Positions 1 to 64,000 of a stretch of DNA of 64,000 bases are shown in pieces. This stretch comes from Candidatus Peribacteraceae bacterium (GTDB lineage: Bacteria; Patescibacteriota; Gracilibacteria; Peribacterales; Peribacteraceae), in contig JAQTSK010000002.1 in assembly GCA_028711345.1 (NCBI GenBank), positions 228-64,227 on the forward strand, in the 5' to 3' direction. The notes beneath the pieces are model-generated. The model did no database searches and had not been told where the DNA came from. It worked only from the letters and a program-made list of their open reading frames with translations. The translations under genes and the position numbers were made by a program. The number at the start of each line of letters is the position of its first letter. Within the stretch, counting starts at the first letter, position 1.

Positions 1-739
1 GTCCTTTCTCGAAGTGCTCCACGAACGTGTCTCCGTTGAGCGGTTCGCCGATGGCAAAGCCGGCGAGGTGCGAGTCGACTTCCACCCCGATGCCGGTGAT
101 CGCCAGTGCGTCGAAGTGGCGCATCGCATTCATCAGCGCCGTGCTCTCGTCGAGCATTGACGGATCGTTCTTGCCGCGGAACTCCAGCCACCGCTCCTGA
201 ATCCGCATGCAGGCGTCGGCGTCATCGGCTGTGAGCGGCCGGACCTCCGGATTCAATGCCTCGAAGCGCTTGATGAAGTTACGCTTGCCGTCGTATTTCT
301 TGCCGCTGAGTGCGCGGAGATCGGAGAGGCTGTAGACGTAATCGCTGTTGCTCCGATCCAGTATCAGGCGCATGTCTTTCTGCGCCACTGTGTGCCCCGG
401 ATGTTCGGGTATGCGCGCCCAGCAATACTTCTTGAGTCCGCTGAATATCGTATGCATGATCCGGACGGGGTCGGGTCCGACAGGCGGGTAGAAGTTAAGC
501 GTGCAGTGCGCATCGCGGAAGGTGACGAGCAGGTGACCGTCATACTCCAAGAAGAGGTGATGCCTCGCTTCCGCCCAACAGTAGAGGTTGGTGAAGGTGA
601 GTTCGGAGATCTGCGGAGGATACGCGGAGAGATAGCGCTGGATGAGCGGTTGATCGTTCATCGTGACCGGCCGGAGCATTTCAAGAACGTGACAACTCTG
701 CGCATCGCGAACGGAGAAGGGGGCTGTGGAGATGTGCAT
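1..739 (-). CDS. DUF2156 (MprF/LPG-synthase C-terminal-like) domain protein, partial; C-terminus lies beyond the window start
   Basis: Own minus-strand translation from ATG at 739-737: MHISTAPFSVRDAQ..LIQRYLSAYPPQISELTFTNLYCWAEARHH..YDGKRNFIKRFEAL... Open to position 1, so absent from the ORF track. Track ORF 392-805(+) is its antisense shadow. Confidence 0.6.
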   Translation of the reverse strand, partial: MHISTAPFSVRDAQSCHVLEMLRPVTMNDQPLIQRYLSAYPPQISELTFTNLYCWAEARHHLFLEYDGHLLVTFRDAHCTLNFYPPVGPDPVRIMHTIFSGLKKYCWARIPEHPGHTVAQKDMRLILDRSNSDYVYSLSDLRALSGKKYDGKRNFIKRFEALNPEVRPLTADDADACMRIQERWLEFRGKNDPSMLDESTALMNAMRHFDALAITGIGVEVDSHLAGFAIGEPLNGDTFVEHFEKG

Positions 740-793
740 ATGTCACTGAGACGTTGGCGGCTCCGGAGATATGACATCCGTGTGAATCAAAAA

Positions 794-1802
794 AATGACT
801 ACTGAGTTAACGCAGAAACAGCATTGTTCTGCCAGAATGTAGGCCTATGCCAACCTATACTTCTCTAAACTTTCTTGAATTCTTCGCTGCGTTCCCTTCG
901 GAAGAAGCATGCGAACAGCATTTAATGCACGTACGCTGGCCCCATGGAATGTCATGCCATCGATGCAGTAAAAAGGCCTTCTACAAGCGCATCAACACAC
1001 GAAGAGCCTATCAGTGCCGTCATTGCAAAGCGTTCGCATATCCGACCGCAGGTACAATCTTCCACCGTACCCGTACACCATTGAAAGCATGGTTTTTGGC
1101 TATTTTCTGCGTTGCATTCGACAAACGCGGAGTATCAGCATTGCAACTTGCCGACCAGATCGGCGTAGATTACAACACCGCGTGGGCGATGCTTCATCGC
1201 ATTCGTCGTGCCATGGCGACTCGCGATGCGCAGTATCATTTGCCAAGTCCTGTGGAAATGGATGACACGCTGATCGGTGCGCCGACGGTGGGCGGGAAGC
1301 GCGGACGCGGTACTGACAAAACGCCTGTGCTTGTTGCTATCTCCTTTGTGCTGAATCCAGCCGCAAAAGAAGAGTACACCGGTTTTGCGAAAATGCAGGT
1401 GGTGGCCTCGCCCGGCCGTGAATCGATCAGGGAATTTGCCCGTCAGTGCGTCACTCCGGGCAGCCATGTCCGCACCGATGCCAATTTTCCCTACCGGGTG
1501 CTCACCGAATCAGGGTTCGTCCATCAGCCCATCGATGTCAAAAACTCGGGGAGGAAAGCGCATGTTCTGTTGCCCCATGTCCATACCTGCATCAGCAATC
1601 TGAAGACCTTCATCCAGGGAACGTACCACGGACTGGATGACGGTCATCTGCAGCATTACCTCGACGAGTACTGTTATCGCTTCAACCGACGGAAGCACCG
1701 GCCGGAATTATTCGATCGTGTGCTGCTCGCCTGTCTGGAAATGCCGGAAACACCTTTCTATTCTCTGAGGAAAGCCACTTCTGCGTTAACTCAGTAGTCA
1801 TT
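794..1802. mobile_element. IS1595-family insertion sequence, apparently intact
   Basis: Perfect 24-bp terminal inverted repeats AATGACTACTGAGTTAACGCAGAA at 794-817 and its reverse complement at 1779-1802. Directly flanked by an 8-bp direct repeat ATCAAAAA (786-793 and 1803-1810). Single transposase ORF inside. Confidence 0.9.
847..1797 (+). CDS. IS1595-family transposase (N-terminal zinc ribbon + DDE domain)
   Basis: CHRCS..CRHC zinc-ribbon pairs, then ..DDTLIG..GKRGRGTDKTPVLVA..VRTDAN..HVHTCISNLKTFIQGTYHG..HLQHYLDEYCYRFNRR, typical of ISXO2-like/IS1595 transposases. Confidence 0.9.
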   Translation: MPTYTSLNFLEFFAAFPSEEACEQHLMHVRWPHGMSCHRCSKKAFYKRINTRRAYQCRHCKAFAYPTAGTIFHRTRTPLKAWFLAIFCVAFDKRGVSALQLADQIGVDYNTAWAMLHRIRRAMATRDAQYHLPSPVEMDDTLIGAPTVGGKRGRGTDKTPVLVAISFVLNPAAKEEYTGFAKMQVVASPGRESIREFARQCVTPGSHVRTDANFPYRVLTESGFVHQPIDVKNSGRKAHVLLPHVHTCISNLKTFIQGTYHGLDDGHLQHYLDEYCYRFNRRKHRPELFDRVLLACLEMPETPFYSLRKATSALTQ

Positions 1803-2019
1803 ATCAAAAATCGGATCGGCAAGATTTTGGTGGAGCACCGTTGCTCTAACCATCAACTTTTATCAGGGGACCGCGGGTAGATACCCGCTCCCTATTCAAT
1901 TGATGATGCTGCGTATGCCTGGTGCTTATTTTCCACTCAATTACTTTCTGATCCCAAACATTCTCTTTTTTCAAGCCGGAACTTTTTTGTATACTCCGGC
2001 TGCCCCTTCCTTTCAACGT

Positions 2020-2943
2020 ATGCTCACCGTCAAACGCCTGACCAAGTCCTTCGGAGACACCAAGGCAGTCGATGATCTGTCATTCAGCATCACCGCCGGC
2101 GAGATCGTCGGGTTCTTAGGCCCCAACGGCGCCGGCAAGACGACGACGATGCGCCTCATTGCCGGCTACCTGTCTCCCGACAGCGGCACGATCATCATTG
2201 ATGACAAGCAGGTCGGTGAAGAGGGGAGCGATGCACGGAGATACATCGGTTATCTTCCCGAGAACAATCCTCTCTACAAAGACATGCTCGTTTCCGAGTT
2301 CCTGACGCTCTCGGCGGATCTCAAGAACATCCCCGCCGACAAGCGCCGCGCCGCGTTCGACTTCGCCGTGAGCGCCGTGGACATCGGCGATGTGTTCTAC
2401 CGGCCGGTCGGGGAGTTATCCAAGGGGTACAAGCAGCGCATCGGCATGGCGGTGGCGCTGCTCCATCGTCCGTCCATTCTCATTCTCGACGAGCCGACCG
2501 AGGGGCTGGACCCGAACCAGCGGACGGAGATCCGGTCCCTCATCAAATCATTGGCCAAGGAGCGCACGATTCTGCTCAGTACGCACGTCATGCAGGAAGC
2601 ATCGGCGCTCTGCAGTCGCATCCTGATCATCCATCACGGCAAGCTGGTGGCGGACGGCACTCCCAAGGAATTGGCGGCGAAAGCGCAGCAGCAGAATATC
2701 CTGATCGTGGAGCTGGAAGGCAAAGGGATTGAAGCCGCACTGAAGTCCATGCCGGGTGTCTCCCGCATCGCGCTCGATTCGCTCGGCGGCGATCGTATCC
2801 GCGCCACGCTCATCACCGCCGGCGATCAGCTCCAGCCGCAGGTGCTTGCGTTGTCCGCGCAGCACGGCTGGAAGGTCTGGCGCCTCGCCGAGGAGGAGCA
2901 CAAGCTGGAGGACATCTTCCACTCCCTTACCACTCACGCCTGA
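2020..2943 (+). CDS. ABC transporter ATP-binding protein (ABC-2 type, GldA-like)
   Basis: Walker A GPNGAGKTT, signature LSKGYKQR, Walker B ILILDEP. Start moved to ATG 2020 (MLTVKRLTKSFG); the upstream track extension looks non-coding. Confidence 0.9.
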   Translation: MLTVKRLTKSFGDTKAVDDLSFSITAGEIVGFLGPNGAGKTTTMRLIAGYLSPDSGTIIIDDKQVGEEGSDARRYIGYLPENNPLYKDMLVSEFLTLSADLKNIPADKRRAAFDFAVSAVDIGDVFYRPVGELSKGYKQRIGMAVALLHRPSILILDEPTEGLDPNQRTEIRSLIKSLAKERTILLSTHVMQEASALCSRILIIHHGKLVADGTPKELAAKAQQQNILIVELEGKGIEAALKSMPGVSRIALDSLGGDRIRATLITAGDQLQPQVLALSAQHGWKVWRLAEEEHKLEDIFHSLTTHA

Positions 2944-2948
2944 TTCCC

Positions 2949-5207
2949 ATGCGCAACATTCTCACCATCCTCCGCAAAGAATTCCGTTCCTCTTTCGATC
3001 ATCCGACGGCGTACATCGTGCTCGGCGTCTTCCTGCTTCTCTGGGAGTTCCTCTTCTTCCAGCGGGTGTTCCTGGTCGGCGAAGCGTCACTCCGCTTGTT
3101 ATTTGACGTCCTGCCGTGGCTTCTGATCTTCGTCGTGCCGGGGCTCACGATGGGAAGCATCGCGCAGGAGAAGGCCGACGGGACCCTTGAACTGCTGCTC
3201 ACGCATCCGCTCAAAGATCGGGAGCTGATTCTCGGCAAGTTCCTTGCAAGTCTCGCGTTCCTCGCGCTGGCGTTCCTCTTCATGATTCCGATCGGGCTGA
3301 GTCTGGCGTCATTCGGGAGTGTGGATTGGGGCGTGGTCGCGGGACAGTACCTCGGGAGTCTCTGTCTCGCCGCGGTGCTGGTCGCTCTTGGCGTTTTCAT
3401 CTCCAGTCTCTTAAGCAGCCCCGTCGCATCGCTCCTTGTCTCCGCCGCGGCCGGGTTCCTCCTCGTCATCGCCGGATCGGAGATCGTCACGGCGGGTCTG
3501 CCGGCTGTGCTCGGTCACATCTTGGAACAGCTCTCGGTGACGTCGCATTTCCAGTCCATGGCGCGCGGGGTCATCGATCTCCGTGATGTGTGGTACGTCC
3601 TCTGTGCGGTGACGGTTTTCTTGAGCCTCGCGTACCTGCAACTGCGCAAGCGCAAGTTCGGGAACAACCGTTCCGTCTACCGGAAGTATCAGCTCAAAAT
3701 CTCGGCGTTCGTGTGTCTGGCGGTCATTGTCGCCATCCTCGGGAACTACGTGCCGATCCGCATCGATCTCACGCAGAGCCGGCTCTATACCATCACGGCG
3801 ACGACGAAGAAGATCCTCGGGAATCTCACGGGTCCGGTCACGCTGACGCTCTACGCAAGCGATCAATTGCCCGCACAGCTCCAGCCCGTGCTCAGGGACA
3901 TCGCGGATACGCTCCGCGACTATGCATCGTACGGCGGAGGGAACATCATCGTGATCCGGAAGAATCCTGCGAAAGATCAGAGCGTTGCGCAGGAAGCGGT
4001 GATGCAGGGCGTAGAGCAGGCGCAGTTCAACGTGGTCGGACAGGGGAACTTCCAGGTGCAGACGGGCTTTCTTGGCATCACCGCTGCATACGGAGATCAG
4101 AGTGAGGTCATTCCGTTCGTCCAGAGCACAGCCGATCTGGAGTACCAGCTGACGAGCATCATCCGCAAGCTCACCGTGACGGAGAAGAAGACGGTGAGGT
4201 TCCTGACGGGTCACGGCGAGAAAACCCCGCAGGAGTACGGGGCATTGCATGCGGAATTGGGGAAGCAGTACGTCGTGCAGCCCCTCACCATCGACAGCAA
4301 GAATCCGGCGGTTCCGGACGAGACGGCGGCACTGGTGATTGCGGGACCGACGACCGAAATCAATGCGAAGACCCGCACGGCCGTCAAAACGTATCTGGAC
4401 GGCGGCGGATCGGCGTTCTTCCTGATTGATACGCTCAGTGTGGATCTGTCGACGTTGAGCGGCACCGGAAGCTCGCACAGCTTCGCGGATTTCCTTCTCG
4501 ATTACGGCGTGTCCGTGCACACGGATGCGGTGTACGACGTCCGGTCCAACGAGACCGTCAACTTCTCGGGCGGCGGCGGAGCGAACCGGTTCATGAGTTT
4601 CCTCCTGCCGTACCCCTTCTGGGCGCTGGTGCAGCCATTCAGTTCATCGTCGCCCGTCACATCCAGAATCGGATCGGTGATGTTGCCGTGGACCGGCACC
4701 ATTTCGCTCGATGATGAGACGCTCACGAGCGCCGGTCTCAGGGCAACGAATCTCCTCATGACCACCCGCTTCGCCGGAAGGATGACGGGTGCGTTCAATC
4801 TGGCGCCGCAGCAGGATTTTCCGGCTGTCGGCCTCACCTCTCTGCTCGTTGCAGTCAGCCTCTCGGGCGACGCTTCCGATGACATGTCCTCCGCAGCGCT
4901 CTCCGGCACACGTATGGTGGTCGTCGGAAACTCCAACTTCCTCACCGATCAGTTCATGCAGCAGTCGCCGGAGAATCTCGCTTTCGGCATGGGCGCCGTC
5001 TCCTGGCTCGCTCACGACGATTCCATCGCGTCCATTCAGCTGAAGCAGAACGTGGAGCGCAAGCTCGTCTTCGGCAACGATACGCAGATCGCGCTGGTGA
5101 AGTTCGGGAACATGGTGTTTGCATTGATCGTGCTGCTCGGCATCGGACTGTACAGATTCCTGCGCCGTCGGCACTTGCGGCAGCTCACGTATGGATCGAT
5201 CGTCTGA
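2949..5207 (+). CDS. ABC-2 permease (GldF-like) fused to a GldG-like auxiliary domain
   Basis: N-terminal part of about 240 aa is multi-TM ABC-2 permease-like. A large extracytoplasmic domain and a C-terminal TM anchor follow. Starts 6 nt after the ATPase gene. Confidence 0.8.
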   Translation: MRNILTILRKEFRSSFDHPTAYIVLGVFLLLWEFLFFQRVFLVGEASLRLLFDVLPWLLIFVVPGLTMGSIAQEKADGTLELLLTHPLKDRELILGKFLASLAFLALAFLFMIPIGLSLASFGSVDWGVVAGQYLGSLCLAAVLVALGVFISSLLSSPVASLLVSAAAGFLLVIAGSEIVTAGLPAVLGHILEQLSVTSHFQSMARGVIDLRDVWYVLCAVTVFLSLAYLQLRKRKFGNNRSVYRKYQLKISAFVCLAVIVAILGNYVPIRIDLTQSRLYTITATTKKILGNLTGPVTLTLYASDQLPAQLQPVLRDIADTLRDYASYGGGNIIVIRKNPAKDQSVAQEAVMQGVEQAQFNVVGQGNFQVQTGFLGITAAYGDQSEVIPFVQSTADLEYQLTSIIRKLTVTEKKTVRFLTGHGEKTPQEYGALHAELGKQYVVQPLTIDSKNPAVPDETAALVIAGPTTEINAKTRTAVKTYLDGGGSAFFLIDTLSVDLSTLSGTGSSHSFADFLLDYGVSVHTDAVYDVRSNETVNFSGGGGANRFMSFLLPYPFWALVQPFSSSSPVTSRIGSVMLPWTGTISLDDETLTSAGLRATNLLMTTRFAGRMTGAFNLAPQQDFPAVGLTSLLVAVSLSGDASDDMSSAALSGTRMVVVGNSNFLTDQFMQQSPENLAFGMGAVSWLAHDDSIASIQLKQNVERKLVFGNDTQIALVKFGNMVFALIVLLGIGLYRFLRRRHLRQLTYGSIV

Positions 5208-5234
5208 TACGAGATTAACTTGAATGTTATCGTA

Positions 5235-5279
5235 GCTGCGGTTCGAAAACCGCAGCGGCGGCGATTTTCGAATCGCCGC
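5235..5279. repeat. REP-like tandem hairpins
   Basis: GCTGCGGTT-CGAA-AACCGCAGC and GCGGCGATT-TTCG-AATCGCCGC, bracketed by CGTAGC..GCTACGG. Confidence 0.8.
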
Positions 5280-5340
5280 TACGGAGATAAAAGATTCGAA
5301 TCAGGTTAATTCCGTATGACAGGAGTAGAATTGCCGCACT

Positions 5341-5580
5341 ATGAAAAACTCCTGCCAAAGTTGCTTGATGCCGCTTGCCAAAGATCCGGGGAAGAGCGGA
5401 TCGGATCAGTACTGCAGTTACTGCTTCAAAGACGGGAAGCTGGCCTACGAAGGGAATGATCTGAAAGAGTTCCAGCGACGGTGCTTCGAAGGCATGACTG
5501 CCGGTGGCATGGGCAGGTTCAAAGCCCGATTCTTCACCTGGCTGGTTCGCTTCGCGCCGCGGTGGAGAAGGAAGCAGTAG
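5341..5580 (+). CDS. putative zinc-ribbon domain protein
   Basis: CQSC..17 aa..CSYC motif in a 79-aa ORF. Flanked by related hairpin repeats. Confidence 0.55.
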   Translation: MKNSCQSCLMPLAKDPGKSGSDQYCSYCFKDGKLAYEGNDLKEFQRRCFEGMTAGGMGRFKARFFTWLVRFAPRWRRKQ

Positions 5581-5820
5581 GGGGAGCGACTGAGGTTCCA
5601 TCTTTGCTTGTCGGGTTGTGCGGAGCACATTTTCAGTTGAGCCAGCCACGTCGTTCGTTATTGGTGAGTGATACGAAATTAATCTGAATTGTACCGTAGC
5701 GGCGATTCGACAATCGCCCGAAGTGAGCAATCTGATTTCGCAGAACATCGAAAAAAGTATGACTTCTTTGTTAGGGAACTTTCCTTGCTTTTTCAGAGGT
5801 TCCTAAGGAAAAAGGATCGT

Positions 5821-6156
5821 TCAGAAGGACTGAGAAAAATACCCCAACTCCGCAAGTATCGTACCACTTGCTCCCACAATGAGATTAAAAATAAAAGCAG
5901 ACAGTATCCCGATTCTGATGAACTTCCTGCCTTTCTTTTTCGCTATTTCACTTCCGAAGAGTAGTGGTAAAAAGAAGATACAGTTAATAACTAAATGTAT
6001 GAGATAGATGCCCCATCGAGGAAGGTGTGGCATTTCTGCCATGCTGACAAAACTCCATACGATTACAAGTACAAGACCCCCCAAAAATCCTATGGAGAAA
6101 TCGAGCACTTTGTTATGAGAGGCCGAAGCAGAAGAAGGAGGAGAAGGGTGCGTCAT
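5821..6156 (-). CDS. hypothetical small membrane protein
   Basis: 111-aa ORF with three hydrophobic segments. AT-richer than its surroundings. Confidence 0.4.
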   Translation of the reverse strand: MTHPSPPSSASASHNKVLDFSIGFLGGLVLVIVWSFVSMAEMPHLPRWGIYLIHLVINCIFFLPLLFGSEIAKKKGRKFIRIGILSAFIFNLIVGASGTILAELGYFSQSF

Positions 6157-6236
6157 AAGAAGGGAGGGAGGAGTGAATTATTATGAGAGATGCTTTATAG
6201 GGTAGTGACGCGGAAGGAGGACACCCCGCCTTGCTT

Positions 6237-6262
6237 GCCACGTCAACGGAGGTTGACGTGGC
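6237..6262. repeat. 11-bp-stem hairpin between the SLH gene and the small membrane protein gene
   Basis: GCCACGTCAAC-GGAG-GTTGACGTGGC. No adjacent T-run on either strand. Confidence 0.7.
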
Positions 6263-6295
6263 CAGACAAGGTTGAAAATGACCTGCCGTCCTCGT

Positions 6296-8422
6296 TCAAC
6301 GACTGGATAAATACTGATAGATGGCAACAGCCACGTCCTGACGGCTGAGTACAGATCCTGGACGCAGAGAAGCTGATCGGCCGGGGAAGAGAGAATACTT
6401 TTTGGCGATACCGGCATATCGGGCAAACCAAGCGTTCGCCGACACATCCGAATACGTATTGGAGGTATTCAGCTGCAATCCGAAGGTGAGAGCGAGCATC
6501 TTGAGGAACTCAGCCGTGTTCACCTGGTCAGCGGGGCGGAACGTGCCGTCCGGATATCCGTTGATGATCCCTTTCTGCGCAGCCGTCATCACGAACTTCG
6601 TGTACCACTGGCCATCGAGAACGTCCGGAAACGTTCCGCTGTTTGCGATGTCGTCAACGGATCCGTACCGTGCGAGGAGAAGGAACTTCGCCGCCTCGGC
6701 ACGATTCACCGGTTGGTCACCTTTGAATTGCCCGTCAGGGAAACCGCCGATGATCGCTCTGCGATAGAGCTCGGCCGCCGCTTTTCCCGAGAGCTGAGTC
6801 ATATCTGTGTCAGGGAAGGGATTGCGGTACGTTTCGATGTTCGTGAGAACCGTGTCTTCGTAGCCTGCGGGTGGGATTTTCCCGTTGGAAGCAGATGTGA
6901 ATGTTGCACTCTTTACGGCTTGCGTTAATAGACTGCTCAGATGAATTTGTAGATTTTGCACAGTCACATTCTCCGAACACGCACTCTGCGAGTGGATAGA
7001 GGTAATCTGATGGAGGGCATCCACATGGATAATGCCGATACCATCCTGCTCGGCTGTGCAGTAGTGGCCACCGGCGTCTTGGTCAGCTTGAATGAGGGCC
7101 TTGGTCGAAAAAAGCACATTCTTTCCGATAGTTTTACCGTCAGTCTCTTTATCGGGTGCATCCACGATGACGTACACCAGGTCGCTCAGATCGGATGGAA
7201 TGGGGAACTGAATTCCCAGCTCTGGCACTGTAAATACGGCAGAAGGTGTAGTAAATTTAAAAGTAGAAAGAATCTGCGGGCTCACATTTTCAAATGTTGA
7301 ATACTGAGCCGCATAGGTTTTACCATCGTGGTAAGTCAGTTGAACAATTTGATTTTTGGCAACAATCAACTTCACCCAATGGATACCATTCGTTGTGATC
7401 GTTGTTCGTGAATCTATTGTACGTCCGGGTCTGCTGAACACAGGCAACAATGCTTCTGCCTCATTGAGGGGCACATTGTAGACATGAATTGCTAAAGAAT
7501 AGTCTTGTCCTCCAACGGGCATAAAAGCGACATTCGTATCGCTTATAGGACCCTTCCAATTATTCGGATATTTTACCTCATAACCATATTGAGTGTTTGA
7601 ATATGTTTTCCAGCCGGCGGTTGGGTCTGCTGGAGAAGCAACAACGCTGAACGCGACTTTATTACTCATCGTGCCCCATGGCTGTGCATAGAGGTGATAT
7701 GCCCCGGGAGTAATGGTGATAGACGAAGGGCACGGCAAGCCGGAATAGGAAGTATCTTTCGTGCAGTAGCTGCCAGAAAGTTTGAATGTGACCACGGTCG
7801 TCGAATCAGTACTGTCGCCGAGGACGACTCCTTTCTGTCCAGCACCGTTTTCGATCCAGAGATTCTTATCTCCTTCGAAGCCACGCAAGTTAAAGCCGTT
7901 GACCGTCACCGTCGATCCGATTTTTGCTGGATTGGGAGAAACACTGCTGATGGAAGGCACGAGAGACTTAACGCATTTTCCGTCAACGCATGTGTTGGTT
8001 GGACACGGAGCCACAAGACAGGCAATTTGCGGACAATCCGTGTCTGTTTTGCACTGGGAAGATGACGAACATTGACGCGCCAGCGCAGGGCATGCGATCG
8101 ACCCGTTGGCCACTCCGCAATGATTCGAGTCATTTGCCGTCAGAGATTGCCAGCCATTGGAACAGGCGCCCCAATCGCATTTCCAACTCGGCGTACAACT
8201 TGCTTTCGTCGTATTGAACGCATTCAGGCAATCCTGTTGATTGCTGAACGTTTGCAAGCCGAGATACATATATGTGCCGCAAAATTGTTTCCGTGTTTGA
8301 CATTGATCGCCTCCGGCAGTATCAAACCAAAATAAATTTGAGCAGGATATTTCCGCAGCAGAAACAGAAAGGGGAATCAGTGCAGCTGTTACGACAGCAA
8401 GACTGAGGAGATAGTTCTTCAT
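6296..8422 (-). CDS. secreted Cys-rich protein with IPT/TIG-like domain and three C-terminal SLH domains
   Basis: Signal peptide MKNYLLSLAVVTAALIPLSVSAAE from ATG 8422. C-terminus has three repeats of the SLH pattern (FPD..W....V......GI..GYPDGTF.P...V.RAE). Confidence 0.8.
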   Translation of the reverse strand: MKNYLLSLAVVTAALIPLSVSAAEISCSNLFWFDTAGGDQCQTRKQFCGTYMYLGLQTFSNQQDCLNAFNTTKASCTPSWKCDWGACSNGWQSLTANDSNHCGVANGSIACPALARQCSSSSQCKTDTDCPQIACLVAPCPTNTCVDGKCVKSLVPSISSVSPNPAKIGSTVTVNGFNLRGFEGDKNLWIENGAGQKGVVLGDSTDSTTVVTFKLSGSYCTKDTSYSGLPCPSSITITPGAYHLYAQPWGTMSNKVAFSVVASPADPTAGWKTYSNTQYGYEVKYPNNWKGPISDTNVAFMPVGGQDYSLAIHVYNVPLNEAEALLPVFSRPGRTIDSRTTITTNGIHWVKLIVAKNQIVQLTYHDGKTYAAQYSTFENVSPQILSTFKFTTPSAVFTVPELGIQFPIPSDLSDLVYVIVDAPDKETDGKTIGKNVLFSTKALIQADQDAGGHYCTAEQDGIGIIHVDALHQITSIHSQSACSENVTVQNLQIHLSSLLTQAVKSATFTSASNGKIPPAGYEDTVLTNIETYRNPFPDTDMTQLSGKAAAELYRRAIIGGFPDGQFKGDQPVNRAEAAKFLLLARYGSVDDIANSGTFPDVLDGQWYTKFVMTAAQKGIINGYPDGTFRPADQVNTAEFLKMLALTFGLQLNTSNTYSDVSANAWFARYAGIAKKYSLFPGRSASLRPGSVLSRQDVAVAIYQYLSSR

Positions 8423-8996
8423 GAGAGATGGGGGGGGAAGGAGAACTTGCACAATAAGCGCATAAGACTTTTGCGCAAGGGTCTGCGAAGAAACGAAGTC
8501 GTCAGGATTGGACCACTCCGGCACTCGTCTGGACTGAAGATGCTCCATAGTGTTTTTGTCTTTGCATTGTCAGACAAGCTCCCGTGGTGAAAGTGATCGT
8601 TTGAGATGAGACGCACAGCGTCTACGGGGTGCGGTGGAGGGGAATCAGGATTATCGCCGCTTCGCAAGCGGGATTGGGAGACTCTTGGATTCTTATTCGG
8701 TCCTTTCCATGAGGAAGGCGGACAAAATGAATCTGTCACGACAGAATGTTATTCTGTGCTGTTTGGTGCACAGTCACTGATTTTGGACATCGCAAAAGAG
8801 GACGGTAGGCATGCATCGACCATGGTATAACCGGGTCATTTTGTTGCGAAAAATAATGGCAAACCGTGGCCTGCCACGCGAAGCGCCTCCGCAGAGGCGC
8901 GAAGTGTGGCGGAGATGATACGAAAAAGTTGGAACCAGCTTGAACAGCGGCTATTTGGATTCGCAGTACCAATCAAAACGATTGAACGTACTCTGT

Positions 8997-9119
8997 TCAT
9001 CGCTCCGATTTCTTCTTCTTCCCCTCTGCGCGAATTTGCCGTCCACGCTTGACGGCATCGCCGTATGCTTTGATGACAGGATTCTTCGGATCCGGTGATG
9101 GGAGAGGAGTGCGCTTCAT
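8997..9119 (-). CDS. hypothetical 40-aa basic peptide coupled to the upstream kinase gene
   Basis: Own translation MKRTPLPSPDPKNPVIKAYGDAVKRGRQIRAEGKKKKSER. Its ATG overlaps the kinase TGA as ATGA (9119-9116). Too short for the track. Confidence 0.2.
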   Translation of the reverse strand: MKRTPLPSPDPKNPVIKAYGDAVKRGRQIRAEGKKKKSER

Positions 9120-9715
9120 GATGACTGAACGTCATTGGCCAGTTCATCAGTAGAGTACTGAATACTCTGCAAAAAGGCAACGAGCCGTGCATGATCCTGA
9201 AAGGAAATATCTGTAAACCGGATAACATCATCGCGATAGGTGCTTTCGTAGAGCTTGATCGCCACTTCCGGATGTTCCTTGGCAATCCAGAGTAATGTCT
9301 GTCGTGATCCTGCATGTGTTCGGTAGAAATGCTTCTCGTCGAATTGGCGTTTCCTCCCCAGGAATGCGTCAAAAGAACGTCCGATGTCGTCGGGAAATAC
9401 GGCAATGATGATCGGCTTCTTCTTCGCCTTTGCAATCTTTCGCATCTTGATGGTCGCACCTTCTATCGAGGAGAGAGTACTATCGAACACAATGCAATGT
9501 CGTTTTTTTAGGTACGTCTCCGCGAATTCGGTCTTTCCCGATGCGCTTCCGCCACAGAGCAAGATGACTTCATTGATGTCCTTGTTTTTCAGTGCTGTCT
9601 CGAATTGTTTGTCTGCAAGTCTCGCAGATTCCCGATGGAATTCTTGCGCTCTCTCCGGCATGTATCCTGCGATTTCTTTCTTCCAATCGTCGATGGAAAT
9701 ATAGGTGACGGACAT
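9116..9715 (-). CDS. zeta-toxin-like / AAA P-loop kinase
   Basis: Walker A LLCGGSASGKTEF. Size and layout resemble zeta-toxin family kinases. Start set at ATG 9715 (MSVTYISIDDW). Confidence 0.55.
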   Translation of the reverse strand: MSVTYISIDDWKKEIAGYMPERAQEFHRESARLADKQFETALKNKDINEVILLCGGSASGKTEFAETYLKKRHCIVFDSTLSSIEGATIKMRKIAKAKKKPIIIAVFPDDIGRSFDAFLGRKRQFDEKHFYRTHAGSRQTLLWIAKEHPEVAIKLYESTYRDDVIRFTDISFQDHARLVAFLQSIQYSTDELANDVQSS

Positions 9716-9854
9716 CGGGGAAAGTGTAGCATGAATGAGCGCCCGAAATGGTTTGCCACGCGAAGCGCAGCCCATGTGCAATTTTGCCCCACTTCGCACT
9801 CCGGGCTACGCGGGGTACACTTCGTTTCTTTGCTTTTGAAGAAAAGTGCTCAAC

Positions 9855-9901
9855 AAAAAAACGGGCGGCTTGCCACGCGAAGCTCCCCGCAGGGAGCGAA
9901 G
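9855..9901 (-). terminator. candidate displaced native ssrA terminator (hairpin + T7)
   Basis: On the minus strand, directly after the orphan tmRNA 3' fragment: CACTTCGC-TCCC..GGGA-GCTTCGCGTGG hairpin region, then CAAGCCGCCCG and TTTTTTT. Confidence 0.3.
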
Positions 9902-9917
9902 TGTGGTGGAGATGCCG
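9902..9917. repeat. attL core (orphan copy of the tmRNA 3' end)
   Basis: TGTGGTGGAGATGCCG, identical to 27639-27654. Confidence 0.7.
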
Positions 9918-10021
9918 TACCCGATTATTACTTGTGGAGATGTGAGTTTAACGAGCTGTAGAATTATTCGATATTTAAGCCAAATTGTAAGCATTAGTAT
10001 CCTGAGGAGTAAAATACGTGT

Positions 10022-11824
10022 ATGGGACGATCACACTCAAAAGCATTTCGTAGGCGGATAAATACAGGAAGACCTTTCACTGCGCCCAGACCCATTGCTG
10101 TTCCCGTTTCGATACCCGCCTCTGTGCGATCTCATATCGATTACATGGCCTACGAACGACTTATGAAGGATTACACCGCAGGTTATAAGGCTGCCGACTT
10201 CCTTCCTCACATATGCAGCCTCTCTGCTGTACGGCTTGGCATGGACGATATATTCAACGCACCAGATGGATACATTATCGCATCTTGGGATATGGCCAAC
10301 ATAACTAAGCATTTTCTTCTCAACGAAGACCCCCATAGCACAAAGCCATTTGGAATCAGAGTTGTAGAGCGTGCATGGATGCTTGAGATTAATCGACCTG
10401 AACCCCATCTTGAGAGAGAAATTGCCACTGGTGGTTGGTGGTTACACTTCATACGCGCTGGTTTCATAAGTGTTAAATATCGAAAGAGGATAAACAGCAT
10501 CTTAGGAAGGGCCATTGTTCTCTTCGGAGAAAGTGAGGCTTTTGGTAAGGATGCAGAGCAAATCGCGTTACGTACTCAGATTGAGACATTATTAGGGATG
10601 CGAATCGAGGAGTTTATAAGAATAGTGTTCGGAATATTCGCAACGCAGTTGAAAAATCATGGAATCATCACCATAAAGAATATCCTTGGGTCATCGGACC
10701 CAAAAATGCAGGAGATTATGGAGCCATCTAAGGTTGCTCGCGTCTTGGAATTGCTTTCCATTACGCCTGAGGGATTCCGAGACTTCGCATCACGCAAGCT
10801 CCCTGCTGGCTTAGATGCTTATTGGCTCAATCCCTTGTTTTCCTATCCTATTATTAAGGAAAAGGATGGAGAACAGATCTTCATTCCCATCACATCTCTG
10901 CTCATGCAGAGGGCTACAACGGGCCTTTATCATATGATTCTAAGAGAACTTGAGAAAAAGGGAGGAAAGGAATCACTCATATTCCGTGATTCGTTCGGCA
11001 AACATATCTTTGAGCCATACGTGGGGCTACATATGGCTCAAGCAATACCCTCAGAGAAGCAAAGAAGGGGTATGAAGTACTGTGACCCCCAGAGACCTTC
11101 ACAGCAGATTAGTGACGTAGATGTTTTGGGGTGGGACGCTGAAGGCATCATTTTTGTAGAAACCACTTTGCTTACAGCTTCTTTGGAAACACAGTTAGCC
11201 GTAAGCACAAAGAGCGTGACGGATTATGTAAGAAAATTATCTGATAAAGTGCGCCAACTGCATAAACATCACAAACACAGCGGACTTATTAAGAAAGATG
11301 TTGGAATATCAGAGGTGCTCCCTCATCACTGCGTATTAGTCACATTTCAAGAGCTTCCGATGCCCAATCTTCTTATCCGTTACCTCCTAGAATTAGAGTT
11401 AAATGGCGAACTAGGCACCGATTTTATCTATCACATCGCCTGCATCGATGATTGGGAGCACCTTTGCTCTTCATCCAAGAAGTATGGTATTCCACTTTCT
11501 CGTCTACTCTCAGAAAAAACAGGCGAGGTTCCTACGGGATATGATCTTATGCAATGGGAATGCATAAAGGATTCCGTATTTGCGAAGATAGAACTAAACA
11601 TGCCAGACCCTGAAAAGGAGAAAGCAGGTAAGAAGCCACCTCAGTGGGATATAACCAATACTGCCTTCTCTGAATTTACGGATTTCCTGATGCGCAGATT
11701 CGGTAAAGAGGCCATCGGTTCTGAGATGCTAGATGAAGCACAGAACCGCATGTGGGTAGAAATGGGTATCGATATCCTCGAAGAGCGCAGAGAGGAGAGG
11801 GCAATGCAGGATGGGCAGAATTGA
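10022..11824 (+). CDS. hypothetical protein, paralog of the next gene; PD-(D/E)xK-like C-terminal half with degenerate catalytic motif
   Basis: ..FGKHIFEPYVG..ISDVDVLGWDAEGIIFVETT.. (11111-11167) aligns with the nuclease core of the convergent neighbour, but has E-T-T in place of E-x-K. An alternative start at ATG 10145 is possible. Confidence 0.55.
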   Translation: MGRSHSKAFRRRINTGRPFTAPRPIAVPVSIPASVRSHIDYMAYERLMKDYTAGYKAADFLPHICSLSAVRLGMDDIFNAPDGYIIASWDMANITKHFLLNEDPHSTKPFGIRVVERAWMLEINRPEPHLEREIATGGWWLHFIRAGFISVKYRKRINSILGRAIVLFGESEAFGKDAEQIALRTQIETLLGMRIEEFIRIVFGIFATQLKNHGIITIKNILGSSDPKMQEIMEPSKVARVLELLSITPEGFRDFASRKLPAGLDAYWLNPLFSYPIIKEKDGEQIFIPITSLLMQRATTGLYHMILRELEKKGGKESLIFRDSFGKHIFEPYVGLHMAQAIPSEKQRRGMKYCDPQRPSQQISDVDVLGWDAEGIIFVETTLLTASLETQLAVSTKSVTDYVRKLSDKVRQLHKHHKHSGLIKKDVGISEVLPHHCVLVTFQELPMPNLLIRYLLELELNGELGTDFIYHIACIDDWEHLCSSSKKYGIPLSRLLSEKTGEVPTGYDLMQWECIKDSVFAKIELNMPDPEKEKAGKKPPQWDITNTAFSEFTDFLMRRFGKEAIGSEMLDEAQNRMWVEMGIDILEERREERAMQDGQN

Positions 11825-11825
11825 T

Positions 11826-13610
11826 CTACTTATGATCGTTATTCATGCCATTCTTAAAGAGCTTCTTTCGAGCTTTTACGATGAGCTTATGCATATGTCT
11901 TCCAACGATCTTATATTTATATATTCGCTTCTTATAGCGCGGGTCGAGAGCTAGAAAATCATTGAGAGATATCAGTCTATCGCGATGTTCTAGGGTGTAA
12001 TCCGATAGCAACTTGTGGAATGGTATTCCCCTGTGAATTGAGTCTTCGAGAGCTAAAAGCTCATCCATTGTCATGGTTATAAGGTTCGGAATGCTTAGCC
12101 TACCCTTGGCCATATCACCACGACCTGTGTCCTGATCTGGCTGGAGCTTTGTCTTAAATTCACGAGCAAGAAACCAGGGATGTAATGCAGAATCGAGATG
12201 AGGATCTCGCACAAAAAGAATGGGGAAAATCCTATCTAAGTCTCGTGGGGCTATGCCATTTACGGATACATCTGTGGAAAGATTCTTAATCGCAGTGGCC
12301 AGTTGTTCTGCCCCCCAAGTATTAACGTACTTCTTCCTTAGCTCTTCTAAATACGCTGCATTATCTGTGCCGTATATCACGTTCAGATTCAAGAACGATG
12401 CCTTGATTTCGAGTATGGCTAGTTGCCGATCTAACTTAAGGCCGATGTCCACATCTCCTGACTGCTGAGGTCGAGACATTTCTACGCCTAGCTTGTTTAC
12501 ACGAGCGCAATATATCTTCTTAAAGAAGAAGTGAGTGTAATCCTCAAAGGCTGCTCCGTAGTATCCGATAAGTTCTTGTGCTGGCTTTTTTAGCTTTTTC
12601 CTAATGATGAAGATTGGCCCAGCGGCCGCTCTTTCTGCGAAGAAAAGAGAATCTAAGATGATACCTCTTCCATCTCTGATACGAAGAATGGGCCTATCAA
12701 GCATTACGCGGGCATCAAATGAACCCGCCTCGCTTAGGGTGGCAACATCGAGACGCTCACCCCAGAAGCCTTTTCGTAATTCTTCAATTGTCTGCGACTC
12801 AAATTCCAGATAAGTTCGAACTGCTGGCTTCATAGAATCCAACACTTCATTTCCTGCGCTGTTTATATCGAAAATGCCATTACTATTCTCTGGCTTAGCG
12901 GCAATCTCTGACAGCGTTTTAAGATAGAAATGCGAAACAAGAAAACTCTTGCAGATGTAGTAGTCATCGATCTCAATTCCAGTCGCTTTGCGAAAATCCT
13001 CTCTGAGGGTCGTATAGTGTTTTTCCAGATATTTCTTTCGACAGAATATGGAATGCCCAAACCCTACCCACATCATAGGGTTAATATGGCCTATATAGCT
13101 ACCCTCATGATTTCTGCGTAATGCAAGCATTAATAACTCCCTCCCTTCATCATCTACTGGCCTCGTCGTTATCTGAGCAAAATCTGTAGTATCTAGCCAA
13201 ATCTTATTAGCAATTAACATTGCCTTAGCAAAGGTCTGCCTGACATCTTGTTTTCTGAACGTTTCCCCGTCCCCTTCGCTATTCTTACACCACAGCAATA
13301 CCCATCTCATAAGCTCCAAAAGTCCAGCCCTCATACAGATCACACTCTTGTTAAAGCCCTCAGATTTTTTCCAAACCAGCTCACATTGCTCCTTTGTGAA
13401 GAACCATTGAAGTATTAGTTTCTGTGTTTCCCTACCGTGATTTTCGGGATCAAGTTCTGGGTTTGATACGAGGAGGTTTAGCCGAGCACACCAAATAAGA
13501 GCATCTGTAAGGCTTAAGGTTTGTAAGCACCGTCTTAGATTATCTATATCTGCACCAACTTCTAAAAATACATCTTCAACGCCTAAGAACGATATTACTT
13601 GCGACGTCAT
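11826..13610 (-). CDS. hypothetical PD-(D/E)xK nuclease-like protein
   Basis: ..YGAAFEDYTHF..SGDVDIGLKLDRQLAILEIKASF.. (12402-12458) fits the D..(D/E)xK restriction-endonuclease-like core. The N-terminal 350 aa have no motif I recognise. Confidence 0.6.
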   Translation of the reverse strand: MTSQVISFLGVEDVFLEVGADIDNLRRCLQTLSLTDALIWCARLNLLVSNPELDPENHGRETQKLILQWFFTKEQCELVWKKSEGFNKSVICMRAGLLELMRWVLLWCKNSEGDGETFRKQDVRQTFAKAMLIANKIWLDTTDFAQITTRPVDDEGRELLMLALRRNHEGSYIGHINPMMWVGFGHSIFCRKKYLEKHYTTLREDFRKATGIEIDDYYICKSFLVSHFYLKTLSEIAAKPENSNGIFDINSAGNEVLDSMKPAVRTYLEFESQTIEELRKGFWGERLDVATLSEAGSFDARVMLDRPILRIRDGRGIILDSLFFAERAAAGPIFIIRKKLKKPAQELIGYYGAAFEDYTHFFFKKIYCARVNKLGVEMSRPQQSGDVDIGLKLDRQLAILEIKASFLNLNVIYGTDNAAYLEELRKKYVNTWGAEQLATAIKNLSTDVSVNGIAPRDLDRIFPILFVRDPHLDSALHPWFLAREFKTKLQPDQDTGRGDMAKGRLSIPNLITMTMDELLALEDSIHRGIPFHKLLSDYTLEHRDRLISLNDFLALDPRYKKRIYKYKIVGRHMHKLIVKARKKLFKNGMNNDHK

Positions 13611-13706
13611 AACATGATTATTTTAGCTTTAAATTATTTTCACATAATGGGAAATTTTTTGTAGTGACCTAAGTATTCTGCTTACCCTACATCAAAAAGA
13701 GCACTT

Positions 13707-14660
13707 GTGGTACATTTCGGATACATGGAAATTGCAATGAAGATGAACGTGGCAGATCACCTGAATCGAACGTTTGAAGCTGCGAAGTGTAGGATTGTGC
13801 TTCAGCGGCTTTTTTCGCTAAACAGAAGTAACAACGGCTCCTTAACCTTCAAGTTTAATCCAGAAACAGATTCGCCGATTTATAAATCGGATACAGTCGA
13901 TTGCCTTCAATCTTTGGCTGATGATGGAATAATAGAACTTCCAAGTTTGGAGAAAAAGAGGCAACGAGTTGGAACGGTTACGATAAAAATTCCGCCTGAC
14001 TTTGATTCGAAGTATCAAGATGCAATAAGGAGATGGCCCCTTTTTCATGATGAACTCTCTTCTCATAAGCAGATGAATTTTGTGTACCAGCAGTTACAAA
14101 ACAAGAGTCGTTTCTTGGGAAAGCAGATTGTGGTCATCGGCAATGGAGACCTTGGAGATGGCAAGGAACTACTGCACATCAATCTGCATCGCGCTCTACT
14201 GTCACTGGAGGCAGATGGGAAAATCTCCATCCATTCCATTCAGGCTATACCTCCTGTTCACTGGGTAGAATTTCCAAACAGCAATCATCGCAAGAAGATG
14301 GTCTACGATTTATTGTACGAAGTGAATGTGCAGGGGAGCACACTCCGCGGCGATAACTACATGCTGGACATGAACAGACTTCTCATCACCTTCGACGACG
14401 GACACACGGCTTCATTCAAGGTTGGAACAGAGTCATACAGATTTTTTGCTCTGTTCGCGCAGGATGGCAAACGTTCAGTATCAAATGAGGAATTGGTATC
14501 CCTGCTGTCTTCAACAACGTATGCCTCTGAGCAGGATATTCGCGATGCGGCCAAAGGGATAAGGTTGAGAGTAAGGAGCAGGGTATTACATGCCAAGAGC
14601 GGCAGCGCTCATGACATCATCCGATATAAAAATCAGATGACCTCGCTCCGGGGAATGTAG
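13707..14660 (+). CDS. hypothetical protein with OmpR/PhoB-like winged-helix C-terminus
   Basis: C-terminal ..FKVGTESYRFFALFAQDGKRSVSNEELVSLL....EQDIRDAAKGIRLRV resembles trans_reg_C wHTH. The track start is GTG; ATG 13725 is an alternative. Confidence 0.45.
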   Translation: MVHFGYMEIAMKMNVADHLNRTFEAAKCRIVLQRLFSLNRSNNGSLTFKFNPETDSPIYKSDTVDCLQSLADDGIIELPSLEKKRQRVGTVTIKIPPDFDSKYQDAIRRWPLFHDELSSHKQMNFVYQQLQNKSRFLGKQIVVIGNGDLGDGKELLHINLHRALLSLEADGKISIHSIQAIPPVHWVEFPNSNHRKKMVYDLLYEVNVQGSTLRGDNYMLDMNRLLITFDDGHTASFKVGTESYRFFALFAQDGKRSVSNEELVSLLSSTTYASEQDIRDAAKGIRLRVRSRVLHAKSGSAHDIIRYKNQMTSLRGM

Positions 14661-14905
14661 TGGTAACTTTTTTGGTAACCGAGTACATAGACGCTTCTAC
14701 TGTTTGCAACTGGGCGTTGTTTTAGTCTGGAACAGTGCAGAAGCGCCAATCATCAAAGGTCACCCGTAAGTTCACTCCTTCGAGTGACTTTGACGCGGTC
14801 ATGTTGGAGATCGTGGAGCTGATTCTGAACTCTGGGCAGAACTCAGATTTAACCGCAGTTGATTCTGGGCGTCCGTAATTTCTCTTTTCTACTTTCTTAC
14901 CCAAT

Positions 14906-15226
14906 ATGTCTATGCATATTTACCCTCTAAAAGCTGGCATGATAATGGATTGGGATACTGAACTCTGTGAAGGCAATATCAAGTATTCAGATGTTGATTA
15001 CTTTCCTAGTTGTGAGTGGGGCCGCGAGATATATACAAATAGACTCTTCGAAAAATCACTGATTTTGCTCGATGAGGAAGATATCTGTGTGTTAGAGGAA
15101 GAATTAAAAGAAGGCTGTTGGGATGAACTCCCGGACTTAGAAAAGTCCCTGAAGGCAATGGTTGATTATGCAAGAAAGAATCCCACACCTGATGGGGATC
15201 ACAATTTTATTTGGATCAACATTTAG
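14906..15226 (+). CDS. hypothetical acidic protein
   Basis: 106-aa ORF in the AT-rich island segment, same orientation as the replication module. Confidence 0.4.
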   Translation: MSMHIYPLKAGMIMDWDTELCEGNIKYSDVDYFPSCEWGREIYTNRLFEKSLILLDEEDICVLEEELKEGCWDELPDLEKSLKAMVDYARKNPTPDGDHNFIWINI

Positions 15227-15247
15227 TACCTCCCCGCATTTCTTTCA

Positions 15248-15484
15248 ATGCTTATGACAACCTTCTCCACCAGCGATCTCTCCATTGCCTCCTATGCGAT
15301 AGCGACGGGTGCAAAGTTGCTCCGCCTTGATCGTTCACAGCCTCGGGCAGTCTTTGTGTTGGAATGTGGTCTGAGCGAGGCCGACATGGTGCATCGGTAC
15401 ATGAATCAGCCGGTGCTGGCGAAGGACTTTGCACTCGCGCAGACCCATCTTAAACACAAGCTTTTCTCCTCTGATCGCGATTAA
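15248..15484 (+). CDS. DUF5659-like small protein
   Basis: ..FSTSDLSIASYAIATGAKLLRLDRSQPRAVFVLE.. matches the pattern of DUF5659 proteins, which are common in phage/plasmid-like elements. Confidence 0.55.
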   Translation: MLMTTFSTSDLSIASYAIATGAKLLRLDRSQPRAVFVLECGLSEADMVHRYMNQPVLAKDFALAQTHLKHKLFSSDRD

Positions 15485-15513
15485 TTCCTGCTTATTCCTT
15501 TTCTATCATTAAA

Positions 15514-17829
15514 ATGGATAATCCAAATGATCTACTGATCCGTGCACTGAACTACCTTGAGATGGGCTGGCCTGTAATTCCGGTGAATCAGAACAAGCGG
15601 CCGCGAATCAGCTCATGGAAAGAGTACCAAGAGCGCATGCCTACTACTGAGGAGGTGACTCGGTGGTTCAATGATCCGGGTGCTGTGGGTATGGCACTGA
15701 TTACAGGGCGTCAATCGGGCACCGTTGTTTTGGATGTCGAAAAGGAAGGCCTAGATGAACTTCAGAGACTAGAAATTCCTCAGACTGTCGTTGCGGTAAG
15801 TGGTGGCGGTGGACGCCATATTTACTTCAAGCATCCGGGTTTTGAAGTGTCGAACATGACAAAGATGGATGGGGTTCCGATGGATATCCGAGGAGATGGG
15901 GGCTACATCATTCTCCCGCCATCGCTGCACGCTTCGGGCAATCATTACTTATGGGCAACCGGACCGGGAGACGTTGAGATTGCCGAAATGCCAACATGGC
16001 TCTTGAAAAGAGTACAAAAAACGGGACTTCCGACTTCCATAGCACCGAATGTCAGCAAGAAAACGAAATTTGATTTCGGCGCGAACGTTCCAGAAGGCTC
16101 CAGAAACACCGAGGCTGCGAAAGCAATCGGAGCAATATTGTGTCGGTTGGAAGAGCAGGAGTTTGATTCCAAGGGGTGGTCACTGGCTGACCAATGGAAT
16201 ACCGCCCACTGTGAACCGCCACTGGAGGAGCAAGAACTGCGCGTCATATTTGAAAGTATCAAGAAGTCTCATATTGAACAGCTACATGACCTATTTGCTG
16301 AGAAAAAGAAACCCAAGGAATCAAAGGCCAAGCGGCTGCTAAATTACGTTGATATTGCAGGCGCTGAGCTGTTTCACAATCAGTCCAATGAACCGTTAAT
16401 GCGAGTCACGGTAAATGGTCATCAGGAAATATTCCGTTGTTCGCATAGAACCGAACGCTGCAAGCGGTACCTGACAAAGTTGTTCTGGGACAACGAAAAA
16501 GCATCGATTAAAGTTAGCGACTTGCAGGAGGCCGCAGATCTACTGGGTGCTCGAGCGTTCCACGATTCCCCAATGAGGGAACTTTCGAACAGAGTCGCTC
16601 GTCACGATGGAGCAATTTTCTATGATTTATCTGATAAAGAATGGAGAGCGGTGCGGATCACTCAGAACGGATGGGAAGTTCTTGCTAACCCTCCGATACT
16701 CTTTGCGCGGGAAGAGCATCAATTGCCTCAGGTCGAACCACTAAAGAGTGGTGGTAATGCCAAGAAGATCCTGGAATATATCAATATTGCTAAGCCCGAG
16801 CATAAGCTCCTGTATCTGGTACAAATCATCTCCTATTTTATCCCCAATATTCCTCATCCCGTAGCGGTATTTCACGGCAAGCCGGGATCAGCCAAGAGTA
16901 CGGCGACGAAAATGACCAAAATGCTGGTAGACCCCTCACAGATGGAAGCATTCACGTTGTCGCGGGATGAAGCGCAAATGGTACAACAACTTTCCCATCA
17001 CTATCTCGGTGCATACGACAATATTGACTATCTGAATCCGGAACAGTCCGATGCCCTTTGCCGTGCCGTAACCGGTGGCGGTTTCTCAAAACGAGCTCTT
17101 TACTCCGATGACGACGATAAGATCTACCACTACCGCAGGTGCATCGTCCTGAACGGCGTAAGCCAAGCCAGCACCAGAACCGACCTTCTGGATCGGAGCA
17201 CCCTCTTTGAGCTTGAGAGGATCCCTGATGATGTTCGCCTTACTGAGCGTGAATTATGGGAAAATTTCAGGAAAGATTTACCCGTTATTCTCGGAGGAGT
17301 TTTTGATGTGATTGCGGAAGCAATGCGGCTGCAACCTACGGTCAAATTAGTCCAACATCCACGTATGGCTGATTTCGCGGAGTGGGGATGCGCTATCGCA
17401 CTCGCCCTTGGCTACACCCAGGAAGAATTCGAGTCGTCGATTAACCTGAATAAGAAGGATCAGCACGAAACTGTTCTGAGCGAGGATGCTGTTGCCTCGT
17501 CTCTACTCAAATTTATGGCTAATCATGGTGAATCATGGCAGGGAACAGCAACAGATCTCCTGATTCACCTAGAAGACAATGGTCTGCGAGGCAGACGCCT
17601 GCCCACTGCGAATGCTCTTTCAAGACGCCTAAACCTCATTGGCTACAACTTGGAAGCCGCAGGCATCAAATTTGAGCGGGGATATAAAGACAACCAGCGC
17701 CTGATTATTCTCACAAAAATACCGTCGGTATCGTCGGAATCAATTCCAGAGAAAAGTGACGACAAGAACCGTACTGACGATACCGACGATGAAAATGGTG
17801 CACTCAAGCGACCTCGGGTTGTTTACTAA
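15514..17829 (+). CDS. bifunctional primase-polymerase (Prim-Pol) / PriCT / P-loop helicase replication protein
   Basis: N-terminal GWPVIPV..KRP...W..GMALITG....VVLDVE..GGGGRHIYF..DIRGDGGYIILPPS. PriCT-like EGSRNTEA...EEQELRVIFESI. Walker A GKPGSAKST. Confidence 0.85.
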   Translation: MDNPNDLLIRALNYLEMGWPVIPVNQNKRPRISSWKEYQERMPTTEEVTRWFNDPGAVGMALITGRQSGTVVLDVEKEGLDELQRLEIPQTVVAVSGGGGRHIYFKHPGFEVSNMTKMDGVPMDIRGDGGYIILPPSLHASGNHYLWATGPGDVEIAEMPTWLLKRVQKTGLPTSIAPNVSKKTKFDFGANVPEGSRNTEAAKAIGAILCRLEEQEFDSKGWSLADQWNTAHCEPPLEEQELRVIFESIKKSHIEQLHDLFAEKKKPKESKAKRLLNYVDIAGAELFHNQSNEPLMRVTVNGHQEIFRCSHRTERCKRYLTKLFWDNEKASIKVSDLQEAADLLGARAFHDSPMRELSNRVARHDGAIFYDLSDKEWRAVRITQNGWEVLANPPILFAREEHQLPQVEPLKSGGNAKKILEYINIAKPEHKLLYLVQIISYFIPNIPHPVAVFHGKPGSAKSTATKMTKMLVDPSQMEAFTLSRDEAQMVQQLSHHYLGAYDNIDYLNPEQSDALCRAVTGGGFSKRALYSDDDDKIYHYRRCIVLNGVSQASTRTDLLDRSTLFELERIPDDVRLTERELWENFRKDLPVILGGVFDVIAEAMRLQPTVKLVQHPRMADFAEWGCAIALALGYTQEEFESSINLNKKDQHETVLSEDAVASSLLKFMANHGESWQGTATDLLIHLEDNGLRGRRLPTANALSRRLNLIGYNLEAAGIKFERGYKDNQRLIILTKIPSVSSESIPEKSDDKNRTDDTDDENGALKRPRVVY

Positions 17830-17952
17830 AATGTTTCCTAGTAATACTGAAATGCACGAATCGACGACAATCCCCCCCCTTTAGGAAAAACGCTTGAATT
17901 GCCAATATAGGCTGTATAATACGAGTTAAAGCCTCTTTCGGCCAATATTAAG

Positions 17953-18183
17953 ATGACGAATCCTTCTCCAAGGCCTCCCCCGATGGAGGGGCTTCTTGAA
18001 CGCTTGCGTCTTATCCGTGGCGAAGCCGAACGGCTCTACTACCTATCAGATATTTTAGGTCGGCAGGGACAGCGCGAAGCGAGCTACAGACAGAAGCGTG
18101 CCGGAGACTTCGCCATGCAGGAGTGGAAGAGGGTGAATGCCCAGTACCGCGCACTGTGGAAGAAACAACGATGTAAGCGCTAG
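17953..18183 (+). CDS. hypothetical small helical protein
   Basis: 76-aa ORF directly upstream of the tyrosine recombinase. Bracketed by GCCAATAT motifs. Confidence 0.35.
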   Translation: MTNPSPRPPPMEGLLERLRLIRGEAERLYYLSDILGRQGQREASYRQKRAGDFAMQEWKRVNAQYRALWKKQRCKR

Positions 18184-18229
18184 TAGAAGCCAATATTGAC
18201 GTTGACTATCTGATGTTCTGAAATAATAA

Positions 18230-19186
18230 TTGTACATATTTTATGAATTTCCCCTCATTTATATGCACAAAGCTCTGCCTAAAGCCCTGGAAACACCAAA
18301 ATACTCACAAAATAATGTTTCGACGGTCGTCTCAGGGGACTTGGAGCGTGTGGTCGCCGCTCTGTTACAGCGGGACGTGAGCAGGAATACCCAGCTCGCC
18401 CTCCGCTCCGACCTCAAGTGTTTTCTTCAGTGGTACGCACAGAAGAACGGAGAGGCGTTCAGATTCCAGCGGGTCGTCATGCGGGACATCACCGATTTCA
18501 GGGATGATCTGAGCAAGACCCTGTCTCCGGCGACCACGAACCGCAGACTCGTGAACGTGCGCCTGTTCCTCCAAGAGGCCGTGGAACTCGACGTGATCCC
18601 CAAGAATCCGGCAAAAAGGGTGAAACAAGTGGCAACGCAGTCTCTCGCTTCCAAGGGACTGACCAAGCAGGAGGCACGGAGATTGATGAAGGAGGTCGAG
18701 ATACGGGCGAATCTTAGGGACTTGGCGGCTGTGAACCTGATGTTGATGGCCGGACTGCGAGCGGGAGAGGTAGTGGCGTTGACTGTGCAGGACGTAGAGA
18801 TGAGCGAACGCAGGGGGACACTGACGATACGGCGTGCCAAGGGGAACAAGACAAGGAGAGTCCCCATCCATCGTGCCCTACGGGCTATCTTGGAGGCGTA
18901 CATCGACCACTACAAGCCAACGGACAAGCTCCTGCTCGGAGAGCGCGGAGCCATTCAGCAGCTTGCGCTCAATGAGATTGTGCGAAAGTACGCGAAGCTC
19001 GCGGGGGTCACGGCGACACCACACACGCTGAGGCATTCATGGGCGTATCAGTATCTCGAACAAAACCCCGGCGACATCGTAGGGCTGGCACAGCTCTTGG
19101 GGCATTCATCCATTAGTACAACGCAAATTTACGTCCAGCATCGGATGGAACAATTGGAGCAGAGGGTGGAGGCGGTGAGCTTCTGA
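18230..19186 (+). CDS. tyrosine recombinase (XerC/D-phage integrase family)
   Basis: SAM-like N-domain. Catalytic region ..GLRAGEV..HTLRHSWAYQYLE..LLGHSSISTTQIYVQH. The start may be ATG 18263. Confidence 0.85.
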   Translation: MYIFYEFPLIYMHKALPKALETPKYSQNNVSTVVSGDLERVVAALLQRDVSRNTQLALRSDLKCFLQWYAQKNGEAFRFQRVVMRDITDFRDDLSKTLSPATTNRRLVNVRLFLQEAVELDVIPKNPAKRVKQVATQSLASKGLTKQEARRLMKEVEIRANLRDLAAVNLMLMAGLRAGEVVALTVQDVEMSERRGTLTIRRAKGNKTRRVPIHRALRAILEAYIDHYKPTDKLLLGERGAIQQLALNEIVRKYAKLAGVTATPHTLRHSWAYQYLEQNPGDIVGLAQLLGHSSISTTQIYVQHRMEQLEQRVEAVSF

Positions 19187-19295
19187 AGGTTCCTCATCAA
19201 AAGTGCGAATCCCTCGACACCAAGGACACACGACCATGCCGCTTCCATGCTACAAAGCGTTGACGTTCACAGATGAACACGAAGAGCGATCCTAC

Positions 19296-20420
19296 CTACA
19301 GAATGCTCACGTCGAGCAACTGCTTCACTGCCCCGACCACCTTCTTCTTTTCGACGCCGAGGAGAGATGCGACCGTAGTTTCCATTTCCTGACGTGCATT
19401 CTTCACTTCCTTTTTTCGTTGCTTGGGATCTTCGCCTGGTTTTTCTTGTCTGCCAAAGACCGCATGGTACTTCTCCACTGCTTGTTGCACTTTGGCGCGG
19501 ACAACTGCTGAGACCTCGGTGGGTGCTGACGTTTGTGGGCGTGGCTGCTCGGCTGCGGGAGCGACGAGCGGTGTTGTCACTGCCTTCACTGTCGTAGGTA
19601 TAGGAGCAGGCGGAGTTTTGACGGAAACCGGAGGAGTGGGGGCTGTTGGCGCTACGGCTTGCGGTTTGGGTGCTACAGATTTGGGGAGTGTCACCGGGGT
19701 CGGCAGTGTTGAGAGCAGGACACCGGGAAGTTGGCCTCTCAGTTTCTGCAAAAACTCATGGGCTCGCGCTTCGCCACCGTTAACAGCTGCAACGAAGAGC
19801 GCGACTTGCTCACTCTTGCGTGTGGCCAAGTAGAAAATGACCTGATCGGAGTACCCCACGCGCCTCAGCATCTCCCACTCGGTTTGCTGCAACGTGAACA
19901 TTTCCGCTGCCAGTGCTTTATCCAGTGCAGCAAAATCAGAGAAGCGCATTTTGGCTATGTCCGCCGCAACCGGAGAAGGGGGCAGCACTATCTCATCCTT
20001 CTTGCTCGCTTGCGCTGCCAATGGTTGCAGTTGCGTCTGCTCACGACCAGCCGTGTCACCTTTGGCTATGATCGGCGGTGGGGTGGGCGCCGCAGGCGTG
20101 GATACGGGAGAAGGAGCGGTCTTCTGAGGTAAAGGCGGCTTAGAGGTCATTGCAGATGGACGCTTCTGCCCCGGGACATGCGCGGGTCCTTGATGCTGAG
20201 CAGGAGTCGACTTGCCACCTTCATGTTGCCCACCCGATTTCTGCTCCGGTTTCCTTGCCACGGGTTGCCCTTTCTGCGCTGCGGCGACTGTGGCAATGGC
20301 GTCTTTCGTGTCAGTGCGCATGGCATCCGCTGGCTTGGGCGTTGACGCCATGGGTGCCACGCGTGTTTCTTCTCGCGGTCTTTCGGTTTCCCTGCGGATA
20401 GCGGTGTGGTGCTCGCACAT
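19296..20420 (-). CDS. hypothetical Pro/Ala-rich protein with a small central globular segment
   Basis: Long P/A/T/K low-complexity arms flank ..[45 protein letters not shown]... First ATG at 20420, 11 nt after the giant ORF stop. Confidence 0.5.
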   Translation of the reverse strand: MCEHHTAIRRETERPREETRVAPMASTPKPADAMRTDTKDAIATVAAAQKGQPVARKPEQKSGGQHEGGKSTPAQHQGPAHVPGQKRPSAMTSKPPLPQKTAPSPVSTPAAPTPPPIIAKGDTAGREQTQLQPLAAQASKKDEIVLPPSPVAADIAKMRFSDFAALDKALAAEMFTLQQTEWEMLRRVGYSDQVIFYLATRKSEQVALFVAAVNGGEARAHEFLQKLRGQLPGVLLSTLPTPVTLPKSVAPKPQAVAPTAPTPPVSVKTPPAPIPTTVKAVTTPLVAPAAEQPRPQTSAPTEVSAVVRAKVQQAVEKYHAVFGRQEKPGEDPKQRKKEVKNARQEMETTVASLLGVEKKKVVGAVKQLLDVSIL

Positions 20421-20431
20421 AGTGAGAAAGG

Positions 20432-23400
20432 TTAGAGAATGAGAGCTTGAGCGTGGTTGCGCCAATCCTCTCGGGTATTGAGGACAGGTTGATTAGATTG
20501 TACCGCTAAACGGAAAGTGTCAATATTATCGCGGACGGCATGGAAGAGTGTGTAGCTGTTGGGATCCCGTGCCCACTGATTAATCGCATCGAAGTACAAA
20601 TTTTGCGTGGGGATGACTGCCAATTCTGCGTGTCCTAGGAAGGTATGAGCGACCTGCGGATTGCCTGCACCGTACACTCCGGTATACGGGTTATAAGTCC
20701 AGGGGGCATCCAGGAGGTGTGAGTGATCTCCTAGGATTTCTTCGTGCCGACGGATGTACTCCTTTCCTGCTTCTGCAAATGGTCCGTTGTGTTCGGCATG
20801 CATGCATGCCGTGTGCACGGCTTGAATGATGCGGGCGTCAGCCGGTTCCAGCACACCCAACACATCAGTCCGCCCGGTACCCCAGCTGAAGGGGAGCGAG
20901 GCGCGTGCGCCCTGCGCGTCGTAACTGATGATTGCCCCGTTTTCTACGCCCGATCCGACCGTCGTCTGGAAATCCTCCGGCACGTAGCGGATCGCTCTAC
21001 TCGCGGCCAACAGGTAACTGGTGGCAAGCACACCGCAATTCCTGAGGCTTAAGCGTCCTGGGCAGCAAACCTGCAATTCCGGTTGCTCGCGGACGCCATG
21101 CCTCTGATTCAAGACTCTGCCTGCATTGAGTACCCACACGCGCAATTCAAACTCTTCTGTAGTAGGAACCGGGGGCAGATTCGCCGATTTCAGCGCATGC
21201 AGCAGGCGGAATCCGGTGCTGTTCCACCCTAATGCCGCGTTGATGACGTTGATTTGCGCGGCACCCATTTCCGAATGAGTGTGAGCCTTCCCTCCGATGG
21301 GAGACATGCCTTTGACGGTTTCTCGACTTTCACGAATGCTCTGGGCAAAGGGAGGAATGTGATCGCTGATCAGTGTGCGCATTTCTTTCCTGGTGAGTGT
21401 GCCTGCGCGCAGTGCTTGCTGTAGATCTCGCCGCACGGGCAGCGTCAGCGCATGGAGCGAATGTTCTGATGGAATAGGGAGGTCGGATGTATCGATCGTA
21501 TCAGCTTTGTCCGCCCCATCCCCATTGAACGGCATTCCAGTGGGTGAGAGATGCGAGGCGAGTGCCACCCTGCCCATTTGACGTCTGAGAAATGTGGAGA
21601 GGAGGAAGACGTAGCAGCGGAAAGAGTCTTCCGTACTCCGCAAGCTTGCCGCTTCCATTTCCGTGGGTGCGGTCTTCACCGAAATACCGAACGATTCCGT
21701 GGGGAACGACTGGACATCGGCGGCGATGGCGGCCAATTCATTGACTTGAAACTCCTCTGCCAGAATGTGATGCACCACCTGACGCGCACCATCATCCGTG
21801 AGCCCGGCCATCTGCCGCAGCAATGCGGAGACTACCTTCATCTGCTTCTGCACCTCCGTACGCACCTCCGGTGCCACTGTCTTCGGTCGGTGCCTGTCTT
21901 CTTCCTCATCTTCGTCCTCTCCCCAGTTGCGGACGAGGAGCTGTCCGATCTGCGCGACCAAGTGAGCAATGGACTCATGCAGAATCGGGTCACCGGTACT
22001 GATATGGCGGTCTGTGCACCAGTCCACGATGGTATGGGCATCGTCCGGACCGACGCATGCGGCCAATTTTCCGGTCAGTTCTTGTGCTTTGGCTGACTCG
22101 ACTTGTCGCTCGACTCGCTCTTCCGTCCATGGCAGCGTACTGATGACGTTGGGCGTGAGTTTCGCATCGGAATTCATCCCCGCACGCACAATCGCAGCGA
22201 TGTCACCGGTGGCAAAATGCTGCTGTGCACCGGATTGCAGGATTGTTGCCACGCGGTCCAATGTCCTGCGCAGCTCATGCAGGCGGTACGATTGCAGACT
22301 CGTTTGGCACTGACCCAAGACCTCCGTCACTTCCTGATGAAACTGCTGTCGGACTTCCTCCACAAAACGGGCACGCGCTTCCGCACTGTCAGCTTCTAGC
22401 TGCTCCTTACGTCTCTCGTTCTGCCGCTTCAGGCGGTAGGAGTTCGGGGGGCTGTACCCCAATGCTTTCTCATTCATTGCAAGATGGTCGATTTCAAATT
22501 GGCATGCAGCGATCTGGTCCTGCCTCTCGCGCTCCGCAACCTCAGGGAGGCGGGTGGCGTCACTGCGCGGGTCATCTTGGAACTTCGCTTGGACGGCCTC
22601 CGTCACCTCAAGATGGATCGGCGCAAAGACCCATGCCAGGATTGTCTTCACATCCTCCTCAGCAAGGAGGTCAAGTCCGTGGAGGTCTAAGAGCCGCGAT
22701 AGGGTGCGGTAGGGTTGCTCTTCCGCAAGGCGCAGTTCTTCACGGTCCGAGAATCGTGGCCCCGTCCCATTGGGGATCACCTGTGTTTCATCGATGTCGT
22801 CTCTGAAGCGCGTCTCCAGTTCGCGCAGCGTATGTTCATCGTCATAGACGGGTTCTCCCTGGTGCGGATACTGGCGCTCCAACCGGTCCAGTACGTCGAT
22901 GAGCCACGCGGGCGGTTGCAGGGGATGTTCTACCCGCGTCGCGCAATATCGGGCGTAGATCGCAGCGAGCAGGGGACCCCGGTAGGATCCCAAGCGGGAG
23001 AATGCAGCATGGAATTGTTGCAGATCCGTGAGAGATGAGGGCGAGCGCTCTGGGGGGGGGCCGGAGGGAGGCGGGTAGTCGCGGAGGGACAATGCGTGCT
23101 CCGAGGCAATCCCCGGCTTGCCGTGAACTGGCAGGCGTAGACGCTCCGGGAGCGGTCGATCGATACTGGTGAGGAGTTTCACTACTTCCTGTGGCGTTGC
23201 GTGGAGGGGGTCCGCGCGCTCCTGGACTCGATGTCTGCGGTCTCCATATGGATCATCATCCTCCTGTGTAACTCTTCCTTTGGATTGATCGAATGCATCT
23301 GCAAGTGCCGTGAGGCAGGGCTTCTGGAAGCTGGTCTGGGGCGTGGTGGTCTCCAAGATGCCCATCATCGGAGATACGGGCTTCTGTTTTTCTAGGAAAA

Positions 23401-25588
23401 TGAGGAATTCCTCCAGAGCAGCCGAACGCCGCTTCGTCGTTGTCTGCTCTATGAGTGCCAGAACATGGCGGAGGACATTGGTCGCTCGCAAGGGATTACC
23501 GATGCCATACCACTCCGTCACGCGCACGGTGCAATCGATCGCGCGTTCCTGTCCGATCCCCTCCATTGCTCCCAGCTGATATCCAGCGCGCTTGTAGGTT
23601 TCCAGTGCGTACTCGTACAGCGGTCCAGCGCGTCTGGCCATGGCCAGCGAGAGTGCGCACCCTTCTTGATTCGGCTCCACAGCGATACCGTGGCGGTAGC
23701 GAAACAAAGCGCGTCCCATTTCTTGCTCCTGCGGCCAGGTGGTGGGGATATGTTTGTGGTTCACGTATTCCTGTCTGGTGAATTCATCCTCTTCCCTCTC
23801 TTCGTCGTAATCATAAGTATTGTAAAAACCAGCACGCCTGGCCCGATACTCCATTTTTCTGATCTCCCGCAATTCACCACGAAGGGAACTGATTGCATGT
23901 TGCAAGGCATGTGCTTTCCAATCCTCAACACGACTCTGTATTTCAACTAATTCTCTTTCATCCACTAATCCCAATCCATCCACATCGACAATGCGTTGCG
24001 TGAGCTCCTTCGTGCATTGATGTCTTTCGGGATTGCAGTAGCGATCCATGACCATGGTACAACGTTGCGGGTTGACTCCTTGTTCCGATAAGCACGGAAG
24101 GTCGCGGAGAAAGGCGATTACAAAGTCCTTGCGAATATCCTCGATCGAGATCCAGGCGCCATGTTCACGCAGGAACGTGATGGCCTGCGGGTTGATTTCT
24201 CCTAGGGCTTCCTGTGCAGTTGTGAGGAGCTCCCACGTGTGCGCATCGGTTCCCTCGGGAGGGGTATTGGTTTCAGCCGGATCGAACGTCTGCTCGGCCA
24301 GACCAGCCTTCTCATTAAACCACCAAGGCAATTTTCCATTGCCGTAGATCGCCTGCACCAGATCAATGCCGTAGAGCACAGCGGCAGAGAGATCACCCGC
24401 AGCGGCGACTTTGCGAATGAGTGTAGTGAGCGATGCCATCCGCAATCCCTGTCTTAGGAACGCAGGCAGAGAGTGTAGAAAATCAATGATCCGTTCCTGT
24501 TCCAGATCTGTGCGAGTCAGCGTGTGATCAATGACGAATCCCACAGCTTCCGGCGTTAAATCGCGCATTTGTTCCTGTAACTGGCGGATGACTGCGCATT
24601 GTTCCGGTGGAAGGTGCCTCATGCGAAAGGGTGACTTTTCTTCTTGCGCGTTGCATACCAAGGGTGCGGTATGCTCCAAGCATTGCGCGATAAAGTCCGG
24701 CGGGAAGAACATGTGTCGGCGCATGGCAAAAGCCCCGCCCGCCATGGTCTCCGTACACTCCTTGGCCCACTGAAGCGGTGGTAAGCGGTGTGGCTGCGTT
24801 TTGCGGTAATGAACCGGCGCACCGAACTGAGCGTAGAACGAAGGCCAACCCATCCACGTTGCCTGCGCGCGCGCCTGTCCACCCTGCTTGAGGCGCAATT
24901 GTTCTAAACTGTAGAGCACAGCGATTTCCTGCTGTAGGATGGGGCCATTTCTGTACCGGCCGTACTGCAATTCAATTGTGTTATCCCCGCGCCATGTTAT
25001 GTACCCAGGTGACAAGGGAGCGCGTCGATCGATTACGCGTCGTTGCGTTGCGATCAGTTCTTCGGAGTTATCGTGGGCAAGGTAACGGACACTGTCGTAC
25101 TGGTTGACGTACGCGCGTCCGAAGTTGAATCCGGTATTGGGATTGCCGTGCTGCGATTTGCGGATGTTGTGGTCCGGCGGCAGTCTGAGGAGGAGCTTAC
25201 TGGTGCTCCCTGGTACATCCTCCGCCAAGCGGTACGTGAACCGGTCCGGGAGATCCGGTTGGGGGTAGGCGCTGCGTTCTCCGCTCCTGCCGTTCATCAT
25301 TTCCAAAAGCTCCCACTCTTCCTGTTCCTCGGGTGTCCGTTGCTGTCGCTCTTCCCCGCATTCTTCGCGCTCTCTATCATGCTCAGCCCAGTAGAGGTCC
25401 GTATTTCTGCGCCGTTGCTGCTCCTCGGGATCGTCATCTTCATCGCGGTAGCGGCTGCTCCTGAGCCCTGGCAGACCAGTGAGATGCATAGATATTAAAA
25501 TTGAAAGAGTGGAGCATTTTAACAAAAGTGACAAATAATGCAAATCATTATCTGATGTATCTTCAGCGGGGAGGGTATGGAACCTCAT
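20432..25588 (-). CDS. orphan giant protein (1718 aa)
   Basis: An uninterrupted 5.2-kb ORF cannot arise by chance. No P-loop, HExxH or other motif I recognise. Acidic, helical-looking N-terminal two thirds and a denser C-terminal 350 aa. The start is uncertain (25588 or 25489). Confidence 0.7.
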   Translation of the reverse strand: MRFHTLPAEDTSDNDLHYLSLLLKCSTLSILISMHLTGLPGLRSSRYRDEDDDPEEQQRRRNTDLYWAEHDREREECGEERQQRTPEEQEEWELLEMMNGRSGERSAYPQPDLPDRFTYRLAEDVPGSTSKLLLRLPPDHNIRKSQHGNPNTGFNFGRAYVNQYDSVRYLAHDNSEELIATQRRVIDRRAPLSPGYITWRGDNTIELQYGRYRNGPILQQEIAVLYSLEQLRLKQGGQARAQATWMGWPSFYAQFGAPVHYRKTQPHRLPPLQWAKECTETMAGGAFAMRRHMFFPPDFIAQCLEHTAPLVCNAQEEKSPFRMRHLPPEQCAVIRQLQEQMRDLTPEAVGFVIDHTLTRTDLEQERIIDFLHSLPAFLRQGLRMASLTTLIRKVAAAGDLSAAVLYGIDLVQAIYGNGKLPWWFNEKAGLAEQTFDPAETNTPPEGTDAHTWELLTTAQEALGEINPQAITFLREHGAWISIEDIRKDFVIAFLRDLPCLSEQGVNPQRCTMVMDRYCNPERHQCTKELTQRIVDVDGLGLVDERELVEIQSRVEDWKAHALQHAISSLRGELREIRKMEYRARRAGFYNTYDYDEEREEDEFTRQEYVNHKHIPTTWPQEQEMGRALFRYRHGIAVEPNQEGCALSLAMARRAGPLYEYALETYKRAGYQLGAMEGIGQERAIDCTVRVTEWYGIGNPLRATNVLRHVLALIEQTTTKRRSAALEEFLIFLEKQKPVSPMMGILETTTPQTSFQKPCLTALADAFDQSKGRVTQEDDDPYGDRRHRVQERADPLHATPQEVVKLLTSIDRPLPERLRLPVHGKPGIASEHALSLRDYPPPSGPPPERSPSSLTDLQQFHAAFSRLGSYRGPLLAAIYARYCATRVEHPLQPPAWLIDVLDRLERQYPHQGEPVYDDEHTLRELETRFRDDIDETQVIPNGTGPRFSDREELRLAEEQPYRTLSRLLDLHGLDLLAEEDVKTILAWVFAPIHLEVTEAVQAKFQDDPRSDATRLPEVAERERQDQIAACQFEIDHLAMNEKALGYSPPNSYRLKRQNERRKEQLEADSAEARARFVEEVRQQFHQEVTEVLGQCQTSLQSYRLHELRRTLDRVATILQSGAQQHFATGDIAAIVRAGMNSDAKLTPNVISTLPWTEERVERQVESAKAQELTGKLAACVGPDDAHTIVDWCTDRHISTGDPILHESIAHLVAQIGQLLVRNWGEDEDEEEDRHRPKTVAPEVRTEVQKQMKVVSALLRQMAGLTDDGARQVVHHILAEEFQVNELAAIAADVQSFPTESFGISVKTAPTEMEAASLRSTEDSFRCYVFLLSTFLRRQMGRVALASHLSPTGMPFNGDGADKADTIDTSDLPIPSEHSLHALTLPVRRDLQQALRAGTLTRKEMRTLISDHIPPFAQSIRESRETVKGMSPIGGKAHTHSEMGAAQINVINAALGWNSTGFRLLHALKSANLPPVPTTEEFELRVWVLNAGRVLNQRHGVREQPELQVCCPGRLSLRNCGVLATSYLLAASRAIRYVPEDFQTTVGSGVENGAIISYDAQGARASLPFSWGTGRTDVLGVLEPADARIIQAVHTACMHAEHNGPFAEAGKEYIRRHEEILGDHSHLLDAPWTYNPYTGVYGAGNPQVAHTFLGHAELAVIPTQNLYFDAINQWARDPNSYTLFHAVRDNIDTFRLAVQSNQPVLNTREDWRNHAQALIL

Positions 25589-26021
25589 TCATAGCACGAT
25601 CTTTTGATTCTTGAGCATCAGCCTGTTGTTGAGGTATCCGATTAGTTTGCGCATCTTTGTCGTTGTTCGGTTAGGGGCAAGTTTACAGGCCGCGCGATTT
25701 TCCTATTCCATAAACCGCATTAGCACCCCCTACACCAACACTGTCCCGCTTCGACTACGTTGACACTTGAAACGGATAAATTCAGCACTAGGGGCTGCTA
25801 ATTAGCGTGTAGGGGTAGGTATGTAGACGGGACAGAAACAATGAGGCGATTCCACCCAGTTTTTGAGTTTTGATGGAATGTTGCGGGTGACGAGCATCGC
25901 GGGACTCGGATGTAGGAGATATATTTCTCCGATCACAATACAAACCAGCTTCCTTTCATTTGTCAGCATGAAATACCAGCCATGAACAGAAAACTCCAAA
26001 ACTCCAAAAGTTTCCAATATA

Positions 26022-27860
26022 ATGGCTTACATGAGAACAACTCGAACAGACGCAAGGAAGCCGCGGCGCGTTGCTCAGTACATTCGCGTTTCGACTTTGG
26101 AGCAGGCGAAAGAGGGGAACAGCCTTCAGGGACAGCAGGACAGCTTGGCGAAGTACATCGAATCCAATGCAGACAGCGAGAACAATTGGGTCACCAGCAA
26201 GACGCTCGTTTACGTTGATGATGGATACTCCGGTGCGGACGATGAGCGACCCGAGTTCAAGCGCATGATGCGTGACGCCAAAGAACGGAAGTTCGACGTG
26301 CTACTTGTTTGGAAGATTGATCGGCTGTTCCGCAACACGCTCCTGCTTCTGGAGACGATCAAGGAGCTGAAGAAATATGGCGTGGAGTTCGCCTCGAAGA
26401 ACGAGCTGATCGACACGTCCAAGTCCACAGGCAGATTCCTCCTGACGATTCTTGGCGCCATTGCCGAGATGGAGCGCGAGACCATCCGCGAGCGCACAAT
26501 CATGGGCAAGATTACGAGCGCAAAGAACGGAAATTACGTCGGAGGAAAGTACCCGCCCTTCGGTTATGACGTGGATAAGCACGGCAAGATGGTCATCAAC
26601 AAAGACGAGGCAAAAATCGTACTTGAAATATTCACGATGCTCGTAGAAGAGAAGAAGACCCAAACACAGATTGCCAAGATACTCACTGCCCGCAGAGTTC
26701 CCACGAAGTCAGACCGCGTGGGAGTGGAGCGTCGGACGAATCAGGTGGGTTTTTGGGGTCAGGCTGCGATCGCTGCGATTTTACTGAAGGACGAATATGC
26801 AGGAACGTACTACTACGGCAAGCGTGAGACCTACCTGAACGAGAACGAAGACAAGCGCCAGCGGGAACGCCCCCGTGAGGAATGGATTCCTCTGCCGTGC
26901 CCCGAGATCATCCCGAAACCCATGTTCGACAAGGCGCGACTGATTGCGCGTGAGAACGAGCAATATTCCATTCGTGCCTCGGATCATGTCTACCTGCTCC
27001 GCAGCAAAGTCTACTGCGGCGAATGCGGCGGCAGATACCAAGGCTATCCCAAGAAGAAAAAGGGCATCGTGTACTTCAATTACCATTGCAGCCGGAAGAA
27101 TCCGGGCAAGAGTGAGAAGCCGTGCTTGAACAAAGAGATGTCCGAAAAGAAGCTGGATGTCATCGTATGGAAGACAATCGATGAGCTGCTCAGTGATCCC
27201 AAAGCAACGCTCAAGGCGTTCGATACCAAGATGCGAGAAGAGTCGAAGGCTGCCGAGTACCAGTCTCAGATTAAAGATTATCAAGATGAGCTGGATGAGA
27301 AGGACAAGGAGCTGGGACGCTTGGTGGCTGCCATGAAGCGAGGGAAGATGTCCGATGCGATCTACGACAATGAGGTGGACACGACCAATACCGAGATGGC
27401 GACCATCCGTACCGAAATTGCCCGACTCGGGAATCTCCTTTCCACAGAGCTGGAGCGAGAAGAGCTGAAGAAGTCACTGGCGAGACTTGCGACCGAATAT
27501 CGCAAGAAATACGGCAAAATTGACCGGAAGACACAGGAAGTGATCATCCGAAAGCTTGTAAACAAAGTGGTTATCCACGCTTCGGGCAAAATCACTGTGG
27601 ATTACGCAATCCCGACAATTCAAAATCGGGTATTTAAATGTGGTGGAGATGCCGGGAGTCGAACCCGGGTCCAACGTGTACGCCGACGGTCAGTACGATC
27701 ATGGTCTTCTCAGTTCTCTCATCCCCTGAGAGAAGAACAGAGAAAGGGTGAGAGTGATGACGCTGTATTCAGGAGTCCGTCACGTCAGTCGGAATCCAAC
27801 CCCGCTAGTGACGTTTCACCCGTCCAGCGAGGATCAACGGGGAAACGTGGTCCGAAGTGA
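26022..27860 (+). CDS. large serine recombinase (integrase); last 68 codons are antisense ssrA
   Basis: Resolvase catalytic domain VAQYIRVSTLEQ..DDGYSG..RPEF, recombinase domain, zinc ribbon CGECGG..YHCSRK, coiled-coil. The ORF reads through the att core into the tmRNA gene. Confidence 0.85.
   Translation: MAYMRTTRTDARKPRRVAQYIRVSTLEQAKEGNSLQGQQDSLAKYIESNADSENNWVTSKTLVYVDDGYSGADDERPEFKRMMRDAKERKFDVLLVWKIDRLFRNTLLLLETIKELKKYGVEFASKNELIDTSKSTGRFLLTILGAIAEMERETIRERTIMGKITSAKNGNYVGGKYPPFGYDVDKHGKMVINKDEAKIVLEIFTMLVEEKKTQTQIAKILTARRVPTKSDRVGVERRTNQVGFWGQAAIAAILLKDEYAGTYYYGKRETYLNENEDKRQRERPREEWIPLPCPEIIPKPMFDKARLIARENEQYSIRASDHVYLLRSKVYCGECGGRYQGYPKKKKGIVYFNYHCSRKNPGKSEKPCLNKEMSEKKLDVIVWKTIDELLSDPKATLKAFDTKMREESKAAEYQSQIKDYQDELDEKDKELGRLVAAMKRGKMSDAIYDNEVDTTNTEMATIRTEIARLGNLLSTELEREELKKSLARLATEYRKKYGKIDRKTQEVIIRKLVNKVVIHASGKITVDYAIPTIQNRVFKCGGDAGSRTRVQRVRRRSVRSWSSQFSHPLREEQRKGESDDAVFRSPSRQSESNPASDVSPVQRGSTGKRGPK
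27639..27654. repeat. attR core within the ssrA 3' end
   Basis: TGTGGTGGAGATGCCG. Its reverse complement is the CGGCATCTCCACCA acceptor/CCA end of the tmRNA plus 2 nt. Confidence 0.7.
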
Positions 27861-28040
27861 ATCAGACCTTAGGCAGTGACGAGAGAGGGCAAGCGAACAG
27901 AGTTCACGAGGTCCTCCACGTATGCCATGAAATTGCTTTTGGCAATTATGGTTTGCTCCAAGTGGGTAACGGGAACCAGAGCAATCCCGGATCGAGACGC
28001 AGTCGACGCATTGTCACGCTGTCGAAAGCCTGTCATCCCC
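27641..28040 (-). ncRNA. ssrA: tmRNA (transfer-messenger RNA)
   Basis: 5' GGGGATGACAGGCTTTCGACAGCG.. and 3' ..GGACCCGGGTTCGACTCCCGGCATCTCCACCA. The acceptor stem GGGGATG/CATCTCC carries the G3:U alanine identity pair. Internal tag frame ends ..LVTA-TAA at 27869-27871. Confidence 0.9.
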
Positions 28041-28214
28041 ATGGTGTGAGAGAGCGGAGAGTGAACAGTATAGCACAAAAATTGTGTGAGGATGCCGAGG
28101 AATCCGAAGAAACCGAGGATTCCGACGAACACATCATCGAAATATGGTTCAATTTTATGCCAACTCCCGTATCACTTTCCCCACTGGCTTGCAGAAGCCA
28201 AAAAGTCGCCGCAA

Positions 28215-28565
28215 CTACAAGTCATTAAGTATGTACATACAACTTCCGAAGACCAGAATCGGAATGATCGCAGTCGAGAGAATGCCGATGGAAATGTACC
28301 GCCTTCCCGTTTTGTTGAAGAAACGAACGAGGAGATACACAATGAGAATGGCGATTCCCGTTCCGATGATGACTGCCATGATTACTTCGGATTGCTGACT
28401 CAGCAGGCCGAGACCGAGGGGAAAATTGAGAAGGAAGCCTCCGACAATTGTCAGGAGAGCGCCAAGGATGAAGTCGACGGTTTTTCGTACGCCGGTATTA
28501 GTCGCATAGTAGTCGGGACGGGACGTTCCCGGCTTAGGATTGTTCACGACGGGCGTTTGATCCAT
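28215..28565 (-). CDS. hypothetical small membrane protein
   Basis: Only the last 116 codons of track ORF 28215-28988 look coding (MDQTPVVNNPKPG.., three TM segments). Overlaps the lgt 3' end by 22 nt. Confidence 0.45.
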   Translation of the reverse strand: MDQTPVVNNPKPGTSRPDYYATNTGVRKTVDFILGALLTIVGGFLLNFPLGLGLLSQQSEVIMAVIIGTGIAILIVYLLVRFFNKTGRRYISIGILSTAIIPILVFGSCMYILNDL

Positions 28566-29329
28566 ATGCGTATGGGGAAGGGGAACAGAAGCTTGAGCGC
28601 ATAGTATACCAATACGACAATTGCGGCATATTGGTAGCCGGTGAAACCGAAGAGGAGCCGCGGTTCGGTGCGGATGAATTCGAGGAAGAAGCGGAAGAGG
28701 AAGTAGGCGATCATGAATCCCGTCAGGAGCAATCCGTCGGGTTGTTTCTTCCTCAGGCAGAATATGAGGATCAGGAATGCGATGACGCCGAACAGCGACT
28801 CGTAGAGTTGCGTCGGATGTCGCAAGATCCCGTCGCCGAAGTCGACGCCCCACGGCAACAGAGTCGGTTGTCCATGGCAGCATCCGCGTAGGAAACAGCC
28901 CCATCGTCCGACGGCGATACCGGCGGCCAGTGCCGGCGCGATGGCATTGCCGATCCGCTGCTTGATGTGCAGCCTGCGCTTGATCCACCAGACCGCCAGT
29001 GTGCCGCCGATCAGTCCTCCGACGATCGTCCTGCCGGAGAGCAGTGCGTCGATGTCGAATCCGCCCGTCGCAATCTGCGCATATTGCGTGAGCCAGATCG
29101 GGATCTTCGCTCCCAGTACACCGCCAACGAGAGCAGCAATGAGAATGTAGAAAGAATGTTCATGTGTCTTCTTCTCTTTCTTCAGAAAGAATACGAAGAC
29201 AAGTATTCCGACGAAGAGCGCAAGTGCCATGAAGACCGGATACGATTCCACGCGGAATGAACCGACGGTGAACAGCACGGGGCGGATACCCCATGACGAC
29301 GGCAGCGGCAATGGCGGTAAGCTCGTCAT
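28544..29329 (-). CDS. lgt: prolipoprotein diacylglyceryl transferase
   Basis: ..GRTIVGGLIGG..GRWGCFLRGCCHGQPT..WGV.F..RHPTQLYES... Start at ATG 29329 overlaps the upstream stop as ATGA. Confidence 0.85.
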   Translation of the reverse strand: MTSLPPLPLPSSWGIRPVLFTVGSFRVESYPVFMALALFVGILVFVFFLKKEKKTHEHSFYILIAALVGGVLGAKIPIWLTQYAQIATGGFDIDALLSGRTIVGGLIGGTLAVWWIKRRLHIKQRIGNAIAPALAAGIAVGRWGCFLRGCCHGQPTLLPWGVDFGDGILRHPTQLYESLFGVIAFLILIFCLRKKQPDGLLLTGFMIAYFLFRFFLEFIRTEPRLLFGFTGYQYAAIVVLVYYALKLLFPFPIRIWIKRPS

Positions 29330-29784
29330 TGCTTCTCCCCGAAGAGGCGCCTCGAGAGCGGACAGCAGCCGCCTGTCGCACAGAGGTAGAGTTTGGACGC
29401 CGGGCAGTAGCCGCACGCGGAAATCGTCTTCACGATGGCGAGGAGCAGCAGGAGACGCCAGCCGATGGGCGTTGCGGGGAAAGCAGAGATGAGGAGGAGA
29501 CACGCTGCGCTCCAGAGCGCGCCGAGGGTGTGTGCGAAGCGCATCGCGGAGCGATCAAGCGTCTCGGAAACGGAAGGCAGAAATCGCCCGAGCGTGTTCG
29601 TGTACAGCACGATCATCGGGGCGCGGTCGATGCCGAGAAGAGCGGAGAGGGCCAAGATGCCGAATGTGAGCCAGAGCGCCCACACGGCATCAAATAGGAA
29701 CGCGATCCAGAGAAGGGCCGTGATGCCGACGCGGCAGAACAGGAAGGCTGCACGTTGAACGGCGACGGGATGGCGCGTTTTCAT
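29326..29784 (-). CDS. DUF4395-like membrane protein
   Basis: MKTRHPVAVQRAAFLF.., four TM segments, ..RFAHTLGA.. and C-terminal ..ACGYCPASKLY... Start ATG 29784 overlaps the ICMT stop as ATGA. Confidence 0.6.
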   Translation of the reverse strand: MKTRHPVAVQRAAFLFCRVGITALLWIAFLFDAVWALWLTFGILALSALLGIDRAPMIVLYTNTLGRFLPSVSETLDRSAMRFAHTLGALWSAACLLLISAFPATPIGWRLLLLLAIVKTISACGYCPASKLYLCATGGCCPLSRRLFGEKQ

Positions 29785-30416
29785 GGGTGAGAGCGTAGGA
29801 GTTTCGGGAAGAACATGCCAGTCGCCTTTCTGTATGCGCCGTATTCGGGGAACGTCTCCTCCAGCATTCCTTCTTCCTGCCGCGCTCTCCATGTCATGAA
29901 GGGCACGAAGACGCAGGCGGTGAGGAGGAAGAGCAGCCAATTCACGTACATCACGCTCCCCGCGAAGAACATCCAGATGAGTGAGGCATACAGCGGATGA
30001 CGGACGAACGCATAGGGGCCGGAATGCACGATGCTCTGATCGTCGTACATCCTGATCTGATTCGCCCAATTGTGACCGAGCGACGTTCTCCCCCGGATAT
30101 TCACGAACGTCCCGAGGATCAACACGGCGATGGAAAGACTGACGAGCGTGATGTGCAGGGGTACGGATTGCGGGTGCAATGCACCGATCTGAAACCTCGC
30201 AACGAGATAGTAGATGATGAAGAACAGCGTCATGGTTCCGGTCTCCACGACGCTGCGGCGTTCTTTCCGCACGGCATGCGTATTGGCTTCCGCAAAATTG
30301 CAGATGATCGCAATGAAGATGGCCGCGACACAAAGGACGACAATGATCGACGCGACGGCGTCAAATGCGCCGAGAGGGGTTTCAAACAGCCGCCGGAAGC
30401 GATCAAGTTGCATCAT
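29781..30416 (-). CDS. isoprenylcysteine carboxyl methyltransferase (ICMT/PEMT) family membrane methyltransferase
   Basis: ..IVHSGPYAFVRHPLYAS...F......W........RARQEEGMLEETFPEYGAYR... Start ATG 30416 overlaps the radical SAM TGA as ATGA. Confidence 0.75.
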   Translation of the reverse strand: MMQLDRFRRLFETPLGAFDAVASIIVVLCVAAIFIAIICNFAEANTHAVRKERRSVVETGTMTLFFIIYYLVARFQIGALHPQSVPLHITLVSLSIAVLILGTFVNIRGRTSLGHNWANQIRMYDDQSIVHSGPYAFVRHPLYASLIWMFFAGSVMYVNWLLFLLTACVFVPFMTWRARQEEGMLEETFPEYGAYRKATGMFFPKLLRSHP

Positions 30417-31789
30417 GCCGCGATGGTCCTGTGAATCATATTGTACGCGGAGAAGGGAATTTTGCGGCCGTCCGGCGTGATGATGTGTACGCACTCCTTC
30501 TGCATGGAGCGCAGGTCGAAGTTGTACGCATCGACGAAGGACGTGATGCTGATCCGGAACAGGCTTTCATTGAGGTACTGCGCGCGCTGTCCGACCGTGC
30601 GCATGAGAGCGGCGTCGCCGAGCAGATCGATGAATTTGAAAGGACCCTTCAGGCAACCGCATCCCTGCAGCGCTTTCATGTCCATCGCATCGTCGAGAGA
30701 GAAGGCGAAGGTGTTTTTGATGGCCGGTACAAATTTTCGGATATCGATCTCCCGCGGGAGCGCAGTCCACTTCCCTTTCTTATTCTTCCGCAAATAGGTC
30801 AGAGAAACGCGGTCGACATCACAGGGGAGCGGAACGAAATCCCGCATCGTCAGGAGACCGTCCGTCTGCTCCTCCATGCGACGGATGATGCCGGTGAGCG
30901 TTACGCGATCCTTCGTCGAAGATCCGGTCGGCATCCTCCCGAAGTAGGCCATGGGCTGGAAATTCACGCCGCGAATGCACGGAGTGTCGAGGCCGAGCCG
31001 CACGATGGATCCGATGTCGCCGTCATTCACCCCGCGCGCAATCGTCGCAACCAGCGTCGTCGGCACGCGGTGCCGCACCAGGTGTTCGATGGCTTTCTTC
31101 TTCTCGCAGCTTAAGTCTCTGCCTCTGAGCGTACGGAGCGCGTCCGGACTGAATCCGTCGAATTGGAGATAGACTTCGAATCCGCCGTTGAATGCCGCGA
31201 GCTGCTTCACAAATTCCTCATCCTTCGCAAGACGCAGTCCATTGGTATTGAGCATGACGTACTTGAAACCCTTCTTCTTTCCCAGATCGATGATGTCGAG
31301 AATGTGCGGATGCAGAGTCGGTTCCCCGCCGCTGATCTGGAGGATCTCGGGCGGCTCGAATTCGGAATCGATGTACGCATCCATCATCCGTTCAATGGTT
31401 TCCATGGGAAGGAACTCGCCGTCCCCTGACGCCGCATAGCACATGGGGCAGCGGAGATCGCAGGCATTCGTCACTTCGATGAGTCCGATGCAGGTGTGCT
31501 GGGCGTGTTGCGGACAGAGACCGCAATCGAACGGGCATCCCTTCTCGATTTTCGTCTGTCTCCTGCAATCGGTTCCCAGCTTGTCATAGTCCCGCCGCCT
31601 CATGAAATACTCCGCATCCTCCTCCAGCAATTCCGTTTGCAGGCCGTGGGACGGACACACTTTCTCGAGAACAACGCCGCCTCCCCGCCGGATCATTCGC
31701 GCAGGTACGCACTCCATGCACTGCGGACACAGGCTGGTGGTTGCTTCGAGGAAGAAATCGAGGGGGATGCTACTCGTGCTGGAATGCAT
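30413..31789 (-). CDS. radical SAM protein with N-terminal zinc-ribbon and auxiliary Cys cluster (COG1964-like)
   Basis: CPQC..CPSHG, GCPFDCGLCPQHAQHTC, then the radical SAM CxxxCxxC motif NACDLRCPMCY and the GGEPT motif. Confidence 0.85.
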   Translation of the reverse strand: MHSSTSSIPLDFFLEATTSLCPQCMECVPARMIRRGGGVVLEKVCPSHGLQTELLEEDAEYFMRRRDYDKLGTDCRRQTKIEKGCPFDCGLCPQHAQHTCIGLIEVTNACDLRCPMCYAASGDGEFLPMETIERMMDAYIDSEFEPPEILQISGGEPTLHPHILDIIDLGKKKGFKYVMLNTNGLRLAKDEEFVKQLAAFNGGFEVYLQFDGFSPDALRTLRGRDLSCEKKKAIEHLVRHRVPTTLVATIARGVNDGDIGSIVRLGLDTPCIRGVNFQPMAYFGRMPTGSSTKDRVTLTGIIRRMEEQTDGLLTMRDFVPLPCDVDRVSLTYLRKNKKGKWTALPREIDIRKFVPAIKNTFAFSLDDAMDMKALQGCGCLKGPFKFIDLLGDAALMRTVGQRAQYLNESLFRISITSFVDAYNFDLRSMQKECVHIITPDGRKIPFSAYNMIHRTIAA

Positions 31790-31882
31790 TGGTCGGATGA
31801 TACAGGAAGCATGAGGCTGATCCCGGAAAGCTCATGCCGTAATCGTGTGATTCCAATCCTGTGTGTTCGGATTGCTCGCACC

Positions 31883-32263
31883 TCATAGCACATGCTTCAT
31901 CACCCAGTTTCCCGCACCGATCACGCAGCTCACGACGATCCAACCCATGATGCCGCCGGTGATGGCGAGTGAGACGATGGCGGGATCCATGAGCAGGACG
32001 AACTGATAGACGAGCCAAAGGAAGAGGCCGTTCACCACGATCGTTGTCGCCAGAGTGAAGAGGAGATGGAAGGGGAAGGTGACGACGTTCAGGAGCGGGC
32101 GCAGGAAGAGGTTGCCGAGTGTCAGGAGGCTTCCGATGATCACGTAGGCGGGGGCACCGCCGAAGACTGCAACGTACTGCGGCAAATAGCTATTTACGCC
32201 GAGGATCAGCAGGATGTTGCCGACGGCGCGGAGCGCGATGCGGGATGGAAGGGAGAGGGACAC
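31883..32263 (-). CDS. DUF360 / phage-holin-4_2 family membrane protein
   Basis: 126 aa, four TM segments, typical DUF360 layout. GTG start. Confidence 0.6.
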   Translation of the reverse strand: MSLSLPSRIALRAVGNILLILGVNSYLPQYVAVFGGAPAYVIIGSLLTLGNLFLRPLLNVVTFPFHLLFTLATTIVVNGLFLWLVYQFVLLMDPAIVSLAITGGIMGWIVVSCVIGAGNWVMKHVL

Positions 32264-32702
32264 AAATTGAAAATTGTAAATTGAAAAAGGAAAATTAATG
32301 TTTTGAATTATTTTCTTTCGAAGATTTTATGATGGCCACCAAGAGGCGGATGATCTCATTAATATCACTCAAAAGAGAAGTGCCTTCTACTTGGCTAAAA
32401 TAACAGCTATCACGCAGGAGGAGAATCCAGAACCGTGTTTCATATGCCTCTTTCAGTGCAATAGAAAGCTTTGAAATGAAATCTGCCCTACTTTGCCCTT
32501 GCAGCGATTCCTCGATGTTCGCGCCAACACTTGTTCCTGAGCGCAGCAGTTGCTTGCTCATTACATATTCCCTTTTCGATTCCGTAAGAAATTGATATGC
32601 CTTCACAATTCGCAGTGCAAAGGCAAAACTTTTCTCCCGGACGATATTCTTTTTCTCCATAACAATTTTCAATTTTCCTTTTTCAATTATCAATTGTAAA
32701 GC
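32263..32702. repeat. inverted-repeat-flanked cassette carrying four-helix-bundle gene 1
   Basis: Perfect 18-bp inverted repeat AATTGAAAAAGGAAAATT (32279-32296) / AATTTTCCTTTTTCAATT (32671-32688) within longer low-complexity arms. Confidence 0.75.
32295..32660 (-). CDS. four-helix-bundle protein ('23S rRNA intervening sequence protein' family)
   Basis: ..SFAFALRIVKAYQFL......YVMSKQLLRSGTSVGANIEE......DFI.KL.IALKEA.ET.FWL.LL... Start set at MEKKNIV. Confidence 0.8.
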   Translation of the reverse strand: MEKKNIVREKSFAFALRIVKAYQFLTESKREYVMSKQLLRSGTSVGANIEESLQGQSRADFISKLSIALKEAYETRFWILLLRDSCYFSQVEGTSLLSDINEIIRLLVAIIKSSKENNSKH

Positions 32703-35700
32703 TCACTTCTTCTTGAACCGGATTTTGAGCTTCCTACGGACGACGTCGATCTCATGAATTTCCGCCTCGTCGCACGGACGGATCTCCGAACGGGTTTCGC
32801 TTTCGATGAGATCCTTGTGAGCGGAGACAATCTCATCGCCGCCGTCGACCTGCAACGTGATGGTGTCGGTGAACTCGAGTCCGCTTTCTTTGCGAAGCGT
32901 CTGGATTGCATGGATCAGTTCTCGGGCAGCACCCTCATTCTCCAATGCTTCATTTACAGCAATATCCAGCGTGACAACGATGCCTCGGTTGGCGGCGACG
33001 GTCTGCCCTTCCTTGCTCTGATGAATGATCTTCGCCTCCTCGGGTGACAGTGTCTCGCCGAGGATGATGATGACACCGTCCTTCTCCTCGAATTTGCCTT
33101 CTTTTCCTGCCTTGATCACTTCCTGCACTTTCTTGCCGAGTCGCGGACCGACTTTGCGCGCATCGACCTGTACAATTGAAGATGCGAGTGCGGAGGCATC
33201 CGTCGTTCTGATGACCTGTTTCACGTTCAGTTCCTCTTTGATCAGCTCCGTGACGACACCGACGGCATCGGACGGCGGCAGAGCGAAAGTGACGGATTGC
33301 AGAGGTTGGCGGACGCGGATCTTGGCATCCGATCGGAGTGAGAGGCCGAGAGTTACAACCTGCCGGGTGCTTTCCATCAGTTGCAGCAGCTTCTGATCTT
33401 CTTCATTGATTTGAACGGACACCGGCCAGTCGGTGAAGTGGATGCTGCCGTGATCTTCTTCGACGAGATTGAGGTAGATCGCCTCGGTGACGAACGGGCA
33501 GAACGGCGCGAGCAATTGGCAGTTGGCGATGATGACGCGGTAGAGCGTATCCAGCGCATCGGTTCCGCCTTCTTCCTTGGCGCTGAAACGCCGCCTGCTC
33601 AACCGGACATACCAGTTCGTCAGATCATCGATGGAATCGGCGAGGTGCGCGCAGGTGGCGGAGAGGTCGTAGCCGTCCAGTTCCGTCGTCATATTGTTCA
33701 CCAGTTCCTGCGTCTTGAGGATGATCCAGCGATCCAGCTGATTCGTCGATGTCCCATTCTTGAGCGACGAATCCAACGACGGTTTCCAGTTCGCCGCATT
33801 GGCGTACGTCACGAAGAGCCGGTACGTGTTCCACAGCGGCAGGAGCACTGATCGCACCGTCTCCTCCACCAGCTTCTCAGAGAACCGCAGATCTTCTCCT
33901 CTGACTGCGGGTGATGCCATCAATGCAAACCGGACGGCATCGGCGCCGTGTTTCTTCACCACTTCCGTCGGCTCGGGGTAGTTCTTGAGGCGCTTACTCA
34001 TCTTCTTGCCGTCCTCCGCCAGCACGATCCCGTTGACGACGCAGTGCTTGAACGCGGGGCATTTGAACAGAGCACTGGAGAGCACCATGAGCGTGTAGAA
34101 CCACCCGCGCGTCTGATCCAGCCCCTCCGCGATGAAGTCCGCGGGGAAGCCGACCGGACTGTCCGATTTCACCTCGAACGGGAAATGATCCTGCGCGTAG
34201 GGCATGGAACCGGATTCGAACCAGCAATCAAGCACTTCCTCGATGCGGCGCATCTGCGGACGGAGTGTGATGTTCACGGGAGCGCCATTCCTTGGTTGTA
34301 CCTGCGGCATATCTTCATATGCGATGCCTTCCGCGACCATCCTGAACGCTTGTGAGAAGCCTCCATGTGATATGAGGAGCACGCGTTTCCCCGCATATTC
34401 TTTCAAGAGAAAATCATGTGCACGCTGCGCCCGTTCGATGAATCGGTCGAATGATTCACCGTTCGGCCCGGCGGAACGCGAAAAGCAAATACCTTTGAAG
34501 GCCTTGTCATTCAGCAATGATTCAATGTCCTTCACCGGTTTCATGTCCCACTCCCCGACATTCCGTTCGGTGAAGAGTTCCCCTTCTTTCACGTCCGCAA
34601 CCCCCAGTTCCTTGGCGATGATTGTTGCCGTTTCTTTCGCCCTCTTCAGGGGAGAAGAGATGATCACATCAAACTGCTGACCTTTCAGCTGCTCGGCGGC
34701 TTGCTTCGCCTGTGTCCTGCCCGTCTTGTTCAGTTTCGTGTCCGCTCCGCTGCCCTGTACGATTTTCAGTTTGTTCAAGTCGGTCTCCCCGTGCCTGACC
34801 AGCGTCACTTCCACCTCACTGCCTTTATTGCCCTTACTGCCTTCACTGCCTTTATTCCAAACAATTCCATCCACCGATTCCTTATGCAGATCCATCTGCG
34901 CATTCCTCTCGTGGTCCCAGTAGAAGGTGCGCAGCGACGCGAGAGCGGGGTACGGCTGATGCACGATCTTGTTCGGCTCCTGTCCCGTGAAGAAGTGGAC
35001 AATGTTCATGATGGGGTCCGCGTGTGTCACGATCGAAATGGATTCTCCCCGATGCTTCGGCAGAATTTCCTTGAGGAACGATTCCACGCGTCTGCCGACG
35101 TCCGCCCACGTCTCCATGCCGTGGAAGTGGTAGATGCTTTCCACCTGCCCCTGCTCCAGTTTGTGCGCTCTGCGTTCGCGGACGAAGGTGAGATCGTCGA
35201 AATCCACGTGCTTGCCCTCGTACTCCCCGAAATCCACTTCCTTCAGCCGCTCATCGATGATAATTTTTGCGCCCGTTGCCTTGGCCACGGCTTCGGCCGT
35301 CTCCCGCGTGCGCCTAAGCGGCGAGCAGTAGATGACCTTCACGGGCAGACTGTCGGCCTGCTCTTTCAGCCGGTCAGCGAGCGCTTTCGCTTGCTGTTGC
35401 CCGTTGTCCGTGAGAGGAGTGGACGGTTCCTTGCACTGGTAGATTTTGTCGACGTTGCCCTGACTTTCCGCATGACGCGAGATGAAGATTTTCGTGAAGC
35501 GCGTCGGCGCTTTGGCCATCAGTTCGCTGCGCGAGCCGATCACTTCCACCTCGCCGGTCGTCGTATTGCGCCAGATGGGCAGCGGCGTGCCCCAGAAGCG
35601 GTTTCTGGAAATCGCCCAGTCTCTCGCTCCCTCCAGCCATTTGCCGAACCGTCCGTCGCGGAGGTGGGAGGGTACCCACTGCGTCTGTGCATTGGACTTG

Positions 35701-37016
35701 AGCATTGTTTCCTTGATCTTCTCCACCGCGACGAACCACGAGCTGGTCGCGTAGTTGAGGAGAGGTGTGTCGCACCGCCAGCAGTGAGGGTAACTATGGG
35801 TGACGGTGTAGCTGTCGAAGTGGCGGCCCATCTCCTTGAGTTTGCGGATGATCGCCTTATCGGTGCTCATCGGATCTTTGCCTTCGGGCTTGATCAGCAT
35901 GCCCTTAAAATCAGTGACTTCACTGAAGAAATTGTTATCCGTCGTCACGTGGTGCAGGACGTCGACCTTCAGCTTCTTGGCCAGCTCGAAGCCGTCTTCG
36001 CCGTAGGAGGTCGTCATGTGGACGATGCCCGTTCCTTCGTCCTCCGACACTTCCGGATGCAGCAGAATGTTGAATGCTTTCTCGCCGTACGTGACGGGCT
36101 TTCCTTCTGCGGCCGATGACGGCAGCACCTTGTCGACGAAATAGTTGAAGAGGGGAACGTACTTCTTGCCGACCAGTTCCGATGCTTTGATGTCGCCGGT
36201 GATCTCGTATGTCCGTTTCTTGAAGATCTTCTCGACCAGCTTTTTGGCGACAATGTACGTCGTATCGCCCTCTTTGACTTTGACGTAGTGAATCTCATCT
36301 TTCATCGCCAGCCAGATGTTCCCCGGCAGCGACCACGGCGTCGTCGTCCAAGCGAGGATCACCGTTTTCGGATCGTCTACGAGTGGAAAGGTCATGATTA
36401 CGGATTGGTCCGTCCGGTCCCGGTAGCCCTGCGTTACTTCGAAATTGGAGAGCGGTGTCACGCAGCGGGGGCAGATGTGCATCGACTTGTATCCCTCGTA
36501 GATCAGCTTCTGTTCATGGAGCTGCTTGAATACCCACCAGATACTTTCCATGTAATCCGCATCCATCGTGCGGTAATCCCAGTCCATGTCCACGAAGCGG
36601 CCGAGGCGTTCGACGGTCGATCTCCATTCCCCCGTGTAGCGCTGGACGGCGGTGCGGCAAAGGTTGTTGAAGTTGGCGATACCCAAGGTTTCGATGTCCT
36701 TCTTGGAGGTAAGCCCCTTCTCCTTTTCGATCTCGTTCTCCACCGGCAGTCCGTGGCAGTCCCAGCCGAAGCGGCGCTTCACGAACTTCCCGCGCATGGT
36801 TTGGTACCGCGGGATGACGTCTTTGATGGTGCCGGCGAGGATGTGGCCGTAGTGCGGTAAGCCGGTTGCAAACGGCGGTCCGTCGTAGAAGCTGAAGATC
36901 TCCCCCTTCTCGCGGCGGTGCATGGAGCGCTTGAAGGTGTCTTCCTCGCGCCAGTACTTCAGGATCCCGAGCTCGAGGTCGGGGAGGGATTGCTTGGGGT
37001 CAACGGAGTCGAACAT
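32703..37016 (-). CDS. ileS: isoleucine--tRNA ligase (type 2) with two inserted histidine-phosphatase domains
   Basis: HYGH and KMSKR class-I motifs; editing and anticodon-binding regions present. Extra RHAES.. (34902-35504) and RHGET.. (34257-34814) phosphoglycerate-mutase-like domains. Confidence 0.9.
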   Translation of the reverse strand: MFDSVDPKQSLPDLELGILKYWREEDTFKRSMHRREKGEIFSFYDGPPFATGLPHYGHILAGTIKDVIPRYQTMRGKFVKRRFGWDCHGLPVENEIEKEKGLTSKKDIETLGIANFNNLCRTAVQRYTGEWRSTVERLGRFVDMDWDYRTMDADYMESIWWVFKQLHEQKLIYEGYKSMHICPRCVTPLSNFEVTQGYRDRTDQSVIMTFPLVDDPKTVILAWTTTPWSLPGNIWLAMKDEIHYVKVKEGDTTYIVAKKLVEKIFKKRTYEITGDIKASELVGKKYVPLFNYFVDKVLPSSAAEGKPVTYGEKAFNILLHPEVSEDEGTGIVHMTTSYGEDGFELAKKLKVDVLHHVTTDNNFFSEVTDFKGMLIKPEGKDPMSTDKAIIRKLKEMGRHFDSYTVTHSYPHCWRCDTPLLNYATSSWFVAVEKIKETMLKSNAQTQWVPSHLRDGRFGKWLEGARDWAISRNRFWGTPLPIWRNTTTGEVEVIGSRSELMAKAPTRFTKIFISRHAESQGNVDKIYQCKEPSTPLTDNGQQQAKALADRLKEQADSLPVKVIYCSPLRRTRETAEAVAKATGAKIIIDERLKEVDFGEYEGKHVDFDDLTFVRERRAHKLEQGQVESIYHFHGMETWADVGRRVESFLKEILPKHRGESISIVTHADPIMNIVHFFTGQEPNKIVHQPYPALASLRTFYWDHERNAQMDLHKESVDGIVWNKGSEGSKGNKGSEVEVTLVRHGETDLNKLKIVQGSGADTKLNKTGRTQAKQAAEQLKGQQFDVIISSPLKRAKETATIIAKELGVADVKEGELFTERNVGEWDMKPVKDIESLLNDKAFKGICFSRSAGPNGESFDRFIERAQRAHDFLLKEYAGKRVLLISHGGFSQAFRMVAEGIAYEDMPQVQPRNGAPVNITLRPQMRRIEEVLDCWFESGSMPYAQDHFPFEVKSDSPVGFPADFIAEGLDQTRGWFYTLMVLSSALFKCPAFKHCVVNGIVLAEDGKKMSKRLKNYPEPTEVVKKHGADAVRFALMASPAVRGEDLRFSEKLVEETVRSVLLPLWNTYRLFVTYANAANWKPSLDSSLKNGTSTNQLDRWIILKTQELVNNMTTELDGYDLSATCAHLADSIDDLTNWYVRLSRRRFSAKEEGGTDALDTLYRVIIANCQLLAPFCPFVTEAIYLNLVEEDHGSIHFTDWPVSVQINEEDQKLLQLMESTRQVVTLGLSLRSDAKIRVRQPLQSVTFALPPSDAVGVVTELIKEELNVKQVIRTTDASALASSIVQVDARKVGPRLGKKVQEVIKAGKEGKFEEKDGVIIILGETLSPEEAKIIHQSKEGQTVAANRGIVVTLDIAVNEALENEGAARELIHAIQTLRKESGLEFTDTITLQVDGGDEIVSAHKDLIESETRSEIRPCDEAEIHEIDVVRRKLKIRFKKK

Positions 37017-37045
37017 ACGAAAAGAGCATACAGAATGACGCTTCC

Positions 37046-38998
37046 GTGGTACACTCCCGCTCTATGGGAGAACTCCGGAGAGCTTTCCGGTCATCCATCG
37101 GGTATCTGTCCGCGCAGGATCTGGAAGCGGTCATGGCGGCTCTGGATGCAGCGGAACGATGCCATGCGGGTCAGATGCGGGAATCCGGTGAGCCGTACGT
37201 TTCCCATCCGCTGACGACGGCATTGTATCTGGCGCAGCTGGAAGCCGGACGGGATACGCTGATGGCGGCGCTTCTTCATGATGTCATCGAGGACGGTGGC
37301 GCGACGGACGCGGAGGTGATGGCGCAGTTCGGGTCGGTGGTCGCGTCATTGGTTCAGGGTGTCACCAAGATCGAAAAAACACGTTTCGAAGGCGATCCTT
37401 CGTTCCGTCAGGTCGCATCGTTACGCAAGCTGCTCCTCGTCGCGGCAGAAGATGTACGTGTCCTCGTGATCAAAATTGCGGACCGGCTTCATAACGTAGA
37501 AACGTTGGCCTCACTCCGTCCCGACAAGCAGGAGCGCATCGCACGGGAGACGCTGGAAATCTATGTACCCTTTGCTCGCACACTGGGACTGTGGGAGTGG
37601 AAACGGCGCATGGAAGAACGTTGTTTTCCGCTTGCCTATCAGGAGGAAAGCGCACGTTGGCGTATGGCGATCGCGGAGCGGCGAGTCGCGCTGGCTGACG
37701 AGCGGAACCGTTTCGTGGCACAGTTCAATGAAGTGACGGAGAAGCGCGTCGAGCCGGCACTGGTTCCGATGACGGACTACGAACTCTTTCAGCGGCTGTA
37801 CCGTGATCCTGCCAGGCTTGCACAGTCCAGCCAGATTGATTCGGTGGAAGTCATCATCCGGCATGCGGCATCCCCTCTCGATTGCTACCGTGTCGTGGGT
37901 GAAATACACACCCGTTACCCCGTGCGTTCGCTGTCATTCCGTGACTTCATCAATGCACCGCAGCCGAGCGGATATCGCGCACTGCATACGACGGTCTTTC
38001 TCGCGAAGGATCACGAGCTTCGGCTCCGTATCCTCACGGAGGAAATGGCGATGTTCTCCTCACGGCGCAAGCTCACGGACTGGACGGAGCAGCGGGACTC
38101 CGATATTCGCATCGCGCTCTCGTCCTTAAGCCAAACGGGGTTCGACCGGCACCGGTACATGACCGACCTGAAGGATACCGTTCTGGATCGGATGAATGTG
38201 TTCACGACGGGCGGGGAGATTTTGTCGCTGCCGAGGGGTGCGACAGGTGTGGACTTCGCCTTCTCCGTCAATCCGGACTATCTCTCGTCGCTCGCAGGTA
38301 TCCGCGTGAACGGCGAGCTGTACGAGGCCATCCATGAACTGAAGGACGGCGATACCGTGGAATTGTCGCTGCTCGACGCCCCTCAGAGCGGCACGGACAT
38401 GCGTGTGATGTGGATGGAAAAAATGAAGTCCGCGGAAGCACGCACTTCATTGCAGCAGGAACTCAAGAAGCTTTCCGCAGACGATCAACGCGCCGCCGGA
38501 TACGATTTATTGAAATATGAAGCGCAGAAACGTCGTCTGCCGCTCTGGTGGATTTCCTCAAGTGCGAAGATGCAGCGGCGGCTCGCGGCCGGTCTCGGCA
38601 TTGAGCGCTTCGATCAGGTGCTGACCAGAGTCGGCTCCGGCGAACTGGGGGTCCGGACGGTCATCGAGAAATATCGTGAACTGCTGGAAATGCCGGGCAT
38701 GCTGTTATGGATTCTTCGTTTCTTTCGTCTTTTGCCCCATTCAAGAGTCCAGGATAAGGAAGCGATGATCATGAAGATCGATGTTCTCGCCAACGACGTT
38801 CCGGGCATGATTTACAATGTTTCCAAGTGTTTCGCGGAACGGAGGATCAACATCGCGGACTTCAAGGTGTACGCGGTACCGCCGGACAGCGCTCTCTACC
38901 ACATTCGTTGCGAAGCGAAGAGCTTTGACGAGTTCTCGGATCTCTTCGATGCGCTGGGGCAGGTGCCGAATGTGAAGCGGGTCTTGCGTAAGAAATGA
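37046..38998 (+). CDS. rel: bifunctional RelA/SpoT-homolog (p)ppGpp synthetase/hydrolase
   Basis: HD domain (HPL..ALLHDVIED), synthetase domain (..GYRALHTTV..), TGS and ACT regions. The start may be ATG 37064. Confidence 0.9.
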   Translation: MVHSRSMGELRRAFRSSIGYLSAQDLEAVMAALDAAERCHAGQMRESGEPYVSHPLTTALYLAQLEAGRDTLMAALLHDVIEDGGATDAEVMAQFGSVVASLVQGVTKIEKTRFEGDPSFRQVASLRKLLLVAAEDVRVLVIKIADRLHNVETLASLRPDKQERIARETLEIYVPFARTLGLWEWKRRMEERCFPLAYQEESARWRMAIAERRVALADERNRFVAQFNEVTEKRVEPALVPMTDYELFQRLYRDPARLAQSSQIDSVEVIIRHAASPLDCYRVVGEIHTRYPVRSLSFRDFINAPQPSGYRALHTTVFLAKDHELRLRILTEEMAMFSSRRKLTDWTEQRDSDIRIALSSLSQTGFDRHRYMTDLKDTVLDRMNVFTTGGEILSLPRGATGVDFAFSVNPDYLSSLAGIRVNGELYEAIHELKDGDTVELSLLDAPQSGTDMRVMWMEKMKSAEARTSLQQELKKLSADDQRAAGYDLLKYEAQKRRLPLWWISSSAKMQRRLAAGLGIERFDQVLTRVGSGELGVRTVIEKYRELLEMPGMLLWILRFFRLLPHSRVQDKEAMIMKIDVLANDVPGMIYNVSKCFAERRINIADFKVYAVPPDSALYHIRCEAKSFDEFSDLFDALGQVPNVKRVLRKK

Positions 38999-39023
38999 TT
39001 ATATATTATAGTCATATTTGATT

Positions 39024-40145
39024 ATGAACGATTCATCACCAAAATATTCGTACGTTAAGGATGGGGGCAGCTGTTCTTACGCCGCATGTGCAGATGCCTA
39101 CGCAACACGCTGGTCCAGCGGATTTCGGGATCCGGCTTATGAGTATGGAGTCAATTCGAATCTGAATGCATTTCTGATTGAACTGGCAGAGCAAGGTATA
39201 GGCATTAGAGATGCTCATCTATTGCATTGTGGTCCGGGGGTTGGTATGACTGATTTAGACTCTCGCAGTATCACAATGTTAGGAGGGTCGAATCGAAAAG
39301 GGAAGGTCATGGAGGTCGATTGGTCGCCAAAAATTCTAGGTGATGCTCATACCAATCTTTTGAAGCGTGGATTGCGTCCAGAGCATATCGTGCTTGCACA
39401 GGATGATTTTTCGGATGGTCATTGTACGCGTTTCGATAATGTAGTTAGTCCGCAAGTTGGACTTATCACTTGTGCTCAAGATCTCAGAAATTTTAGTAGT
39501 TGGTTGTCGGATAATGCCTGTTCGGAAAAAATTGCATCGCATAACATTTCCACACCGAGAAACGGAGTCGTGGATCAGAATGCTTCCGATATCGTAGATG
39601 AAGGTGGTCTTGAGTATCTGGCCACACAACAGAAAGAAAACGGCAATGTTCGCGTAGCAGTTGCCAATCTGGTATTGGATGGTTATCACTTCGAAGAGGA
39701 GGCGTCTTTTAGAGAACGGGTTGCGGAGTTGCGTGATAATCACCTGGTCGGTGATGATGATGTTCGCGATGCACTTGAAGCTTGGCATCAAATTGTTGCA
39801 GAGAATGTGGAGTATGTATCACTGCAATTTCTTACCAAGCTTTTCCGTCTTTTTCCGGAAGCGCGTCTCTTTGCTGCGGTGCAGTTGAATGTTACTTACT
39901 CTGGAATCGACACCTTCCAGCGTATCAATATGGATAGGCTTCGAAGATTATTATTCCAACACAATGGTATTGAACTTGTGCAAGATACTGAAGCAATCAA
40001 ACTGAATGATTCCGAAGATCCGATCCCTCATATCCACGCAGTCGGAGTGTTCAAGGGCAGAGTAAGACTGAAGGAAGAAGTTTCAATTGTTCCCTCAATC
40101 CAATCTGAAACCATATCTGAAGAGACCCGAGGCTCGGTTGCTTGA
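39024..40145 (+). CDS. hypothetical protein, possibly class I SAM-methyltransferase-like
   Basis: LLHCGPGVGMTD and VMEVDWSPKIL resemble MTase motifs I and II. Clearly AT-richer than its neighbours. The track start is TTG; ATG 39024 is used here. Confidence 0.35.
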   Translation: MNDSSPKYSYVKDGGSCSYAACADAYATRWSSGFRDPAYEYGVNSNLNAFLIELAEQGIGIRDAHLLHCGPGVGMTDLDSRSITMLGGSNRKGKVMEVDWSPKILGDAHTNLLKRGLRPEHIVLAQDDFSDGHCTRFDNVVSPQVGLITCAQDLRNFSSWLSDNACSEKIASHNISTPRNGVVDQNASDIVDEGGLEYLATQQKENGNVRVAVANLVLDGYHFEEEASFRERVAELRDNHLVGDDDVRDALEAWHQIVAENVEYVSLQFLTKLFRLFPEARLFAAVQLNVTYSGIDTFQRINMDRLRRLLFQHNGIELVQDTEAIKLNDSEDPIPHIHAVGVFKGRVRLKEEVSIVPSIQSETISEETRGSVA

Positions 40146-40163
40146 TCGGTGATAGAAACTCGT

Positions 40164-40658
40164 TCATCGGGAACCCAAAGATGTCGGGATTGTGTTGAGG
40201 ATGTACCGCTTCACATTCGCGAATATCTCCGTCCTCTCATCCATCACCTCGATCTCTCCCCGCGTGAACCACCGCATTTCCCTCGCTTCGAACGCATCCA
40301 GAACGAGGGCTTGCGATTCATCGATCGGCCGCGCGAGGAAGAGGAAGTCCATGTGCTGATGCGCGGGTTCATTCCGTTCTTTCGATTCGGGAATATTTTC
40401 GAGGAGCATCGCAATGGGCTTCTTCAACATCCGGCCCTCATTCGGATTGCCCGCAAACAGATCAGCCTGGTCCTCGCCGACGATCTCCACGTCCAGCCCC
40501 GTCTCCTCTTTGCACTCACGCCGCGCGGTTTCCTCCGGCGTCTCATCCGGGTCCACGTGTCCGCCCGGTGGCATCCAGCGCTGAAGACGTTTGTGCCAGA
40601 GAAGGAGCGTGCGGTGCCGCGAATCGAGGATGAAGGCGGTGGTGGTGAAGTGGCGCAC
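40164..40658 (-). CDS. NUDIX hydrolase
   Basis: Nudix box GGHVDPDETPEETARRECKEETG. The track N-terminal extension runs through the repeat arm and the opposite-strand gene, so a GTG start at 40658 is proposed. Confidence 0.7.
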   Translation of the reverse strand: MRHFTTTAFILDSRHRTLLLWHKRLQRWMPPGGHVDPDETPEETARRECKEETGLDVEIVGEDQADLFAGNPNEGRMLKKPIAMLLENIPESKERNEPAHQHMDFLFLARPIDESQALVLDAFEAREMRWFTRGEIEVMDERTEIFANVKRYILNTIPTSLGSR

Positions 40659-40660
40659 GG

Positions 40661-41136
40661 GAGAAAGGGAGGATGAGAGGATGGAGAGGTGAGAGAGGAT
40701 GAGAGGAAGGATGTTGTGATACAATTGAAGCTTCCTATGGCAGAGCGCCCATATCAGAGGCTGATCGCTTGGAAGGAAGCTCATGCTCTCTGCCTGCGAG
40801 TATATGAGTATACGAAAAAATTTCCATCCGAAGAGCAATATGGATTGAGGTCTCAGATGCGTCGTTCAGCGTATAGCGTTCCGACGAACATAGCAGAAGG
40901 CAACGGACGAAAAACGATTCCTGACAAAAGGCATTTTTTGGATATCGCGACCGGTTCCATTGAGGAGTTGCACTACCAGTGCATTCTTGCACGTGATCTG
41001 CACTACATAACTGCCGAGGTTTGCATTGAGCTGCATGATCGCATCCAACGTACCGGTTACCTCATCCACAAACTGAGACTTTCATTGTAGATTTCTTCTC
41101 ATCCTCTCATCCTCTTTTTCTTCTCATCCTTTCTTC
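40661..41136. repeat. inverted-repeat-flanked cassette carrying four-helix-bundle gene 2
   Basis: Purine-rich arm built of GGATGAGAGG words (40661-40713). Complementary CCTCTCATCC-word arm (41092-41136). Imperfect. Confidence 0.65.
40737..41090 (+). CDS. four-helix-bundle protein ('23S rRNA intervening sequence protein' family)
   Basis: ..YQRLIAWKEAHALCLRVYEYTKKFP.EE.YGLRSQMRRSAYSVPTNIAEG......D...FL.IA.GS.EEL.YQ..LARDL.. Confidence 0.8.
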   Translation: MAERPYQRLIAWKEAHALCLRVYEYTKKFPSEEQYGLRSQMRRSAYSVPTNIAEGNGRKTIPDKRHFLDIATGSIEELHYQCILARDLHYITAEVCIELHDRIQRTGYLIHKLRLSL

Positions 41137-41152
41137 GTGCGATTATTCCTTC

Positions 41153-42136
41153 TTATCGCTCCGTTCCAAGAGTCAGCATCATCACCTCCGGCGGCGCGGA
41201 CAGTCTCACTCTCGGCCCCGATTCGCCGACACCGCGCGTGATCGCCAATGTCGAACCGCTCTGTAGCGTGAAGATGCCCTGATCGAATCGCTGGGGGATG
41301 TGGATGGGGAGCGTCGAGAGTGCACCGTACCACGGGAGCCGGATCTGACCGCCGTGCGTGTGACCGGAGACGATGAGCTGTGCCTGCGATGCCAGAGGGT
41401 CCAGGACGACGTCCGGATTGTGGGCGAGCAGGATCGTCGGCGTCCCGGGAGCAATGCCGTCGAAAGCACCGACGATATCGGCTTTGCCGGCCCACGGATC
41501 GTCGATGCCTGTGATCGTAAGAGTCTCGGTTCCCAGGTTGACAGTAGTATTCGTGTTCTTGAGTACGGTGATGCCGAACGATTGCAGCGTCTCCATCACC
41601 AGATCGGCTCTGTCGGACGAGGGTCGTTTCTTGGGCAGGAGTGAGCGCGATATCCCGTGATCCTGATTGCCGAGCACGGCGAACGTCCCCACGGTGGGCC
41701 GGAGGTTCTTGAGCGGCGCGAGTGCCGTGAGTTCGGCGTTCGTCACCTCACTCGACAGGACGAAATCGCCGTCCAGCACGATGATGTCGGGTAGCAGCGC
41801 ATTGGTCCGGCTCACGAGGCGTTCGACGAACGTCCGTCCTTTGTACGGTCCGACGTGCAGGTCGGAGATGACGACGATTTTGACCGGATGCTCGAGGGGG
41901 AAGGGAATGTCCGCTGTCGTCACGGTGATGATCCGGGGTTCGATGAACGAGCCGTACATGGAAAGCAGAACGCCGAGGAAGCAGGTCCATCCGACGGCTC
42001 TCACACCGAGTCGCGCAGCCAAACGTCTGCGGGGATTTTTGCGGAGCCACACACGGGCAGCCACCGAGATACCGCATCCGAATGCGAGGACGGAGAGGAT
42101 GATGATGTCGAACGGGAAGGTGAGCAGCGAAAACAT
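41153..42136 (-). CDS. membrane-anchored metallophosphoesterase (YkuE-like)
   Basis: ISDLHVG, LDGDF, GNQDH, GHTHGGQ calcineurin-like motifs after two TM segments. Confidence 0.8.
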   Translation of the reverse strand: MFSLLTFPFDIIILSVLAFGCGISVAARVWLRKNPRRRLAARLGVRAVGWTCFLGVLLSMYGSFIEPRIITVTTADIPFPLEHPVKIVVISDLHVGPYKGRTFVERLVSRTNALLPDIIVLDGDFVLSSEVTNAELTALAPLKNLRPTVGTFAVLGNQDHGISRSLLPKKRPSSDRADLVMETLQSFGITVLKNTNTTVNLGTETLTITGIDDPWAGKADIVGAFDGIAPGTPTILLAHNPDVVLDPLASQAQLIVSGHTHGGQIRLPWYGALSTLPIHIPQRFDQGIFTLQSGSTLAITRGVGESGPRVRLSAPPEVMMLTLGTER

Positions 42137-42210
42137 CGCGGCACAGTATGACGGGTTCAACCCAAGAGCCAATTGCCAAGAGACGAGCGGTGTAGGGGAA
42201 TAGGGGAGTA

Positions 42211-42301
42211 GCACGTGCGTGTTGCACGTGGTCGCATGGGCATCGTGCCCATGGCGGTGTCACGGCGACAATCGCCGTGCAACCATCGGCTATAAGCCGA
42301 T
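42211..42301. repeat. four consecutive 19-nt hairpins
   Basis: CACGTGC-GTGTT-GCACGTG, CATGGGCA-TCG-TGCCCATG, CACGGCGA-CAA-TCGCCGTG, CATCGGCT-ATAA-GCCGATG, starting at 42211, 42234, 42260 and 42283. Confidence 0.8.
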
Positions 42302-42352
42302 GCTACGGTCTTGCAAGCAATGTCGAGTCAGTGTCAGTAACCTGTTCTCGAA

Positions 42353-42697
42353 TTAGAGTCTCGTCGACAACCTCGGTGCCGGACACACGCCCAGTCTCTG
42401 GAGCATGACGAACGCGATATCGCTCACTGCGGGATCGGAACACTCACTCGAGTACCCAGTGAAGTCGACGGTGTTGAACGTCGCCCCTGCACCGATTCCG
42501 AGTGAAGGAATGTGGGAGACGGGACGATCGGGCAGCCACGACGGTCGGACGGTGTCATTGGTTATGCTTGTCGTCGTTGTCCAGTCGGCTGCAGTCGGTA
42601 CCGCGGATTCCGGGTAGGCATCTGAATCTCCGCCGGCAATGCCGATGACCGGAACCAAGAGGAATGACGAGATCAGGAGGGAGGAGAGGTGTTTCAT
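42353..42697 (-). CDS. hypothetical secreted protein
   Basis: 114 aa with the signal peptide MKHLSSLLISSFLLVPVIGIAGG. Confidence 0.4.
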   Translation of the reverse strand: MKHLSSLLISSFLLVPVIGIAGGDSDAYPESAVPTAADWTTTTSITNDTVRPSWLPDRPVSHIPSLGIGAGATFNTVDFTGYSSECSDPAVSDIAFVMLQRLGVCPAPRLSTRL

Positions 42698-42781
42698 ATG
42701 TTAGGGGGAATATGGGAAACGATGGTATCAGGAATCTCCTCGGGAAGACAATGCAAGTTTACATTGCGAGATCAGTGTCGA

Positions 42782-45757
42782 TCAAAGCACTTTCTTCAGA
42801 TACTCCCCCGTGGCATTCCCTTTGGCAGCCGCCACTTCTTCCGGCGTTCCCTTCGCGACGATCTTCCCGCCGCCGTCACCGCCGTCCGGCCCGATGTCGA
42901 TGACATGGTCGACCGACTTGATGACGTCCAGATTGTGCTCGATCACCAAGACCGTATTCCCTCTCTCCACCAGCCGTTGCAGGACGTCCAGCAGACGCCG
43001 GATGTCGTCGAAGTGGAGGCCGGTCGTGGGTTCATCGAGGATGTAGAACGTCTTGCCGGTGGCGCGCTTGGTGAGTTCCGTCGCCAGCTTGATCCTCTGC
43101 GCTTCGCCGCCGGACAGCGTGGTCGCGCTCTGACCCAGATGAATGTAGCCGAGACCGACGTCGCACAGCACCTGCAGCTTGTTCTTGATCGACGGGAACG
43201 ATCCGAAGAACTCCAACCCTTCCGCGATGGTCATATTGAGCGCTTCCGCGATCGTCTTGCCGCGGTAGGTCACTTCCAGCGTTTCGCGGTTGTAGCGCTG
43301 TCCTTTACAGGTTTCGCAGGTCACGTAGACGTCGGGCAGGAAGTGCATTTCTATCCGCTTGAGTCCGTCGCCTTCGCAGTCTTCGCAGCGGCCGCCGGAG
43401 ACGTTGAAGCTGAAGCGTCCGGGTTTGTACCCGCGCAGTTTCGCTTCCGGCGTGAGGGCGAATGCGTCGCGGACTTCCGTGAAGATGCCGGTGTATGTTG
43501 CGGGATTGCTGCGGGGCGTTCTGCCGATGGGGGATTGATCGATGACGATGGCTTTGTCCACGTACTGCAGTCCGCGGATTTCCTTGAAATCCTGTCCCTT
43601 GGCGTGCGCCTTGTTCAGCACCCGCTGCAGTTCCGGCGCCAGAATCCCGTGGATCAGGCTGGATTTCCCCGAGCCGGATACGCCGGTGATGCCGATGAGG
43701 CAGCCCAGCGGGAACCGCGCGTCGACATTCTGGAGATTGTGGTGCGTCGCGCCGGTGATCTCGATGAAGTTGCCGTTGCCCTTCCGTCGCTTCGCCGGCA
43801 CGGCGATTTTCTTCTTTCCGCTCAGGTACTGCCCCGTCACCGACTTCGGATTGTCGACCAGCGTCTTCGGCGAACCTTCGGCGATCACTTCGCCGCCGTG
43901 CTTTCCCGCACCGGGTCCGATTTCCAGCAGCCAGTCGGCGGATTCGATGGTTTCCTGATCGTGCTCAACGACGATCACGGTGTTGCCGATGTCGCGGAGG
44001 CGTTGGAGCGTGGAAATCAGCTTGGCGTTGTCGCGCTGGTGCAGACCGATGGACGGTTCATCGAGCACGTACAGCACGCCCTGCAGCGCGGAACCGATCT
44101 GTGTGGCCAGCCGGATGCGCTGTGCTTCGCCGCCGGAGAGCGTGGCAGCGGAACGATCGAGCGTTAAGTACTTGAGCCCGACATTTTCGAGAAACGTGAG
44201 ACGGGCGACGATTTCGGAGATCACTTTGCGGACGATGGTGTATTCATAGGATGACAAAGAACCAGAGGATTGAGAGGAAGCAGAGGAACCAGAAGAATCG
44301 GCAATCGTCATTTCCTTTGGTTCTTCTGGTTCTTTTGTTTCCTTTGGTTCCTTCCTGTTCGGAATCAATCCCTCAAAAAACTTCCGTGCTCCGGTGATCG
44401 ACATCCCCGATCCCTCGACGATGTTCTTCCCGCCGACCGTCACGCCGAGGATTTCTTTCCTGAGGCGCTTGCCGCCGCAGTCCGGGCAAGGGAGCTCGAA
44501 CATGTACGCTTCGATCTGGGAGCGGACGTAGCTCGAATCCGTCTCGTTGTGTCGCCGCTGCAGATTCGGGATGACGCCTTCGTAGGTTGTCTGGTAGTGA
44601 CCGTCGAACTTTTCGGTGAGGAAATCCACATCCACTTTGTCCGGATGACCGTGCAGGATGATGTTCTGAACTTCGGGCGTCAGTTCTTTCCACGGAACGT
44701 CGAGCGAGAATTTGAGTTTCTTCGCGAGCGCAGTCAGCGTCTGGAGCATGAAGCTCATGCGTCCCGCCGATGTGGCCCACGGATGGACCGCCCCTTCGTT
44801 CACGGTGAGATCTTTATTCGGAATGATGCTGCCCTGATCGATCTGCAGAATGTTCCCGATGCCGTGGCAGTGCCCGCAAGCACCATGCGGGGAGTTGAAG
44901 GAGAAGCTGCGCGGCTCGATCTCCGGAATGCTCAGCTCAGGATGATCGGGATCGATGAATTTGTCCGAGAACTTCACCAGATTGCCGGTGTTGTTGTCGA
45001 GGATGAAGAGCATACCTTCGCCCTTCCTGAGCGCCAATTCGACGGAATCCGCGAGGCGCACACGGTGGGGATTGGGCGTTTCGACGACGGTGCCGCTTGA
45101 AAGGGTTTCTTTCGTCGGAGCGAAGTCTTTCACGATCATCCGGTCGATGACGATCTCGATGTCGTGGGCTTTCTTCGGATCCAGAGCCAATTCCTCATCG
45201 GTGGTCACGATCTGTCCGTCGACGCGCATCCGGACGTATCCTTCCCGTTTGATGAGGTCGAGGATCTTCTGGTGTGCGCCCTTCCGTCCCACGACCTGCG
45301 GAGAGAGCAGGAGAATTTTCTTGCCGGCCGGCATGGCGGTGATGATGTCGGTGATCTGGCTGGGGGATTGACGCGTGAGGAGCTTGCCCGTGATGGGGGA
45401 GTGGACTTTGCCGACCTTCGCCCAAAGGAGTCGCATGTAGTCGTAGATCTCCGTGATCGTCCCGACGGTTGACCGCGGATTTCGCGGGGCGGTCTTCTGA
45501 TCGATGGAAATGGCGGGACTTAAGCCCTCGATGGAATCCACTTCCGGTTTCTCCATCTGCGCGATGAACTGCCGTGCATAGGCGGAGAGCGATTCGGCGT
45601 AGCGCCGCTGCCCTTCCGCGAAGATCGTGTCGAATGCGAGCGAGGATTTTCCTGAGCCCGACAAGCCGGTGATGACGGTGAGGGCGTTGCGGGGAATGCT
45701 CACATCGATGTTCTTCAGATTGTGCATCCGCGCCCCTTTGACCTTGATGAAATCCAT
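42782..45757 (-). CDS. uvrA: excinuclease ABC subunit A, with a low-complexity in-frame insertion
   Basis: Two ABC ATPase modules (GLSGSGKSS, GVSGSGKSS; LSGGEAQR twice) and zinc-finger Cys motifs. Extra ..KEPKETKEPEEPKEMTIADSSGSSASSQSSGS.. segment. Confidence 0.95.
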   Translation of the reverse strand: MDFIKVKGARMHNLKNIDVSIPRNALTVITGLSGSGKSSLAFDTIFAEGQRRYAESLSAYARQFIAQMEKPEVDSIEGLSPAISIDQKTAPRNPRSTVGTITEIYDYMRLLWAKVGKVHSPITGKLLTRQSPSQITDIITAMPAGKKILLLSPQVVGRKGAHQKILDLIKREGYVRMRVDGQIVTTDEELALDPKKAHDIEIVIDRMIVKDFAPTKETLSSGTVVETPNPHRVRLADSVELALRKGEGMLFILDNNTGNLVKFSDKFIDPDHPELSIPEIEPRSFSFNSPHGACGHCHGIGNILQIDQGSIIPNKDLTVNEGAVHPWATSAGRMSFMLQTLTALAKKLKFSLDVPWKELTPEVQNIILHGHPDKVDVDFLTEKFDGHYQTTYEGVIPNLQRRHNETDSSYVRSQIEAYMFELPCPDCGGKRLRKEILGVTVGGKNIVEGSGMSITGARKFFEGLIPNRKEPKETKEPEEPKEMTIADSSGSSASSQSSGSLSSYEYTIVRKVISEIVARLTFLENVGLKYLTLDRSAATLSGGEAQRIRLATQIGSALQGVLYVLDEPSIGLHQRDNAKLISTLQRLRDIGNTVIVVEHDQETIESADWLLEIGPGAGKHGGEVIAEGSPKTLVDNPKSVTGQYLSGKKKIAVPAKRRKGNGNFIEITGATHHNLQNVDARFPLGCLIGITGVSGSGKSSLIHGILAPELQRVLNKAHAKGQDFKEIRGLQYVDKAIVIDQSPIGRTPRSNPATYTGIFTEVRDAFALTPEAKLRGYKPGRFSFNVSGGRCEDCEGDGLKRIEMHFLPDVYVTCETCKGQRYNRETLEVTYRGKTIAEALNMTIAEGLEFFGSFPSIKNKLQVLCDVGLGYIHLGQSATTLSGGEAQRIKLATELTKRATGKTFYILDEPTTGLHFDDIRRLLDVLQRLVERGNTVLVIEHNLDVIKSVDHVIDIGPDGGDGGGKIVAKGTPEEVAAAKGNATGEYLKKVL
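44259..44352. repeat. inverted-repeat element embedded in frame in uvrA
   Basis: GAACCAGAAGAA (44286-44297) pairs perfectly with TTCTTCTGGTTC (44321-44332). Extended imperfectly by GAACCAGAGGA / TCCTTTGGTTC words. Confidence 0.65.
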
Positions 45758-45892
45758 AAGCGAAACAATAAATAAAAACTACGATCTCTAGCGTGACCAT
45801 AGCCGAGAGAGCTTACACCAAAGGGAACGGGTTTGTCGAGGGTAAGGCTCCGGATTCCTGAAGGAGGGATGTGCTTCCCGAACCATCGGTAC

Positions 45893-46177
45893 TCACCATT
45901 CGCGCGTTTCATCATTGTAAAAAACCGGCTGGAACGGTCGCCGGATGTGCTGTCCCGTTTGCGTGAGCAACTCTATGGCCCGGTCTTTCATCCTCTCGCC
46001 ATGGAACACGATGCGTAGTGGAAGATCTTTCCCGATACCCCGATGTCCCCGCAGCATGTGTGCGATCTCTTCGGCGACATCGCGGGAGGTGTCCTGAATC
46101 GCGATGGAGTACACGCCGATTTCCAGACATTCTTCCGGCTGATAGATATGCCGATAGGACCGTTTCATAGGAGACAT
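45893..46177 (-). CDS. hypothetical protein
   Basis: 94-aa ORF downstream of the STAS-like gene, same strand. Confidence 0.35.
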   Translation of the reverse strand: MSPMKRSYRHIYQPEECLEIGVYSIAIQDTSRDVAEEIAHMLRGHRGIGKDLPLRIVFHGERMKDRAIELLTQTGQHIRRPFQPVFYNDETREW

Positions 46178-46246
46178 GCAGAACCTATGACGGAACTCCG
46201 CTCATAAATTTGTCTTGTCTGGAGGATGGGAGTTTACGATCCCGTA

Positions 46247-46675
46247 TTACCGTACTTCACATATGCCCCCTCCTGGTGCCATCGACCTGTCCCCGGAGTC
46301 CTCCGCGAGGCTTGGGGAAGGAGGATTGATGTTAAGTAATGTTTGAAGTCTAAGTCTCTGTATGTATTCACAAGGAATCTCCTGAACATTAATTACCTTC
46401 ATTGAGGCACCAGCATTCTTCAATCTTGCATTGAGTCTGATGATTTCGTTAATGTCTGCACTCGACAATGCATCACACGGTTCAAGATCAACAGTGACGC
46501 ACACCCCGGAGAGTGTATCGCCTAGTTCCTTTCTGATGGGCTGCATTACATCTTCTGCAAAGCTAACATTAGACGGATCGTCAGAGAGAGTGATACGGAC
46601 GTTTCTCCCATCGACGATAACTTCAGGTAAACGATTGAGGTATTTAGGATTGCTCATACGGTCAAAGTATGCCAA
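46247..46675 (-). CDS. STAS-domain (anti-sigma-factor-antagonist-like) protein
   Basis: ..VTVDLEPCDALSSADINEIIRLNARLKNAGASMKVINVQ......RL.L.TLLNI fits the STAS pattern. Confidence 0.5.
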   Translation of the reverse strand: MAYFDRMSNPKYLNRLPEVIVDGRNVRITLSDDPSNVSFAEDVMQPIRKELGDTLSGVCVTVDLEPCDALSSADINEIIRLNARLKNAGASMKVINVQEIPCEYIQRLRLQTLLNINPPSPSLAEDSGDRSMAPGGGICEVR

Positions 46676-46683
46676 TAAAAATA

Positions 46684-49293
46684 TTATGTCAACATAATAA
46701 TATTATTATGTACAATAACGTTTATATTGGCATTTTCTTGCGGTGAATCCAACATCTTCATAGCAACTTCATCCACGATGGTCGTTTGAATCAGCCGTTT
46801 TAAGGGACGGGCGCCGTAGACGGGATCGAATCCGTTCTTCGCCAGCCACATCCTCGCTTCTTTGGACACCGAGAGACTGATTCCTTTCTTCTCCAGACGA
46901 TCGACAAGTTGTTTCAGCTGAATGTCCACGATCGCTTCGATCTGCTTTGATGAGAGGGGATCGAACACCAGCACGTCATCGATGCGATTCAAGAATTCCG
47001 GACGGAAGTGATGTTTCAGGACTGCCGTAATCGCTTCTTTCTCCATCATTGTCGCCACCTCGGTTTCGATTCCTTTCTTCGCTTTCTTCTCGCGCTCTTC
47101 GATCATCTGCCTGATCTCGTCGGAGGCGATGTTGGTTGTGAGGATCACGATGGTGTTCGTGAAGTTGACGGTGCGGCCGCGGTTGTCCGTGAGGCGGCCG
47201 TCATCGAGAAGCTGGAGCAGAATGTTGAAAACGTCCGGATGCGCCTTCTCCACTTCATCGAAGAGCAGGACGGCGTACGGACGGCGACGCACGGCTTCGG
47301 TGAGCTGTCCGCCTTCCTCGTAGCCGACATATCCCGGCGGCGAGCCGATGAGTCGCTGGACCGAGAACTTCTCCATGTACTCGGTCATGTCGATCCGGAT
47401 GAGCGATTTTTCATCACCGAACATCTCCGCCGCCAGCGCTTTGGCGAGCTCGGTTTTCCCCACACCGGTGGGTCCCATGAAGATGAAGCTGCCGATGGGA
47501 CGGTTGGCGTCCTGAATGCCCGATCTGGCTCTCCGGACGGCACTCGCGACGGCATGCACCGCCGCCTCCTGCCCGATGACGCGCTTCTTCAATTCCTGCT
47601 CCAGATTCTTGAGCCGATCGGTTTCGGTTTTCAGCATCTTCGTCACCGGCACGCCCGTCCAGCGGCTGACGACTTTGGCGATGTCTTCGGCGGTGACTTC
47701 TTCCTTGAGCAAGGCTTGGTCGCCCGATGCCTTGAGTTTCGCGCTCTGGGCTTTGAGCTGTTTTTCAAGCGTCGGTAATTCTCCATGTTTGATTGCGGCG
47801 GCACGTTCGAAGTTACCTTCGCGTTCAGCGCGCTCCTGCTCGGTTTTCAGCCGGTCAATCTTCGCTTTGATGTCCTTGAGTTTGGTGTGCGCCTCCTTCT
47901 CCGCTTTCCATCGGGTTTCGATGGCGCGAATTTGCTCAGAGAGATCGGCAAGCTGCTTCTCGGCTTTCTTGAGCCGTTCTTTGCTATCCGAATCTTTTTC
48001 TTTCTTGAGAGCCATCTGCTCCATCTGCAGATTCATTTTCTTCCGCTCCAGTTGATCGAGCTCGGTGGGTTTGCTCTCGACTTCCAGTTTCAAACCGCTC
48101 GTCGCTTCGTCGATTAAATCAATCGCCTTGTCGGGCAGGAAACGGTCGGAGATGTACCGTTGGCTCAGGTCCACCGCAGCGACGAGGGCTTCATCTCTGA
48201 TTCTGACTCCGTGATGAACCTCGTATTTCTCTTTGATTCCGCGGAGGATGGACAGCGTGTCTTCGGTCGTCGGCTCATTCACCGGTACGGGCTGGAACCG
48301 CCGCTCCAGCGCCGCGTCCTTTTCCACGTGTTGCCGATACTCTTTGATGGTCGTCGCGCCGATGGCATGGAGCTGACCCCGTGCCAAGGCAGGCTTGAGC
48401 AAATTGCCCGCATCCGTCGCGCCTTCGGCCGCACCCGCGCCGACAATCGTGTGCAGTTCATCGATGAACAGGATCACCTCGCCCGCCGCCGCTTCTATTT
48501 CTTTGAGCAGCGCTTTCAGCCGGTCTTCGAATTCCCCGCGGTACTTGGTTCCGGCGATCATCGCTCCCAGATCGAGTGAGAGGACGCGCTTGTTCCTGAG
48601 GCTTTCGGGTACATCGCCCTGCACGATTCGTTGTGCCAGACCTTCAACAATTGCGGTCTTTCCGGTTCCCGGTTCTCCGACCAACACCGGATTATTCTTC
48701 GTCCGTCTGCTCAGGATCTGCATCGTCCGGCGGATCTCGTCATCGCGGCCGATGACAGGGTCCAGCTTGCCCGTCTTGGCAAGTGCCGTGAAATCGATGG
48801 TGTATTTCTCCAGCGTCTTGTACTTGCCTTCCGGACTCGGATCATTGACGGCATGTGGTCCGCGCATGGATTTGATTGTATCAAGAAATTGGGAAGCGGG
48901 ATTCCTTCCCGCGGAGGATTCGAGCATTGCTTTGGCATCACTCTCGATCGTCGCCAGCGCGATGAACAGGTGCTCAAGGGACAGGAATGAATCTTTCATC
49001 GTCTTCATCTGCTTCTCAGCTTCGGTGAAGATTTTTTGAAGCGATGGATCAGCGGAGAGCTGGCCGCCGGACACCGTCGGCAATTTTTTGAGCTTCGATT
49101 CAATGTCATCGAGGATTGTCTGAACATTGATTTGTTTCGATTGCAGTGCCGCGACCGGCAAGCCGTCCGGTTCATTCAGCACTCCCCACAGCAAATGCAG
49201 CGGCGTGAGAATTCCATGACTCATCTCCTGCGCTTTGGACTGCGCGGTCATGAGGGATTTTTGGGCGAGTTCGGTGTAGTGAGAGGGATCCAT
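46684..49293 (-). CDS. clpB: ATP-dependent chaperone ClpB
   Basis: Clp N domain, two AAA+ modules ([16 protein letters not shown]) and a long middle coiled-coil. Confidence 0.95.
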
Positions 49294-49359
49294 GGGTGAG
49301 CGGGTAGCTGAGAGCAGTTAGCGGGTAGACGTCTAATCAATGAGGAAAAAACGAACTAA

Positions 49360-49386
49360 TTGGCAGTCGAGAGTATAGAGTGCTAA
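49360..49386 (-). promoter_or_regulatory. CIRCE-like inverted repeat (HrcA operator) upstream of clpB
   Basis: Minus strand TTAGCACTC-N9-GACTGCCAA versus the consensus TTAGCACTC-N9-GAGTGCTAA (2 mismatches). Lies 67-93 nt upstream of the clpB ATG. Confidence 0.55.
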
Positions 49387-49567
49387 TAGGGGAAGGTCAA
49401 GCAGTCTCGCGCACTTTCCTAGTTATGAAAACTTCGGATGAGCGTGGTGAACCTTTGAAAGGGCAAGGCATGAGAGAAGAAATCATGGAAATCCTTTCAT
49501 CATGAGAATCAAGGTTCAGACGGTTTTTTCGCGAATACGATGCGCGGTGTGGTATGATATTCATGTC

Positions 49568-49816
49568 ATGACTACTCTTCTCCCCATCATCGCCATCGAG
49601 TTCATCCCCGATCCGGTTCACGGAGGATTCACCGCGCATGTTCCGGATATTCCCGCGTACGGAGAAGGCAAGACGGAGGAGGAGGCGCTGGAAGATCTGA
49701 AAGTCGGCATCCAAGCGTTCATCGAGGAGAACGGCATCGACGCAACGCTTGCCCGTCTCAACTCACCGACGAAGCTTAAGACCATGAATTTCGGCGATTT
49801 GGTATCCCATGGGTAA
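49568..49816 (+). CDS. hicB: HicB-family antitoxin
   Basis: ..GGFTAHVPDIPAYGEGKTEEEALEDLKVGIQAFIEE... Overlaps hicA by 8 nt. Confidence 0.75.
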   Translation: MTTLLPIIAIEFIPDPVHGGFTAHVPDIPAYGEGKTEEEALEDLKVGIQAFIEENGIDATLARLNSPTKLKTMNFGDLVSHG

Positions 49817-50036
49817 GCTGCCGAATGTCACGGGGAAGGAAATGGTACGGTTTCTCGAGCGTCAGCAGTTCGTTCTCCGGCGTGTGGTCGGAAGTCATCA
49901 TGTGCTGCGGAAAGGCGATGTACAGACGGTCGTCCCCGTCCATGGGAATGAAGATCTCAGGATCGGTACACTCAGAGGAATTCTCCGTGACGTCCGTATG
50001 AAGCCGGAGGAGTTTGAGAAACTATGGAGAAATTGA
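49809..50036 (+). CDS. hicA: HicA-family mRNA interferase toxin
   Basis: ..GKEMVRFLERQQFVLRRVVGSHHVLRK......VVPVHGNEDLRIGTLRGILRDV.. Confidence 0.85.
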   Translation: MGKLPNVTGKEMVRFLERQQFVLRRVVGSHHVLRKGDVQTVVPVHGNEDLRIGTLRGILRDVRMKPEEFEKLWRN

Positions 50037-50265
50037 AAAGAAGCTCATTTGATTTGACTTCTGCTTCATTCCGCCTATTCTTTCCCCCGTCCAATGTCCT
50101 CCCGCGTCCTCGCTCTCCGGCGCACCTCACCCTTCCTGCTCGCTGCGGTCGCCACTGCGATGTACGCGTGGTTTGCTTTCTATTTCTTTTACTTCGCCCG
50201 TTAACTCTCTCGTGTGTGGAATAGCTAAAACGCTTCCCCCGAGAGAACGGGAGAGGCGGGCTTTC

Positions 50266-50373
50266 GGAATGTAAAATGTACAATGTAGAATGTAAAATTA
50301 TTGCTTTCCCAAGCCCAAATCGCATGCATCGCCATTCAGCATTGTACATTGTACATTCTACATTTTACATTTC
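50266..50373. repeat. empty low-complexity inverted-repeat element upstream of aroF
   Basis: 34-nt arms, 29/34 complementary (GGAATGTAAAATGTACAATGTAGAATGTAAAATT / CATTGTACATTGTACATTCTACATTTTACATTTC), 40-nt centre. Confidence 0.75.
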
Positions 50374-50397
50374 TCCGTTCCCTTTCCCCCACATCCC

Positions 50398-51417
50398 ATG
50401 CTCATCGTCCTCAAGAATAAGAATGACGCGCTGCTCCTCAAAGAGCTTCAGCATTTGCTCCAAGATAAGTTTGGCTGCCCGTCGCATCTGATCGGCGAGA
50501 ACAAGCGCGTACTCGCGGTCACCGGCGATACGTCGACGGTCGACATCAACCTGATCAAGGGCTTCGACGGGGTCAAATCTGTCGACCGCGTGGACCGGCC
50601 GTACAAGCTGGCGACGCGGGAGAAAAAGAACCGCACGCTCATCGAGGTCAGCAAGGACTGCGTCATCGGCGATCCGAAGAGTGTCGTCATCATTGCCGGC
50701 CCATGTTCCATCGACTCCGAAGGCGATCTGGATGAGGCGGCGGCGATGGCGAAGGAGCGCGGGGTGAAGATTCTCCGCGGCGGGGCGTACAAGCCGCGCA
50801 CGGGTCCGTACTCGTTCCAAGGAAAAGGCGTGGAGGGATTGAAGCTCATGAAGAAGGCGGGCGAGAAGTACGGCATGAAGACGATTTCGGAGATCATGAA
50901 GTCGGAGGATATTCCGGCGTTCGAGGAATACGTCGACATGTACCAGATCGGGGCGAGGAACATGCAAAATTATGAATTATTGAAATCGCTCGGGAAGACC
51001 AAGAAGCCGATTCTCCTGAAGCGAGGATTGGCTGCGACATTGGAAGAATGGCTCCTCGCTGCGGAATATCTGCTTGCCGGCGGCAATCCCAACGTCATGC
51101 TTTGTGAACGGGGCATCCGGACATTCGAGGAGGAAGTGCGCTTCACGCTCTGTCTCGGCTCGGTTCCCGCACTCCGCGAGATGACCCATTTGCCGATCAT
51201 CGTCGATCCAAGCCACGCGATGGGAAAGACGCGGTGGGTGAAGGATGCGGCCCTCGGTGGTGTCGCTGTCGGTGCGGACGGTCTCATCATCGAGATTCAC
51301 CCGCGTCCTCAAACGAGCGCTTGCGATGCCGCACAATTACTGGACAGCGAGCACTGGAACGAGTGTATGGATGGGGTGACAGCTGTTGCGAAGGCGATCG
51401 GGAAGAAAGTGGTTTGA
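50398..51417 (+). CDS. aroF: 3-deoxy-7-phosphoheptulonate (DAHP) synthase, type I-beta with N-terminal ferredoxin-like regulatory domain
   Basis: ..IIAGPCSIDSE......A...KE.GVKILRGGAYKPRT.PYSFQG.G.EGLKL... Thermotoga-type architecture. Confidence 0.9.
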   Translation: MLIVLKNKNDALLLKELQHLLQDKFGCPSHLIGENKRVLAVTGDTSTVDINLIKGFDGVKSVDRVDRPYKLATREKKNRTLIEVSKDCVIGDPKSVVIIAGPCSIDSEGDLDEAAAMAKERGVKILRGGAYKPRTGPYSFQGKGVEGLKLMKKAGEKYGMKTISEIMKSEDIPAFEEYVDMYQIGARNMQNYELLKSLGKTKKPILLKRGLAATLEEWLLAAEYLLAGGNPNVMLCERGIRTFEEEVRFTLCLGSVPALREMTHLPIIVDPSHAMGKTRWVKDAALGGVAVGADGLIIEIHPRPQTSACDAAQLLDSEHWNECMDGVTAVAKAIGKKVV

Positions 51418-51419
51418 TC

Positions 51420-51531
51420 GGTTTCAAGTAACATGTTTCAGGTTTCAAGTTTCTATGCCACTAACCCCTTCTATACTCTGAATCGATCATTCCTTCCTAA
51501 CCTGAAACCTGCAAACCTGAAACCTGTAACC
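51420..51531. repeat. empty low-complexity inverted-repeat element between aroF and aroB
   Basis: Arms built of GGTTTCA(A/G)G words (51420-51453) and CCTGAAACC words (51499-51531). Several pairing registers, 45-nt centre. Confidence 0.65.
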
Positions 51532-51545
51532 TTCCCCATAATTCC

Positions 51546-52604
51546 ATGTCTACCATCACCCTCACACCGCCGACCCATTCGCCCCTCCCGTATCCGATTG
51601 TCATCGGGAAAGGTGTGATGAATGATTTGCCATCAATTATCCGGCGCGGGATTCTTCCCGCGGCTGGTCCTGTCGATCGCATCGTCGTGCTCTATGACCG
51701 GAGGATTGAAGATCTGGCCAAGCGCGTGGCATCGATTGCGTCGACCAAGCATCTCATTCCGGTCGAGAGCGGAGAGCATTCCAAGTCGCTCAAAGAATTG
51801 GACAGGCTGGCGACAGAACTGCTGAAGATCGGTGCGTCCAGAGCTACGATCCTGATCACGGTCGGCGGCGGGATGATGACGGATCTCGGCGGGTTCCTCG
51901 CGAGTATCTTCATGCGCGGCATTCGCGTCATTCACATCCCGACCAGCATGCTCGCGATGGTCGATGCCGCCATCGGCGGGAAGACTGCCGTGGAAGTCGG
52001 TGTCGTGAAGAATGTCCTCGGTACCATCCACCATCCGTCAGCAATCATCTGTGACATTGATGCATTGGCGAAGCTTCCCGAAACGCAGCTTGCCGAAGGA
52101 ATCGTCGAGGTGGTGAAGGAAGCCGCGATGCTGGATGCGAAGACGTTTGATTGGTTGGAGAAAGCGATGCCGAAGATTCTCGGCCGTGAGGAAGAGGAGC
52201 TCACGAGATGCATTTATGAAGGAGCGAAAATGAAATCAGTCGTAGTCCAAGCTGATGACCGCGACGCGAGCCATCGGCATTTCCTGAACTTCGGCCACAC
52301 CATCGGCCATGCGGTGGAAGCGTACTCGAAGTTTGCGATCTCGCACGGGAAGGCGGTCAGCATCGGCATGGCGTACGAGATGAAGATTGCAGCGACGAAT
52401 GGGGCTGATCGAGTCATTGCATTACTTAAATTAATGAAGATGCCGCTCGAAATTCCAAGTGATTTCCAGCCGGCGGAACTCTGGAAGATCATGCAGAACG
52501 ACAAGAAGAAGAAAGCCGGCGTGGTGCGGATGTTCGTGCCGTCGACTATCGGCAAGGGTGGTCCGAGACCGCTCACCGAGAAACAATTCCTCGCCTCCAT
52601 CTGA
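51546..52604 (+). CDS. aroB: 3-dehydroquinate synthase
   Basis: ..GGGMMTDLGGF.A....RGI..IHIPTS.LAMVDA.IGGKT..; ..LNFGHTIGHA.E... Confidence 0.9.
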   Translation: MSTITLTPPTHSPLPYPIVIGKGVMNDLPSIIRRGILPAAGPVDRIVVLYDRRIEDLAKRVASIASTKHLIPVESGEHSKSLKELDRLATELLKIGASRATILITVGGGMMTDLGGFLASIFMRGIRVIHIPTSMLAMVDAAIGGKTAVEVGVVKNVLGTIHHPSAIICDIDALAKLPETQLAEGIVEVVKEAAMLDAKTFDWLEKAMPKILGREEEELTRCIYEGAKMKSVVVQADDRDASHRHFLNFGHTIGHAVEAYSKFAISHGKAVSIGMAYEMKIAATNGADRVIALLKLMKMPLEIPSDFQPAELWKIMQNDKKKKAGVVRMFVPSTIGKGGPRPLTEKQFLASI

Positions 52605-54391
52605 TGAGCGCGCCGCGTTCCATTCCGGCACTTCCGTATCCGGTCGAAGCTGACATAGTCCTGCCCGGATCCAAGTCCATCGCCAACCGAGCCCTGATCT
52701 GTGCGGTTCTCGCCGAAGGCACGACGATGATCAGTAATGCGACACCGTGTGATGATGTGGAGATGATGGTGGAGAATCTCGCAAAGATGGGATTTGATAT
52801 TCACTGGGAAGATAAGAAATCAGGATTAATCAAAGTTGCGGGAAGGTCAGCTAATAGCCAAAAGCCAAAAGCAAATAGCCCCGTTACACTCGACTGTCAC
52901 AATGCCGGCACCACACTTCGTTTCCTCACTTCCCTTGCCTGTCTGATTCCCGGCGAATGGGTTGTCACCGGCAATGAGCACATGCGGAAGCGACCGATCA
53001 AAGATCTTGTCAGCGCACTGCGTTCGCTTGGTGCAGAGATCGAAGACACGAACGGCTGTCCGCCGATCAGGATCAAGGGCGGAACACTGCGTGGCGGTCA
53101 TGTGAAGCTGAAGGCAACGATCTCCAGCCAGTTCCTCACCTCACTCCTGCTCGTTGCACCGATGTTGAAGGAAGGGCTGGAAATAGAGCTGGATGGGCAG
53201 TTGGCATCATCGGGATATGTCGATCTGACCAAGAAGGTGATGGAGGATTTTGGGGTGAAGGTTGAGCAGACTGAATCGAAGTTCATCGTTCATTCCGGAA
53301 ATTATCAGTCACATTCATCGGGTTATACCATCGAAGGTGACTGGTCAGCTGCCGGAGTCTGGCTGGTGCTCAATGCCCTGACCGGCAGCAGGATCAGCTG
53401 TACCAATCTTAATTATTCCTCCGCGCAATCGGATCGGAAGATTATCGATGCGATCGGCAAATTGGAGCCGAAAGCCATGGCTTTCGGCTCCGGAGATGTC
53501 ACCATCGATGCTCTGCAGATACCGGATCAGGTCATGAATCTCGCGGCGCTCGCGGCGTTCCGCAAGGGCAAAACAACCATCACCGGCGCCAAGAATCTGC
53601 GTTTCAAGGAATGCAATCGGCTCGCGGTAACGGTTGAGAGTTTCCGCAAGCTCGGTATTCAGATTGAGGAGCATCCTGATGGCTTGATCATTCTAGAAAG
53701 GGAACCAAAAACCAGTAACCAAAAACCAGTAAACTTGGAGCCTCACGCAGATCATCGGATGGTCATTTCTTTTGCAGCCCTTGGGTTGCTTCTCGGCAAC
53801 GTATCCATCTCCGATCCGGAATGCGTCGCCAAGAGCTACCCGTCATTCTTCGACGATCTCGATTTGATTGTGAAATCCCCGCGTCCGATCGTCATTGTCG
53901 GCATGCGCGGAGTCGGGAAGAGCAACCTCGGCAGACGATTGGCATCCAAGCTGAAGCTCAAGCACTTGGACAGCGATCATCTCATTGAAAAACGGCACGG
54001 CAATATCAAGGAATTCGTGAAGAGCAAGGGCTGGCCTGCCTTCCGATCGGCAGAGGAATCGATCATCGCCGATGCATTGAAACCTGGCATTGTTCTTTCG
54101 CTCGGCGGCGGTGCGACGGAATCGGTGAAGACGCGCGCATTATTGAAGGATCGTGCCATCGTTATTTGGTTACAGGCAGATGACCGGGAACTGGTGAAGA
54201 GGCTGAAGTCAGGAAAGCGTCCTCCGCTCACCGATTTGCCCCTGCAGCAGGAGGTGGCCAAGTTCCAACGGGAACGCGCGCCGCAGTACAAGGAAGTGGC
54301 GTCGATTATCGTCGGATCCAAGGTCAGATTCTCGGGGCAAGTCGGATTGGCCATGAAACTACTCAGGCAGCTCGTATCACCTCCGAAATAA
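52604..54391 (+). CDS. aroA: EPSP synthase fused to shikimate kinase
   Basis: N-terminal LPGSKSI.NRALI.A.LAEG.., ..NAGTTLRFL... C-terminal VIVGMRGVGKSNLGRRLA..L...HLDSD.. (AroK). The start overlaps the aroB stop (TGATG). Confidence 0.9.
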   Translation: MSAPRSIPALPYPVEADIVLPGSKSIANRALICAVLAEGTTMISNATPCDDVEMMVENLAKMGFDIHWEDKKSGLIKVAGRSANSQKPKANSPVTLDCHNAGTTLRFLTSLACLIPGEWVVTGNEHMRKRPIKDLVSALRSLGAEIEDTNGCPPIRIKGGTLRGGHVKLKATISSQFLTSLLLVAPMLKEGLEIELDGQLASSGYVDLTKKVMEDFGVKVEQTESKFIVHSGNYQSHSSGYTIEGDWSAAGVWLVLNALTGSRISCTNLNYSSAQSDRKIIDAIGKLEPKAMAFGSGDVTIDALQIPDQVMNLAALAAFRKGKTTITGAKNLRFKECNRLAVTVESFRKLGIQIEEHPDGLIILEREPKTSNQKPVNLEPHADHRMVISFAALGLLLGNVSISDPECVAKSYPSFFDDLDLIVKSPRPIVIVGMRGVGKSNLGRRLASKLKLKHLDSDHLIEKRHGNIKEFVKSKGWPAFRSAEESIIADALKPGIVLSLGGGATESVKTRALLKDRAIVIWLQADDRELVKRLKSGKRPPLTDLPLQQEVAKFQRERAPQYKEVASIIVGSKVRFSGQVGLAMKLLRQLVSPPK

Positions 54392-55986
54392 TGTTTGTCG
54401 TCACCCTTCCTCCATCGGCCCAGAAAAATCCCAGAGCATTCGCACTGAAGGCCAAGAAAGCCGGAGCGGATCTTCTGGAGATTCGCGGTGATTTGACTCC
54501 GAATGTGAAGGCATTGAAGTCTCCGCTGCCGTTGATTGTTTCCCCGCGGGGAAAGGGATTTGGTCTGATTGAGCGAATGAAACCGGAGTATGTGGATCTG
54601 GATATGGGGGAAGCCCCCACCCCCGACCCCTCCCCCGGGCACCTCGATCGCTTCGCTCTCTCGGTGCAACCGGGTGAGGGGAGGAAACCGAAGGTAAAGC
54701 TCATTGTGAGTTATCACAACTATGATCGAACGCCGTCCCTGTCTGATCTGCAAAAGATTGTACAAAAAATGTGTGCGAAATCCGGGACGCGGCGTCCCGG
54801 CTGCGGCGGTGTGGGGAAAATTTGGGCCATCAAAATCGCAACGAAGATTGTGGATTATAAAGATCTTCTGATTCATCGTGATTTGCATGATTGGATGAAG
54901 TCGTTTTGTAGAGCCGCAAAATTTTGCGGCTCTACAAAACAAATCGTTCTTGGCATGGGCGACAAGGCGTATTATTCCAGAATCACTTCGCCGATGCGGA
55001 ATGTGCTGACGTACACGTTTCTCCATGGATCGGAGGCGGCTGCGCCGGGGCAGTTGCCGATATCGTTCTACAAAATATTGAACCAAGGGAGCAGGTATCC
55101 TTGGCGGCCGAAGCCTTGTTTGCAGGGAATTGTTACAAAGAAGAGAGGGCGAAGGCTGCTACCTGCGGAGAAATCAGCAAAAAGTTATCAAAAGATATTC
55201 GGGATTATCGGCGGGGATCAGATTGTCCATAGCCTAAGCCCGACTATTCACAATTTGCTGTTTCAACAGTACGGCATCGATGCCCTCTACTCCTGCTTCC
55301 CGACCGATGACTTCAAAGGAACAATGAAGATTTTGGAAAAGCTCGGCATTGCAGGGTTGTCTGTCACGGCACCGTTCAAGCACGATGCCTTCGCTTTTAC
55401 GGATCAGGTCGATCCGATCGGCAAGGAGCTCGGTGCTGTGAATACGTTGATCAAGAAGAATGGCATGTGGAAGGCCTTCAACACCGATGTCATCGGCATC
55501 GAGCGTGGGTATCCGTTCCTGAAGTTAGCTCAATCGATCGCGATTCTCGGTGCCGGTGGGGTTGTCCCTGCGGTGATCGAGGGAATCAGGAGGATTAATT
55601 CTGAAGCATGTATCACAGTTTTCGCGCGTGATCCGGAAAAGGCGGAGAGGGATTTTATACATCGTTGTCATGGTTCGACTCCGCTCACCATGACAACTAT
55701 TAGGGTTTGTTTATTGGATGAGGCAATCAATGCAACTGCTGATGCTGTGATCTGCGCTGTCTCACAGGACATCGCTCTGCCTTTGCCGAAGCATGGAATA
55801 AAATCCGTGGCGATTGATCTTCGCTACGGCAAGGAAACAAAGTTCTTAAGGAGCGCAGCGGCCAAGGGCTTCCGCGTGTACGATGGACTCTCTATGCTCC
55901 TCCATCAGGCACTGGCGCAGTTTCAGCTATTCACCGGAATGACTCCCAACATGAAGAATTTTAATTATGATCAGTACTTTTCATGA
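54391..55986 (+). CDS. type I 3-dehydroquinate dehydratase fused to shikimate dehydrogenase
   Basis: AroD part ..LLEIRGD..YVDLD..LIVSYHNYDRTPS..KIATK..GMGDKAYYSRI... AroE part ..GIIG..I.HSLSP.IHN..GLSVT.PFK..AVNT..GAGG... TAATG overlap with aroA::aroK. Confidence 0.85.
   Translation: MFVVTLPPSAQKNPRAFALKAKKAGADLLEIRGDLTPNVKALKSPLPLIVSPRGKGFGLIERMKPEYVDLDMGEAPTPDPSPGHLDRFALSVQPGEGRKPKVKLIVSYHNYDRTPSLSDLQKIVQKMCAKSGTRRPGCGGVGKIWAIKIATKIVDYKDLLIHRDLHDWMKSFCRAAKFCGSTKQIVLGMGDKAYYSRITSPMRNVLTYTFLHGSEAAAPGQLPISFYKILNQGSRYPWRPKPCLQGIVTKKRGRRLLPAEKSAKSYQKIFGIIGGDQIVHSLSPTIHNLLFQQYGIDALYSCFPTDDFKGTMKILEKLGIAGLSVTAPFKHDAFAFTDQVDPIGKELGAVNTLIKKNGMWKAFNTDVIGIERGYPFLKLAQSIAILGAGGVVPAVIEGIRRINSEACITVFARDPEKAERDFIHRCHGSTPLTMTTIRVCLLDEAINATADAVICAVSQDIALPLPKHGIKSVAIDLRYGKETKFLRSAAAKGFRVYDGLSMLLHQALAQFQLFTGMTPNMKNFNYDQYFS
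54904..54939. repeat. perfect 36-nt palindrome inside the aroD coding region
   Basis: TTTTGTAGAGCCGCAAAA|TTTTGCGGCTCTACAAAA. Encodes FCRAAKFCGSTK on both strands. Confidence 0.9.
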
Positions 55987-55987
55987 A

Positions 55988-56293
55988 TCACGTCTCCTCT
56001 CCTTCAATGGCAGACGCCTCTCGGATTGCGGAGTATATTTTTTCCGAGAGCTTATTTTTACCGTCACATTTCATTATCATACCTTCACCAAAAGTCCAAC
56101 CTCCCAAACTCTCAATTTCTGCTGGTGTTAGATTGCAGCAATGGAGCGCAACAAGATACTGTCGTGTGTTCGCTTCTAGTTTTGCAAGCGCTGCGTCCAA
56201 AAATGGCAGAGCTTCAATAACTCCTTCCTTATCATCAAAACCAATTCCGATGAGAAGATTGACTTTATCGGCTAGTCTTAGTTCGAGTCCCAT
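55988..56293 (-). CDS. hypothetical protein, antisense to the aro operon in an AT-rich insert
   Basis: 101-aa ORF. The in-frame upstream sequence has no ATG, so it may be N-terminally decayed. Confidence 0.3.
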   Translation of the reverse strand: MGLELRLADKVNLLIGIGFDDKEGVIEALPFLDAALAKLEANTRQYLVALHCCNLTPAEIESLGGWTFGEGMIMKCDGKNKLSEKIYSAIREASAIEGEET

Positions 56294-56394
56294 ATTATCT
56301 ATTATATTAAAATTCTCTTTAACAATGTCAATATTAGAAGCGTCGAAAAAATTCTATTCAGCATTATAATTTTTTTCATTCTACATTCCGATTT

Positions 56395-57423
56395 ATGTCC
56401 TCCAACTCCTTCGGATCCCTTCTCCGGCTCACGACCTTCGGTGAATCGCATGGCGCAGCACTCGGCGCGGTCATCGACGGTTGTCCCGCAGGCATTCGAT
56501 TGTCCGAAAAAGATTTCGAAACTGAATTGAAGCGGCGGCGACCGGGGCAGAGTGCGGTGACGACAAGCCGCAGTGAGGAAGATCGTCCGGTGATTCTATC
56601 GGGCATCTTCGAAGGCAAAACCACTGGAATGCCGATTGCCGTCATTGTCGAGAACAAAGCGCAGCGGTCGCAGGATTATGACAAATTGAAGACTGTCTTC
56701 AGGCCGGGGCATGCTGATGAAGTCTACGATTCAAAATATGGTATTCGCGATTATCGCGGCGGCGGCAGGTCGTCGGGGCGCGAAACATTGGCGAGAGTGA
56801 TCGGTGGTGTGGTTGCCCGGAAGATCTTGCCGAAGAACGTGACGATCATCGGACACACGGTGAACGTCGGCGGCATCGAGATCGAGACGTTCGATCCGAC
56901 GGTGATCGAGAAGAACCCGATGAGATGCGCGGATATGGAGGCAGCGAAGGAGATGGAGAAGTACGTGCTGGAGCTCAAGTCGAAGGGTGATTCCATCGGC
57001 GGGATTATCTCTGTATTGATTCAAAGTCCCCCGAAGAACCTTGGTGATCCGGTGTTCGGCAAATTGAAATCACGGCTTGCAGACGCCATTATGTCGATTG
57101 GCGCTGTCACGGGATTCTCGTACGGAGCAGGATTCGATGTCGCGTACATGCGAGGGAGTGAGTATGTGAAGGATGCACAGAATTTTGGCGGCATCCTCGG
57201 CGGCATTTCCACAGGCGACGACATTGTCCTGAGTGTCGCCGTGAAGTCGCCATCATCCGTCGGCAAAATTGCCAAGGAAGGCCGCCACGATCCGTGCATC
57301 GTCCCGCGCGTCATTCCGGTCGTGGAGGCGATGACGGCGCTGGTGCTGGCGGATTGTTGGTTGTTACAGAAAGCGTACGCACGGGAGCGATCAGCGATCA
57401 GCGATCAGCGATCAGCTGTGTAA
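56395..57423 (+). CDS. aroC: chorismate synthase
   Basis: ..LRLTTFGESHG.A.G.VIDG.PAG..; ..RPGHAD..Y..KYG.RD.RGGGRSS.RET.. Confidence 0.95.
   Translation: MSSNSFGSLLRLTTFGESHGAALGAVIDGCPAGIRLSEKDFETELKRRRPGQSAVTTSRSEEDRPVILSGIFEGKTTGMPIAVIVENKAQRSQDYDKLKTVFRPGHADEVYDSKYGIRDYRGGGRSSGRETLARVIGGVVARKILPKNVTIIGHTVNVGGIEIETFDPTVIEKNPMRCADMEAAKEMEKYVLELKSKGDSIGGIISVLIQSPPKNLGDPVFGKLKSRLADAIMSIGAVTGFSYGAGFDVAYMRGSEYVKDAQNFGGILGGISTGDDIVLSVAVKSPSSVGKIAKEGRHDPCIVPRVIPVVEAMTALVLADCWLLQKAYARERSAISDQRSAV
57387..57416. repeat. tandem heptamer (GCGATCA)x4 at the 3' end of aroC
   Basis: Four exact units at 57387-57414 plus a partial GC. Encodes the ..RSAISDQRSAV tail. Confidence 0.9.
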
Positions 57424-57469
57424 TCAAGGGTTCCAAGTATTCCTTTTCCCAATATTTCAATCCCCCCAT

Positions 57470-57748
57470 ATGCCCTCCTCTGACCCCGTCACCGTCGGCG
57501 AAATCCGTGAAGCCATCGACGAAGCGGATTCGCTTCTGATCCGCGCACTCGGCGCACGTTTCCGCGGCGTGGATTTCCTCCGTCGCCTGAAGAAATTCGA
57601 GAGAATCCGGATCGAAGACCCCGTTCGCGAGCAGGAGCTGAAAGCCAAGTGGAAGAAGGAAGCCAGGGAGTGCAAGGTGCCGGAGCATTTGGCGCTCCTG
57701 ATGCTGGATTTTATTCTTTCCGAATCGAAAAGGATTCAGGAATCGTGA
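57470..57748 (+). CDS. AroQ-class chorismate mutase
   Basis: ..IREAIDEADSLLIRALGARF......K......I.DP.RE.E... 92 aa. Confidence 0.7.
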   Translation: MPSSDPVTVGEIREAIDEADSLLIRALGARFRGVDFLRRLKKFERIRIEDPVREQELKAKWKKEARECKVPEHLALLMLDFILSESKRIQES

Positions 57749-57786
57749 TGATTTCCCCGCTCCGATTTGCCGGCGATTATTTCGCG

Positions 57787-57848
57787 GCAGCGATTCGACA
57801 ATCGCTGCGGTTGTTCGTATTCTGCCGCGGCGATTTTCGAATCGCCGC
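57787..57848. repeat. REP-like tandem hairpins (same family as 5235-5279)
   Basis: GCAGCGATT-CGAC-AATCGCTGC and GCGGCGATT-TTCG-AATCGCCGC. The second hairpin plus TACGGAG is identical to 5258-5286. Confidence 0.8.
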
Positions 57849-57869
57849 TACGGAGTTCACATTATTTTT

Positions 57870-58718
57870 ATGATAATTTCCACTCGTCATTCCATCGGCA
57901 TCATCGGCGGCGAAGGCCGGACCGGCGGGCAATTTGCACGTTTATTCAAGAAACACGGATTCACAGTGCGCGCGACCGGGTCGAAGACGAAGCGACAGAA
58001 TGAATCGATTCTTCGGAATTGTGACATCGTCATTTTCGCTCTGCCGCTCAAGTCCGCGGCGACGATGATCACCGGATTTTCAAAGAAGGCTCGGCGCAAA
58101 GATCAATTGCTGCTTGATCTGAGTTCGCTCAAGGTGAACGAGGTGAAGGCGATGCTCTGCGGCGCGGGGGAAGTCATCGGCATGCATCCGCTCTTCGGAC
58201 CGTCGACGGATCCCAAAGGTGAGACGATCATCCTCTGTCCCGCACGTGTCCGGAAGGAAACGATGACATCGCTGACGAATGTTCTGCATCGTCTGGGGCT
58301 CAAGACCGTCGTCATGACTCCCGGGGAACACGACCGCTTCATGGCCATCGTGCAGGTGATTCCGCACCTCAAGAGCCTGCTGATGGCCGAGGTCATGCGC
58401 TCCATGAAGATCGATTTTTCGAAAGTGCTCAGCATGTGTACGCCGACCTACGAAATGGAGTTCAACATCGTCGGACGTTTTCTGGACGATCATCCGGGTT
58501 TGTACATGCCCATCATTTTCCGTAATCCGGAAACGAAGCGCATCCTCCGGCTCATGGAGAAATCCGTGAAGAATCTTACGACGCTGGCATCGAAAGACAA
58601 TTTGAACGCTGCGGAAAAACGCTACAGCGCCTGCCGTCGATTTTTTGAGCCGCATCTGAACAAGGCCCGCTCCCACAGCGAAGCCTGCATCCGTACCCTC
58701 CTCTCCCTCTCCCGATGA
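57870..58718 (+). CDS. tyrA: prephenate dehydrogenase
   Basis: Rossmann motif IGIIGGEGRTGGQFARLF; ..GMHPLFGP.., ..HD...A..Q..PH... Confidence 0.8.
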   Translation: MIISTRHSIGIIGGEGRTGGQFARLFKKHGFTVRATGSKTKRQNESILRNCDIVIFALPLKSAATMITGFSKKARRKDQLLLDLSSLKVNEVKAMLCGAGEVIGMHPLFGPSTDPKGETIILCPARVRKETMTSLTNVLHRLGLKTVVMTPGEHDRFMAIVQVIPHLKSLLMAEVMRSMKIDFSKVLSMCTPTYEMEFNIVGRFLDDHPGLYMPIIFRNPETKRILRLMEKSVKNLTTLASKDNLNAAEKRYSACRRFFEPHLNKARSHSEACIRTLLSLSR

Positions 58719-59527
58719 CAACACTTCCTTCCATCAAGAAGATCCACACGCTCGGTCCGGCCGGCACGTTCTCGCATGAAGCCGCGGAGAAGATTTTTCC
58801 CAAGGGAGACGTCGTCTTCGACCCGAACTTCGATGCGCTGTTCTCATCGCTTGCGGCGCATCCGACGGACATTGGCGTGGTCCCTATCGAGAACAGTCTG
58901 CACGGTTCCATCGATGAGGTGCTGGATCTGCTGTACGAGTCGAAGGACGTGCGGATCATCCGGACGCACGACGTGGCCATCGTGCATGCGTTCGGTGCAT
59001 TGGATCCGAAGAAGGTGACGAAAGTCGCCAGCCATCCGCAGGCGCTGCGTCAGTGTCGTCTCTGGCTCAAAGCGCATTTCCCGCATGCGGAACATTTTCC
59101 CGTGAGCTCAACAGCCAAAGCCGCTGACCTTGCGAAGGGGGATCCGTCATTCGGCGCCATTTCCTCCGCGAAGGTTCTCAGGAAAGCGGGACTGAAAGTC
59201 ATCGCCGAAAATACGGAAGGGGAGGGGAATACCACCCGCTTCGCAATCATTTCGGCAGCCGATCACTTTCCGGCTTTCAAGCGCACGCGTATGACCGTCG
59301 TGCTGAATCCATCGGTCGATCGGCCGGGGTTACTCCACGCACTGCTGACACCGTTCAAGGTCTACGATATCAACATCACGCGCATCGAGAGCCGGCCGCT
59401 CGGGACGAAGTTCGGGAGCTACGTTTTCTACCTCGATTTTCTGGGGAACAGCGCCGATCCGCGGACGAAAAAAGTAATGGAAGAACTGCGGGAGCTTGCG
59501 GAAATCAAGGTGCTGGGGGAGTGGTGA
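58715..59527 (+). CDS. pheA: prephenate dehydratase with C-terminal ACT domain
   Basis: ..LGPAGTFSHEAA.., ..VPIENSLHGSI.., ..TRF..I.., ACT ..RPGLLH..L..F....INITRIESRP... ATGA overlap with tyrA. Confidence 0.9.
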   Translation: MTTLPSIKKIHTLGPAGTFSHEAAEKIFPKGDVVFDPNFDALFSSLAAHPTDIGVVPIENSLHGSIDEVLDLLYESKDVRIIRTHDVAIVHAFGALDPKKVTKVASHPQALRQCRLWLKAHFPHAEHFPVSSTAKAADLAKGDPSFGAISSAKVLRKAGLKVIAENTEGEGNTTRFAIISAADHFPAFKRTRMTVVLNPSVDRPGLLHALLTPFKVYDINITRIESRPLGTKFGSYVFYLDFLGNSADPRTKKVMEELRELAEIKVLGEW

Positions 59528-59671
59528 GGTGGAGATCCGGGATCAGTAATCAAAGGATCGGGGGTGACCTCCGGAATTTCGGAGAAAAACTCTTGAGAAA
59601 ACCGCAACTTTCTGCTACAATAAAGAGATTTGTGGCGCGCGTGCGTGAAAAACACACACAAACCAAAACCG

Positions 59672-60892
59672 ATGTCATTACATACGCTCATGTTCGGCTG
59701 GGAATATCCTCCTGTCCACTGCGGCGGTCTGGGAGTGGCTTGCCAGGGGATCGTTCGCGGGCTGAAAGCTCATGGAACGCACGTGACGTTGGTGTTGCCG
59801 CATGACACGGCGAGCGAGGACGGGGTATCCATCCTGACTCCCGCCGATCTGGGTGTGGCGGGATTGATCTCGGTTCAAACGAGGCTGCATCCCTACGATT
59901 CGGTGGAAACGTTCGCCGCACGTATCGCGGCTCAGGAGGCAGATCCGGCTCTGCAGGAACTCTACGGCACCGATCTCGGTGACGCGGTGGAGCGGTACAC
60001 GGCGACGGCGGTGGAACTGACGAAGAACGTGCCTGCGGACATCGTGCATACGCATGACTGGATGACGCTTGGTGCCGGCGCTCGCGCCGCCAAAGCGTTG
60101 CGTAAGCCGCTGGTGGCGCACGTACACGCGACGGAATTGGATCGCACCGAGTTCCATCCCAACGCATGGATCTACGCACAGGAATTGAAAGGATTGCAGT
60201 CTGCCGATCACGTCCTTGCCGTCAGCTCGTATACCAAGAATCTCCTCGTCCGGGAGTACGGCATCCGTGCGGACAAAATTACGGTGCTCCACAACGGCGC
60301 ATTTGCAGTGCCGACGCACAATCGACCGTTTGAGAAGCACGGGAAGCGGCATCCGCTGGTCTTATTCCTCGGTCGTCTGACGGTGCAGAAGGGCGTTACG
60401 TACTTCCTGCGTGCTGCGCGGAAGATCGCCGACCACCGTTCGGATGTCCGTTTCGTTGTCGCCGGTGACGGGTACCTGCTTCCGCAGCTTATCGCGCAGG
60501 CTTGTGACATGGGACTGGCAGACCGGATCATTTTCGCAGGCCGCGTGACGAACGCCGAGGCGCGTCAGCTCTATCGTAAAGCGGACTGCTTCGTCATGCC
60601 GTCCGTCTCCGAACCGTTCGGTCTGGTCGCTCTCGAGGCGATCACCCACGGCGCTCCGGTGGTGATGAGCCGCCAGTCCGGTGCCGCCGAAGTCATACAG
60701 AATTCTCTGCTGGTCGATTTCTGGGATACGGACAAGATGGCGGACTGCATTCTGACCGTGCTTCGCGAGGAGCCGCTGCGCCGCGCGATGCATTCGCAGA
60801 CACCGCGTATCCTCCGCAACCTCACATGGGAGCGGCAGGCGGGGAAGATCCTCGCAACATACCGGAATGTCATCGGAGGGCGGAATGGATAA
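59672..60892 (+). CDS. glycogen-synthase-like glycosyltransferase (GT4/GT5)
   Basis: ..FGWEYPP..CGGLGVAC.G..., ..GRLT.QKG......A......D.RFV.AGDG...., ..PS.SEPFGLVALEA...G.P.V... Confidence 0.8.
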   Translation: MSLHTLMFGWEYPPVHCGGLGVACQGIVRGLKAHGTHVTLVLPHDTASEDGVSILTPADLGVAGLISVQTRLHPYDSVETFAARIAAQEADPALQELYGTDLGDAVERYTATAVELTKNVPADIVHTHDWMTLGAGARAAKALRKPLVAHVHATELDRTEFHPNAWIYAQELKGLQSADHVLAVSSYTKNLLVREYGIRADKITVLHNGAFAVPTHNRPFEKHGKRHPLVLFLGRLTVQKGVTYFLRAARKIADHRSDVRFVVAGDGYLLPQLIAQACDMGLADRIIFAGRVTNAEARQLYRKADCFVMPSVSEPFGLVALEAITHGAPVVMSRQSGAAEVIQNSLLVDFWDTDKMADCILTVLREEPLRRAMHSQTPRILRNLTWERQAGKILATYRNVIGGRNG

Positions 60893-61003
60893 TTGATAAT
60901 TGAAAATTGATAATTACTTTCAGGCGTTGCCTTCTCTCCATCGAACACAACTTGATTCACAGCACAAAAAATTATCCATTATCCATTCTCAATTATCCAT
61001 TAC
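60883..61003. repeat. empty low-complexity inverted-repeat element between the GT and GH57 genes
   Basis: 34-nt arms 60883-60916 and 60970-61003, 29/34 complementary. The left arm contains the GT stop codon. Confidence 0.75.
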
Positions 61004-61007
61004 ACCA

Positions 61008-62300
61008 ATGTCCTCCAAGCGCATCACCACTCCGGCAGTCTGCTTCTATTTTCAGGTTCACCAGCCGTACAGGTTGAATGACCTGCGTATCACGGACATC
61101 GGCAGTGTCGGGCCGGCCGGATACTTCGATGCGACGAAGAACCATGCGATCTTCCGCAAGGTGGCCGAAAAATGCTATCTGCCTGCGAATGCGCTGATGC
61201 TGACGTTGCTCCGCGATCATCCGGATTTCAAGGTCGCATACTCGCTCTCCGGCGTCTTCCTCGACCAGTGCCGCGAGTATGGACAGGATGTGCTGGATTC
61301 CTTCCGCGCATTGGCGAAGACAGGACAAGTCGAATTTCTGGCTGAAACGTACTATCACTCGCTCTCTTCTCTGTTCTCACTCGGTGAGTTCTGTGAGCAG
61401 GTGAAGCGGCATGCCGATACCATTGAGGAATTATTTGGAGAACGCCCCACCGTGTTCCGCAACACCGAGCTGGTGTTCTCGAACGAGATTGCCGAGATCG
61501 CACGTCTGCTCGGGTTTAAGGGAATTCTTGCCGAAGGTGCGGATCATTTGCTGAAGGGGAGAGAGGCGACAACGCTCTACCGCCCTCCGCGTTTCGCCTT
61601 GCCGTCCGCATCGAAGCGCATCATCGCACGTCACAGGATTCATCCGCGGAGCGCCGCAACGACGAAAATCCTCCTCAAGCACTACCGTCTCTCGGATGAC
61701 ATCGCTTTCCGCTTTTCGAACCGTACGTGGCCCGGTTATCCGCTGAAGTCCGAGACATTCGTTTCGTGGGTACGCGAGAACCCCGGTTTCACGACGAATC
61801 TCTTCATGGACTACGAAACGTTCGGTGAGCACCAGTGGGCCGATACGGGGATCTTTCAATTCCTAGCCGCACTGCCTGGTGAGCTCAGGCGTCAGGGTAT
61901 TCCCACGCGAACGCCATCGGAAACGATTGTCGCATGGGCACGCAGACCAATGCCGGTGCTGGATGCGCACGTGCCGTACTCATGGGCCGACACCGAACGC
62001 GATCTGTCAGCATGGAGAGGCAATCCGCTGCAGGAAGCCGCTCTCAGGAATATTTACAGTTTGGAATCACAAGTGAAGGCGTCGGGTGATCTGTTCCTCC
62101 TCGATACGTGGCGCAGACTCCAGACGTCCGATCACTTCTACTACCTCTGCACGAAGTACTGGAACGACGGCGACGTGCACCGGTACTTCAGTCCGTACGA
62201 ATCGCCGTACGAGGCGTACCGGAGGTATAGCCACGCAATCGAAGATTTGCGGTTGCAGCTGGAAAGAGCAGCCGAAGGGAAATTGATAATGGAAAATTGA
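61008..62300 (+). CDS. glycoside hydrolase family 57 (alpha-amylase/branching-enzyme-like)
   Basis: ..CFYFQVHQPYRL..., ..YLPAN..., ..DYETFGEHQW... Start moved to ATG 61008; the track N-terminus translates a repeat arm. Confidence 0.8.
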   Translation: MSSKRITTPAVCFYFQVHQPYRLNDLRITDIGSVGPAGYFDATKNHAIFRKVAEKCYLPANALMLTLLRDHPDFKVAYSLSGVFLDQCREYGQDVLDSFRALAKTGQVEFLAETYYHSLSSLFSLGEFCEQVKRHADTIEELFGERPTVFRNTELVFSNEIAEIARLLGFKGILAEGADHLLKGREATTLYRPPRFALPSASKRIIARHRIHPRSAATTKILLKHYRLSDDIAFRFSNRTWPGYPLKSETFVSWVRENPGFTTNLFMDYETFGEHQWADTGIFQFLAALPGELRRQGIPTRTPSETIVAWARRPMPVLDAHVPYSWADTERDLSAWRGNPLQEAALRNIYSLESQVKASGDLFLLDTWRRLQTSDHFYYLCTKYWNDGDVHRYFSPYESPYEAYRRYSHAIEDLRLQLERAAEGKLIMEN

Positions 62301-62413
62301 TAATGGAAAATTGTCTGTCTTTCTCATTGATGACCATGGTATTTACAACTCCAATCTTCATGTCCTCTCTGCACAAAATAATTATCAATTTTCAATTATC
62401 CATTATCAATTCC
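62278..62413. repeat. empty low-complexity inverted-repeat element between the GH57 and GH15 genes
   Basis: Arms 62278-62314 and 62380-62413 built of ATTGATAATGGAAAA words. The right arm is 32/34 complementary to 60883-60916. Confidence 0.7.
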
Positions 62414-62438
62414 GTTCCGTCTCTCTAATCACAACTTT

Positions 62439-64000
62439 ATGCCAAGATCTCTCGTTCTAGGCAACGGCTCCATGCTCGCGACGTTCGATGATTTCCTCCA
62501 ACTGCGGGATTTCTATTACCCGTATGTCGGGGAGGAAGATCACACGACGTACGGGAAATTTCATAGAGTCGGATTTTTAGTGGAAGGGAAAGGCTTCTCA
62601 TGGATCAATGACGGCAGTTGGACGGTGAAGGCGGGTTACTCGCAGGATTCGCTTGTCTCGACATCCATACTGGCATCGGAAAAGCTGGGTCTCAAGATTC
62701 TCTCCGAGGATTTCGTCGATCCGACCAAAGACATTCTGGTCCGCTCGTTCAAGCTGCAGACCACTGACGGCAAAGAACGGAAGGTGCAGTGCTTCTTCCA
62801 CCACGATTTCTACATCTACGGAGACAAGCAGAAAGATACGGCGTTTTATGAGCCTCACACGAAGAGCGTGATTCATTACCGTCAGCGGCGCTACTTCCTC
62901 GTCGGCGGAACCACGTCGGATCCGGTGAACTGTCAGACCAGTGAGGTTCCCGACGACTTTCATCCGCTGAGCCGTGATGAGAAGCACATTGATCACTGCG
63001 GCATCACGTCGTTCTCCATCGGCAAGGCGAACTACCGCGGGTTGGAAGGAACGTGGCGGGACGCGGAGGACGGCATTCTCAGTCGATACCCCATCGAGCA
63101 GGGCTCGGTCGATTCCACGGTGGAGATCGACTGTCTGGCATCCGGACGGGGGAGCTGGGTTTATCTGTGGATCTGCGCGGGTCAGAACATTTCCGCCGTG
63201 CATGACTTGCAGCATTTCCTGCTGGAGGAGACGCCTGATCAGGTCAAGCAGTCCGCACGCAATTACTGGCGCGGATGGGTCGCAGCGCATGCGGATCCGG
63301 GTGAGGCGGTGCCTGCGAGCGTCCACGATCTCTTCGTCCGCAGTCTCCTTACCATCCGCACGCAGGCGGATAACCATGGCGGGATTCTGGCGGCGAACGA
63401 CAGTGACATCATGCAGTTCAACCGCGATACCTACACGTACGTCTGGCCCCGCGACGGCGCGTTCGTCTCCATGGCTCTGACGCGTGCGGGGCAGACCGAG
63501 GTCGTGCGTCGCTTCCTCTCCTTCTGTGAGAAAGCGCAGACCAAGGAGGGGTATCTGCTCCACAAGTACAATCCGGACGGATCGGCGGGATCCTCGTGGC
63601 ATCCGTGGTATCGCGCACGGCAATCGGTGCTTCCGGTGCAGGGCGACGAAACCGCATTGCCGCTTCTGGCACTCTGGAAACACTTCGAGAAGACGCAGGA
63701 TTTCGAGTTTCTACACAGTCTCTATCAATCGTTCGTAAAGCGGGCTGCGGACTTTTTGACGCGATTTACCGAGCCCGACACCGGCTTACCGCTCCCCAGT
63801 TACGATCCGTGGGAGGAACACCGCGGCATCTTCACGTACACGACGGCAGCCACCTGTGCCGGTTTGCGTGCCGCTGCCAGCATCTCCGAGGCGCTCGGTC
63901 ACTTCCGGCATGCGGCGCGGTACGGTGAGGCGGCGGACCGCATGACTGATTCACTCCTCATCCATCTCTTCGACGGACAGACCAAGTGTTTCCTCAAGAA
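62439..64000 (+). CDS. glycoside hydrolase family 15 (glucoamylase/glucodextranase-like), partial; continues past the window end
   Basis: Own translation MPRSLVLGNGSMLATFDDFLQLRDFYYPYVG..GGILAANDSD...FNRDTY.YVWPRDGAF...AL...G..., ..YDPWEE..G.FTYT.A... Open at 64000, so absent from the track. Track ORF 62598-63683(-) is its shadow. Confidence 0.8.
   Translation, partial: MPRSLVLGNGSMLATFDDFLQLRDFYYPYVGEEDHTTYGKFHRVGFLVEGKGFSWINDGSWTVKAGYSQDSLVSTSILASEKLGLKILSEDFVDPTKDILVRSFKLQTTDGKERKVQCFFHHDFYIYGDKQKDTAFYEPHTKSVIHYRQRRYFLVGGTTSDPVNCQTSEVPDDFHPLSRDEKHIDHCGITSFSIGKANYRGLEGTWRDAEDGILSRYPIEQGSVDSTVEIDCLASGRGSWVYLWICAGQNISAVHDLQHFLLEETPDQVKQSARNYWRGWVAAHADPGEAVPASVHDLFVRSLLTIRTQADNHGGILAANDSDIMQFNRDTYTYVWPRDGAFVSMALTRAGQTEVVRRFLSFCEKAQTKEGYLLHKYNPDGSAGSSWHPWYRARQSVLPVQGDETALPLLALWKHFEKTQDFEFLHSLYQSFVKRAADFLTRFTEPDTGLPLPSYDPWEEHRGIFTYTTAATCAGLRAAASISEALGHFRHAARYGEAADRMTDSLLIHLFDGQTKCFLK

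Follow-up and report, generated by a model that had tools for sequence, protein, structure and literature searches.

Integrative islands in the tmRNA gene ssrA were described in Dehalococcoides, where the gene of the serine recombinase DsiB overlaps the attachment site (att) and has no stop codon within the island (McMurdie 2011, BMC Genomics 12:287; PMC3146451). These islands have a 20-nt repeat, reported at a mid-T-loop position, and a six-gene module encoding DsiB, DsiA, RecF-like, ParB-like and Mom-like proteins, the last with an embedded pseudo-tRNA, and a 700-aa primase-like protein; the integrase was speculated to be complete only on the circular form (PMC3146451). Elements with serine recombinases are described as inserting inside protein-coding genes and disrupting them (PMC4383910; PMC5704250), and tyrosine-family integrases were, according to Hudson et al., the only ones known to target tDNAs (PMC4383910). 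The DNA analysed here, hereafter the window, is a stretch of 64,000 nucleotides from a Peribacteraceae genome (assembly GCA_028711345.1, contig JAQTSK010000002.1, positions 228 to 64,227). The host is an uncultivated groundwater CPR bacterium.

An earlier note on this DNA had proposed that an integrative island occupies the ssrA 3′ end. Our analysis supports the proposal: attL and attR bound the region, and the listed genes, including a large serine recombinase (LSR), a tyrosine recombinase, Prim-Pol/PriCT, DUF5659 and orphan ORFs, were all recovered (Table 1). We interpret positions 9918-27638, with a probability of about 0.85, as one integrative, plasmid-like mobile element of ~17.7 kb that was inserted at the extreme 3′ end of ssrA by its own LSR. 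It adds a clear-cut case to a rare architecture known since 2011 from Dehalococcoides.

As in Dehalococcoides, the island lies between ssrA and a directly repeated copy of the ssrA 3′ end, a serine recombinase of ~540 aa is encoded at the ssrA-proximal edge by an ORF that runs over att and stops outside the island, sometimes in ssrA, a large primase-like protein (~700 aa, here Prim-Pol) is present, serial or tandem integration is evident from additional copies of the repeat, and the 17.7-kb element carries no transfer genes. The two systems differ in their hosts (Peribacteraceae of the Patescibacteria/CPR versus Chloroflexota) and in the repeat, which has 16 nt here, 14 of them in ssrA, with a predicted crossover at ACCA, in contrast to 20 nt and a mid-T-loop position in Dehalococcoides (PMC3146451). 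The backbone also differs, consisting of DUF5659, Prim-Pol and a 76-aa protein without counterparts of the RecF-like, ParB-like and Mom-like genes or of the pseudo-tRNA; the window yielded none of these three domains and no extra tRNA. Besides the LSR, only the primase-like protein of the six-gene module has a counterpart in the window. The second, small serine recombinase of Dehalococcoides has a counterpart in three related elements (G094, G041 and L023); none was found in the window element, which encodes an Xer-like tyrosine recombinase instead. No Dehalococcoides name occurs among the 120 LSR homologues listed, and the likeness to DsiB (CcrB family) described here concerns design.

The 16-nt sequence TGTGGTGGAGATGCCG forms the exact direct repeat that the earlier note had placed at the island ends, and neither in the window nor elsewhere in the 1.77-Mb genome (93 contigs) is there a further exact copy. 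No further match was found in the window at up to two mismatches, and a one-mismatch match on contig C49 lies within a GTPase-like coding region with no tRNA close by. In shuffled sequence 0.03 matches are expected, and two or more were obtained in 0 of 100 shuffles. The match of ssrA to the Rfam tmRNA model (106.6 bits, model positions 1-374 of 374) fixes the ends of the gene. Since the tmRNA is placed there by both ARAGORN and Rfam, the right copy of the repeat represents, as had been claimed, the last 14 nt of ssrA, CCA included, plus 2 nt outside the gene. The 3′-terminal 17 nt of ssrA are invariant in all 11 family members.

Table 1. Features of the ssrA island and its flanks (window coordinates)
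Feature	Position	Strand	Basis or remark
Older diverged module: ssrA 3′-end fragment, hairpin, T-rich tail (GTGTGGCGGAGATG)	8867-8917	-	hairpin z = -2.96
Hairpin (CCACACUUCGCUCCC-UGCG-GGGAGCUUCGCGUGG) and T7 run directly 3′ of the orphan ssrA fragment	9855-9909	-	candidate displaced ssrA terminator
attL core, orphan ssrA 3′ fragment	9902-9917	.	exact 16-mer; whole-window and genome search
P′ arm of attP, TACCCGATT, perfect inverted repeat of the P arm	9918-9926	.	arm comparison
Cargo ORF, 600 aa	10022-11824	+	no family match
Cargo ORF, 594 aa	11826-13610	-	no family match
Cargo ORF, 317 aa	13707-14660	+	no family match
ORF, 106 aa, no assigned function	14906-15226	+	
DUF5659 protein, 78 aa, backbone	15248-15484	+	Pfam PF18903, E = 1.2e-5
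Prim-Pol / PriCT_1 / helicase-type replicase, 771 aa, backbone	15514-17829	+	PF09250, E = 1.7e-34
Basic helical conserved protein, 76 aa, backbone	17953-18183	+	no family match
Xer-like tyrosine recombinase, 318 aa	18230-19186	+	Pfam PF00589, PF02899
Pro/Ala-rich ORF, 389 aa, cargo of the GC-rich block	19296-20465	-	
Orphan ORF, 1718 aa, cargo of the GC-rich block	20432-25588	-	no paralogue in genome
LSR, Resolvase + Recombinase + Zn_ribbon_recom	26022-27860	+	Pfam, homologues, structure matches
P arm of attP, AATCGGGTA, inside the LSR coding sequence	27624-27632	.	inverted repeat
attR core	27639-27654	.	exact 16-mer; predicted crossover in TGGT 27641-27644 (ACCA of tmRNA)
ssrA (tmRNA), full length, CCA encoded, integration target	27641-28040	-	ARAGORN, Rfam RF00023

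When attP is rebuilt from the two island ends, it reads AATCGGGTA-N22-TACCCGATT, two 9-bp arms that are perfect inverted repeats of each other, with 22 bp of spacer between them. Beyond the P′ arm, conservation at the left end of the element continues to about 9961. The arms covary across three elements, the other two being AATCAGTTA/TAACTGATT in G042 and AAACGGGTA/TACCCGTTT in G094, and those of G041 match at 8 of 9 positions. As read from the sequence, the inverted half-sites, central crossover and short attP/attB identity agree with the attP sites of large serine recombinases. Because the attL cores of G094 and G041 (TGGTAGCGATGCCG and TGGTAACGATGCCA) differ from ssrA solely to the right of TGGT, the crossover can be placed within this tetranucleotide, which holds the spacer centre, and the same position is predicted for the window element. 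In related elements, continuous identity at the junction goes down to 4-5 nt. The 16-nt repeat itself appears to reflect the similarity of attP and attB around the crossover rather than a tyrosine-type overlap duplication. Conservation among hosts does not extend to the left half of the presumed attB, an unusual situation where an enzyme binds both half-sites.

The LSR contains, in this order, the domains PF00239 (E = 1.4e-38), PF07508 (E = 1.5e-15) and PF13408 (E = 5.6e-10), i.e., the N-terminal catalytic, Recombinase and zinc-ribbon domains that, at a length of about 450-700 aa, define large serine recombinases. It has a conserved YIRVSTLEQ motif, keeps all residues that are invariant across 12 homologues, and matches the TP901-1 integrase and SPbeta SprA/YokA among solved structures. 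With the phage-type serine integrases (A118/LI, TP901-1, Bxb1, phiC31, SPbeta SprA) it shares the Resolvase, Recombinase, zinc ribbon and coiled-coil architecture, a gene adjoining attP, and inverted half-sites around a central crossover. Unlike these integrases, it targets the 3′ tip of an RNA gene, which is kept intact, and has attP within its own coding sequence. The earlier note had the LSR gene abutting ssrA; the ORF in fact crosses attR and continues for 220 nt antisense into ssrA. As integrated, the LSR lacks a stop codon of its own and is 612 aa long; the circular form is predicted to encode 558 aa ending in CGGDAVPDYYLWRCEFNEL. The host ssrA has CGA at the position of the TGA found in the antisense T-loop of relatives, and the T-loop UUCGA of this genus thus lets the ORF read 68 codons into antisense ssrA.

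Four close LSR homologues (tblastn, 58-72% identity) were identified in four other Peribacteraceae genera, one in each, and another on a groundwater metagenome contig. Wherever the context is readable, homologue and ssrA are convergent and overlap at the ssrA 3′ end, by 22 nt in G041/G045 (L020), G042/G162 (L021), G094 and the groundwater contig (L023), and by 130 nt in G083; in all three junctions read (L020, L021, L023), the antisense T-loop (UUCAA) supplies a TGA as stop codon. Both in the window element and in five relatives the LSR ORF overlaps att and has its stop outside the island. The distribution is patchy, the tmRNA clade (at least 58% identity) being present in 5 of 151 Peribacteraceae genomes, one per genus. 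The tmRNA-associated LSRs form a clade with 100/100 support, nested in a Peribacteraceae clade (98/96) whose other members are located at tRNA 3′ ends. The same-genus genome G001 has no LSR and an unoccupied ssrA, located 3.2 kb from a gene (10380-10636 on L016) whose homologue in the window (5321-5578) is 22 kb from ssrA; the genes in these 3.2 kb have no match in the genome of the window. This ssrA does not constitute a precise empty site, because its downstream flank differs. A metagenome scan with patterns for all four att forms recovered one unrelated attL-type remnant and no empty site or circular junction, and IMG/VR had no close LSR and no P′-arm match.

The anatomy of the element suggests the following scenario. 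A free circular form would be replicated by the Prim-Pol/helicase module (DUF5659, Prim-Pol and the 76-aa protein) and would carry attP within the 3′ end of the LSR gene. LSR dimers would pair attP with attB, formed by the ssrA 3′ end and its downstream flank, and cut at a central dinucleotide in TGGT (ACCA in tmRNA, where CCA follows the discriminator base), before rotation and religation. The gene ssrA stays intact, since the element resupplies just its last few bases. Integration would displace the old downstream hairpin and T-run by 17.7 kb, to attL, and would cost the LSR gene its last 14 codons and stop (the tail VPDYYLWRCEFNEL, following the core-encoded CGGDA). In most relatives, the ORF after integration ends two codons further on, at the TGA from the antisense T-loop. 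The location of attP inside the coding sequence means that integration changes the C-terminus of the protein, and we infer a role for this tail swap.

The left copy is an orphan ssrA fragment, as the earlier note had stated, although not the only one, since a second, diverged module lies further left (Table 1) and includes a terminator-like site called at 8877-8856. This module is probably a scar of an earlier integration. Relatives also carry decayed copies of the ssrA-end module outside attL, which together with the copy here marks ssrA as a serially used hotspot; the ancestral left flank may lie further left than attL. The hairpin (about 9872-9909) and T7 run (9855-9861) noted next to the left copy are present as described. 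Their interpretation as the displaced ssrA terminator is plausible and no stronger than that, because the hairpin folds no better than shuffled sequence (z = -0.94) and a simple terminator scan did not call this site. The hairpin belongs to a small REP-like family, with loosely similar hairpins on contigs C48 and C59.

The genes for DUF5659, Prim-Pol, the 76-aa protein and the LSR are common to the window, G094 and G041 elements and have the same order, while the cargo differs. The DUF5659 protein is 77% identical to its G094 copy and 37% to that of G041; the replicase, which matches PHROG primase and helicase families, shows 58% identity over 743 aa to G094 and 36% to G041. The 76-aa protein is more conserved than the replicase (75% and 71%, respectively) and is a candidate accessory or directionality factor.

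The signature of a tDNA, an island and an orphan 3′ fragment is also that of the Islander-type tyrosine islands (Williams 2002; Hudson, Lau & Williams 2015), which similarly preserve the target gene, use hotspots with tandem remnants and have related integrases that switch targets among tDNAs. They differ in recombinase family and chemistry and in resupplying a long 3′ segment, as opposed to the few target bases here. In one alternative, the tyrosine recombinase integrated the element by acting on the 16-nt identity, the LSR then being cargo or having another function. The 3′ ends of tRNA and tmRNA genes are textbook sites for tyrosine integrases (PMC4383910; PMC5704250), an exact 16-nt repeat is typical of them, and the gene in question is intact and scores as 'Phage integrase'. 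However, it lies >8 kb from either island end, and its product is Xer-like (best solved-structure matches XerA, XerD and XerH) and lacks an arm-binding domain. It also has no counterpart in G094, G041 or L023. These elements occupy the same site and have the attP arms in common with the window element, but carry resolvase-type genes (small serine recombinase) in that slot. Across genera, the ssrA site is tracked by the LSR and not by the tyrosine recombinase, and the 4-5 nt of continuous identity in relatives are too few for the usual tyrosine-type overlap. Insertion by the tyrosine recombinase is disfavoured and appears highly improbable; the locus departs from Islander-type islands, where an island-encoded tyrosine integrase performs the tDNA integration. 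The integrase that inserted the 17.7-kb element is most likely the LSR. The tyrosine recombinase, rejected as the ssrA integrase for being Xer-like, mid-island and not kept among elements using this att site, probably serves multimer resolution, or was acquired independently or with the GC-rich cargo block.

The GC content rises from 0.453 (9918-17900) to 0.551 (17901-27638), against 0.546 in the genome; the step near 18 kb is sharp and has the second recombinase gene exactly there. The earlier note had taken this contrast, which we confirm, as the mark of a composite island, and one could envisage two independent integrations of an AT-rich Prim-Pol element and a GC-rich serine-recombinase element, the more so as tandem arrays at ssrA are known in relatives and in Dehalococcoides (PMC3146451). 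Yet a search of the island interior at up to three mismatches found neither a third att-like core nor a further P or P′ arm, and the P′ arm at the AT-rich end is an exact inverted repeat of the P arm in the LSR gene at the GC-rich end. The shared backbone, moreover, spans both zones, the AT-rich one holding DUF5659, Prim-Pol and the 76-aa ORF and the GC-rich one the LSR, and this combination recurs in the same order in G094 and G041. A two-part origin is accordingly improbable, and the GC contrast lends weak support to a composite nature; the ssrA island is a single element and not a tandem pair, within which the tyrosine recombinase and the 389-aa and 1718-aa ORFs, together the GC-rich block, look like cargo that was swapped in. 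Another scenario is that of a fixed, immobile relic, in which the host T-loop without TGA leaves the integrase with 68 aa of nonsense tail and the island has become variable chromosome. The ORF extension is real, and such an antisense tail might impair the integrated LSR, so that the element could be immobile here; neither the metagenome scan nor IMG/VR provided junction evidence, and decayed relatives exist, such as L035, which retains attL and 1.2 kb of DNA and has no LSR, the remnant attL copies in G041, and the older module in the window. Against this, no backbone ORF is truncated and identity to the G094 counterparts is 58-77%, the two att sites are perfect, as are the two 9-bp arms, and the LSR ORFs of P0006, P0009 and G083 also read on into ssrA, which suggests that the extension is tolerated. 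We consider a relic unlikely, if worth keeping in view, and the single LSR-inserted element is probably mobile at present.

Among the left-hand cargo, the 600-aa and the neighbouring 594-aa ORFs show weak similarity (23% over 179 aa, E = 8e-4), and the latter has a paralogue on contig C11 (32% identity over 559 aa).

The assembly under study is a 1.77-Mb metagenome-assembled genome of 93 contigs (~92% complete), in which the window corresponds to C91:228-64227. The 16-nt direct repeat that the earlier note had placed at both ends of an ssrA island is exact, and its two copies are the only exact ones in the whole assembly. No further match was found in the window even at two mismatches, against an expectation of 0.03 matches from shuffled sequences. 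A near-match with one mismatch on contig C49 lies within a GTPase-like coding region with no tRNA nearby, and was judged to be due to chance. The tmRNA gene was identified on the minus strand both by ARAGORN and by the full Rfam model RF00023 (106.6 bits), which agree on its ends; thus, the right copy of the repeat consists of the final 14 nt of ssrA with its CCA end, and of 2 nt outside the gene. The gene content of the island, with a large serine recombinase (LSR) and a tyrosine recombinase inside, is also as first described.

Positions of the element, its sites and the loci compared with it, with amino acid identity of the backbone proteins to related elements (window coordinates unless a contig or locus is named)
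Feature	Position	Sequence or remark	G094	G041	L023
Element	9918-27638				
attL core	9902-9917	TGTGGTGGAGATGCCG			
attR core	27639-27654	TGTGGTGGAGATGCCG			
P' arm	9918-9926	TACCCGATT			
P arm	27624-27632	AATCGGGTA			
ssrA (tmRNA)	27641-28040	minus strand			
LSR	26022-27860	plus strand; backbone	72%	67%	71%
DUF5659 protein		backbone	77%	37%	
Prim-Pol replicase		backbone; G094 value over 743 aa	58%	36%	
76-aa basic protein	17953-18183	backbone	75%	71%	
REP-like hairpins	8867-8917; 9866-9909; C48:31778; C59:12605	CCACGCGAAGC-stem-loop-stem-GCGAAGTGTGG			
Second LSR of the genome	C21:35793-37509	584-aa ORF			
Cargo paralogue and DUF5659/Prim-Pol module	C11:9460-11103 and 29084-31153				
attL-type remnant	L035:5326-6560	ORMF011002091.1			
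Cluster of ssrA-end-like copies	L033 (G041:C10):2921-4440				
Isoleucyl-tRNA synthetase	32703-37016; L016 (G001):1893-6206	1437 aa			
Cys-rich protein	L016 (G001):12240-13931	~560 aa			
IS1595-family transposase	847-1797				

The island had been described as composite, AT-rich on the left and GC-rich on the right. The step in GC content is real (0.453 versus 0.551, with 0.546 for the genome) and the cargo is mosaic, but the evidence does not extend to two integrated elements. Comparison of all ORFs by blastp with the elements of two other Peribacteraceae genomes, G094 and G041, and of a groundwater contig, L023, revealed a common backbone (see table). A small serine recombinase follows the 76-aa gene in G094 and G041 and lies directly upstream of the LSR in L023; none was found in the window, where an Xer-like tyrosine recombinase, with XerA and XerD as its best structural relatives, fills this slot. 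The island interior holds no additional core, P arm or P' arm, and the arms of its two ends form a pair: the P' arm on the AT-rich side and the P arm, within the LSR gene, on the GC-rich side. The common backbone, the lack of an internal att site and the paired end arms thus argue for a single element with mosaic cargo, in which the GC-rich block (the tyrosine recombinase and ORFs of 389 and 1718 aa) looks like a module swap rather than a second integrated element. Searches of the cargo against PHROGs and PADLOC matched only the primase and the tyrosine recombinase, so the cargo is not callable as phage or defence genes. Elsewhere in the genome, contig C11 carries a paralogue of the 594-aa cargo protein (32% identity over 559 aa) adjoining tRNA-Ala, as well as a DUF5659 and Prim-Pol-helicase module (41% identity) close to tRNA-Cys, which probably represent additional integrated elements.

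When the island ends are joined, the rebuilt attP shows two 9-bp arms that are perfect inverted repeats of each other, separated by a 22-bp spacer holding the core. The arms covary between elements, being AATCAGTTA and TAACTGATT in G042 and AAACGGGTA and TACCCGTTT in G094, and match at eight of nine positions in G041. The attL core is unlike ssrA in G094 (TGGTAGCGATGCCG) and G041 (TGGTAACGATGCCA), with every difference located to the right of TGGT, while the flanks diverge directly to its left (one base further left in G094), which places the exchange within this tetranucleotide. TGGT corresponds to the tmRNA ACCA and contains the centre of the spacer. This pattern is the one expected from a serine integrase with a central-dinucleotide crossover. 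The alternative that the 16-nt repeat is the overlap region of a tyrosine-type recombinase accounts for an exact repeat at both ends, but was rejected because the crossover in the relatives falls within TGGT; given that position, the 16-nt identity is in part similarity between attP and attB half-sites and in part coincidence, since 2 nt are located outside ssrA. Because the element resupplies only the terminal bases, ssrA survives the insertion. The 3'-terminal 17 nt of ssrA are identical in 11 of 11 relatives and the downstream flanks all differ; only one half of attB, that on the ssrA side, is thus conserved between hosts. The motif GAGCGAAGTG left of attL was considered as a conserved attB arm and discarded, since the flanks in unoccupied relatives are unrelated. 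We propose that the LSR would catalyse attP x attB exchange at the ACCA end and that the element may pass through a circular intermediate replicated via the Prim-Pol module.

On the minus strand, the left copy of the repeat is followed by a hairpin and a T7 run, which the earlier note took for the displaced ssrA terminator. Both parts are present, but the hairpin is no more stable than shuffled sequence and a simple terminator scan gives no call, leaving a displaced terminator as plausible at most. With the island in place, no terminator-like site was found directly after ssrA. The genome also has several REP-like hairpins that form a small family with compensatory stem changes; two of its copies lie just outside attL, each preceding an ssrA-end-like fragment, so that hairpin and fragment have been duplicated together.

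The LSR frame has no stop before the att core; it encodes CGGDA across the core and continues through 68 antisense-ssrA codons, for a total of 612 aa in the integrated form. With the island ends joined at the core, the frame stops after 14 more codons, yielding a protein of 558 aa ending in ...CGGDAVPDYYLWRCEFNEL. The peptide GGDAG, a translation of the antisense tmRNA 3' end, is found at or near the C-terminus in all ten of the most similar homologues from the protein collection (56-71% identity). Seven of them end one residue later (...GGDAG[S/N/T]), and in two (P0006 and P0009) the frame extends further into antisense ssrA; P0008 was left out of the homologue alignment and its C-terminus was examined separately. 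In the loci L020 (G041/G045), L021 (G042/G162) and L023, the LSR and ssrA converge with a 22-nt overlap, and the LSR stop is a TGA formed by the antisense of the T-loop UUCAA. The overlap is likewise 22 nt in G094, and reaches 130 nt in G083, whose ORF also continues into ssrA. In the genus of the window, including its island-free member G001, the T-loop is UUCGA and supplies no TGA, hence the LSR ORF runs on into ssrA; a stop at the position used by the relatives would leave 541 aa ending in ...GGDAGS.

The tails encoded by attP conform to V-P/T-D-Y/F-Y-L/I-x-R/C-x-E/D and resemble each other as peptides across elements, with a stop 11-14 codons past GGDA in the elements read to the stop. The stop position is common to four G042-type tails, namely those of G042, the metagenome contig L035 and two remnant copies in G041. 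Among the tail codons, 8/10 third positions are variable, compared with 5 and 4 at the other positions; a crude pairwise count gives 35 synonymous versus 100 nonsynonymous changes, near a rough, uncomputed expectation for unconstrained sequence and compatible with constraint on the protein as well as on the DNA site. Since attP sits inside the integrase gene, two LSR isoforms would result. The circular form would bear the attP-encoded tail, which integration would replace by two host-encoded residues or, in the window, by the 68 antisense-ssrA codons. Transcription reading through from ssrA would enter the LSR gene in antisense and might interfere with it. The anatomy, the att geometry, the association of clades with targets and the patchy distribution stand firmly; that the isoforms and antisense read-through form a built-in switch of directionality or expression with no separate excisionase, possibly general to the tRNA/tmRNA-targeting serine integrases of CPR bacteria and Bdellovibrionota, is an unlikely reading to which we give about one chance in five. 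The tail-swap design provides a testable idea on directionality control.

A tmRNA-type LSR (at least 58% identity) was found in 5 of 151 Peribacteraceae genomes, each from a different genus, and was absent from the same-genus genome G001. There, ssrA is directly followed by a small terminator-like hairpin and three genes without a match in the genome of the window, and the homologue of window 5321-5578 lies 3.2 kb from ssrA, versus 22 kb in the window. The whole stretch 5580-27638 is therefore variable; G001 has an unoccupied ssrA but was rejected as a precise empty site, as its downstream genes differ and are absent from the window's genome. Metagenome contigs searched with a degenerate pattern for attB, attP, attL and attR yielded no empty site and no circle, and a single contig, L035. 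It has an intact attL and P' arm 1.2 kb from the ssrA of another organism, with a DUF4238/SEC-C gene in between and no recombinase, and is a decayed relative. In IMG/VR, identity to the LSR reaches only 28% in its best relatives and the core-plus-P'-arm pattern does not occur, giving no sign that the element is a virus; an exact-sequence look-up of the window LSR and its left-flank protein returned nothing on record. Further copies of the ssrA end accompany the occupied sites: the window has a diverged module of a hairpin and GTGTGGCGGAGATG at 8867-8917, G094 an exact copy 755 bp beyond attL, and G041 three additional copies outside attL. In the G041 locus L033, four such copies occur in a span of 1.5 kb, either at attL or outside it; G042-type P' arms accompany two of them, indicating that different members of the family of elements integrated one after another. 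Decayed traces of earlier integration at ssrA, among them these fragments and L035, are common.

Among 19 LSR homologues within the family, 17 adjoin a convergent tRNA or tmRNA 3' end, many with overlaps of exactly 22 nt. The second LSR of the same genome, on contig C21 (33% identity, ending in ..GASDGNRTHDIQDHNLAL), reads into a convergent tRNA-His(GTG), and its locus looks like another element of the same design. In the maximum-likelihood tree, the tmRNA-associated Peribacteraceae LSRs form a 100/100 clade, as does the tRNA-Ile group, and the whole Peribacteraceae clade has 98/96 support; a separate 99/98 clade at tDNAs comprises sequences from Bdellovibrionota, Desulfobacterota and Nitrospirota, and no tDNA association was seen for the Bacillota LSRs sampled. 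On this tree, the target labels require 12 changes versus a mean of 21.6 for shuffled labels, with none of 200 shuffles as low. A contrast set was drawn from an LSR-alignment search of genome contigs, with only distant relatives among the matches listed; in its sampled Bacillota and archaeal loci the 3' end of the LSR is free of tRNA and tmRNA genes, and one archaeal locus has a tRNA 1.2 kb upstream of the LSR. The LSR is thus part of a wide lineage in which every subclade is found at one particular tRNA or tmRNA gene. Distant relatives in the loci L139-L148 (Gracilibacteria, Altimarinota) include four of eight sampled Gracilibacteria loci at a convergent tRNA-Arg(GCG); three overlap its 3' end, and in L143 the table-11 ORF ends 32 nt short. 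Translation with table 11 interrupts the Gracilibacteria LSR ORFs, as code 25 would predict.

Integration into tRNA and tmRNA genes is still credited to tyrosine integrases in reviews and databases. Hudson, Lau and Williams (2015) state that only tyrosine-family integrases are known to target tDNAs (PMC4383910), serine recombinases are presented as disrupting protein genes in a review of integrative mobilizable elements (PMC5704250), and tRNA goes unmentioned in the main text of the large LSR survey by Durrant et al. A single published exception was found, that of McMurdie et al. 2011, who described Dehalococcoides islands bounded by ssrA and a 20-nt repeat; these encode DsiB, a 540-aa serine recombinase whose gene always overlaps att, with its stop outside the island and sometimes in ssrA, together with a small serine recombinase (DsiA) and a 700-aa primase-like protein, and form tandem arrays (PMC3146451). 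The window element has the same design, and by its design is a further case of this known but little-known type. It differs in host phylum, in a backbone without ParB, Mom, RecF or pseudo-tRNA, in having a tyrosine recombinase in place of the small serine one, and in the crossover position, as deduced for the window element. It provides a complete, undecayed example with both junctions in a CPR bacterium, a group whose mobile elements and gene flow are little known, and combines covarying attP half-sites with a crossover that relatives narrow down to four bases, at the ACCA end of tmRNA. Island finders that demand tyrosine integrases will miss such elements. For tool development, the lineage offers serine integrases whose landing site is universally conserved and not disrupted by insertion; its 17 ssrA nucleotides are invariant in all of the 11 family genomes compared.

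Several other features were observed in and around the compared regions. The isoleucyl-tRNA synthetase with embedded histidine-phosphatase domains is retained in the same-genus genome; it adjoins ssrA in G001, whereas a ~4.6-kb block (radical SAM, DUF4395, Lgt) separates them in the window. G001 also encodes a Cys-rich protein with a C-terminal treble-clef zinc finger; over 30 paralogues of it (~30-46% identity) are spread over the window's genome, frequently as tandem copies (C59, C77). Finally, an IS1595-family transposase gene (DDE_Tnp_IS1595 and zinc ribbon) is located in the window between an LPG-synthase-like gene and an ABC transporter operon.

Follow-up and report, generated by a model that had tools for sequence, protein, structure and literature searches.

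Two convergent, distantly homologous GapS1-like PD-(D/E)xK proteins carried by an integrative element of Candidatus Peribacteraceae

GAPS1, described from GMT islands by Mahata et al., is a single-protein PD-(D/E)xK defence system triggered by the T7 capsid protein Gp10, with dormancy as the outcome, and its defence is abolished by D313A and by K328A (10.1101/2023.03.28.534373). Upx is another single-protein defence system, a dual nuclease consisting of a 1,272-aa monomer with three domains (PDB 9wuf; PMC13099982). It pairs a canonical PD-(D/E)xK site with a non-canonical D-x-R site, the latter on a minimal two-strand fold unrelated to the Upx C-terminal domain (PMC13099982). Can2, Card1 and Cdn1 are CRISPR-ancillary PD-(D/E)xK nucleases in which the effector is gated by a sensor domain. 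R.BspD6I/Nt.BspD6I, a restriction-modification (R-M) system with methyltransferases, provides a precedent for two different cooperating PD-(D/E)xK subunits. In this study, we describe two convergent genes, ORF1 and ORF2, located on a mobile island in the genome of a Candidatus Peribacteraceae bacterium (Peregrinibacteria, CPR), and compare them with these systems. The window referred to below is the whole 64,000-nucleotide stretch of DNA analysed. The two genes probably encode GapS1-like nucleases that each form a defence system of one protein, act independently of each other and travel as cargo of the island.

The island and its low-G+C block

The features of the locus are as follows.

10022..11824, + strand: ORF1, 600 aa, GapS1-like but divergent; helical N-terminal part, then a PD-(D/E)xK-type core carrying E-T-T
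10847..11446, + strand: ORF1 nuclease-like core, residues 276-475
11012-11014, + strand: codon of ORF1 E331, conserved acidic residue
11120-11122, + strand: codon of ORF1 D367, conserved acidic residue
11159..11167, + strand: ORF1 E380-T381-T382, in place of E-x-K
11826..13610, - strand: ORF2, 594 aa, typical member of an unnamed ~600-aa GapS1-related family, with a complete PD-(D/E)xK core
12069..12692, - strand: ORF2 nuclease core, residues 307-514
12402..12410, - strand: ORF2 E401-I402-K403, canonical E-x-K
12447-12449, - strand: codon of ORF2 D388, conserved acidic residue
12543-12545, - strand: codon of ORF2 E356, conserved acidic residue
13611..13706, no strand: divergent intergenic region of ORF2 and ORF3, 96 bp, presumed ORF2 promoter region
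13707..14660, + strand: ORF3, 317 aa, orphan protein adjoining the pair and divergent from ORF2
15248-15484: DUF5659 gene, before the Prim-Pol/PriCT gene (context)
15514..17829, + strand: Prim-Pol/PriCT replication protein of the island (context)
18230..19186, + strand: tyrosine integrase of the island (context)

As an earlier sequence-only reading of this DNA had described, ORF1 and ORF2 lie tail-to-tail, with the single base 11825 between their stop codons. The GenBank record gives ORF1 as 553 aa. The longer start used here is supported by the conservation of residues 17-47 among homologues. The G+C content of the ORF1-ORF3 block is 0.438, compared with 0.495 for the remaining island and 0.55-0.58 for the flanks, in agreement with the earlier remark that the block is AT-richer than the rest of the island. 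ORF1 and ORF2 are low-G+C cargo of an integrative element that encodes a tyrosine integrase and a Prim-Pol protein.

The pair had also been placed at the attL-proximal end of the island. This placement was not substantiated, as a search for att-type direct repeats shared by the integrase end and the island's left side returned only 10-11-mers at chance level. The tmRNA gene in the window is genuine (Rfam, 106.6 bits) and was rejected as an evident integration site because 8.4 kb separates it from the integrase. Promoter and terminator sites found in a scan of 9700-15000 were no more numerous than in shuffled sequence, and no strong promoter consensus was found in the 13611..13706 intergenic region. 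No methyltransferase gene was found within the island, and no cyclic-oligoadenylate system near ORF1 and ORF2.

ORF3 had been read as a divergently transcribed winged-helix protein forming the third part of the module. The divergent 317-aa ORF is present, but no winged helix could be detected in it: Pfam, including Trans_reg_C, gave no match to the whole protein (E<=1) or to its isolated C-terminal 100 aa (E<=10), the PDB sequence search gave none either, and BLASTP against an approximate OmpR sequence produced no alignment. These sequence searches do not recognise ORF3 as a member of the OmpR/PhoB winged-helix (Trans_reg_C) family, although it may have a cryptic winged helix. The one homologue known for ORF3 is identical to it and comes from the same island. 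No ORF3 homologue lies beside any other member of the ORF1/ORF2 family; the gene is absent from two related loci (L001 and L005), while a third (L002) is uninformative because its contig ends inside ORF2. The role of winged-helix partner is not borne out, and ORF3 more probably belongs to the backbone or cargo of the island than to an ORF1/ORF2 unit.

Relationship of ORF1 and ORF2 to each other and to known nucleases

BLASTP aligned ORF1 and ORF2 over 179 aa with 23% identity (E 8e-4), and hhalign aligned residues 158-411 of ORF1 with residues 179-429 of ORF2 over 236 columns (probability 94.7%, E 5.7e-8). When a set of 258 proteins was searched with an HMM of the ORF2 family, ORF1 scored 25.5 bits (E 6e-8). 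The similarity between the two proteins, first noticed by eye, is weak yet statistically real, and judged by these alignments they are true, very distant homologues.

NCBIfam NF047931 (antiphage_GapS1) was the only family to match the two proteins significantly. It matched ORF1 with 50.2 bits (E 1.8e-13; residues 175-498 on model positions 119-437 of 455) and ORF2 with 35.0 bits (E 7.3e-9; residues 199-447 on model positions 124-354), and it also matched all ten sampled representatives of the ORF2 family (20-57 bits). All of these scores lie below the curated cut-off of 320 bits, and since those of ORF1 and ORF2 are far under it, GapS1 function is transferred over a large distance. Scans of ORF1, ORF2 and ORF3 with Pfam, PADLOC and PHROGs gave nothing usable, no PADLOC 2.0 model matched ORF1 or ORF2 at E<=1, and PDB sequence searches gave no match. 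No DNA-modification reader domain was recognisable in ORF1 or ORF2 with Pfam. The earlier impression that the proteins contain no recognised motif thus holds for Pfam, PADLOC and PHROGs but not for NCBIfam. Profile searches, which had been proposed as a check, link both proteins to a nuclease-type family, as remote relatives of a known system.

Foldseek searches with AlphaFold models, also proposed earlier, retrieved only PD-(D/E)xK nucleases as top matches for both proteins, with low TM-scores (0.13-0.26). The ORF2 model (pLDDT 79, pTM 0.84) matched Upx, Cdn1, McrC and Can2; the ORF1 model matched Can2 (E 4.5e-4), Nt.BspD6I, the R.BspD6I small subunit and Cdn1. The N-terminal part of ORF2 is predicted to be helical, and the core places D388 on strand 387-393 and E401-x-K403 on strand 396-403, with E356 on the preceding helix. 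This E356...D388...E401-x-K403 arrangement, together with fold matches restricted to the superfamily, identifies ORF2 as a PD-(D/E)xK protein. Confidence in the ORF1 model is poor (pLDDT 56, with ~74-86 only at roughly residues 300-350 and 370-380), and the topology predicted from it for the core is beta-beta-alpha-alpha-beta-beta-beta-alpha-beta-alpha-beta. The PD-(D/E)xK topology is the same as in ORF2, and the acidic triad E331, D367 and E380 is retained, with T382 where the lysine is expected.

The contrast between D...E-x-K in ORF2 and E-T-T in ORF1, pointed out in the sequence-only reading, is real and conserved: of 118 full-length ORF2-family representatives, 116 have K403, and the four ORF1-type sequences invariably have T382. 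The three acidic residues are among just 19 columns invariant across the ORF1-type and ORF2-type families. ORF1-type proteins form a rare divergent branch of four known lineages, and a decaying pseudogene was ruled out for ORF1, which is intact and belongs to a branch with 63-80% identity among its lineages and a conserved N-terminus.

Like GAPS1, ORF1 and ORF2 are single polypeptides in which a helical N-terminal part precedes a PD-(D/E)xK core lying toward the C-terminus; their HMM similarity to it is significant and covers ~70% of the model, and their family is mobile-island cargo found in defence contexts. The spacing of 15 residues between D388 and K403 of ORF2 equals that between D313 and K328 of GAPS1, and when the coordinates of the HMM match are projected arithmetically these residues would fall on each other. 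This correspondence rests on HMM coordinates because a tblastn search of plasmids with the best-scoring relative, in which a genuine GapS1 gene was sought, gave no match. Unlike GAPS1, the two proteins score 35-50 bits against the cut-off, and they are ~600 aa long compared with a model of 455 positions, of which the first ~120 are unmatched. Their hosts are environmental phyla and CPR, whereas those of GAPS1 are mostly Klebsiella, Vibrio and E. coli, and in the Peribacteraceae island two copies lie tail-to-tail. ORF1 moreover has T382 instead of the lysine that is essential in GAPS1, and therefore an autonomous ORF1 needs explanation.

The other systems are further removed. For the ORF2 model, Foldseek gave Upx as the best structural match (E 1.1e-3, probability 1.0, 514 columns), and ORF2 resembles it in being large and mostly helical with a canonical D...E-x-K core; however, the TM-score is 0.26 when query-normalised and 0.16 when target-normalised, with an rmsd of 12 Å. 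With ~600 aa each and no PADLOC match of any kind, ORF1 and ORF2 are probably not members of Upx. The canonical and non-canonical sites of Upx offer a loose conceptual parallel to ORF2 and ORF1, which, in contrast to the two Upx sites, are full-length homologues of each other. The nuclease domain of Can2/Card1/Cdn1 is the top PDB match of the ORF1 model and matches ORF2 too, but the alignment covers the core only (TM ~0.17-0.24) and neither protein has a CARF domain. R.BspD6I/Nt.BspD6I appears among the fold matches with its large subunit, of ~600 aa, as well as its small one, but these matches are weak. That system differs in its methyltransferases, which the island lacks, and in its subunits, which are greatly unequal in size.

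Distribution of the family and of the pair

A word-indexed homologue search yielded 4 ORF1 relatives and 9 ORF2 relatives. For the ORF2 family this was an undercount, so an exhaustive profile search was needed, and it gave 2,549 cluster representatives at E<=1e-3. The family is unnamed and spread over Planctomycetota, Myxococcota, Omnitrophota, Binatia, CPR and others. No relatives turned up in viral contigs when these were scanned by pattern with the profiles of the two families, and Foldseek found no significant match among viral structures.

At the ~20 loci examined, ORF2-type genes are solo and lie on mobile elements, some of them conjugative, and no second paralogue was found there even by unfiltered HMM search. 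Several adjoin known defence genes. The neighbours are SIR2 and TIR at locus L003; HsdR, a caspase-like protease, AbiEi/Eii, PIN and NERD at L021; and Mrr, PDDEXK_13, Nmad2 and DUF3800 at L025. Further solo members stand next to a Dsr1-like gene, a type IIG R-M gene with PDC-M30A, and PDC-S01. Two ORF2-type genes carry independent Lys→Thr (E-x-T) variants; both are solo and one lies inside a dense defence island.

The pair itself recurs solely in contig L002, where the two genes are again convergent and abutting or overlapping, with 63% and 72% identity. As L002 represents the most divergent (outgroup) ORF1 lineage, the linkage of the pair is probably ancestral. L001 carries an intact 590-aa ORF1-type gene and no ORF2; DNA homology between L001 and the window begins just 15 nt upstream of the ATG, which gives the gene a cassette-like look. 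Two further loci were excluded as independent evidence, L004 being 100% identical to positions 13522-23247 of the window and L020 being the same element as L001, and the informative ORF1-type loci number only three.

These distributions bear on whether the pair is an obligate two-component system, in which ORF2 would be catalytic and ORF1 a pseudo-nuclease whose role in the heteromer is that of a sensor, scaffold or inhibitor. Such a system would derive from a GapS1-like, homo-oligomeric ancestor by splitting and sub-functionalisation. PD-(D/E)xK enzymes are often dimeric and heterodimeric cases exist, R.BspD6I being among the fold matches here. The same convergent geometry in L002 and a probably ancestral pair are what a functional pair would predict, and the replacement of a nearly universal lysine, essential in GAPS1, by an invariant threonine in the ORF1 type points the same way. 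On the other side stand the ORF1-type gene of L001/L020 that persists without ORF2, the ~20 solo ORF2-type genes, the two solo E-x-T variants, the retention of E331, D367 and E380 in ORF1, convergent transcription with no obvious co-regulation, and the small number of informative ORF1 loci. A heteromeric ORF1-ORF2 system is possible, yet we regard the obligate form as rather unlikely. About equally unlikely is the specific scenario of an ancient duplication leading to a heteromeric complex, in which ORF1 as pseudo-nuclease would still bind metal or nucleic acid, sense the phage and license the ORF2 nuclease. If true, the heteromer would be the first two-subunit form of a family so far known as single-protein systems.

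The proposal of an active/inactive pair is accordingly retained in part: the two proteins are homologous, both have PD-(D/E)xK cores and ORF1 is without the canonical lysine, but an inactive ORF1 is not supported, given its three acidic residues and the persistence of E-x-T variants as solo genes, and neither is conserved pairing, given the solo loci. If both genes act independently, ORF1 would be a low-activity or alternative-chemistry variant.

Proposed role and significance

ORF1 and ORF2 are best read as defence proteins, because of the remote homology to GapS1 and the defence-island and mobile-element context of the relatives. This much of the suggested novel defence module stands; its novelty of kind does not, given that the proteins are remote relatives of GAPS1. 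As the relatives are almost always single, the locus probably represents two stacked defence genes rather than a new three-gene module. In each protein, the helical N-terminal region would be the presumed sensor, fused to a PD-(D/E)xK phosphodiesterase effector. By analogy with GAPS1, each protein may stay switched off until it senses a phage protein, whereupon the nuclease would be activated and the infected cell arrested or the phage nucleic acid degraded. Most likely, ORF1 and ORF2 act independently as stacked sensors of different specificity, each presumably with its own promoter since the genes are convergent.

A modification-dependent (type IV-like) or other DNA-targeting restriction pair, which would cut foreign DNA directly and need neither a protein trigger nor a methyltransferase, is improbable. 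McrC and the nicking, heterodimeric Nt.BspD6I/R.BspD6I are among the fold matches, the island has no methyltransferase gene and one relative directly abuts the type IIG R-M gene; however, these fold matches are weak (TM ~0.2, E 0.005-0.4), a DNA-modification reader domain was not found, and the only family related significantly in sequence is GapS1, whose trigger is a capsid protein and whose outcome is dormancy. Least probable is a three-gene addiction or toxin-antitoxin-like module with ORF2 as toxin, ORF1 as decoy or antitoxin and ORF3 as winged-helix regulator stabilising the island: the genes are adjacent, ORF2 and ORF3 divergent and the block on a mobile island, but ORF3 has no detectable DNA-binding domain and no homologue beyond its same-island copy, family members are normally solo and so not intrinsically lethal without a partner, we know of no pattern of 600-aa antitoxins, and the convergent, non-conserved pairing of two ~600-aa proteins gives no sign of a type II toxin-antitoxin arrangement.

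ORF1 and ORF2 link a large unnamed ~600-aa family, comprising thousands of clusters, to the experimentally validated GAPS1. Because its members are consistently on mobile elements and often beside known defence genes, the family is a good candidate for an anti-phage system that is widespread in the environment, one whose members ORF1 and ORF2 are missed by PADLOC 2.0. The Lys→Thr lineage, comprising ORF1 and the two independent solo cases, provides a natural experiment on whether the canonical lysine is dispensable. CPR genomes have been reported to encode CRISPR-Cas rarely (PMC6509639), and according to one survey their apparently low defence-system counts may hide systems beyond current detection methods (PMC12259885). 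The antiviral repertoire of the group is poorly understood, and the present locus adds probable defence cargo to a CPR integrative element.

Gene layout and genomic setting of ORF1 and ORF2

The paralogous PD-(D/E)xK-type proteins ORF1 and ORF2 and their neighbour ORF3 lie just where the sequence-only reading placed them. Together with the other features considered, they are as follows.

6296-8548, - strand: 750-aa protein with C-terminal SLH domains, left side
9116-9799, - strand: 227-aa P-loop protein, opposite in strand to ORF1 and adjoining it on the left, between hairpin repeats
10022-11824, + strand: ORF1, 600 aa
11826-13610, - strand: ORF2, 594 aa
13707-14660, + strand: ORF3, 317 aa
Right of this three-gene block: 106-aa ORF, then DUF5659 gene
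15514-17829, right of the DUF5659 gene: Prim-Pol/PriCT_1 protein
Between the Prim-Pol/PriCT_1 and integrase genes: 76-aa ORF
18230-19186: tyrosine integrase, right end of the listed island genes
19296-25588, - strand: 389-aa and 1,718-aa ORFs, right side, beyond the integrase
27641-28040, - strand: tmRNA gene, genuine (Rfam RF00023, 106.6 bits)

ORF1 and ORF2 lie tail-to-tail with the single base 11825 between the TGA of ORF1 and the reverse-strand TAG of ORF2, confirming the one-nucleotide gap. The block was also AT-richer than the other island DNA, as had been claimed, with a G+C content of 0.438 against 0.495 for the island remainder (14661-19186) and 0.55-0.58 for the flanks. In the source MAG (Candidatus Peribacteraceae; Peregrinibacteriota, CPR), the two genes are labelled 'hypothetical protein' (PHZ00_00450 and PHZ00_00455). 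For ORF1, GenBank lists a 553-aa protein that starts at Met48, omitting the stretch encoded by 10022-10162. Residues 17-47 (RPFTxP..., IDYxAYER) are kept in homologues of 63-80% identity, and GAGGAG precedes the ATG at 10022 by 12 nt; the longer protein of 600 aa is probably the true one.

The genes to the right, notably those for the Prim-Pol/PriCT_1 protein and the tyrosine integrase, place the block on an integrative, self-replicating element. A search of the island for att sites found none to back the 'attL-proximal' position given to the pair. Short repeats ~13.6 kb apart, common to both island sides (6271/19830 and 6569/20268), point to related C-terminal domains flanking the island and not to att sites.

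A ~50-nt structured hairpin repeat was observed at 8867-8917 and 9866-9914 (partial third copy, 9749-9768), ~1 kb apart on either side of the P-loop gene; the second copy precedes the ORF1 start by ~110 nt. Conservation extends to the outer stem (GCCACGC/GUGUGGC) and the GAA bulges, the inner stem carries compensatory changes (GCGCCUC/GAGGCGC vs GCUCCC/GGGAGC), and the best folds, on the + strand, reach -33.5 and -33.7 kcal/mol (z about -4). The repeat has no further copy in the window and no Rfam family. Possible roles are a site of recombination or a cassette boundary, a REP-like element and a regulatory RNA. The P-loop protein gave weak AAA_33, zeta-toxin and DndF-like matches (E 2e-4 to 8e-3) and is a possible further piece of small cargo, for defence or as a toxin; its mechanical GTG start is probably over-extended into the repeat region. 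The tmRNA tag peptide predicted by ARAGORN is unusually long (AKSNFMAYVEDLVNSVRLPSLVTA), a mechanical 612-aa ORF (26022-27860, + strand) overlaps the tmRNA gene, and no tRNA genes were detected across the 64 kb.

Relationship to GapS1 and the catalytic motif

Neither ORF1 nor ORF2 was matched by Pfam, PADLOC 2.0 or PHROGs. The sole significant NCBIfam family for each was NF047931 (antiphage_GapS1), at scores far under its 320-bit cut-off: ORF1 at E 1.8e-13 and 50 bits (residues 175-498 on model positions 119-437 of 455), and ORF2 at E 7.3e-9 and 35 bits (residues 199-447 on positions 124-354). An exhaustive profile search of the ORF2 family yielded 2,549 cluster representatives, of which 404 reached E<=1e-30; most of the 2,549 are full-length (~600 aa). 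Ten out of ten sampled representatives matched the GapS1 model (20-57 bits) and none carried a functional name, two being 'hypothetical protein' and eight nameless. We conclude from these profile matches that the ORF2 family, large and uncharacterised, is sister to GapS1, and that ORF1 represents a further rare divergent branch, known from a word-indexed search only in the window and the loci L001/L020, L002 and L005.

GAPS1 is a validated single-protein defence system with a C-terminal PD-(D/E)xK domain; defence is abolished by D313A and by K328A, and the system is triggered by Gp10, the capsid protein of T7, and ends in dormancy (10.1101/2023.03.28.534373). By coordinate arithmetic on the HMM match, ORF2 D388 and K403 would be equivalent to D313 and K328, with 15-residue spacing in both.

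The ORF1/ORF2 likeness noted by eye proved real, though distant. BLASTP aligned 179 residues at 23% identity (E 8e-4), comparing the profiles of the two small families gave 94.7% probability (E 5.7e-8, 236 columns; ORF1 158-411, ORF2 179-429), and ORF1 scored 25.5 bits against the ORF2-family HMM (filters off); the proteins are distant homologues. When the sequences are aligned jointly, no more than 19 columns are invariant, including (ORF1 numbering) P276-I277, G283, G326, F330-E331-x-Y333, D367 and E380. ORF2 is closer to relatives from other phyla (30-33% identity) than to ORF1 (about 19-23%), and the pair is therefore not a recent duplication.

The ORF2 model (pLDDT 79, pTM 0.84) comprises ~300 all-helical N-terminal residues, a core of predicted order beta-beta-alpha-alpha-beta-beta-beta-alpha-beta-alpha-beta, and a helical tail. 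Its PDB matches were weak, the leading ones nearly all PD-(D/E)xK nucleases: Upx 9wuf (E 1.1e-3, TM 0.26, a lead only), Cdn1, McrC, Nt.BspD6I and Can2. Upx itself is a defence protein that works as a monomer and has two nuclease sites, the first canonical and the other non-canonical (PMC13099982). The ORF1 model was poor overall (pLDDT 56), with the same core order; this core retrieved Can2 (E 4.5e-4), Nt.BspD6I, the R.BspD6I small subunit, Cdn1 and Bax1. The proposed PD-(D/E)xK character of both proteins holds. Viral structures gave no significant match.

Among 118 full-length ORF2-family representatives, E356 was kept in 110, D388 in 117, E401 in 115 and K403 in 116. E331, D367 and E380 are present in each of the four ORF1-type sequences, with T382 where Lys is expected. 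The sequence-only reading had set an intact ORF2 motif against a degenerate one in ORF1; the Lys to Thr change stands, but 'degenerate' is too strong because the change is confined to Lys and leaves the metal-binding acids in place. Two ORF2-type representatives changed independently to E-I-T:

L021 8001-9677: P0072, solo, in a dense defence island
L022 1220-3007: P0127, solo

Elsewhere in the ORF2 family, Q-x-K replaces E-x-K in three representatives and Ser replaces Asp in one.

Pairing and neighbourhoods of relatives

In L002 the two genes are again convergent and lie downstream of a large serine recombinase, with ends overlapping by 20 nt (identity 63% for ORF1, 72% for ORF2). L001 (the same element as L020) has an intact 590-aa ORF1-type gene (73-74% identity) but no ORF2; the genes after it are an unrelated one of 268 aa and those for ParB, an rve integrase and two methyltransferases, then a weak terminase-like gene. 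L005 ends too early to show whether its ORF1-type gene is paired, and only three ORF1 loci are informative on this point. Of the ORF1 lineages L002 diverges most, so that an ancestral pair, with ORF2 lost in L001, is probable. In L001 and L005 homology to the window begins just 15-17 nt before the ATG of ORF1, suggesting that the gene moves as a cassette.

All ORF2-type loci inspected were solo (L003, L006-L019, L021-L025 and two contigs of representative P0006, the latter from gene lists alone), and unfiltered HMM search of loci with retrievable DNA revealed no cryptic second paralogue. Among the loci inspected, the pair recurred in L002 alone. ORF3 gave no family or structure match, nor did its isolated C-terminal 100 residues at E<=10, and it showed no similarity to OmpR, so that the proposed OmpR-like winged helix went undetected. 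Among 5.8 billion sequences it had a single homologue, which is identical to it and belongs to the same island; none occurs in other ORF1-type loci. A three-gene module is not supported.

The neighbourhoods of solo relatives bear a classic defence-island and mobile-element signature.

L003: SIR2 and a 1,211-aa TIR protein
L007: Dsr1-like protein with TIR
L009: type IIG R-M enzyme and PDC-M30A
L010: PDC-S01
L021: HsdR, caspase-like protease, AbiEi/AbiEii, PIN, integrase, NERD
L023: conjugative replicon
L024: phage-like region
L025: Mrr, PDDEXK_13, Nmad2, DUF3800
Two P0006 contigs: helicase, methyltransferase, PIN and LexA-like genes, adjoining conjugation genes

The 1,099-aa protein of L007 (3664-6960), directly upstream of the solo gene, has a C-terminal stretch of 960 residues that matches PADLOC Dsr1 (E 1.5e-146) and an N-terminal TIR_2. 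The Dsr1 N-terminus is normally SIR2; this looks like an effector swap. In L014 (Planctomycetales MAG), a 1,455-aa ORF without Pfam or PADLOC match (2581-6945) ends where the solo gene begins, on the same strand, and may be a defence gene of unknown kind or a partner.

Interpretation of the pair

A true heteromer with ORF1 as regulatory pseudo-nuclease, the main rival, would suit the Thr in ORF1 and the pair in L002; with the acids retained and both E-I-T variants solo, we consider it rather unlikely. A type IV-like restriction function is more doubtful still, and an addiction module, as the sequence-only reading had allowed, highly improbable. The best-supported reading, which we consider probable, is that ORF1 and ORF2 are GapS1-like defence nucleases that each work as a single protein, two of them being stacked tail-to-tail in low-G+C cargo carried by a CPR integrative element. 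Each gene would have its own promoter and, if function carries over from GAPS1 across a large evolutionary distance, would encode a sensor-nuclease that is auto-inhibited at rest and that, once activated by a phage protein, would cause growth arrest through its nuclease.

Follow-up and report, generated by a model that had tools for sequence, protein, structure and literature searches.

This locus raises the question of which protein an integrase gene encodes when its reading frame runs through the attachment site of the element that carries it. In the window (the whole 64,000-nt stretch of contig JAQTSK010000002.1 that was analysed), a serine recombinase gene, int, occupies positions 26022-27860 of the forward strand and converges on the tmRNA gene, ssrA, with which it overlaps by 220 nt. 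The host is a groundwater member of the Peribacteraceae (CPR) with a single ssrA in its genome. It had been predicted from the sequence that int has no stop before the att core, that the core itself codes for CGGDA and is followed by 68 codons of antisense ssrA, and that upon circularisation the same frame would enter 9918-9961 and stop after 14 codons. The ORF list, the ARAGORN and Rfam calls for the tmRNA and a scripted join of the two ends bear out all three. Taken as a whole, the evidence is probably best explained by a ~17.7-kb element that carries the large serine recombinase (LSR) responsible for its insertion and has attP inside the 3' end of int, such that integration would swap the tail of the recombinase.

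In the integrated state, int encodes a 612-aa protein (the 'IntX' form; 26022-27860, plus strand) in which Pfam recognizes Resolvase (PF00239, 1.4e-38, residues 18-171), Recombinase (PF07508, 1.5e-15) and Zn_ribbon_recom (PF13408, 5.6e-10) domains. Alignment with homologues revealed the Y-x-R-x-S nucleophile motif as YIRVST, with S24 nearly invariant, and four invariant zinc-ribbon cysteines (C332, C335, C356 and C368). The protein combines a Recombinase domain with a zinc beta-ribbon that has an embedded coiled coil, and the AF2 model draws long helices at residues 375-495. The best PDB match to its catalytic domain is TP901-1 Int, and the closest full-length solved relative is SPbeta SprA (9dxh; the alignment covers SprA residues 62-511). 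By domain architecture and zinc-ribbon cysteines, the product of 26022-27860 is an LSR. AF2 and the homologue alignment delimit a folded, conserved body of residues 1 to ~533 (26022-27620, plus strand) that holds the catalytic, recombinase and zinc-ribbon domains with the coiled coil. For the chimeric 558-aa protein of the excised form, AF2 gave a mean pLDDT of 86.8; the folded body ends at about residue 531-533, its last confident strands being 513-518 and 524-531. Residues 535-546, CGGDA included, form a linker with pLDDT below 50, and in the excised-form tail the model shows a strand at 548-555 (pLDDT 44-51). Since AF2 is confident for the body and not for the tail, the model lends no support to a docking site for the latter, and we claim no structural mechanism for it.

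The borders of the element are marked by an exact 16-nt repeat, TGTGGTGGAGATGCCG, at 9902-9917 and 27639-27654, the inner 13 nt of which occur at these two places only in the 1.77-Mb assembly. The right-hand copy, the attR core, comprises the last 14 nt of ssrA, including CCA, plus 2 nt, and encodes Int codons 540-544 (CGGDA). It overlaps the 3' end of an intact tmRNA gene on the minus strand (27641-28040; ARAGORN; Rfam RF00023, 106.6 bits). The left-hand copy, the attL core, is an orphan copy of the ssrA 3' end. Beside it, at 9838-9901 (minus strand), lies the displaced native 3' flank of ssrA, the B arm, with two hairpins and a U7 run (fold, -20.1 kcal/mol). We considered whether this flank belongs to a mini-element and ruled this out by a family search, which revealed it to be a native, widely repeated t(m)RNA 3' hairpin. 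In a search of 101 genomes of the family, the same hairpin flank directly adjoined an uninterrupted tmRNA 3' end in four (G791, G708, G829 and G527), and the attB obtained by joining the left-hand part of attL to the right-hand part of attR matches the real empty sites of these relatives. The borders of the island body (9918-27638, ~17.7 kb) are therefore confirmed comparatively, beyond the repeat alone. Inside lie a Prim-Pol gene (15514-17829), a tyrosine recombinase gene of the Phage_integrase family (18230-19186), an ORF of 1718 aa (20432-25588) and two 600-aa ORFs with no Pfam match. A degenerate, older att copy is found 1 kb to the left.

Joining the two ends of the island restores a putative attP with the geometry of an LSR site. 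The reconstructed sequence reads AATCGGGTA-N22-TACCCGATT, in which the P-arm repeat (27624-27632, plus strand), which also codes for residues N-R-V of Int, is the perfect reverse complement of the P'-arm repeat at 9918-9926, so that perfect 9-bp dyad arms lie 22 nt apart. The attP of the sister island in G401, AATCAGTTA-N22-TAACTGATT, has identical geometry with three compensatory changes; in G402 the dyad is imperfect, the P arm matching nearby P' arms at 6/9 positions. A short dyad of ~40-50 bp around a central non-palindromic dinucleotide is what is expected of an LSR attP, and the reconstructed site has this form. The 9+22+9-nt dyad has its midpoint between G27643 and T27644, and from this symmetry of attP we predict that crossover takes place at the GT (27643-27644, the AC of the tmRNA 3' end ..CCACCA), which sits inside the minimal identity block TGGTGGAGATG common to all att copies seen.

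Beyond the core, the 612-aa frame enters antisense ssrA for 68 codons and a stop (27654-27860, plus strand). Comparison with related loci shows that this long tail is not a feature of the system, a point on which the original prediction needs correcting. The ten closest Int homologues share 56-71% identity and are 519-577 aa long, mostly 539-552 aa; one of them is labelled Candidatus Peribacteria. Aligning homologues had been suggested as a way to find where conservation ends; ..GGDAG is present in 10/10. Thereafter the homologues end either as GGDAG followed by S, T or N and a stop, or in antisense-T-arm read-through of varying length. At the three homologous loci that we examined with their DNA (L001, GCA_020632295.1; L004, GCA_964460475.1; L005, from a groundwater metagenome), int is likewise convergent on the tmRNA 3' end, is open through the core and stops two codons on, at ..GCC GGG AGT/ACT/AAT TGA. 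This in-frame TGA is formed by the antisense of the tmRNA T-loop (UUCAA, read TTGA). At the corresponding place, 27660-27662 (plus strand), comparison with these loci and with the tmRNAs of empty sites reveals a CGA codon in the window: the host T-loop is UUCGA, which gives CGA and not TGA, and the frame therefore stays open to 27860. Read-through also occurs in other UUCGA hosts, for 35 aa in P0006 (a complete ORF) and at least 14 aa in P0009, the ORF of which is truncated. Both T-loop types are present among the tmRNA genes collected, UUCAA being somewhat commoner. Integrated-form tails thus run from 2 to 68 residues with nothing in common beyond what the tmRNA dictates, and these comparisons indicate that they are host-derived and unselected and that the 68-codon tail is an accident of this host. 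At one sister locus (L005/L126) a 161-aa Resolvase gene lies upstream of int; the attL of the L005 island was not found within 10 kb upstream. The repetition of this geometry in three sister loci, together with the uninterrupted attB of four related genomes, places the layout beyond chance.

The tail of the excised form behaves differently. Joining 27654 to 9918 by script yields a 558-codon ORF that ends ..CGGDA-VPDYYLWRCEFNEL, with its TAG at 9959-9961; as had been anticipated, this tail is visible at the end of the ORF at 9605-9961. The P' arm (9917-9961, plus strand) thus holds 14 codons and a stop, and its coding content is conserved in 9 other P' arms. For the sister islands, attL sites were located on contig 2 of G401 and, as two copies, in G402, and further P' arms came from a metagenome scan in which the core plus the start of the P' arm served as the pattern. 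Read in the int frame, tails at independent attL sites are VTDYYIYCLEV, VTDYYIYCIDV, ITDYYILCMEV, ITDYYIYCLEV, VTDYYIFYLEL, ITDYYIYCLEA, VTDYYLCCIEI and VTDYYIFCMEV, each followed directly by a stop, and one is longer (VTDYYICNIEVKK...). The tail of the window, VPDYYLWRCEF-NEL, aligns gap-free with related tails (VPDYYLWRCEF) and carries three extra residues. The consensus is [VI]TDYY[IL]xC[LIM]E[V] and a stop, and the conserved tail measures 11-14 residues. Tails end in a hydrophobic-acidic-hydrophobic pattern (..CLEV, ..CEFNEL), unlike the local tmRNA tags (..LVTA, ..AFA, ..VAA). A class-wide pattern search found the core plus RTA in 3/401 genomes, one of which, G703 (L125), was set aside for its unrelated right flank. 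Three metagenome matches (L111, L118 and L122) were GC-rich and were dropped as chance.

Several features of these tails point to selection on a protein. Pairwise diversity averages 0.22, 0.19 and 0.55 at the first, second and third positions of the codon, and the Nei-Gojobori pN/pS is 0.20 in the int frame compared with 1.27 and 0.78 in the other two; both statistics were taken on codons outside the search pattern, in which codons 1-3 and two bases of codon 4 were preset, and they describe a small and phylogenetically related sample of 8 codons in 9 sequences. Synonymous exchanges occur at leucine (CTA/TTG) and glutamate (GAA/GAG). All three stop codons (TAA, TAG and TGA) are used, always in one position, and two bases farther on the similarity is lost. 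No ORF of the integrated state can explain this pattern, since the left flanks of the attL sites are mutually unrelated. Antisense coding was also rejected: the sole antisense frame that shares the wobble positions stops within 8 codons, and there is no minus-strand ORF of 90 aa or more over 9918-9961. The sequences are most simply explained if translation of int finishes in the P' arm when the element is circular; in related islands the excised-form tail is under protein-level purifying selection. Because the tail is conserved as protein and its stop is fixed in position, the 558-codon ORF that spans attP is the native gene. That integrated and excised forms encode different C-termini, as originally predicted, follows from the sequence and gains support from this selection. 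Several of the P' arms come from int-less relic arrays next to ssrA, and selection on these must therefore date to active ancestors. DNA-level constraint also accounts for part of the conservation, since the predicted P' half-site overlaps tail codons 1-5.

We looked for the excised form in public data. No protein end of the GGDA-VTDYY type was present in a collection of 5.8 billion proteins, where the chimeric C-terminus as query matched integrated forms only, and the P'-arm pattern had no match in viral contigs. Two Logan contigs with a G401-type int end 7 and 10 nt beyond the stop, ~30 nt into the sequence shared with attB. A fork at the core in a k=31 assembly graph would produce such ends, a slight indication that these samples contain occupied and empty sites side by side.

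Is the tail swap, real as it is in the DNA, of any consequence to the enzyme? It could be a neutral consequence of the tight fit between attP and the end of the int gene, with an enzyme indifferent to its C-terminus and a P' arm conserved as an integrase half-site or as the promoter of the first cargo gene; McMurdie et al. named such a 'trivial explanation' (PMC3146451). The folded domain ends ~6 codons before the core, and both linker and tail are modelled at low confidence; genes that look intact tolerate integrated-form tails of anything from 2 to 68 aa; the inverted repeat spans tail codons 1-4, and a promoter-like match, TGGAGA..TAGAAT (9935-9964), overlaps the tail. A DNA site or a promoter, however, would yield neither a three-fold excess of diversity at third positions nor a low pN/pS in one frame only, nor would it exchange CTA for TTG and GAA for GAG or let stop codons replace one another at a fixed position. 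We therefore regard a neutral swap as unlikely, although it is the most credible of the alternatives. Less probable still is that the island is a fixed, dead remnant whose run-on ORF marks a decaying int with no current excised state. The failure to detect the excised form in the protein collection and in viral contigs, the many related att sites that are int-less relics and the degenerate older att copy would all fit such a history, but int is full length, free of stops and aligns end to end with its homologues, the two core copies are identical and the attP dyad is perfect in both arms.

A further possibility is that the tyrosine recombinase of the island (18230-19186) placed it at ssrA, as is usual for islands at tRNA and tmRNA genes, and that the LSR lies at the island end by chance. 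A Phage_integrase-family gene is indeed present, and the Islander paper (2014) held tyrosine integrases to be the sole known targeters of tDNAs. Against this, the LSR gene adjoins ssrA in constant register at every sister locus; the gene calls for the 10 kb upstream of the L126 int include no recorded Phage_integrase match; the reconstructed attP, a ~40-bp dyad with its centre in a short core, is a site of the LSR type; the repeat is just 16 nt long and lies at the extreme 3' end; and the core encodes GGDA of Int in all homologues. We consider this explanation very improbable.

In the preferred reading, insertion by the element's own LSR and exchange of the Int tail, the events would run as follows. 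The LSR would insert the ~17.7-kb element into the ACCA region at the 3' terminus of the host's one tmRNA gene. On the excised circle, native int would comprise 558 codons, for the body (~1-533), a flexible linker that includes CGGDA and the short tail encoded by the P' arm; the sequence evidence suggests that the circle encodes the complete enzyme. Integration would part the tail from int, leaving it 17.7 kb away at attL and fusing the body to antisense ssrA. Because int crosses its own attachment site, insertion would exchange the conserved tail of 11-14 residues for host-derived sequence. In most hosts the antisense T-loop would supply TGA two codons on, giving ..GGDAG and S, T or N before the stop; in this host (UUCGA, CGA), 68 meaningless codons would follow instead. 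By analogy with Mx8 IntP/IntX and with integration-dependent immunity, integration may clip a tail that contributes to the activity or stability of Int, and the integrated copy probably encodes an altered, weakened enzyme. Transcription of ssrA, whose terminator has been displaced by 17.7 kb, may run antisense into int and further damp its expression in the integrated state. The tail swap may thus have a regulatory role.

Serine integrases rank among the main tools of genome engineering, and control of their direction is attributed to separate directionality factors alone. An LSR clade in which the gene is cut by its own reaction could hold a second, self-contained layer of control. We tentatively suggest, as a possibility that we hold with some doubt, that the excised-form tail serves the integrase as an internal switch for directionality or dosage. 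The circle alone would encode a complete enzyme that is integration-proficient (or rapidly degraded); clipping of the tail on integration would stop the resident copy from further attP x attB events, or silence it, while the host T-loop would give the new stop. Such a switch could be an alternative or a complement to recombination directionality factors, and might operate across a broad LSR clade that targets tRNA and tmRNA genes in CPR and in other phyla. Annotators should note that the native protein has 558 aa and that the 612-aa product arises artefactually from the integrated state; programs that call islands must permit int to cross att.

Among well-studied LSRs, the integrases of SPbeta (SprA), A118/LI, TP901-1, Bxb1 and phiC31 share the domain architecture of the Int described here. 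They target protein-coding or intergenic sites and are not known to act at tmRNA or tRNA ends, and to our knowledge an attP inside int has not been reported for any of them. Parallels to the tail swap come from other recombinase families. In Mx8, attP lies inside int and integration changes the C-terminus of Int (IntP/IntX; Tojo et al. 1996, as cited in PMC4383910), a layout that the window appears from its sequence to share. Mx8 Int is a tyrosine recombinase, however, whereas the window Int is a serine recombinase, and the two systems differ in target and in how large a segment is replaced; functional data exist for Mx8 only. In mycobacteriophages such as BPs, attP lies within a coding sequence, and viral and prophage proteins differ at the C-terminus (Broussard and Hatfull 2013, PMC3694055); in the integration-dependent immunity that results, integration removes a C-terminal degradation tag (PMC3694055). 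In these phages integration splits the repressor gene and is carried out by a tyrosine recombinase, whereas in the window the split gene is that of the serine integrase itself. That the tail might act as a BPs-like degron is a lead suggested by this analogy.

The nearest precedent is found in Dehalococcoides, where McMurdie et al. (2011; BMC Genomics 12:287, PMC3146451) described ssrA-specific islands with a serine recombinase, DsiB, whose ORF extends across the att site; they proposed that DsiB may be fully functional only on the circularised element. The original prediction had regarded the layout as undescribed for a large serine recombinase at ssrA, and this claim of novelty fails because the DsiB layout is the same phenomenon (PMC3146451). 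The two systems have in common an LSR of ~540 aa, the ssrA 3' end as target, a short direct repeat and an int convergent on ssrA, and the DsiB ORF always crosses att to stop outside the island or inside ssrA, as does that of the window. They differ in host (Chloroflexi for DsiB, CPR Peribacteraceae for the window), in the repeat (20 nt compared with 16 nt) and in the crossover, which lies mid T-loop for DsiB and is predicted at ACCA here. The six-gene module of Dehalococcoides (DsiB, the small serine recombinase DsiA, RecF-like, ParB, and Mom with an embedded tRNA-like gene) is absent from the window island by Pfam, and no small resolvase lies beside int. Our Int is likened to DsiB by layout as described, not by sequence; Dehalococcoides records were found neither among the named homologue matches nor among the matches listed in the contig scan with an Int alignment, which are mostly distant resolvases.

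The layout reaches further within CPR. More distant CPR LSRs run 22-94 nt into antisense tRNA genes, namely tRNA-His (in this genome, on contig 21), tRNA-Lys, Met, Val and Arg, which indicates that an int crossing att is widespread in these bacteria. According to the Islander paper (2014), no serine integrase was known to target tDNAs; the present case adds to the evidence for serine integrases at tRNA and tmRNA ends, contrary to that statement, and with the DsiB precedent it suggests that such integrases are under-recognised rather than new. The window island is therefore an instance of the phenomenon described for Dehalococcoides in 2011. What it adds to the description of DsiB is that the stop usual in the integrated form can be traced to the tmRNA T-loop and that the excised tail is, from the pattern of codon changes, conserved as protein.

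The displaced native 3' flank of ssrA to the left of attL, a hairpin element of ~45 nt with the arrangement GGCTTGCCACGCGAAGC-hairpin-GCGAAGTG (window positions 9867-9909, and also found at loci L128-L135), is a dispersed repeat in the family, present in 50 of the 101 family genomes searched, with as many as 10 copies in a single genome. Copies immediately follow the 3' end of the tmRNA gene and that of a tRNA-Ala gene, and their stems co-vary (CTCCC/GGGAG, CTCGC/GCGAG and CTCTC/GAGAG). The hairpin flank is probably a common terminator or processing element of tRNA and tmRNA genes.

A degenerate second hairpin and core copy (GTGTGGCGGAGATGATA; window 8867-8940) lies 997 bp left of attL and is followed by a 1-kb segment that continues up to attL (8921-9901). 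Directly after this degenerate core copy we observed ACGAAAAAGTTGGAACC, and a similar sequence, GTGGTGGACATGATACGTAAAAGTT, is found in the related genome G786 (locus L131). The segment, which separates the two hairpin and core copies and carries an AAA_33-like ORF on the minus strand (9116-9799), looks like the relic of an earlier insertion at ssrA by a different type of island. In metagenome contigs L116, L117, L119 and L120, as well as in L112, L113 and L121, copies of the core with its P' arm lie 1.2-3.7 kb from the tmRNA gene without an intervening integrase, and some of the int-less metagenome contigs contain two such copies in tandem, 1009 bp apart. The tmRNA gene of these contigs is also followed by a hairpin flank. 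These int-less copies at ssrA are arrays of relics or satellites. The left end of the sister island in G402 (contig 10, locus L022, positions 7921-8468) contains three core copies, two of which have P' arms and are spaced 408 bp apart; the third, at 7921, has an int-like end (GGTAAATAA) before it and unrelated GC-rich sequence after it. The P arm of the resident G402 int agrees with those P' arms at only 6 of the 9 positions of the dyad.

Within the P' arm of the window, TGTGGAGATGTG at 9933-9944 is an imperfect repeat of the core (TGGTGGAGATGCC), located 27 nt beyond it, and the sister P' arms contain TGGAGGTGTAAAG at a comparable place in a different frame. A promoter-like match at 9935-9964 overlaps this imperfect core copy, which could be due to chance or could represent an accessory DNA motif. 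Logan contigs L002 (SRR14234115) and L003 (SRR14234114) end 10 and 7 nt, respectively, past the int stop, at points that lie ~30 nt inside the sequence they have in common with attB, as would be expected if the assembly graph forked at the att core.

The same genome encodes a second large serine recombinase, 33% identical, on contig C21 (locus L009, positions 1501-3198). Its gene is convergent on tRNA-His and the ORF extends 58 nt into antisense tRNA-His; no further copy of the tRNA-His 3' end was found in the genome assembly. The cargo of the ssrA island includes a Prim-Pol protein of 771 aa (15514-17829), a XerC/D-like tyrosine recombinase (18230-19186) and a 1718-aa ORF without a Pfam match (20432-25588), and therefore the island may replicate in circular form, like a plasmid, with resolution of dimers. 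In one sister island (L005/L126), a 161-aa Resolvase-domain gene (9476-9961), absent from the window, lies immediately upstream of int, and this arrangement is reminiscent of the DsiA/DsiB and CcrA/CcrB pairs.
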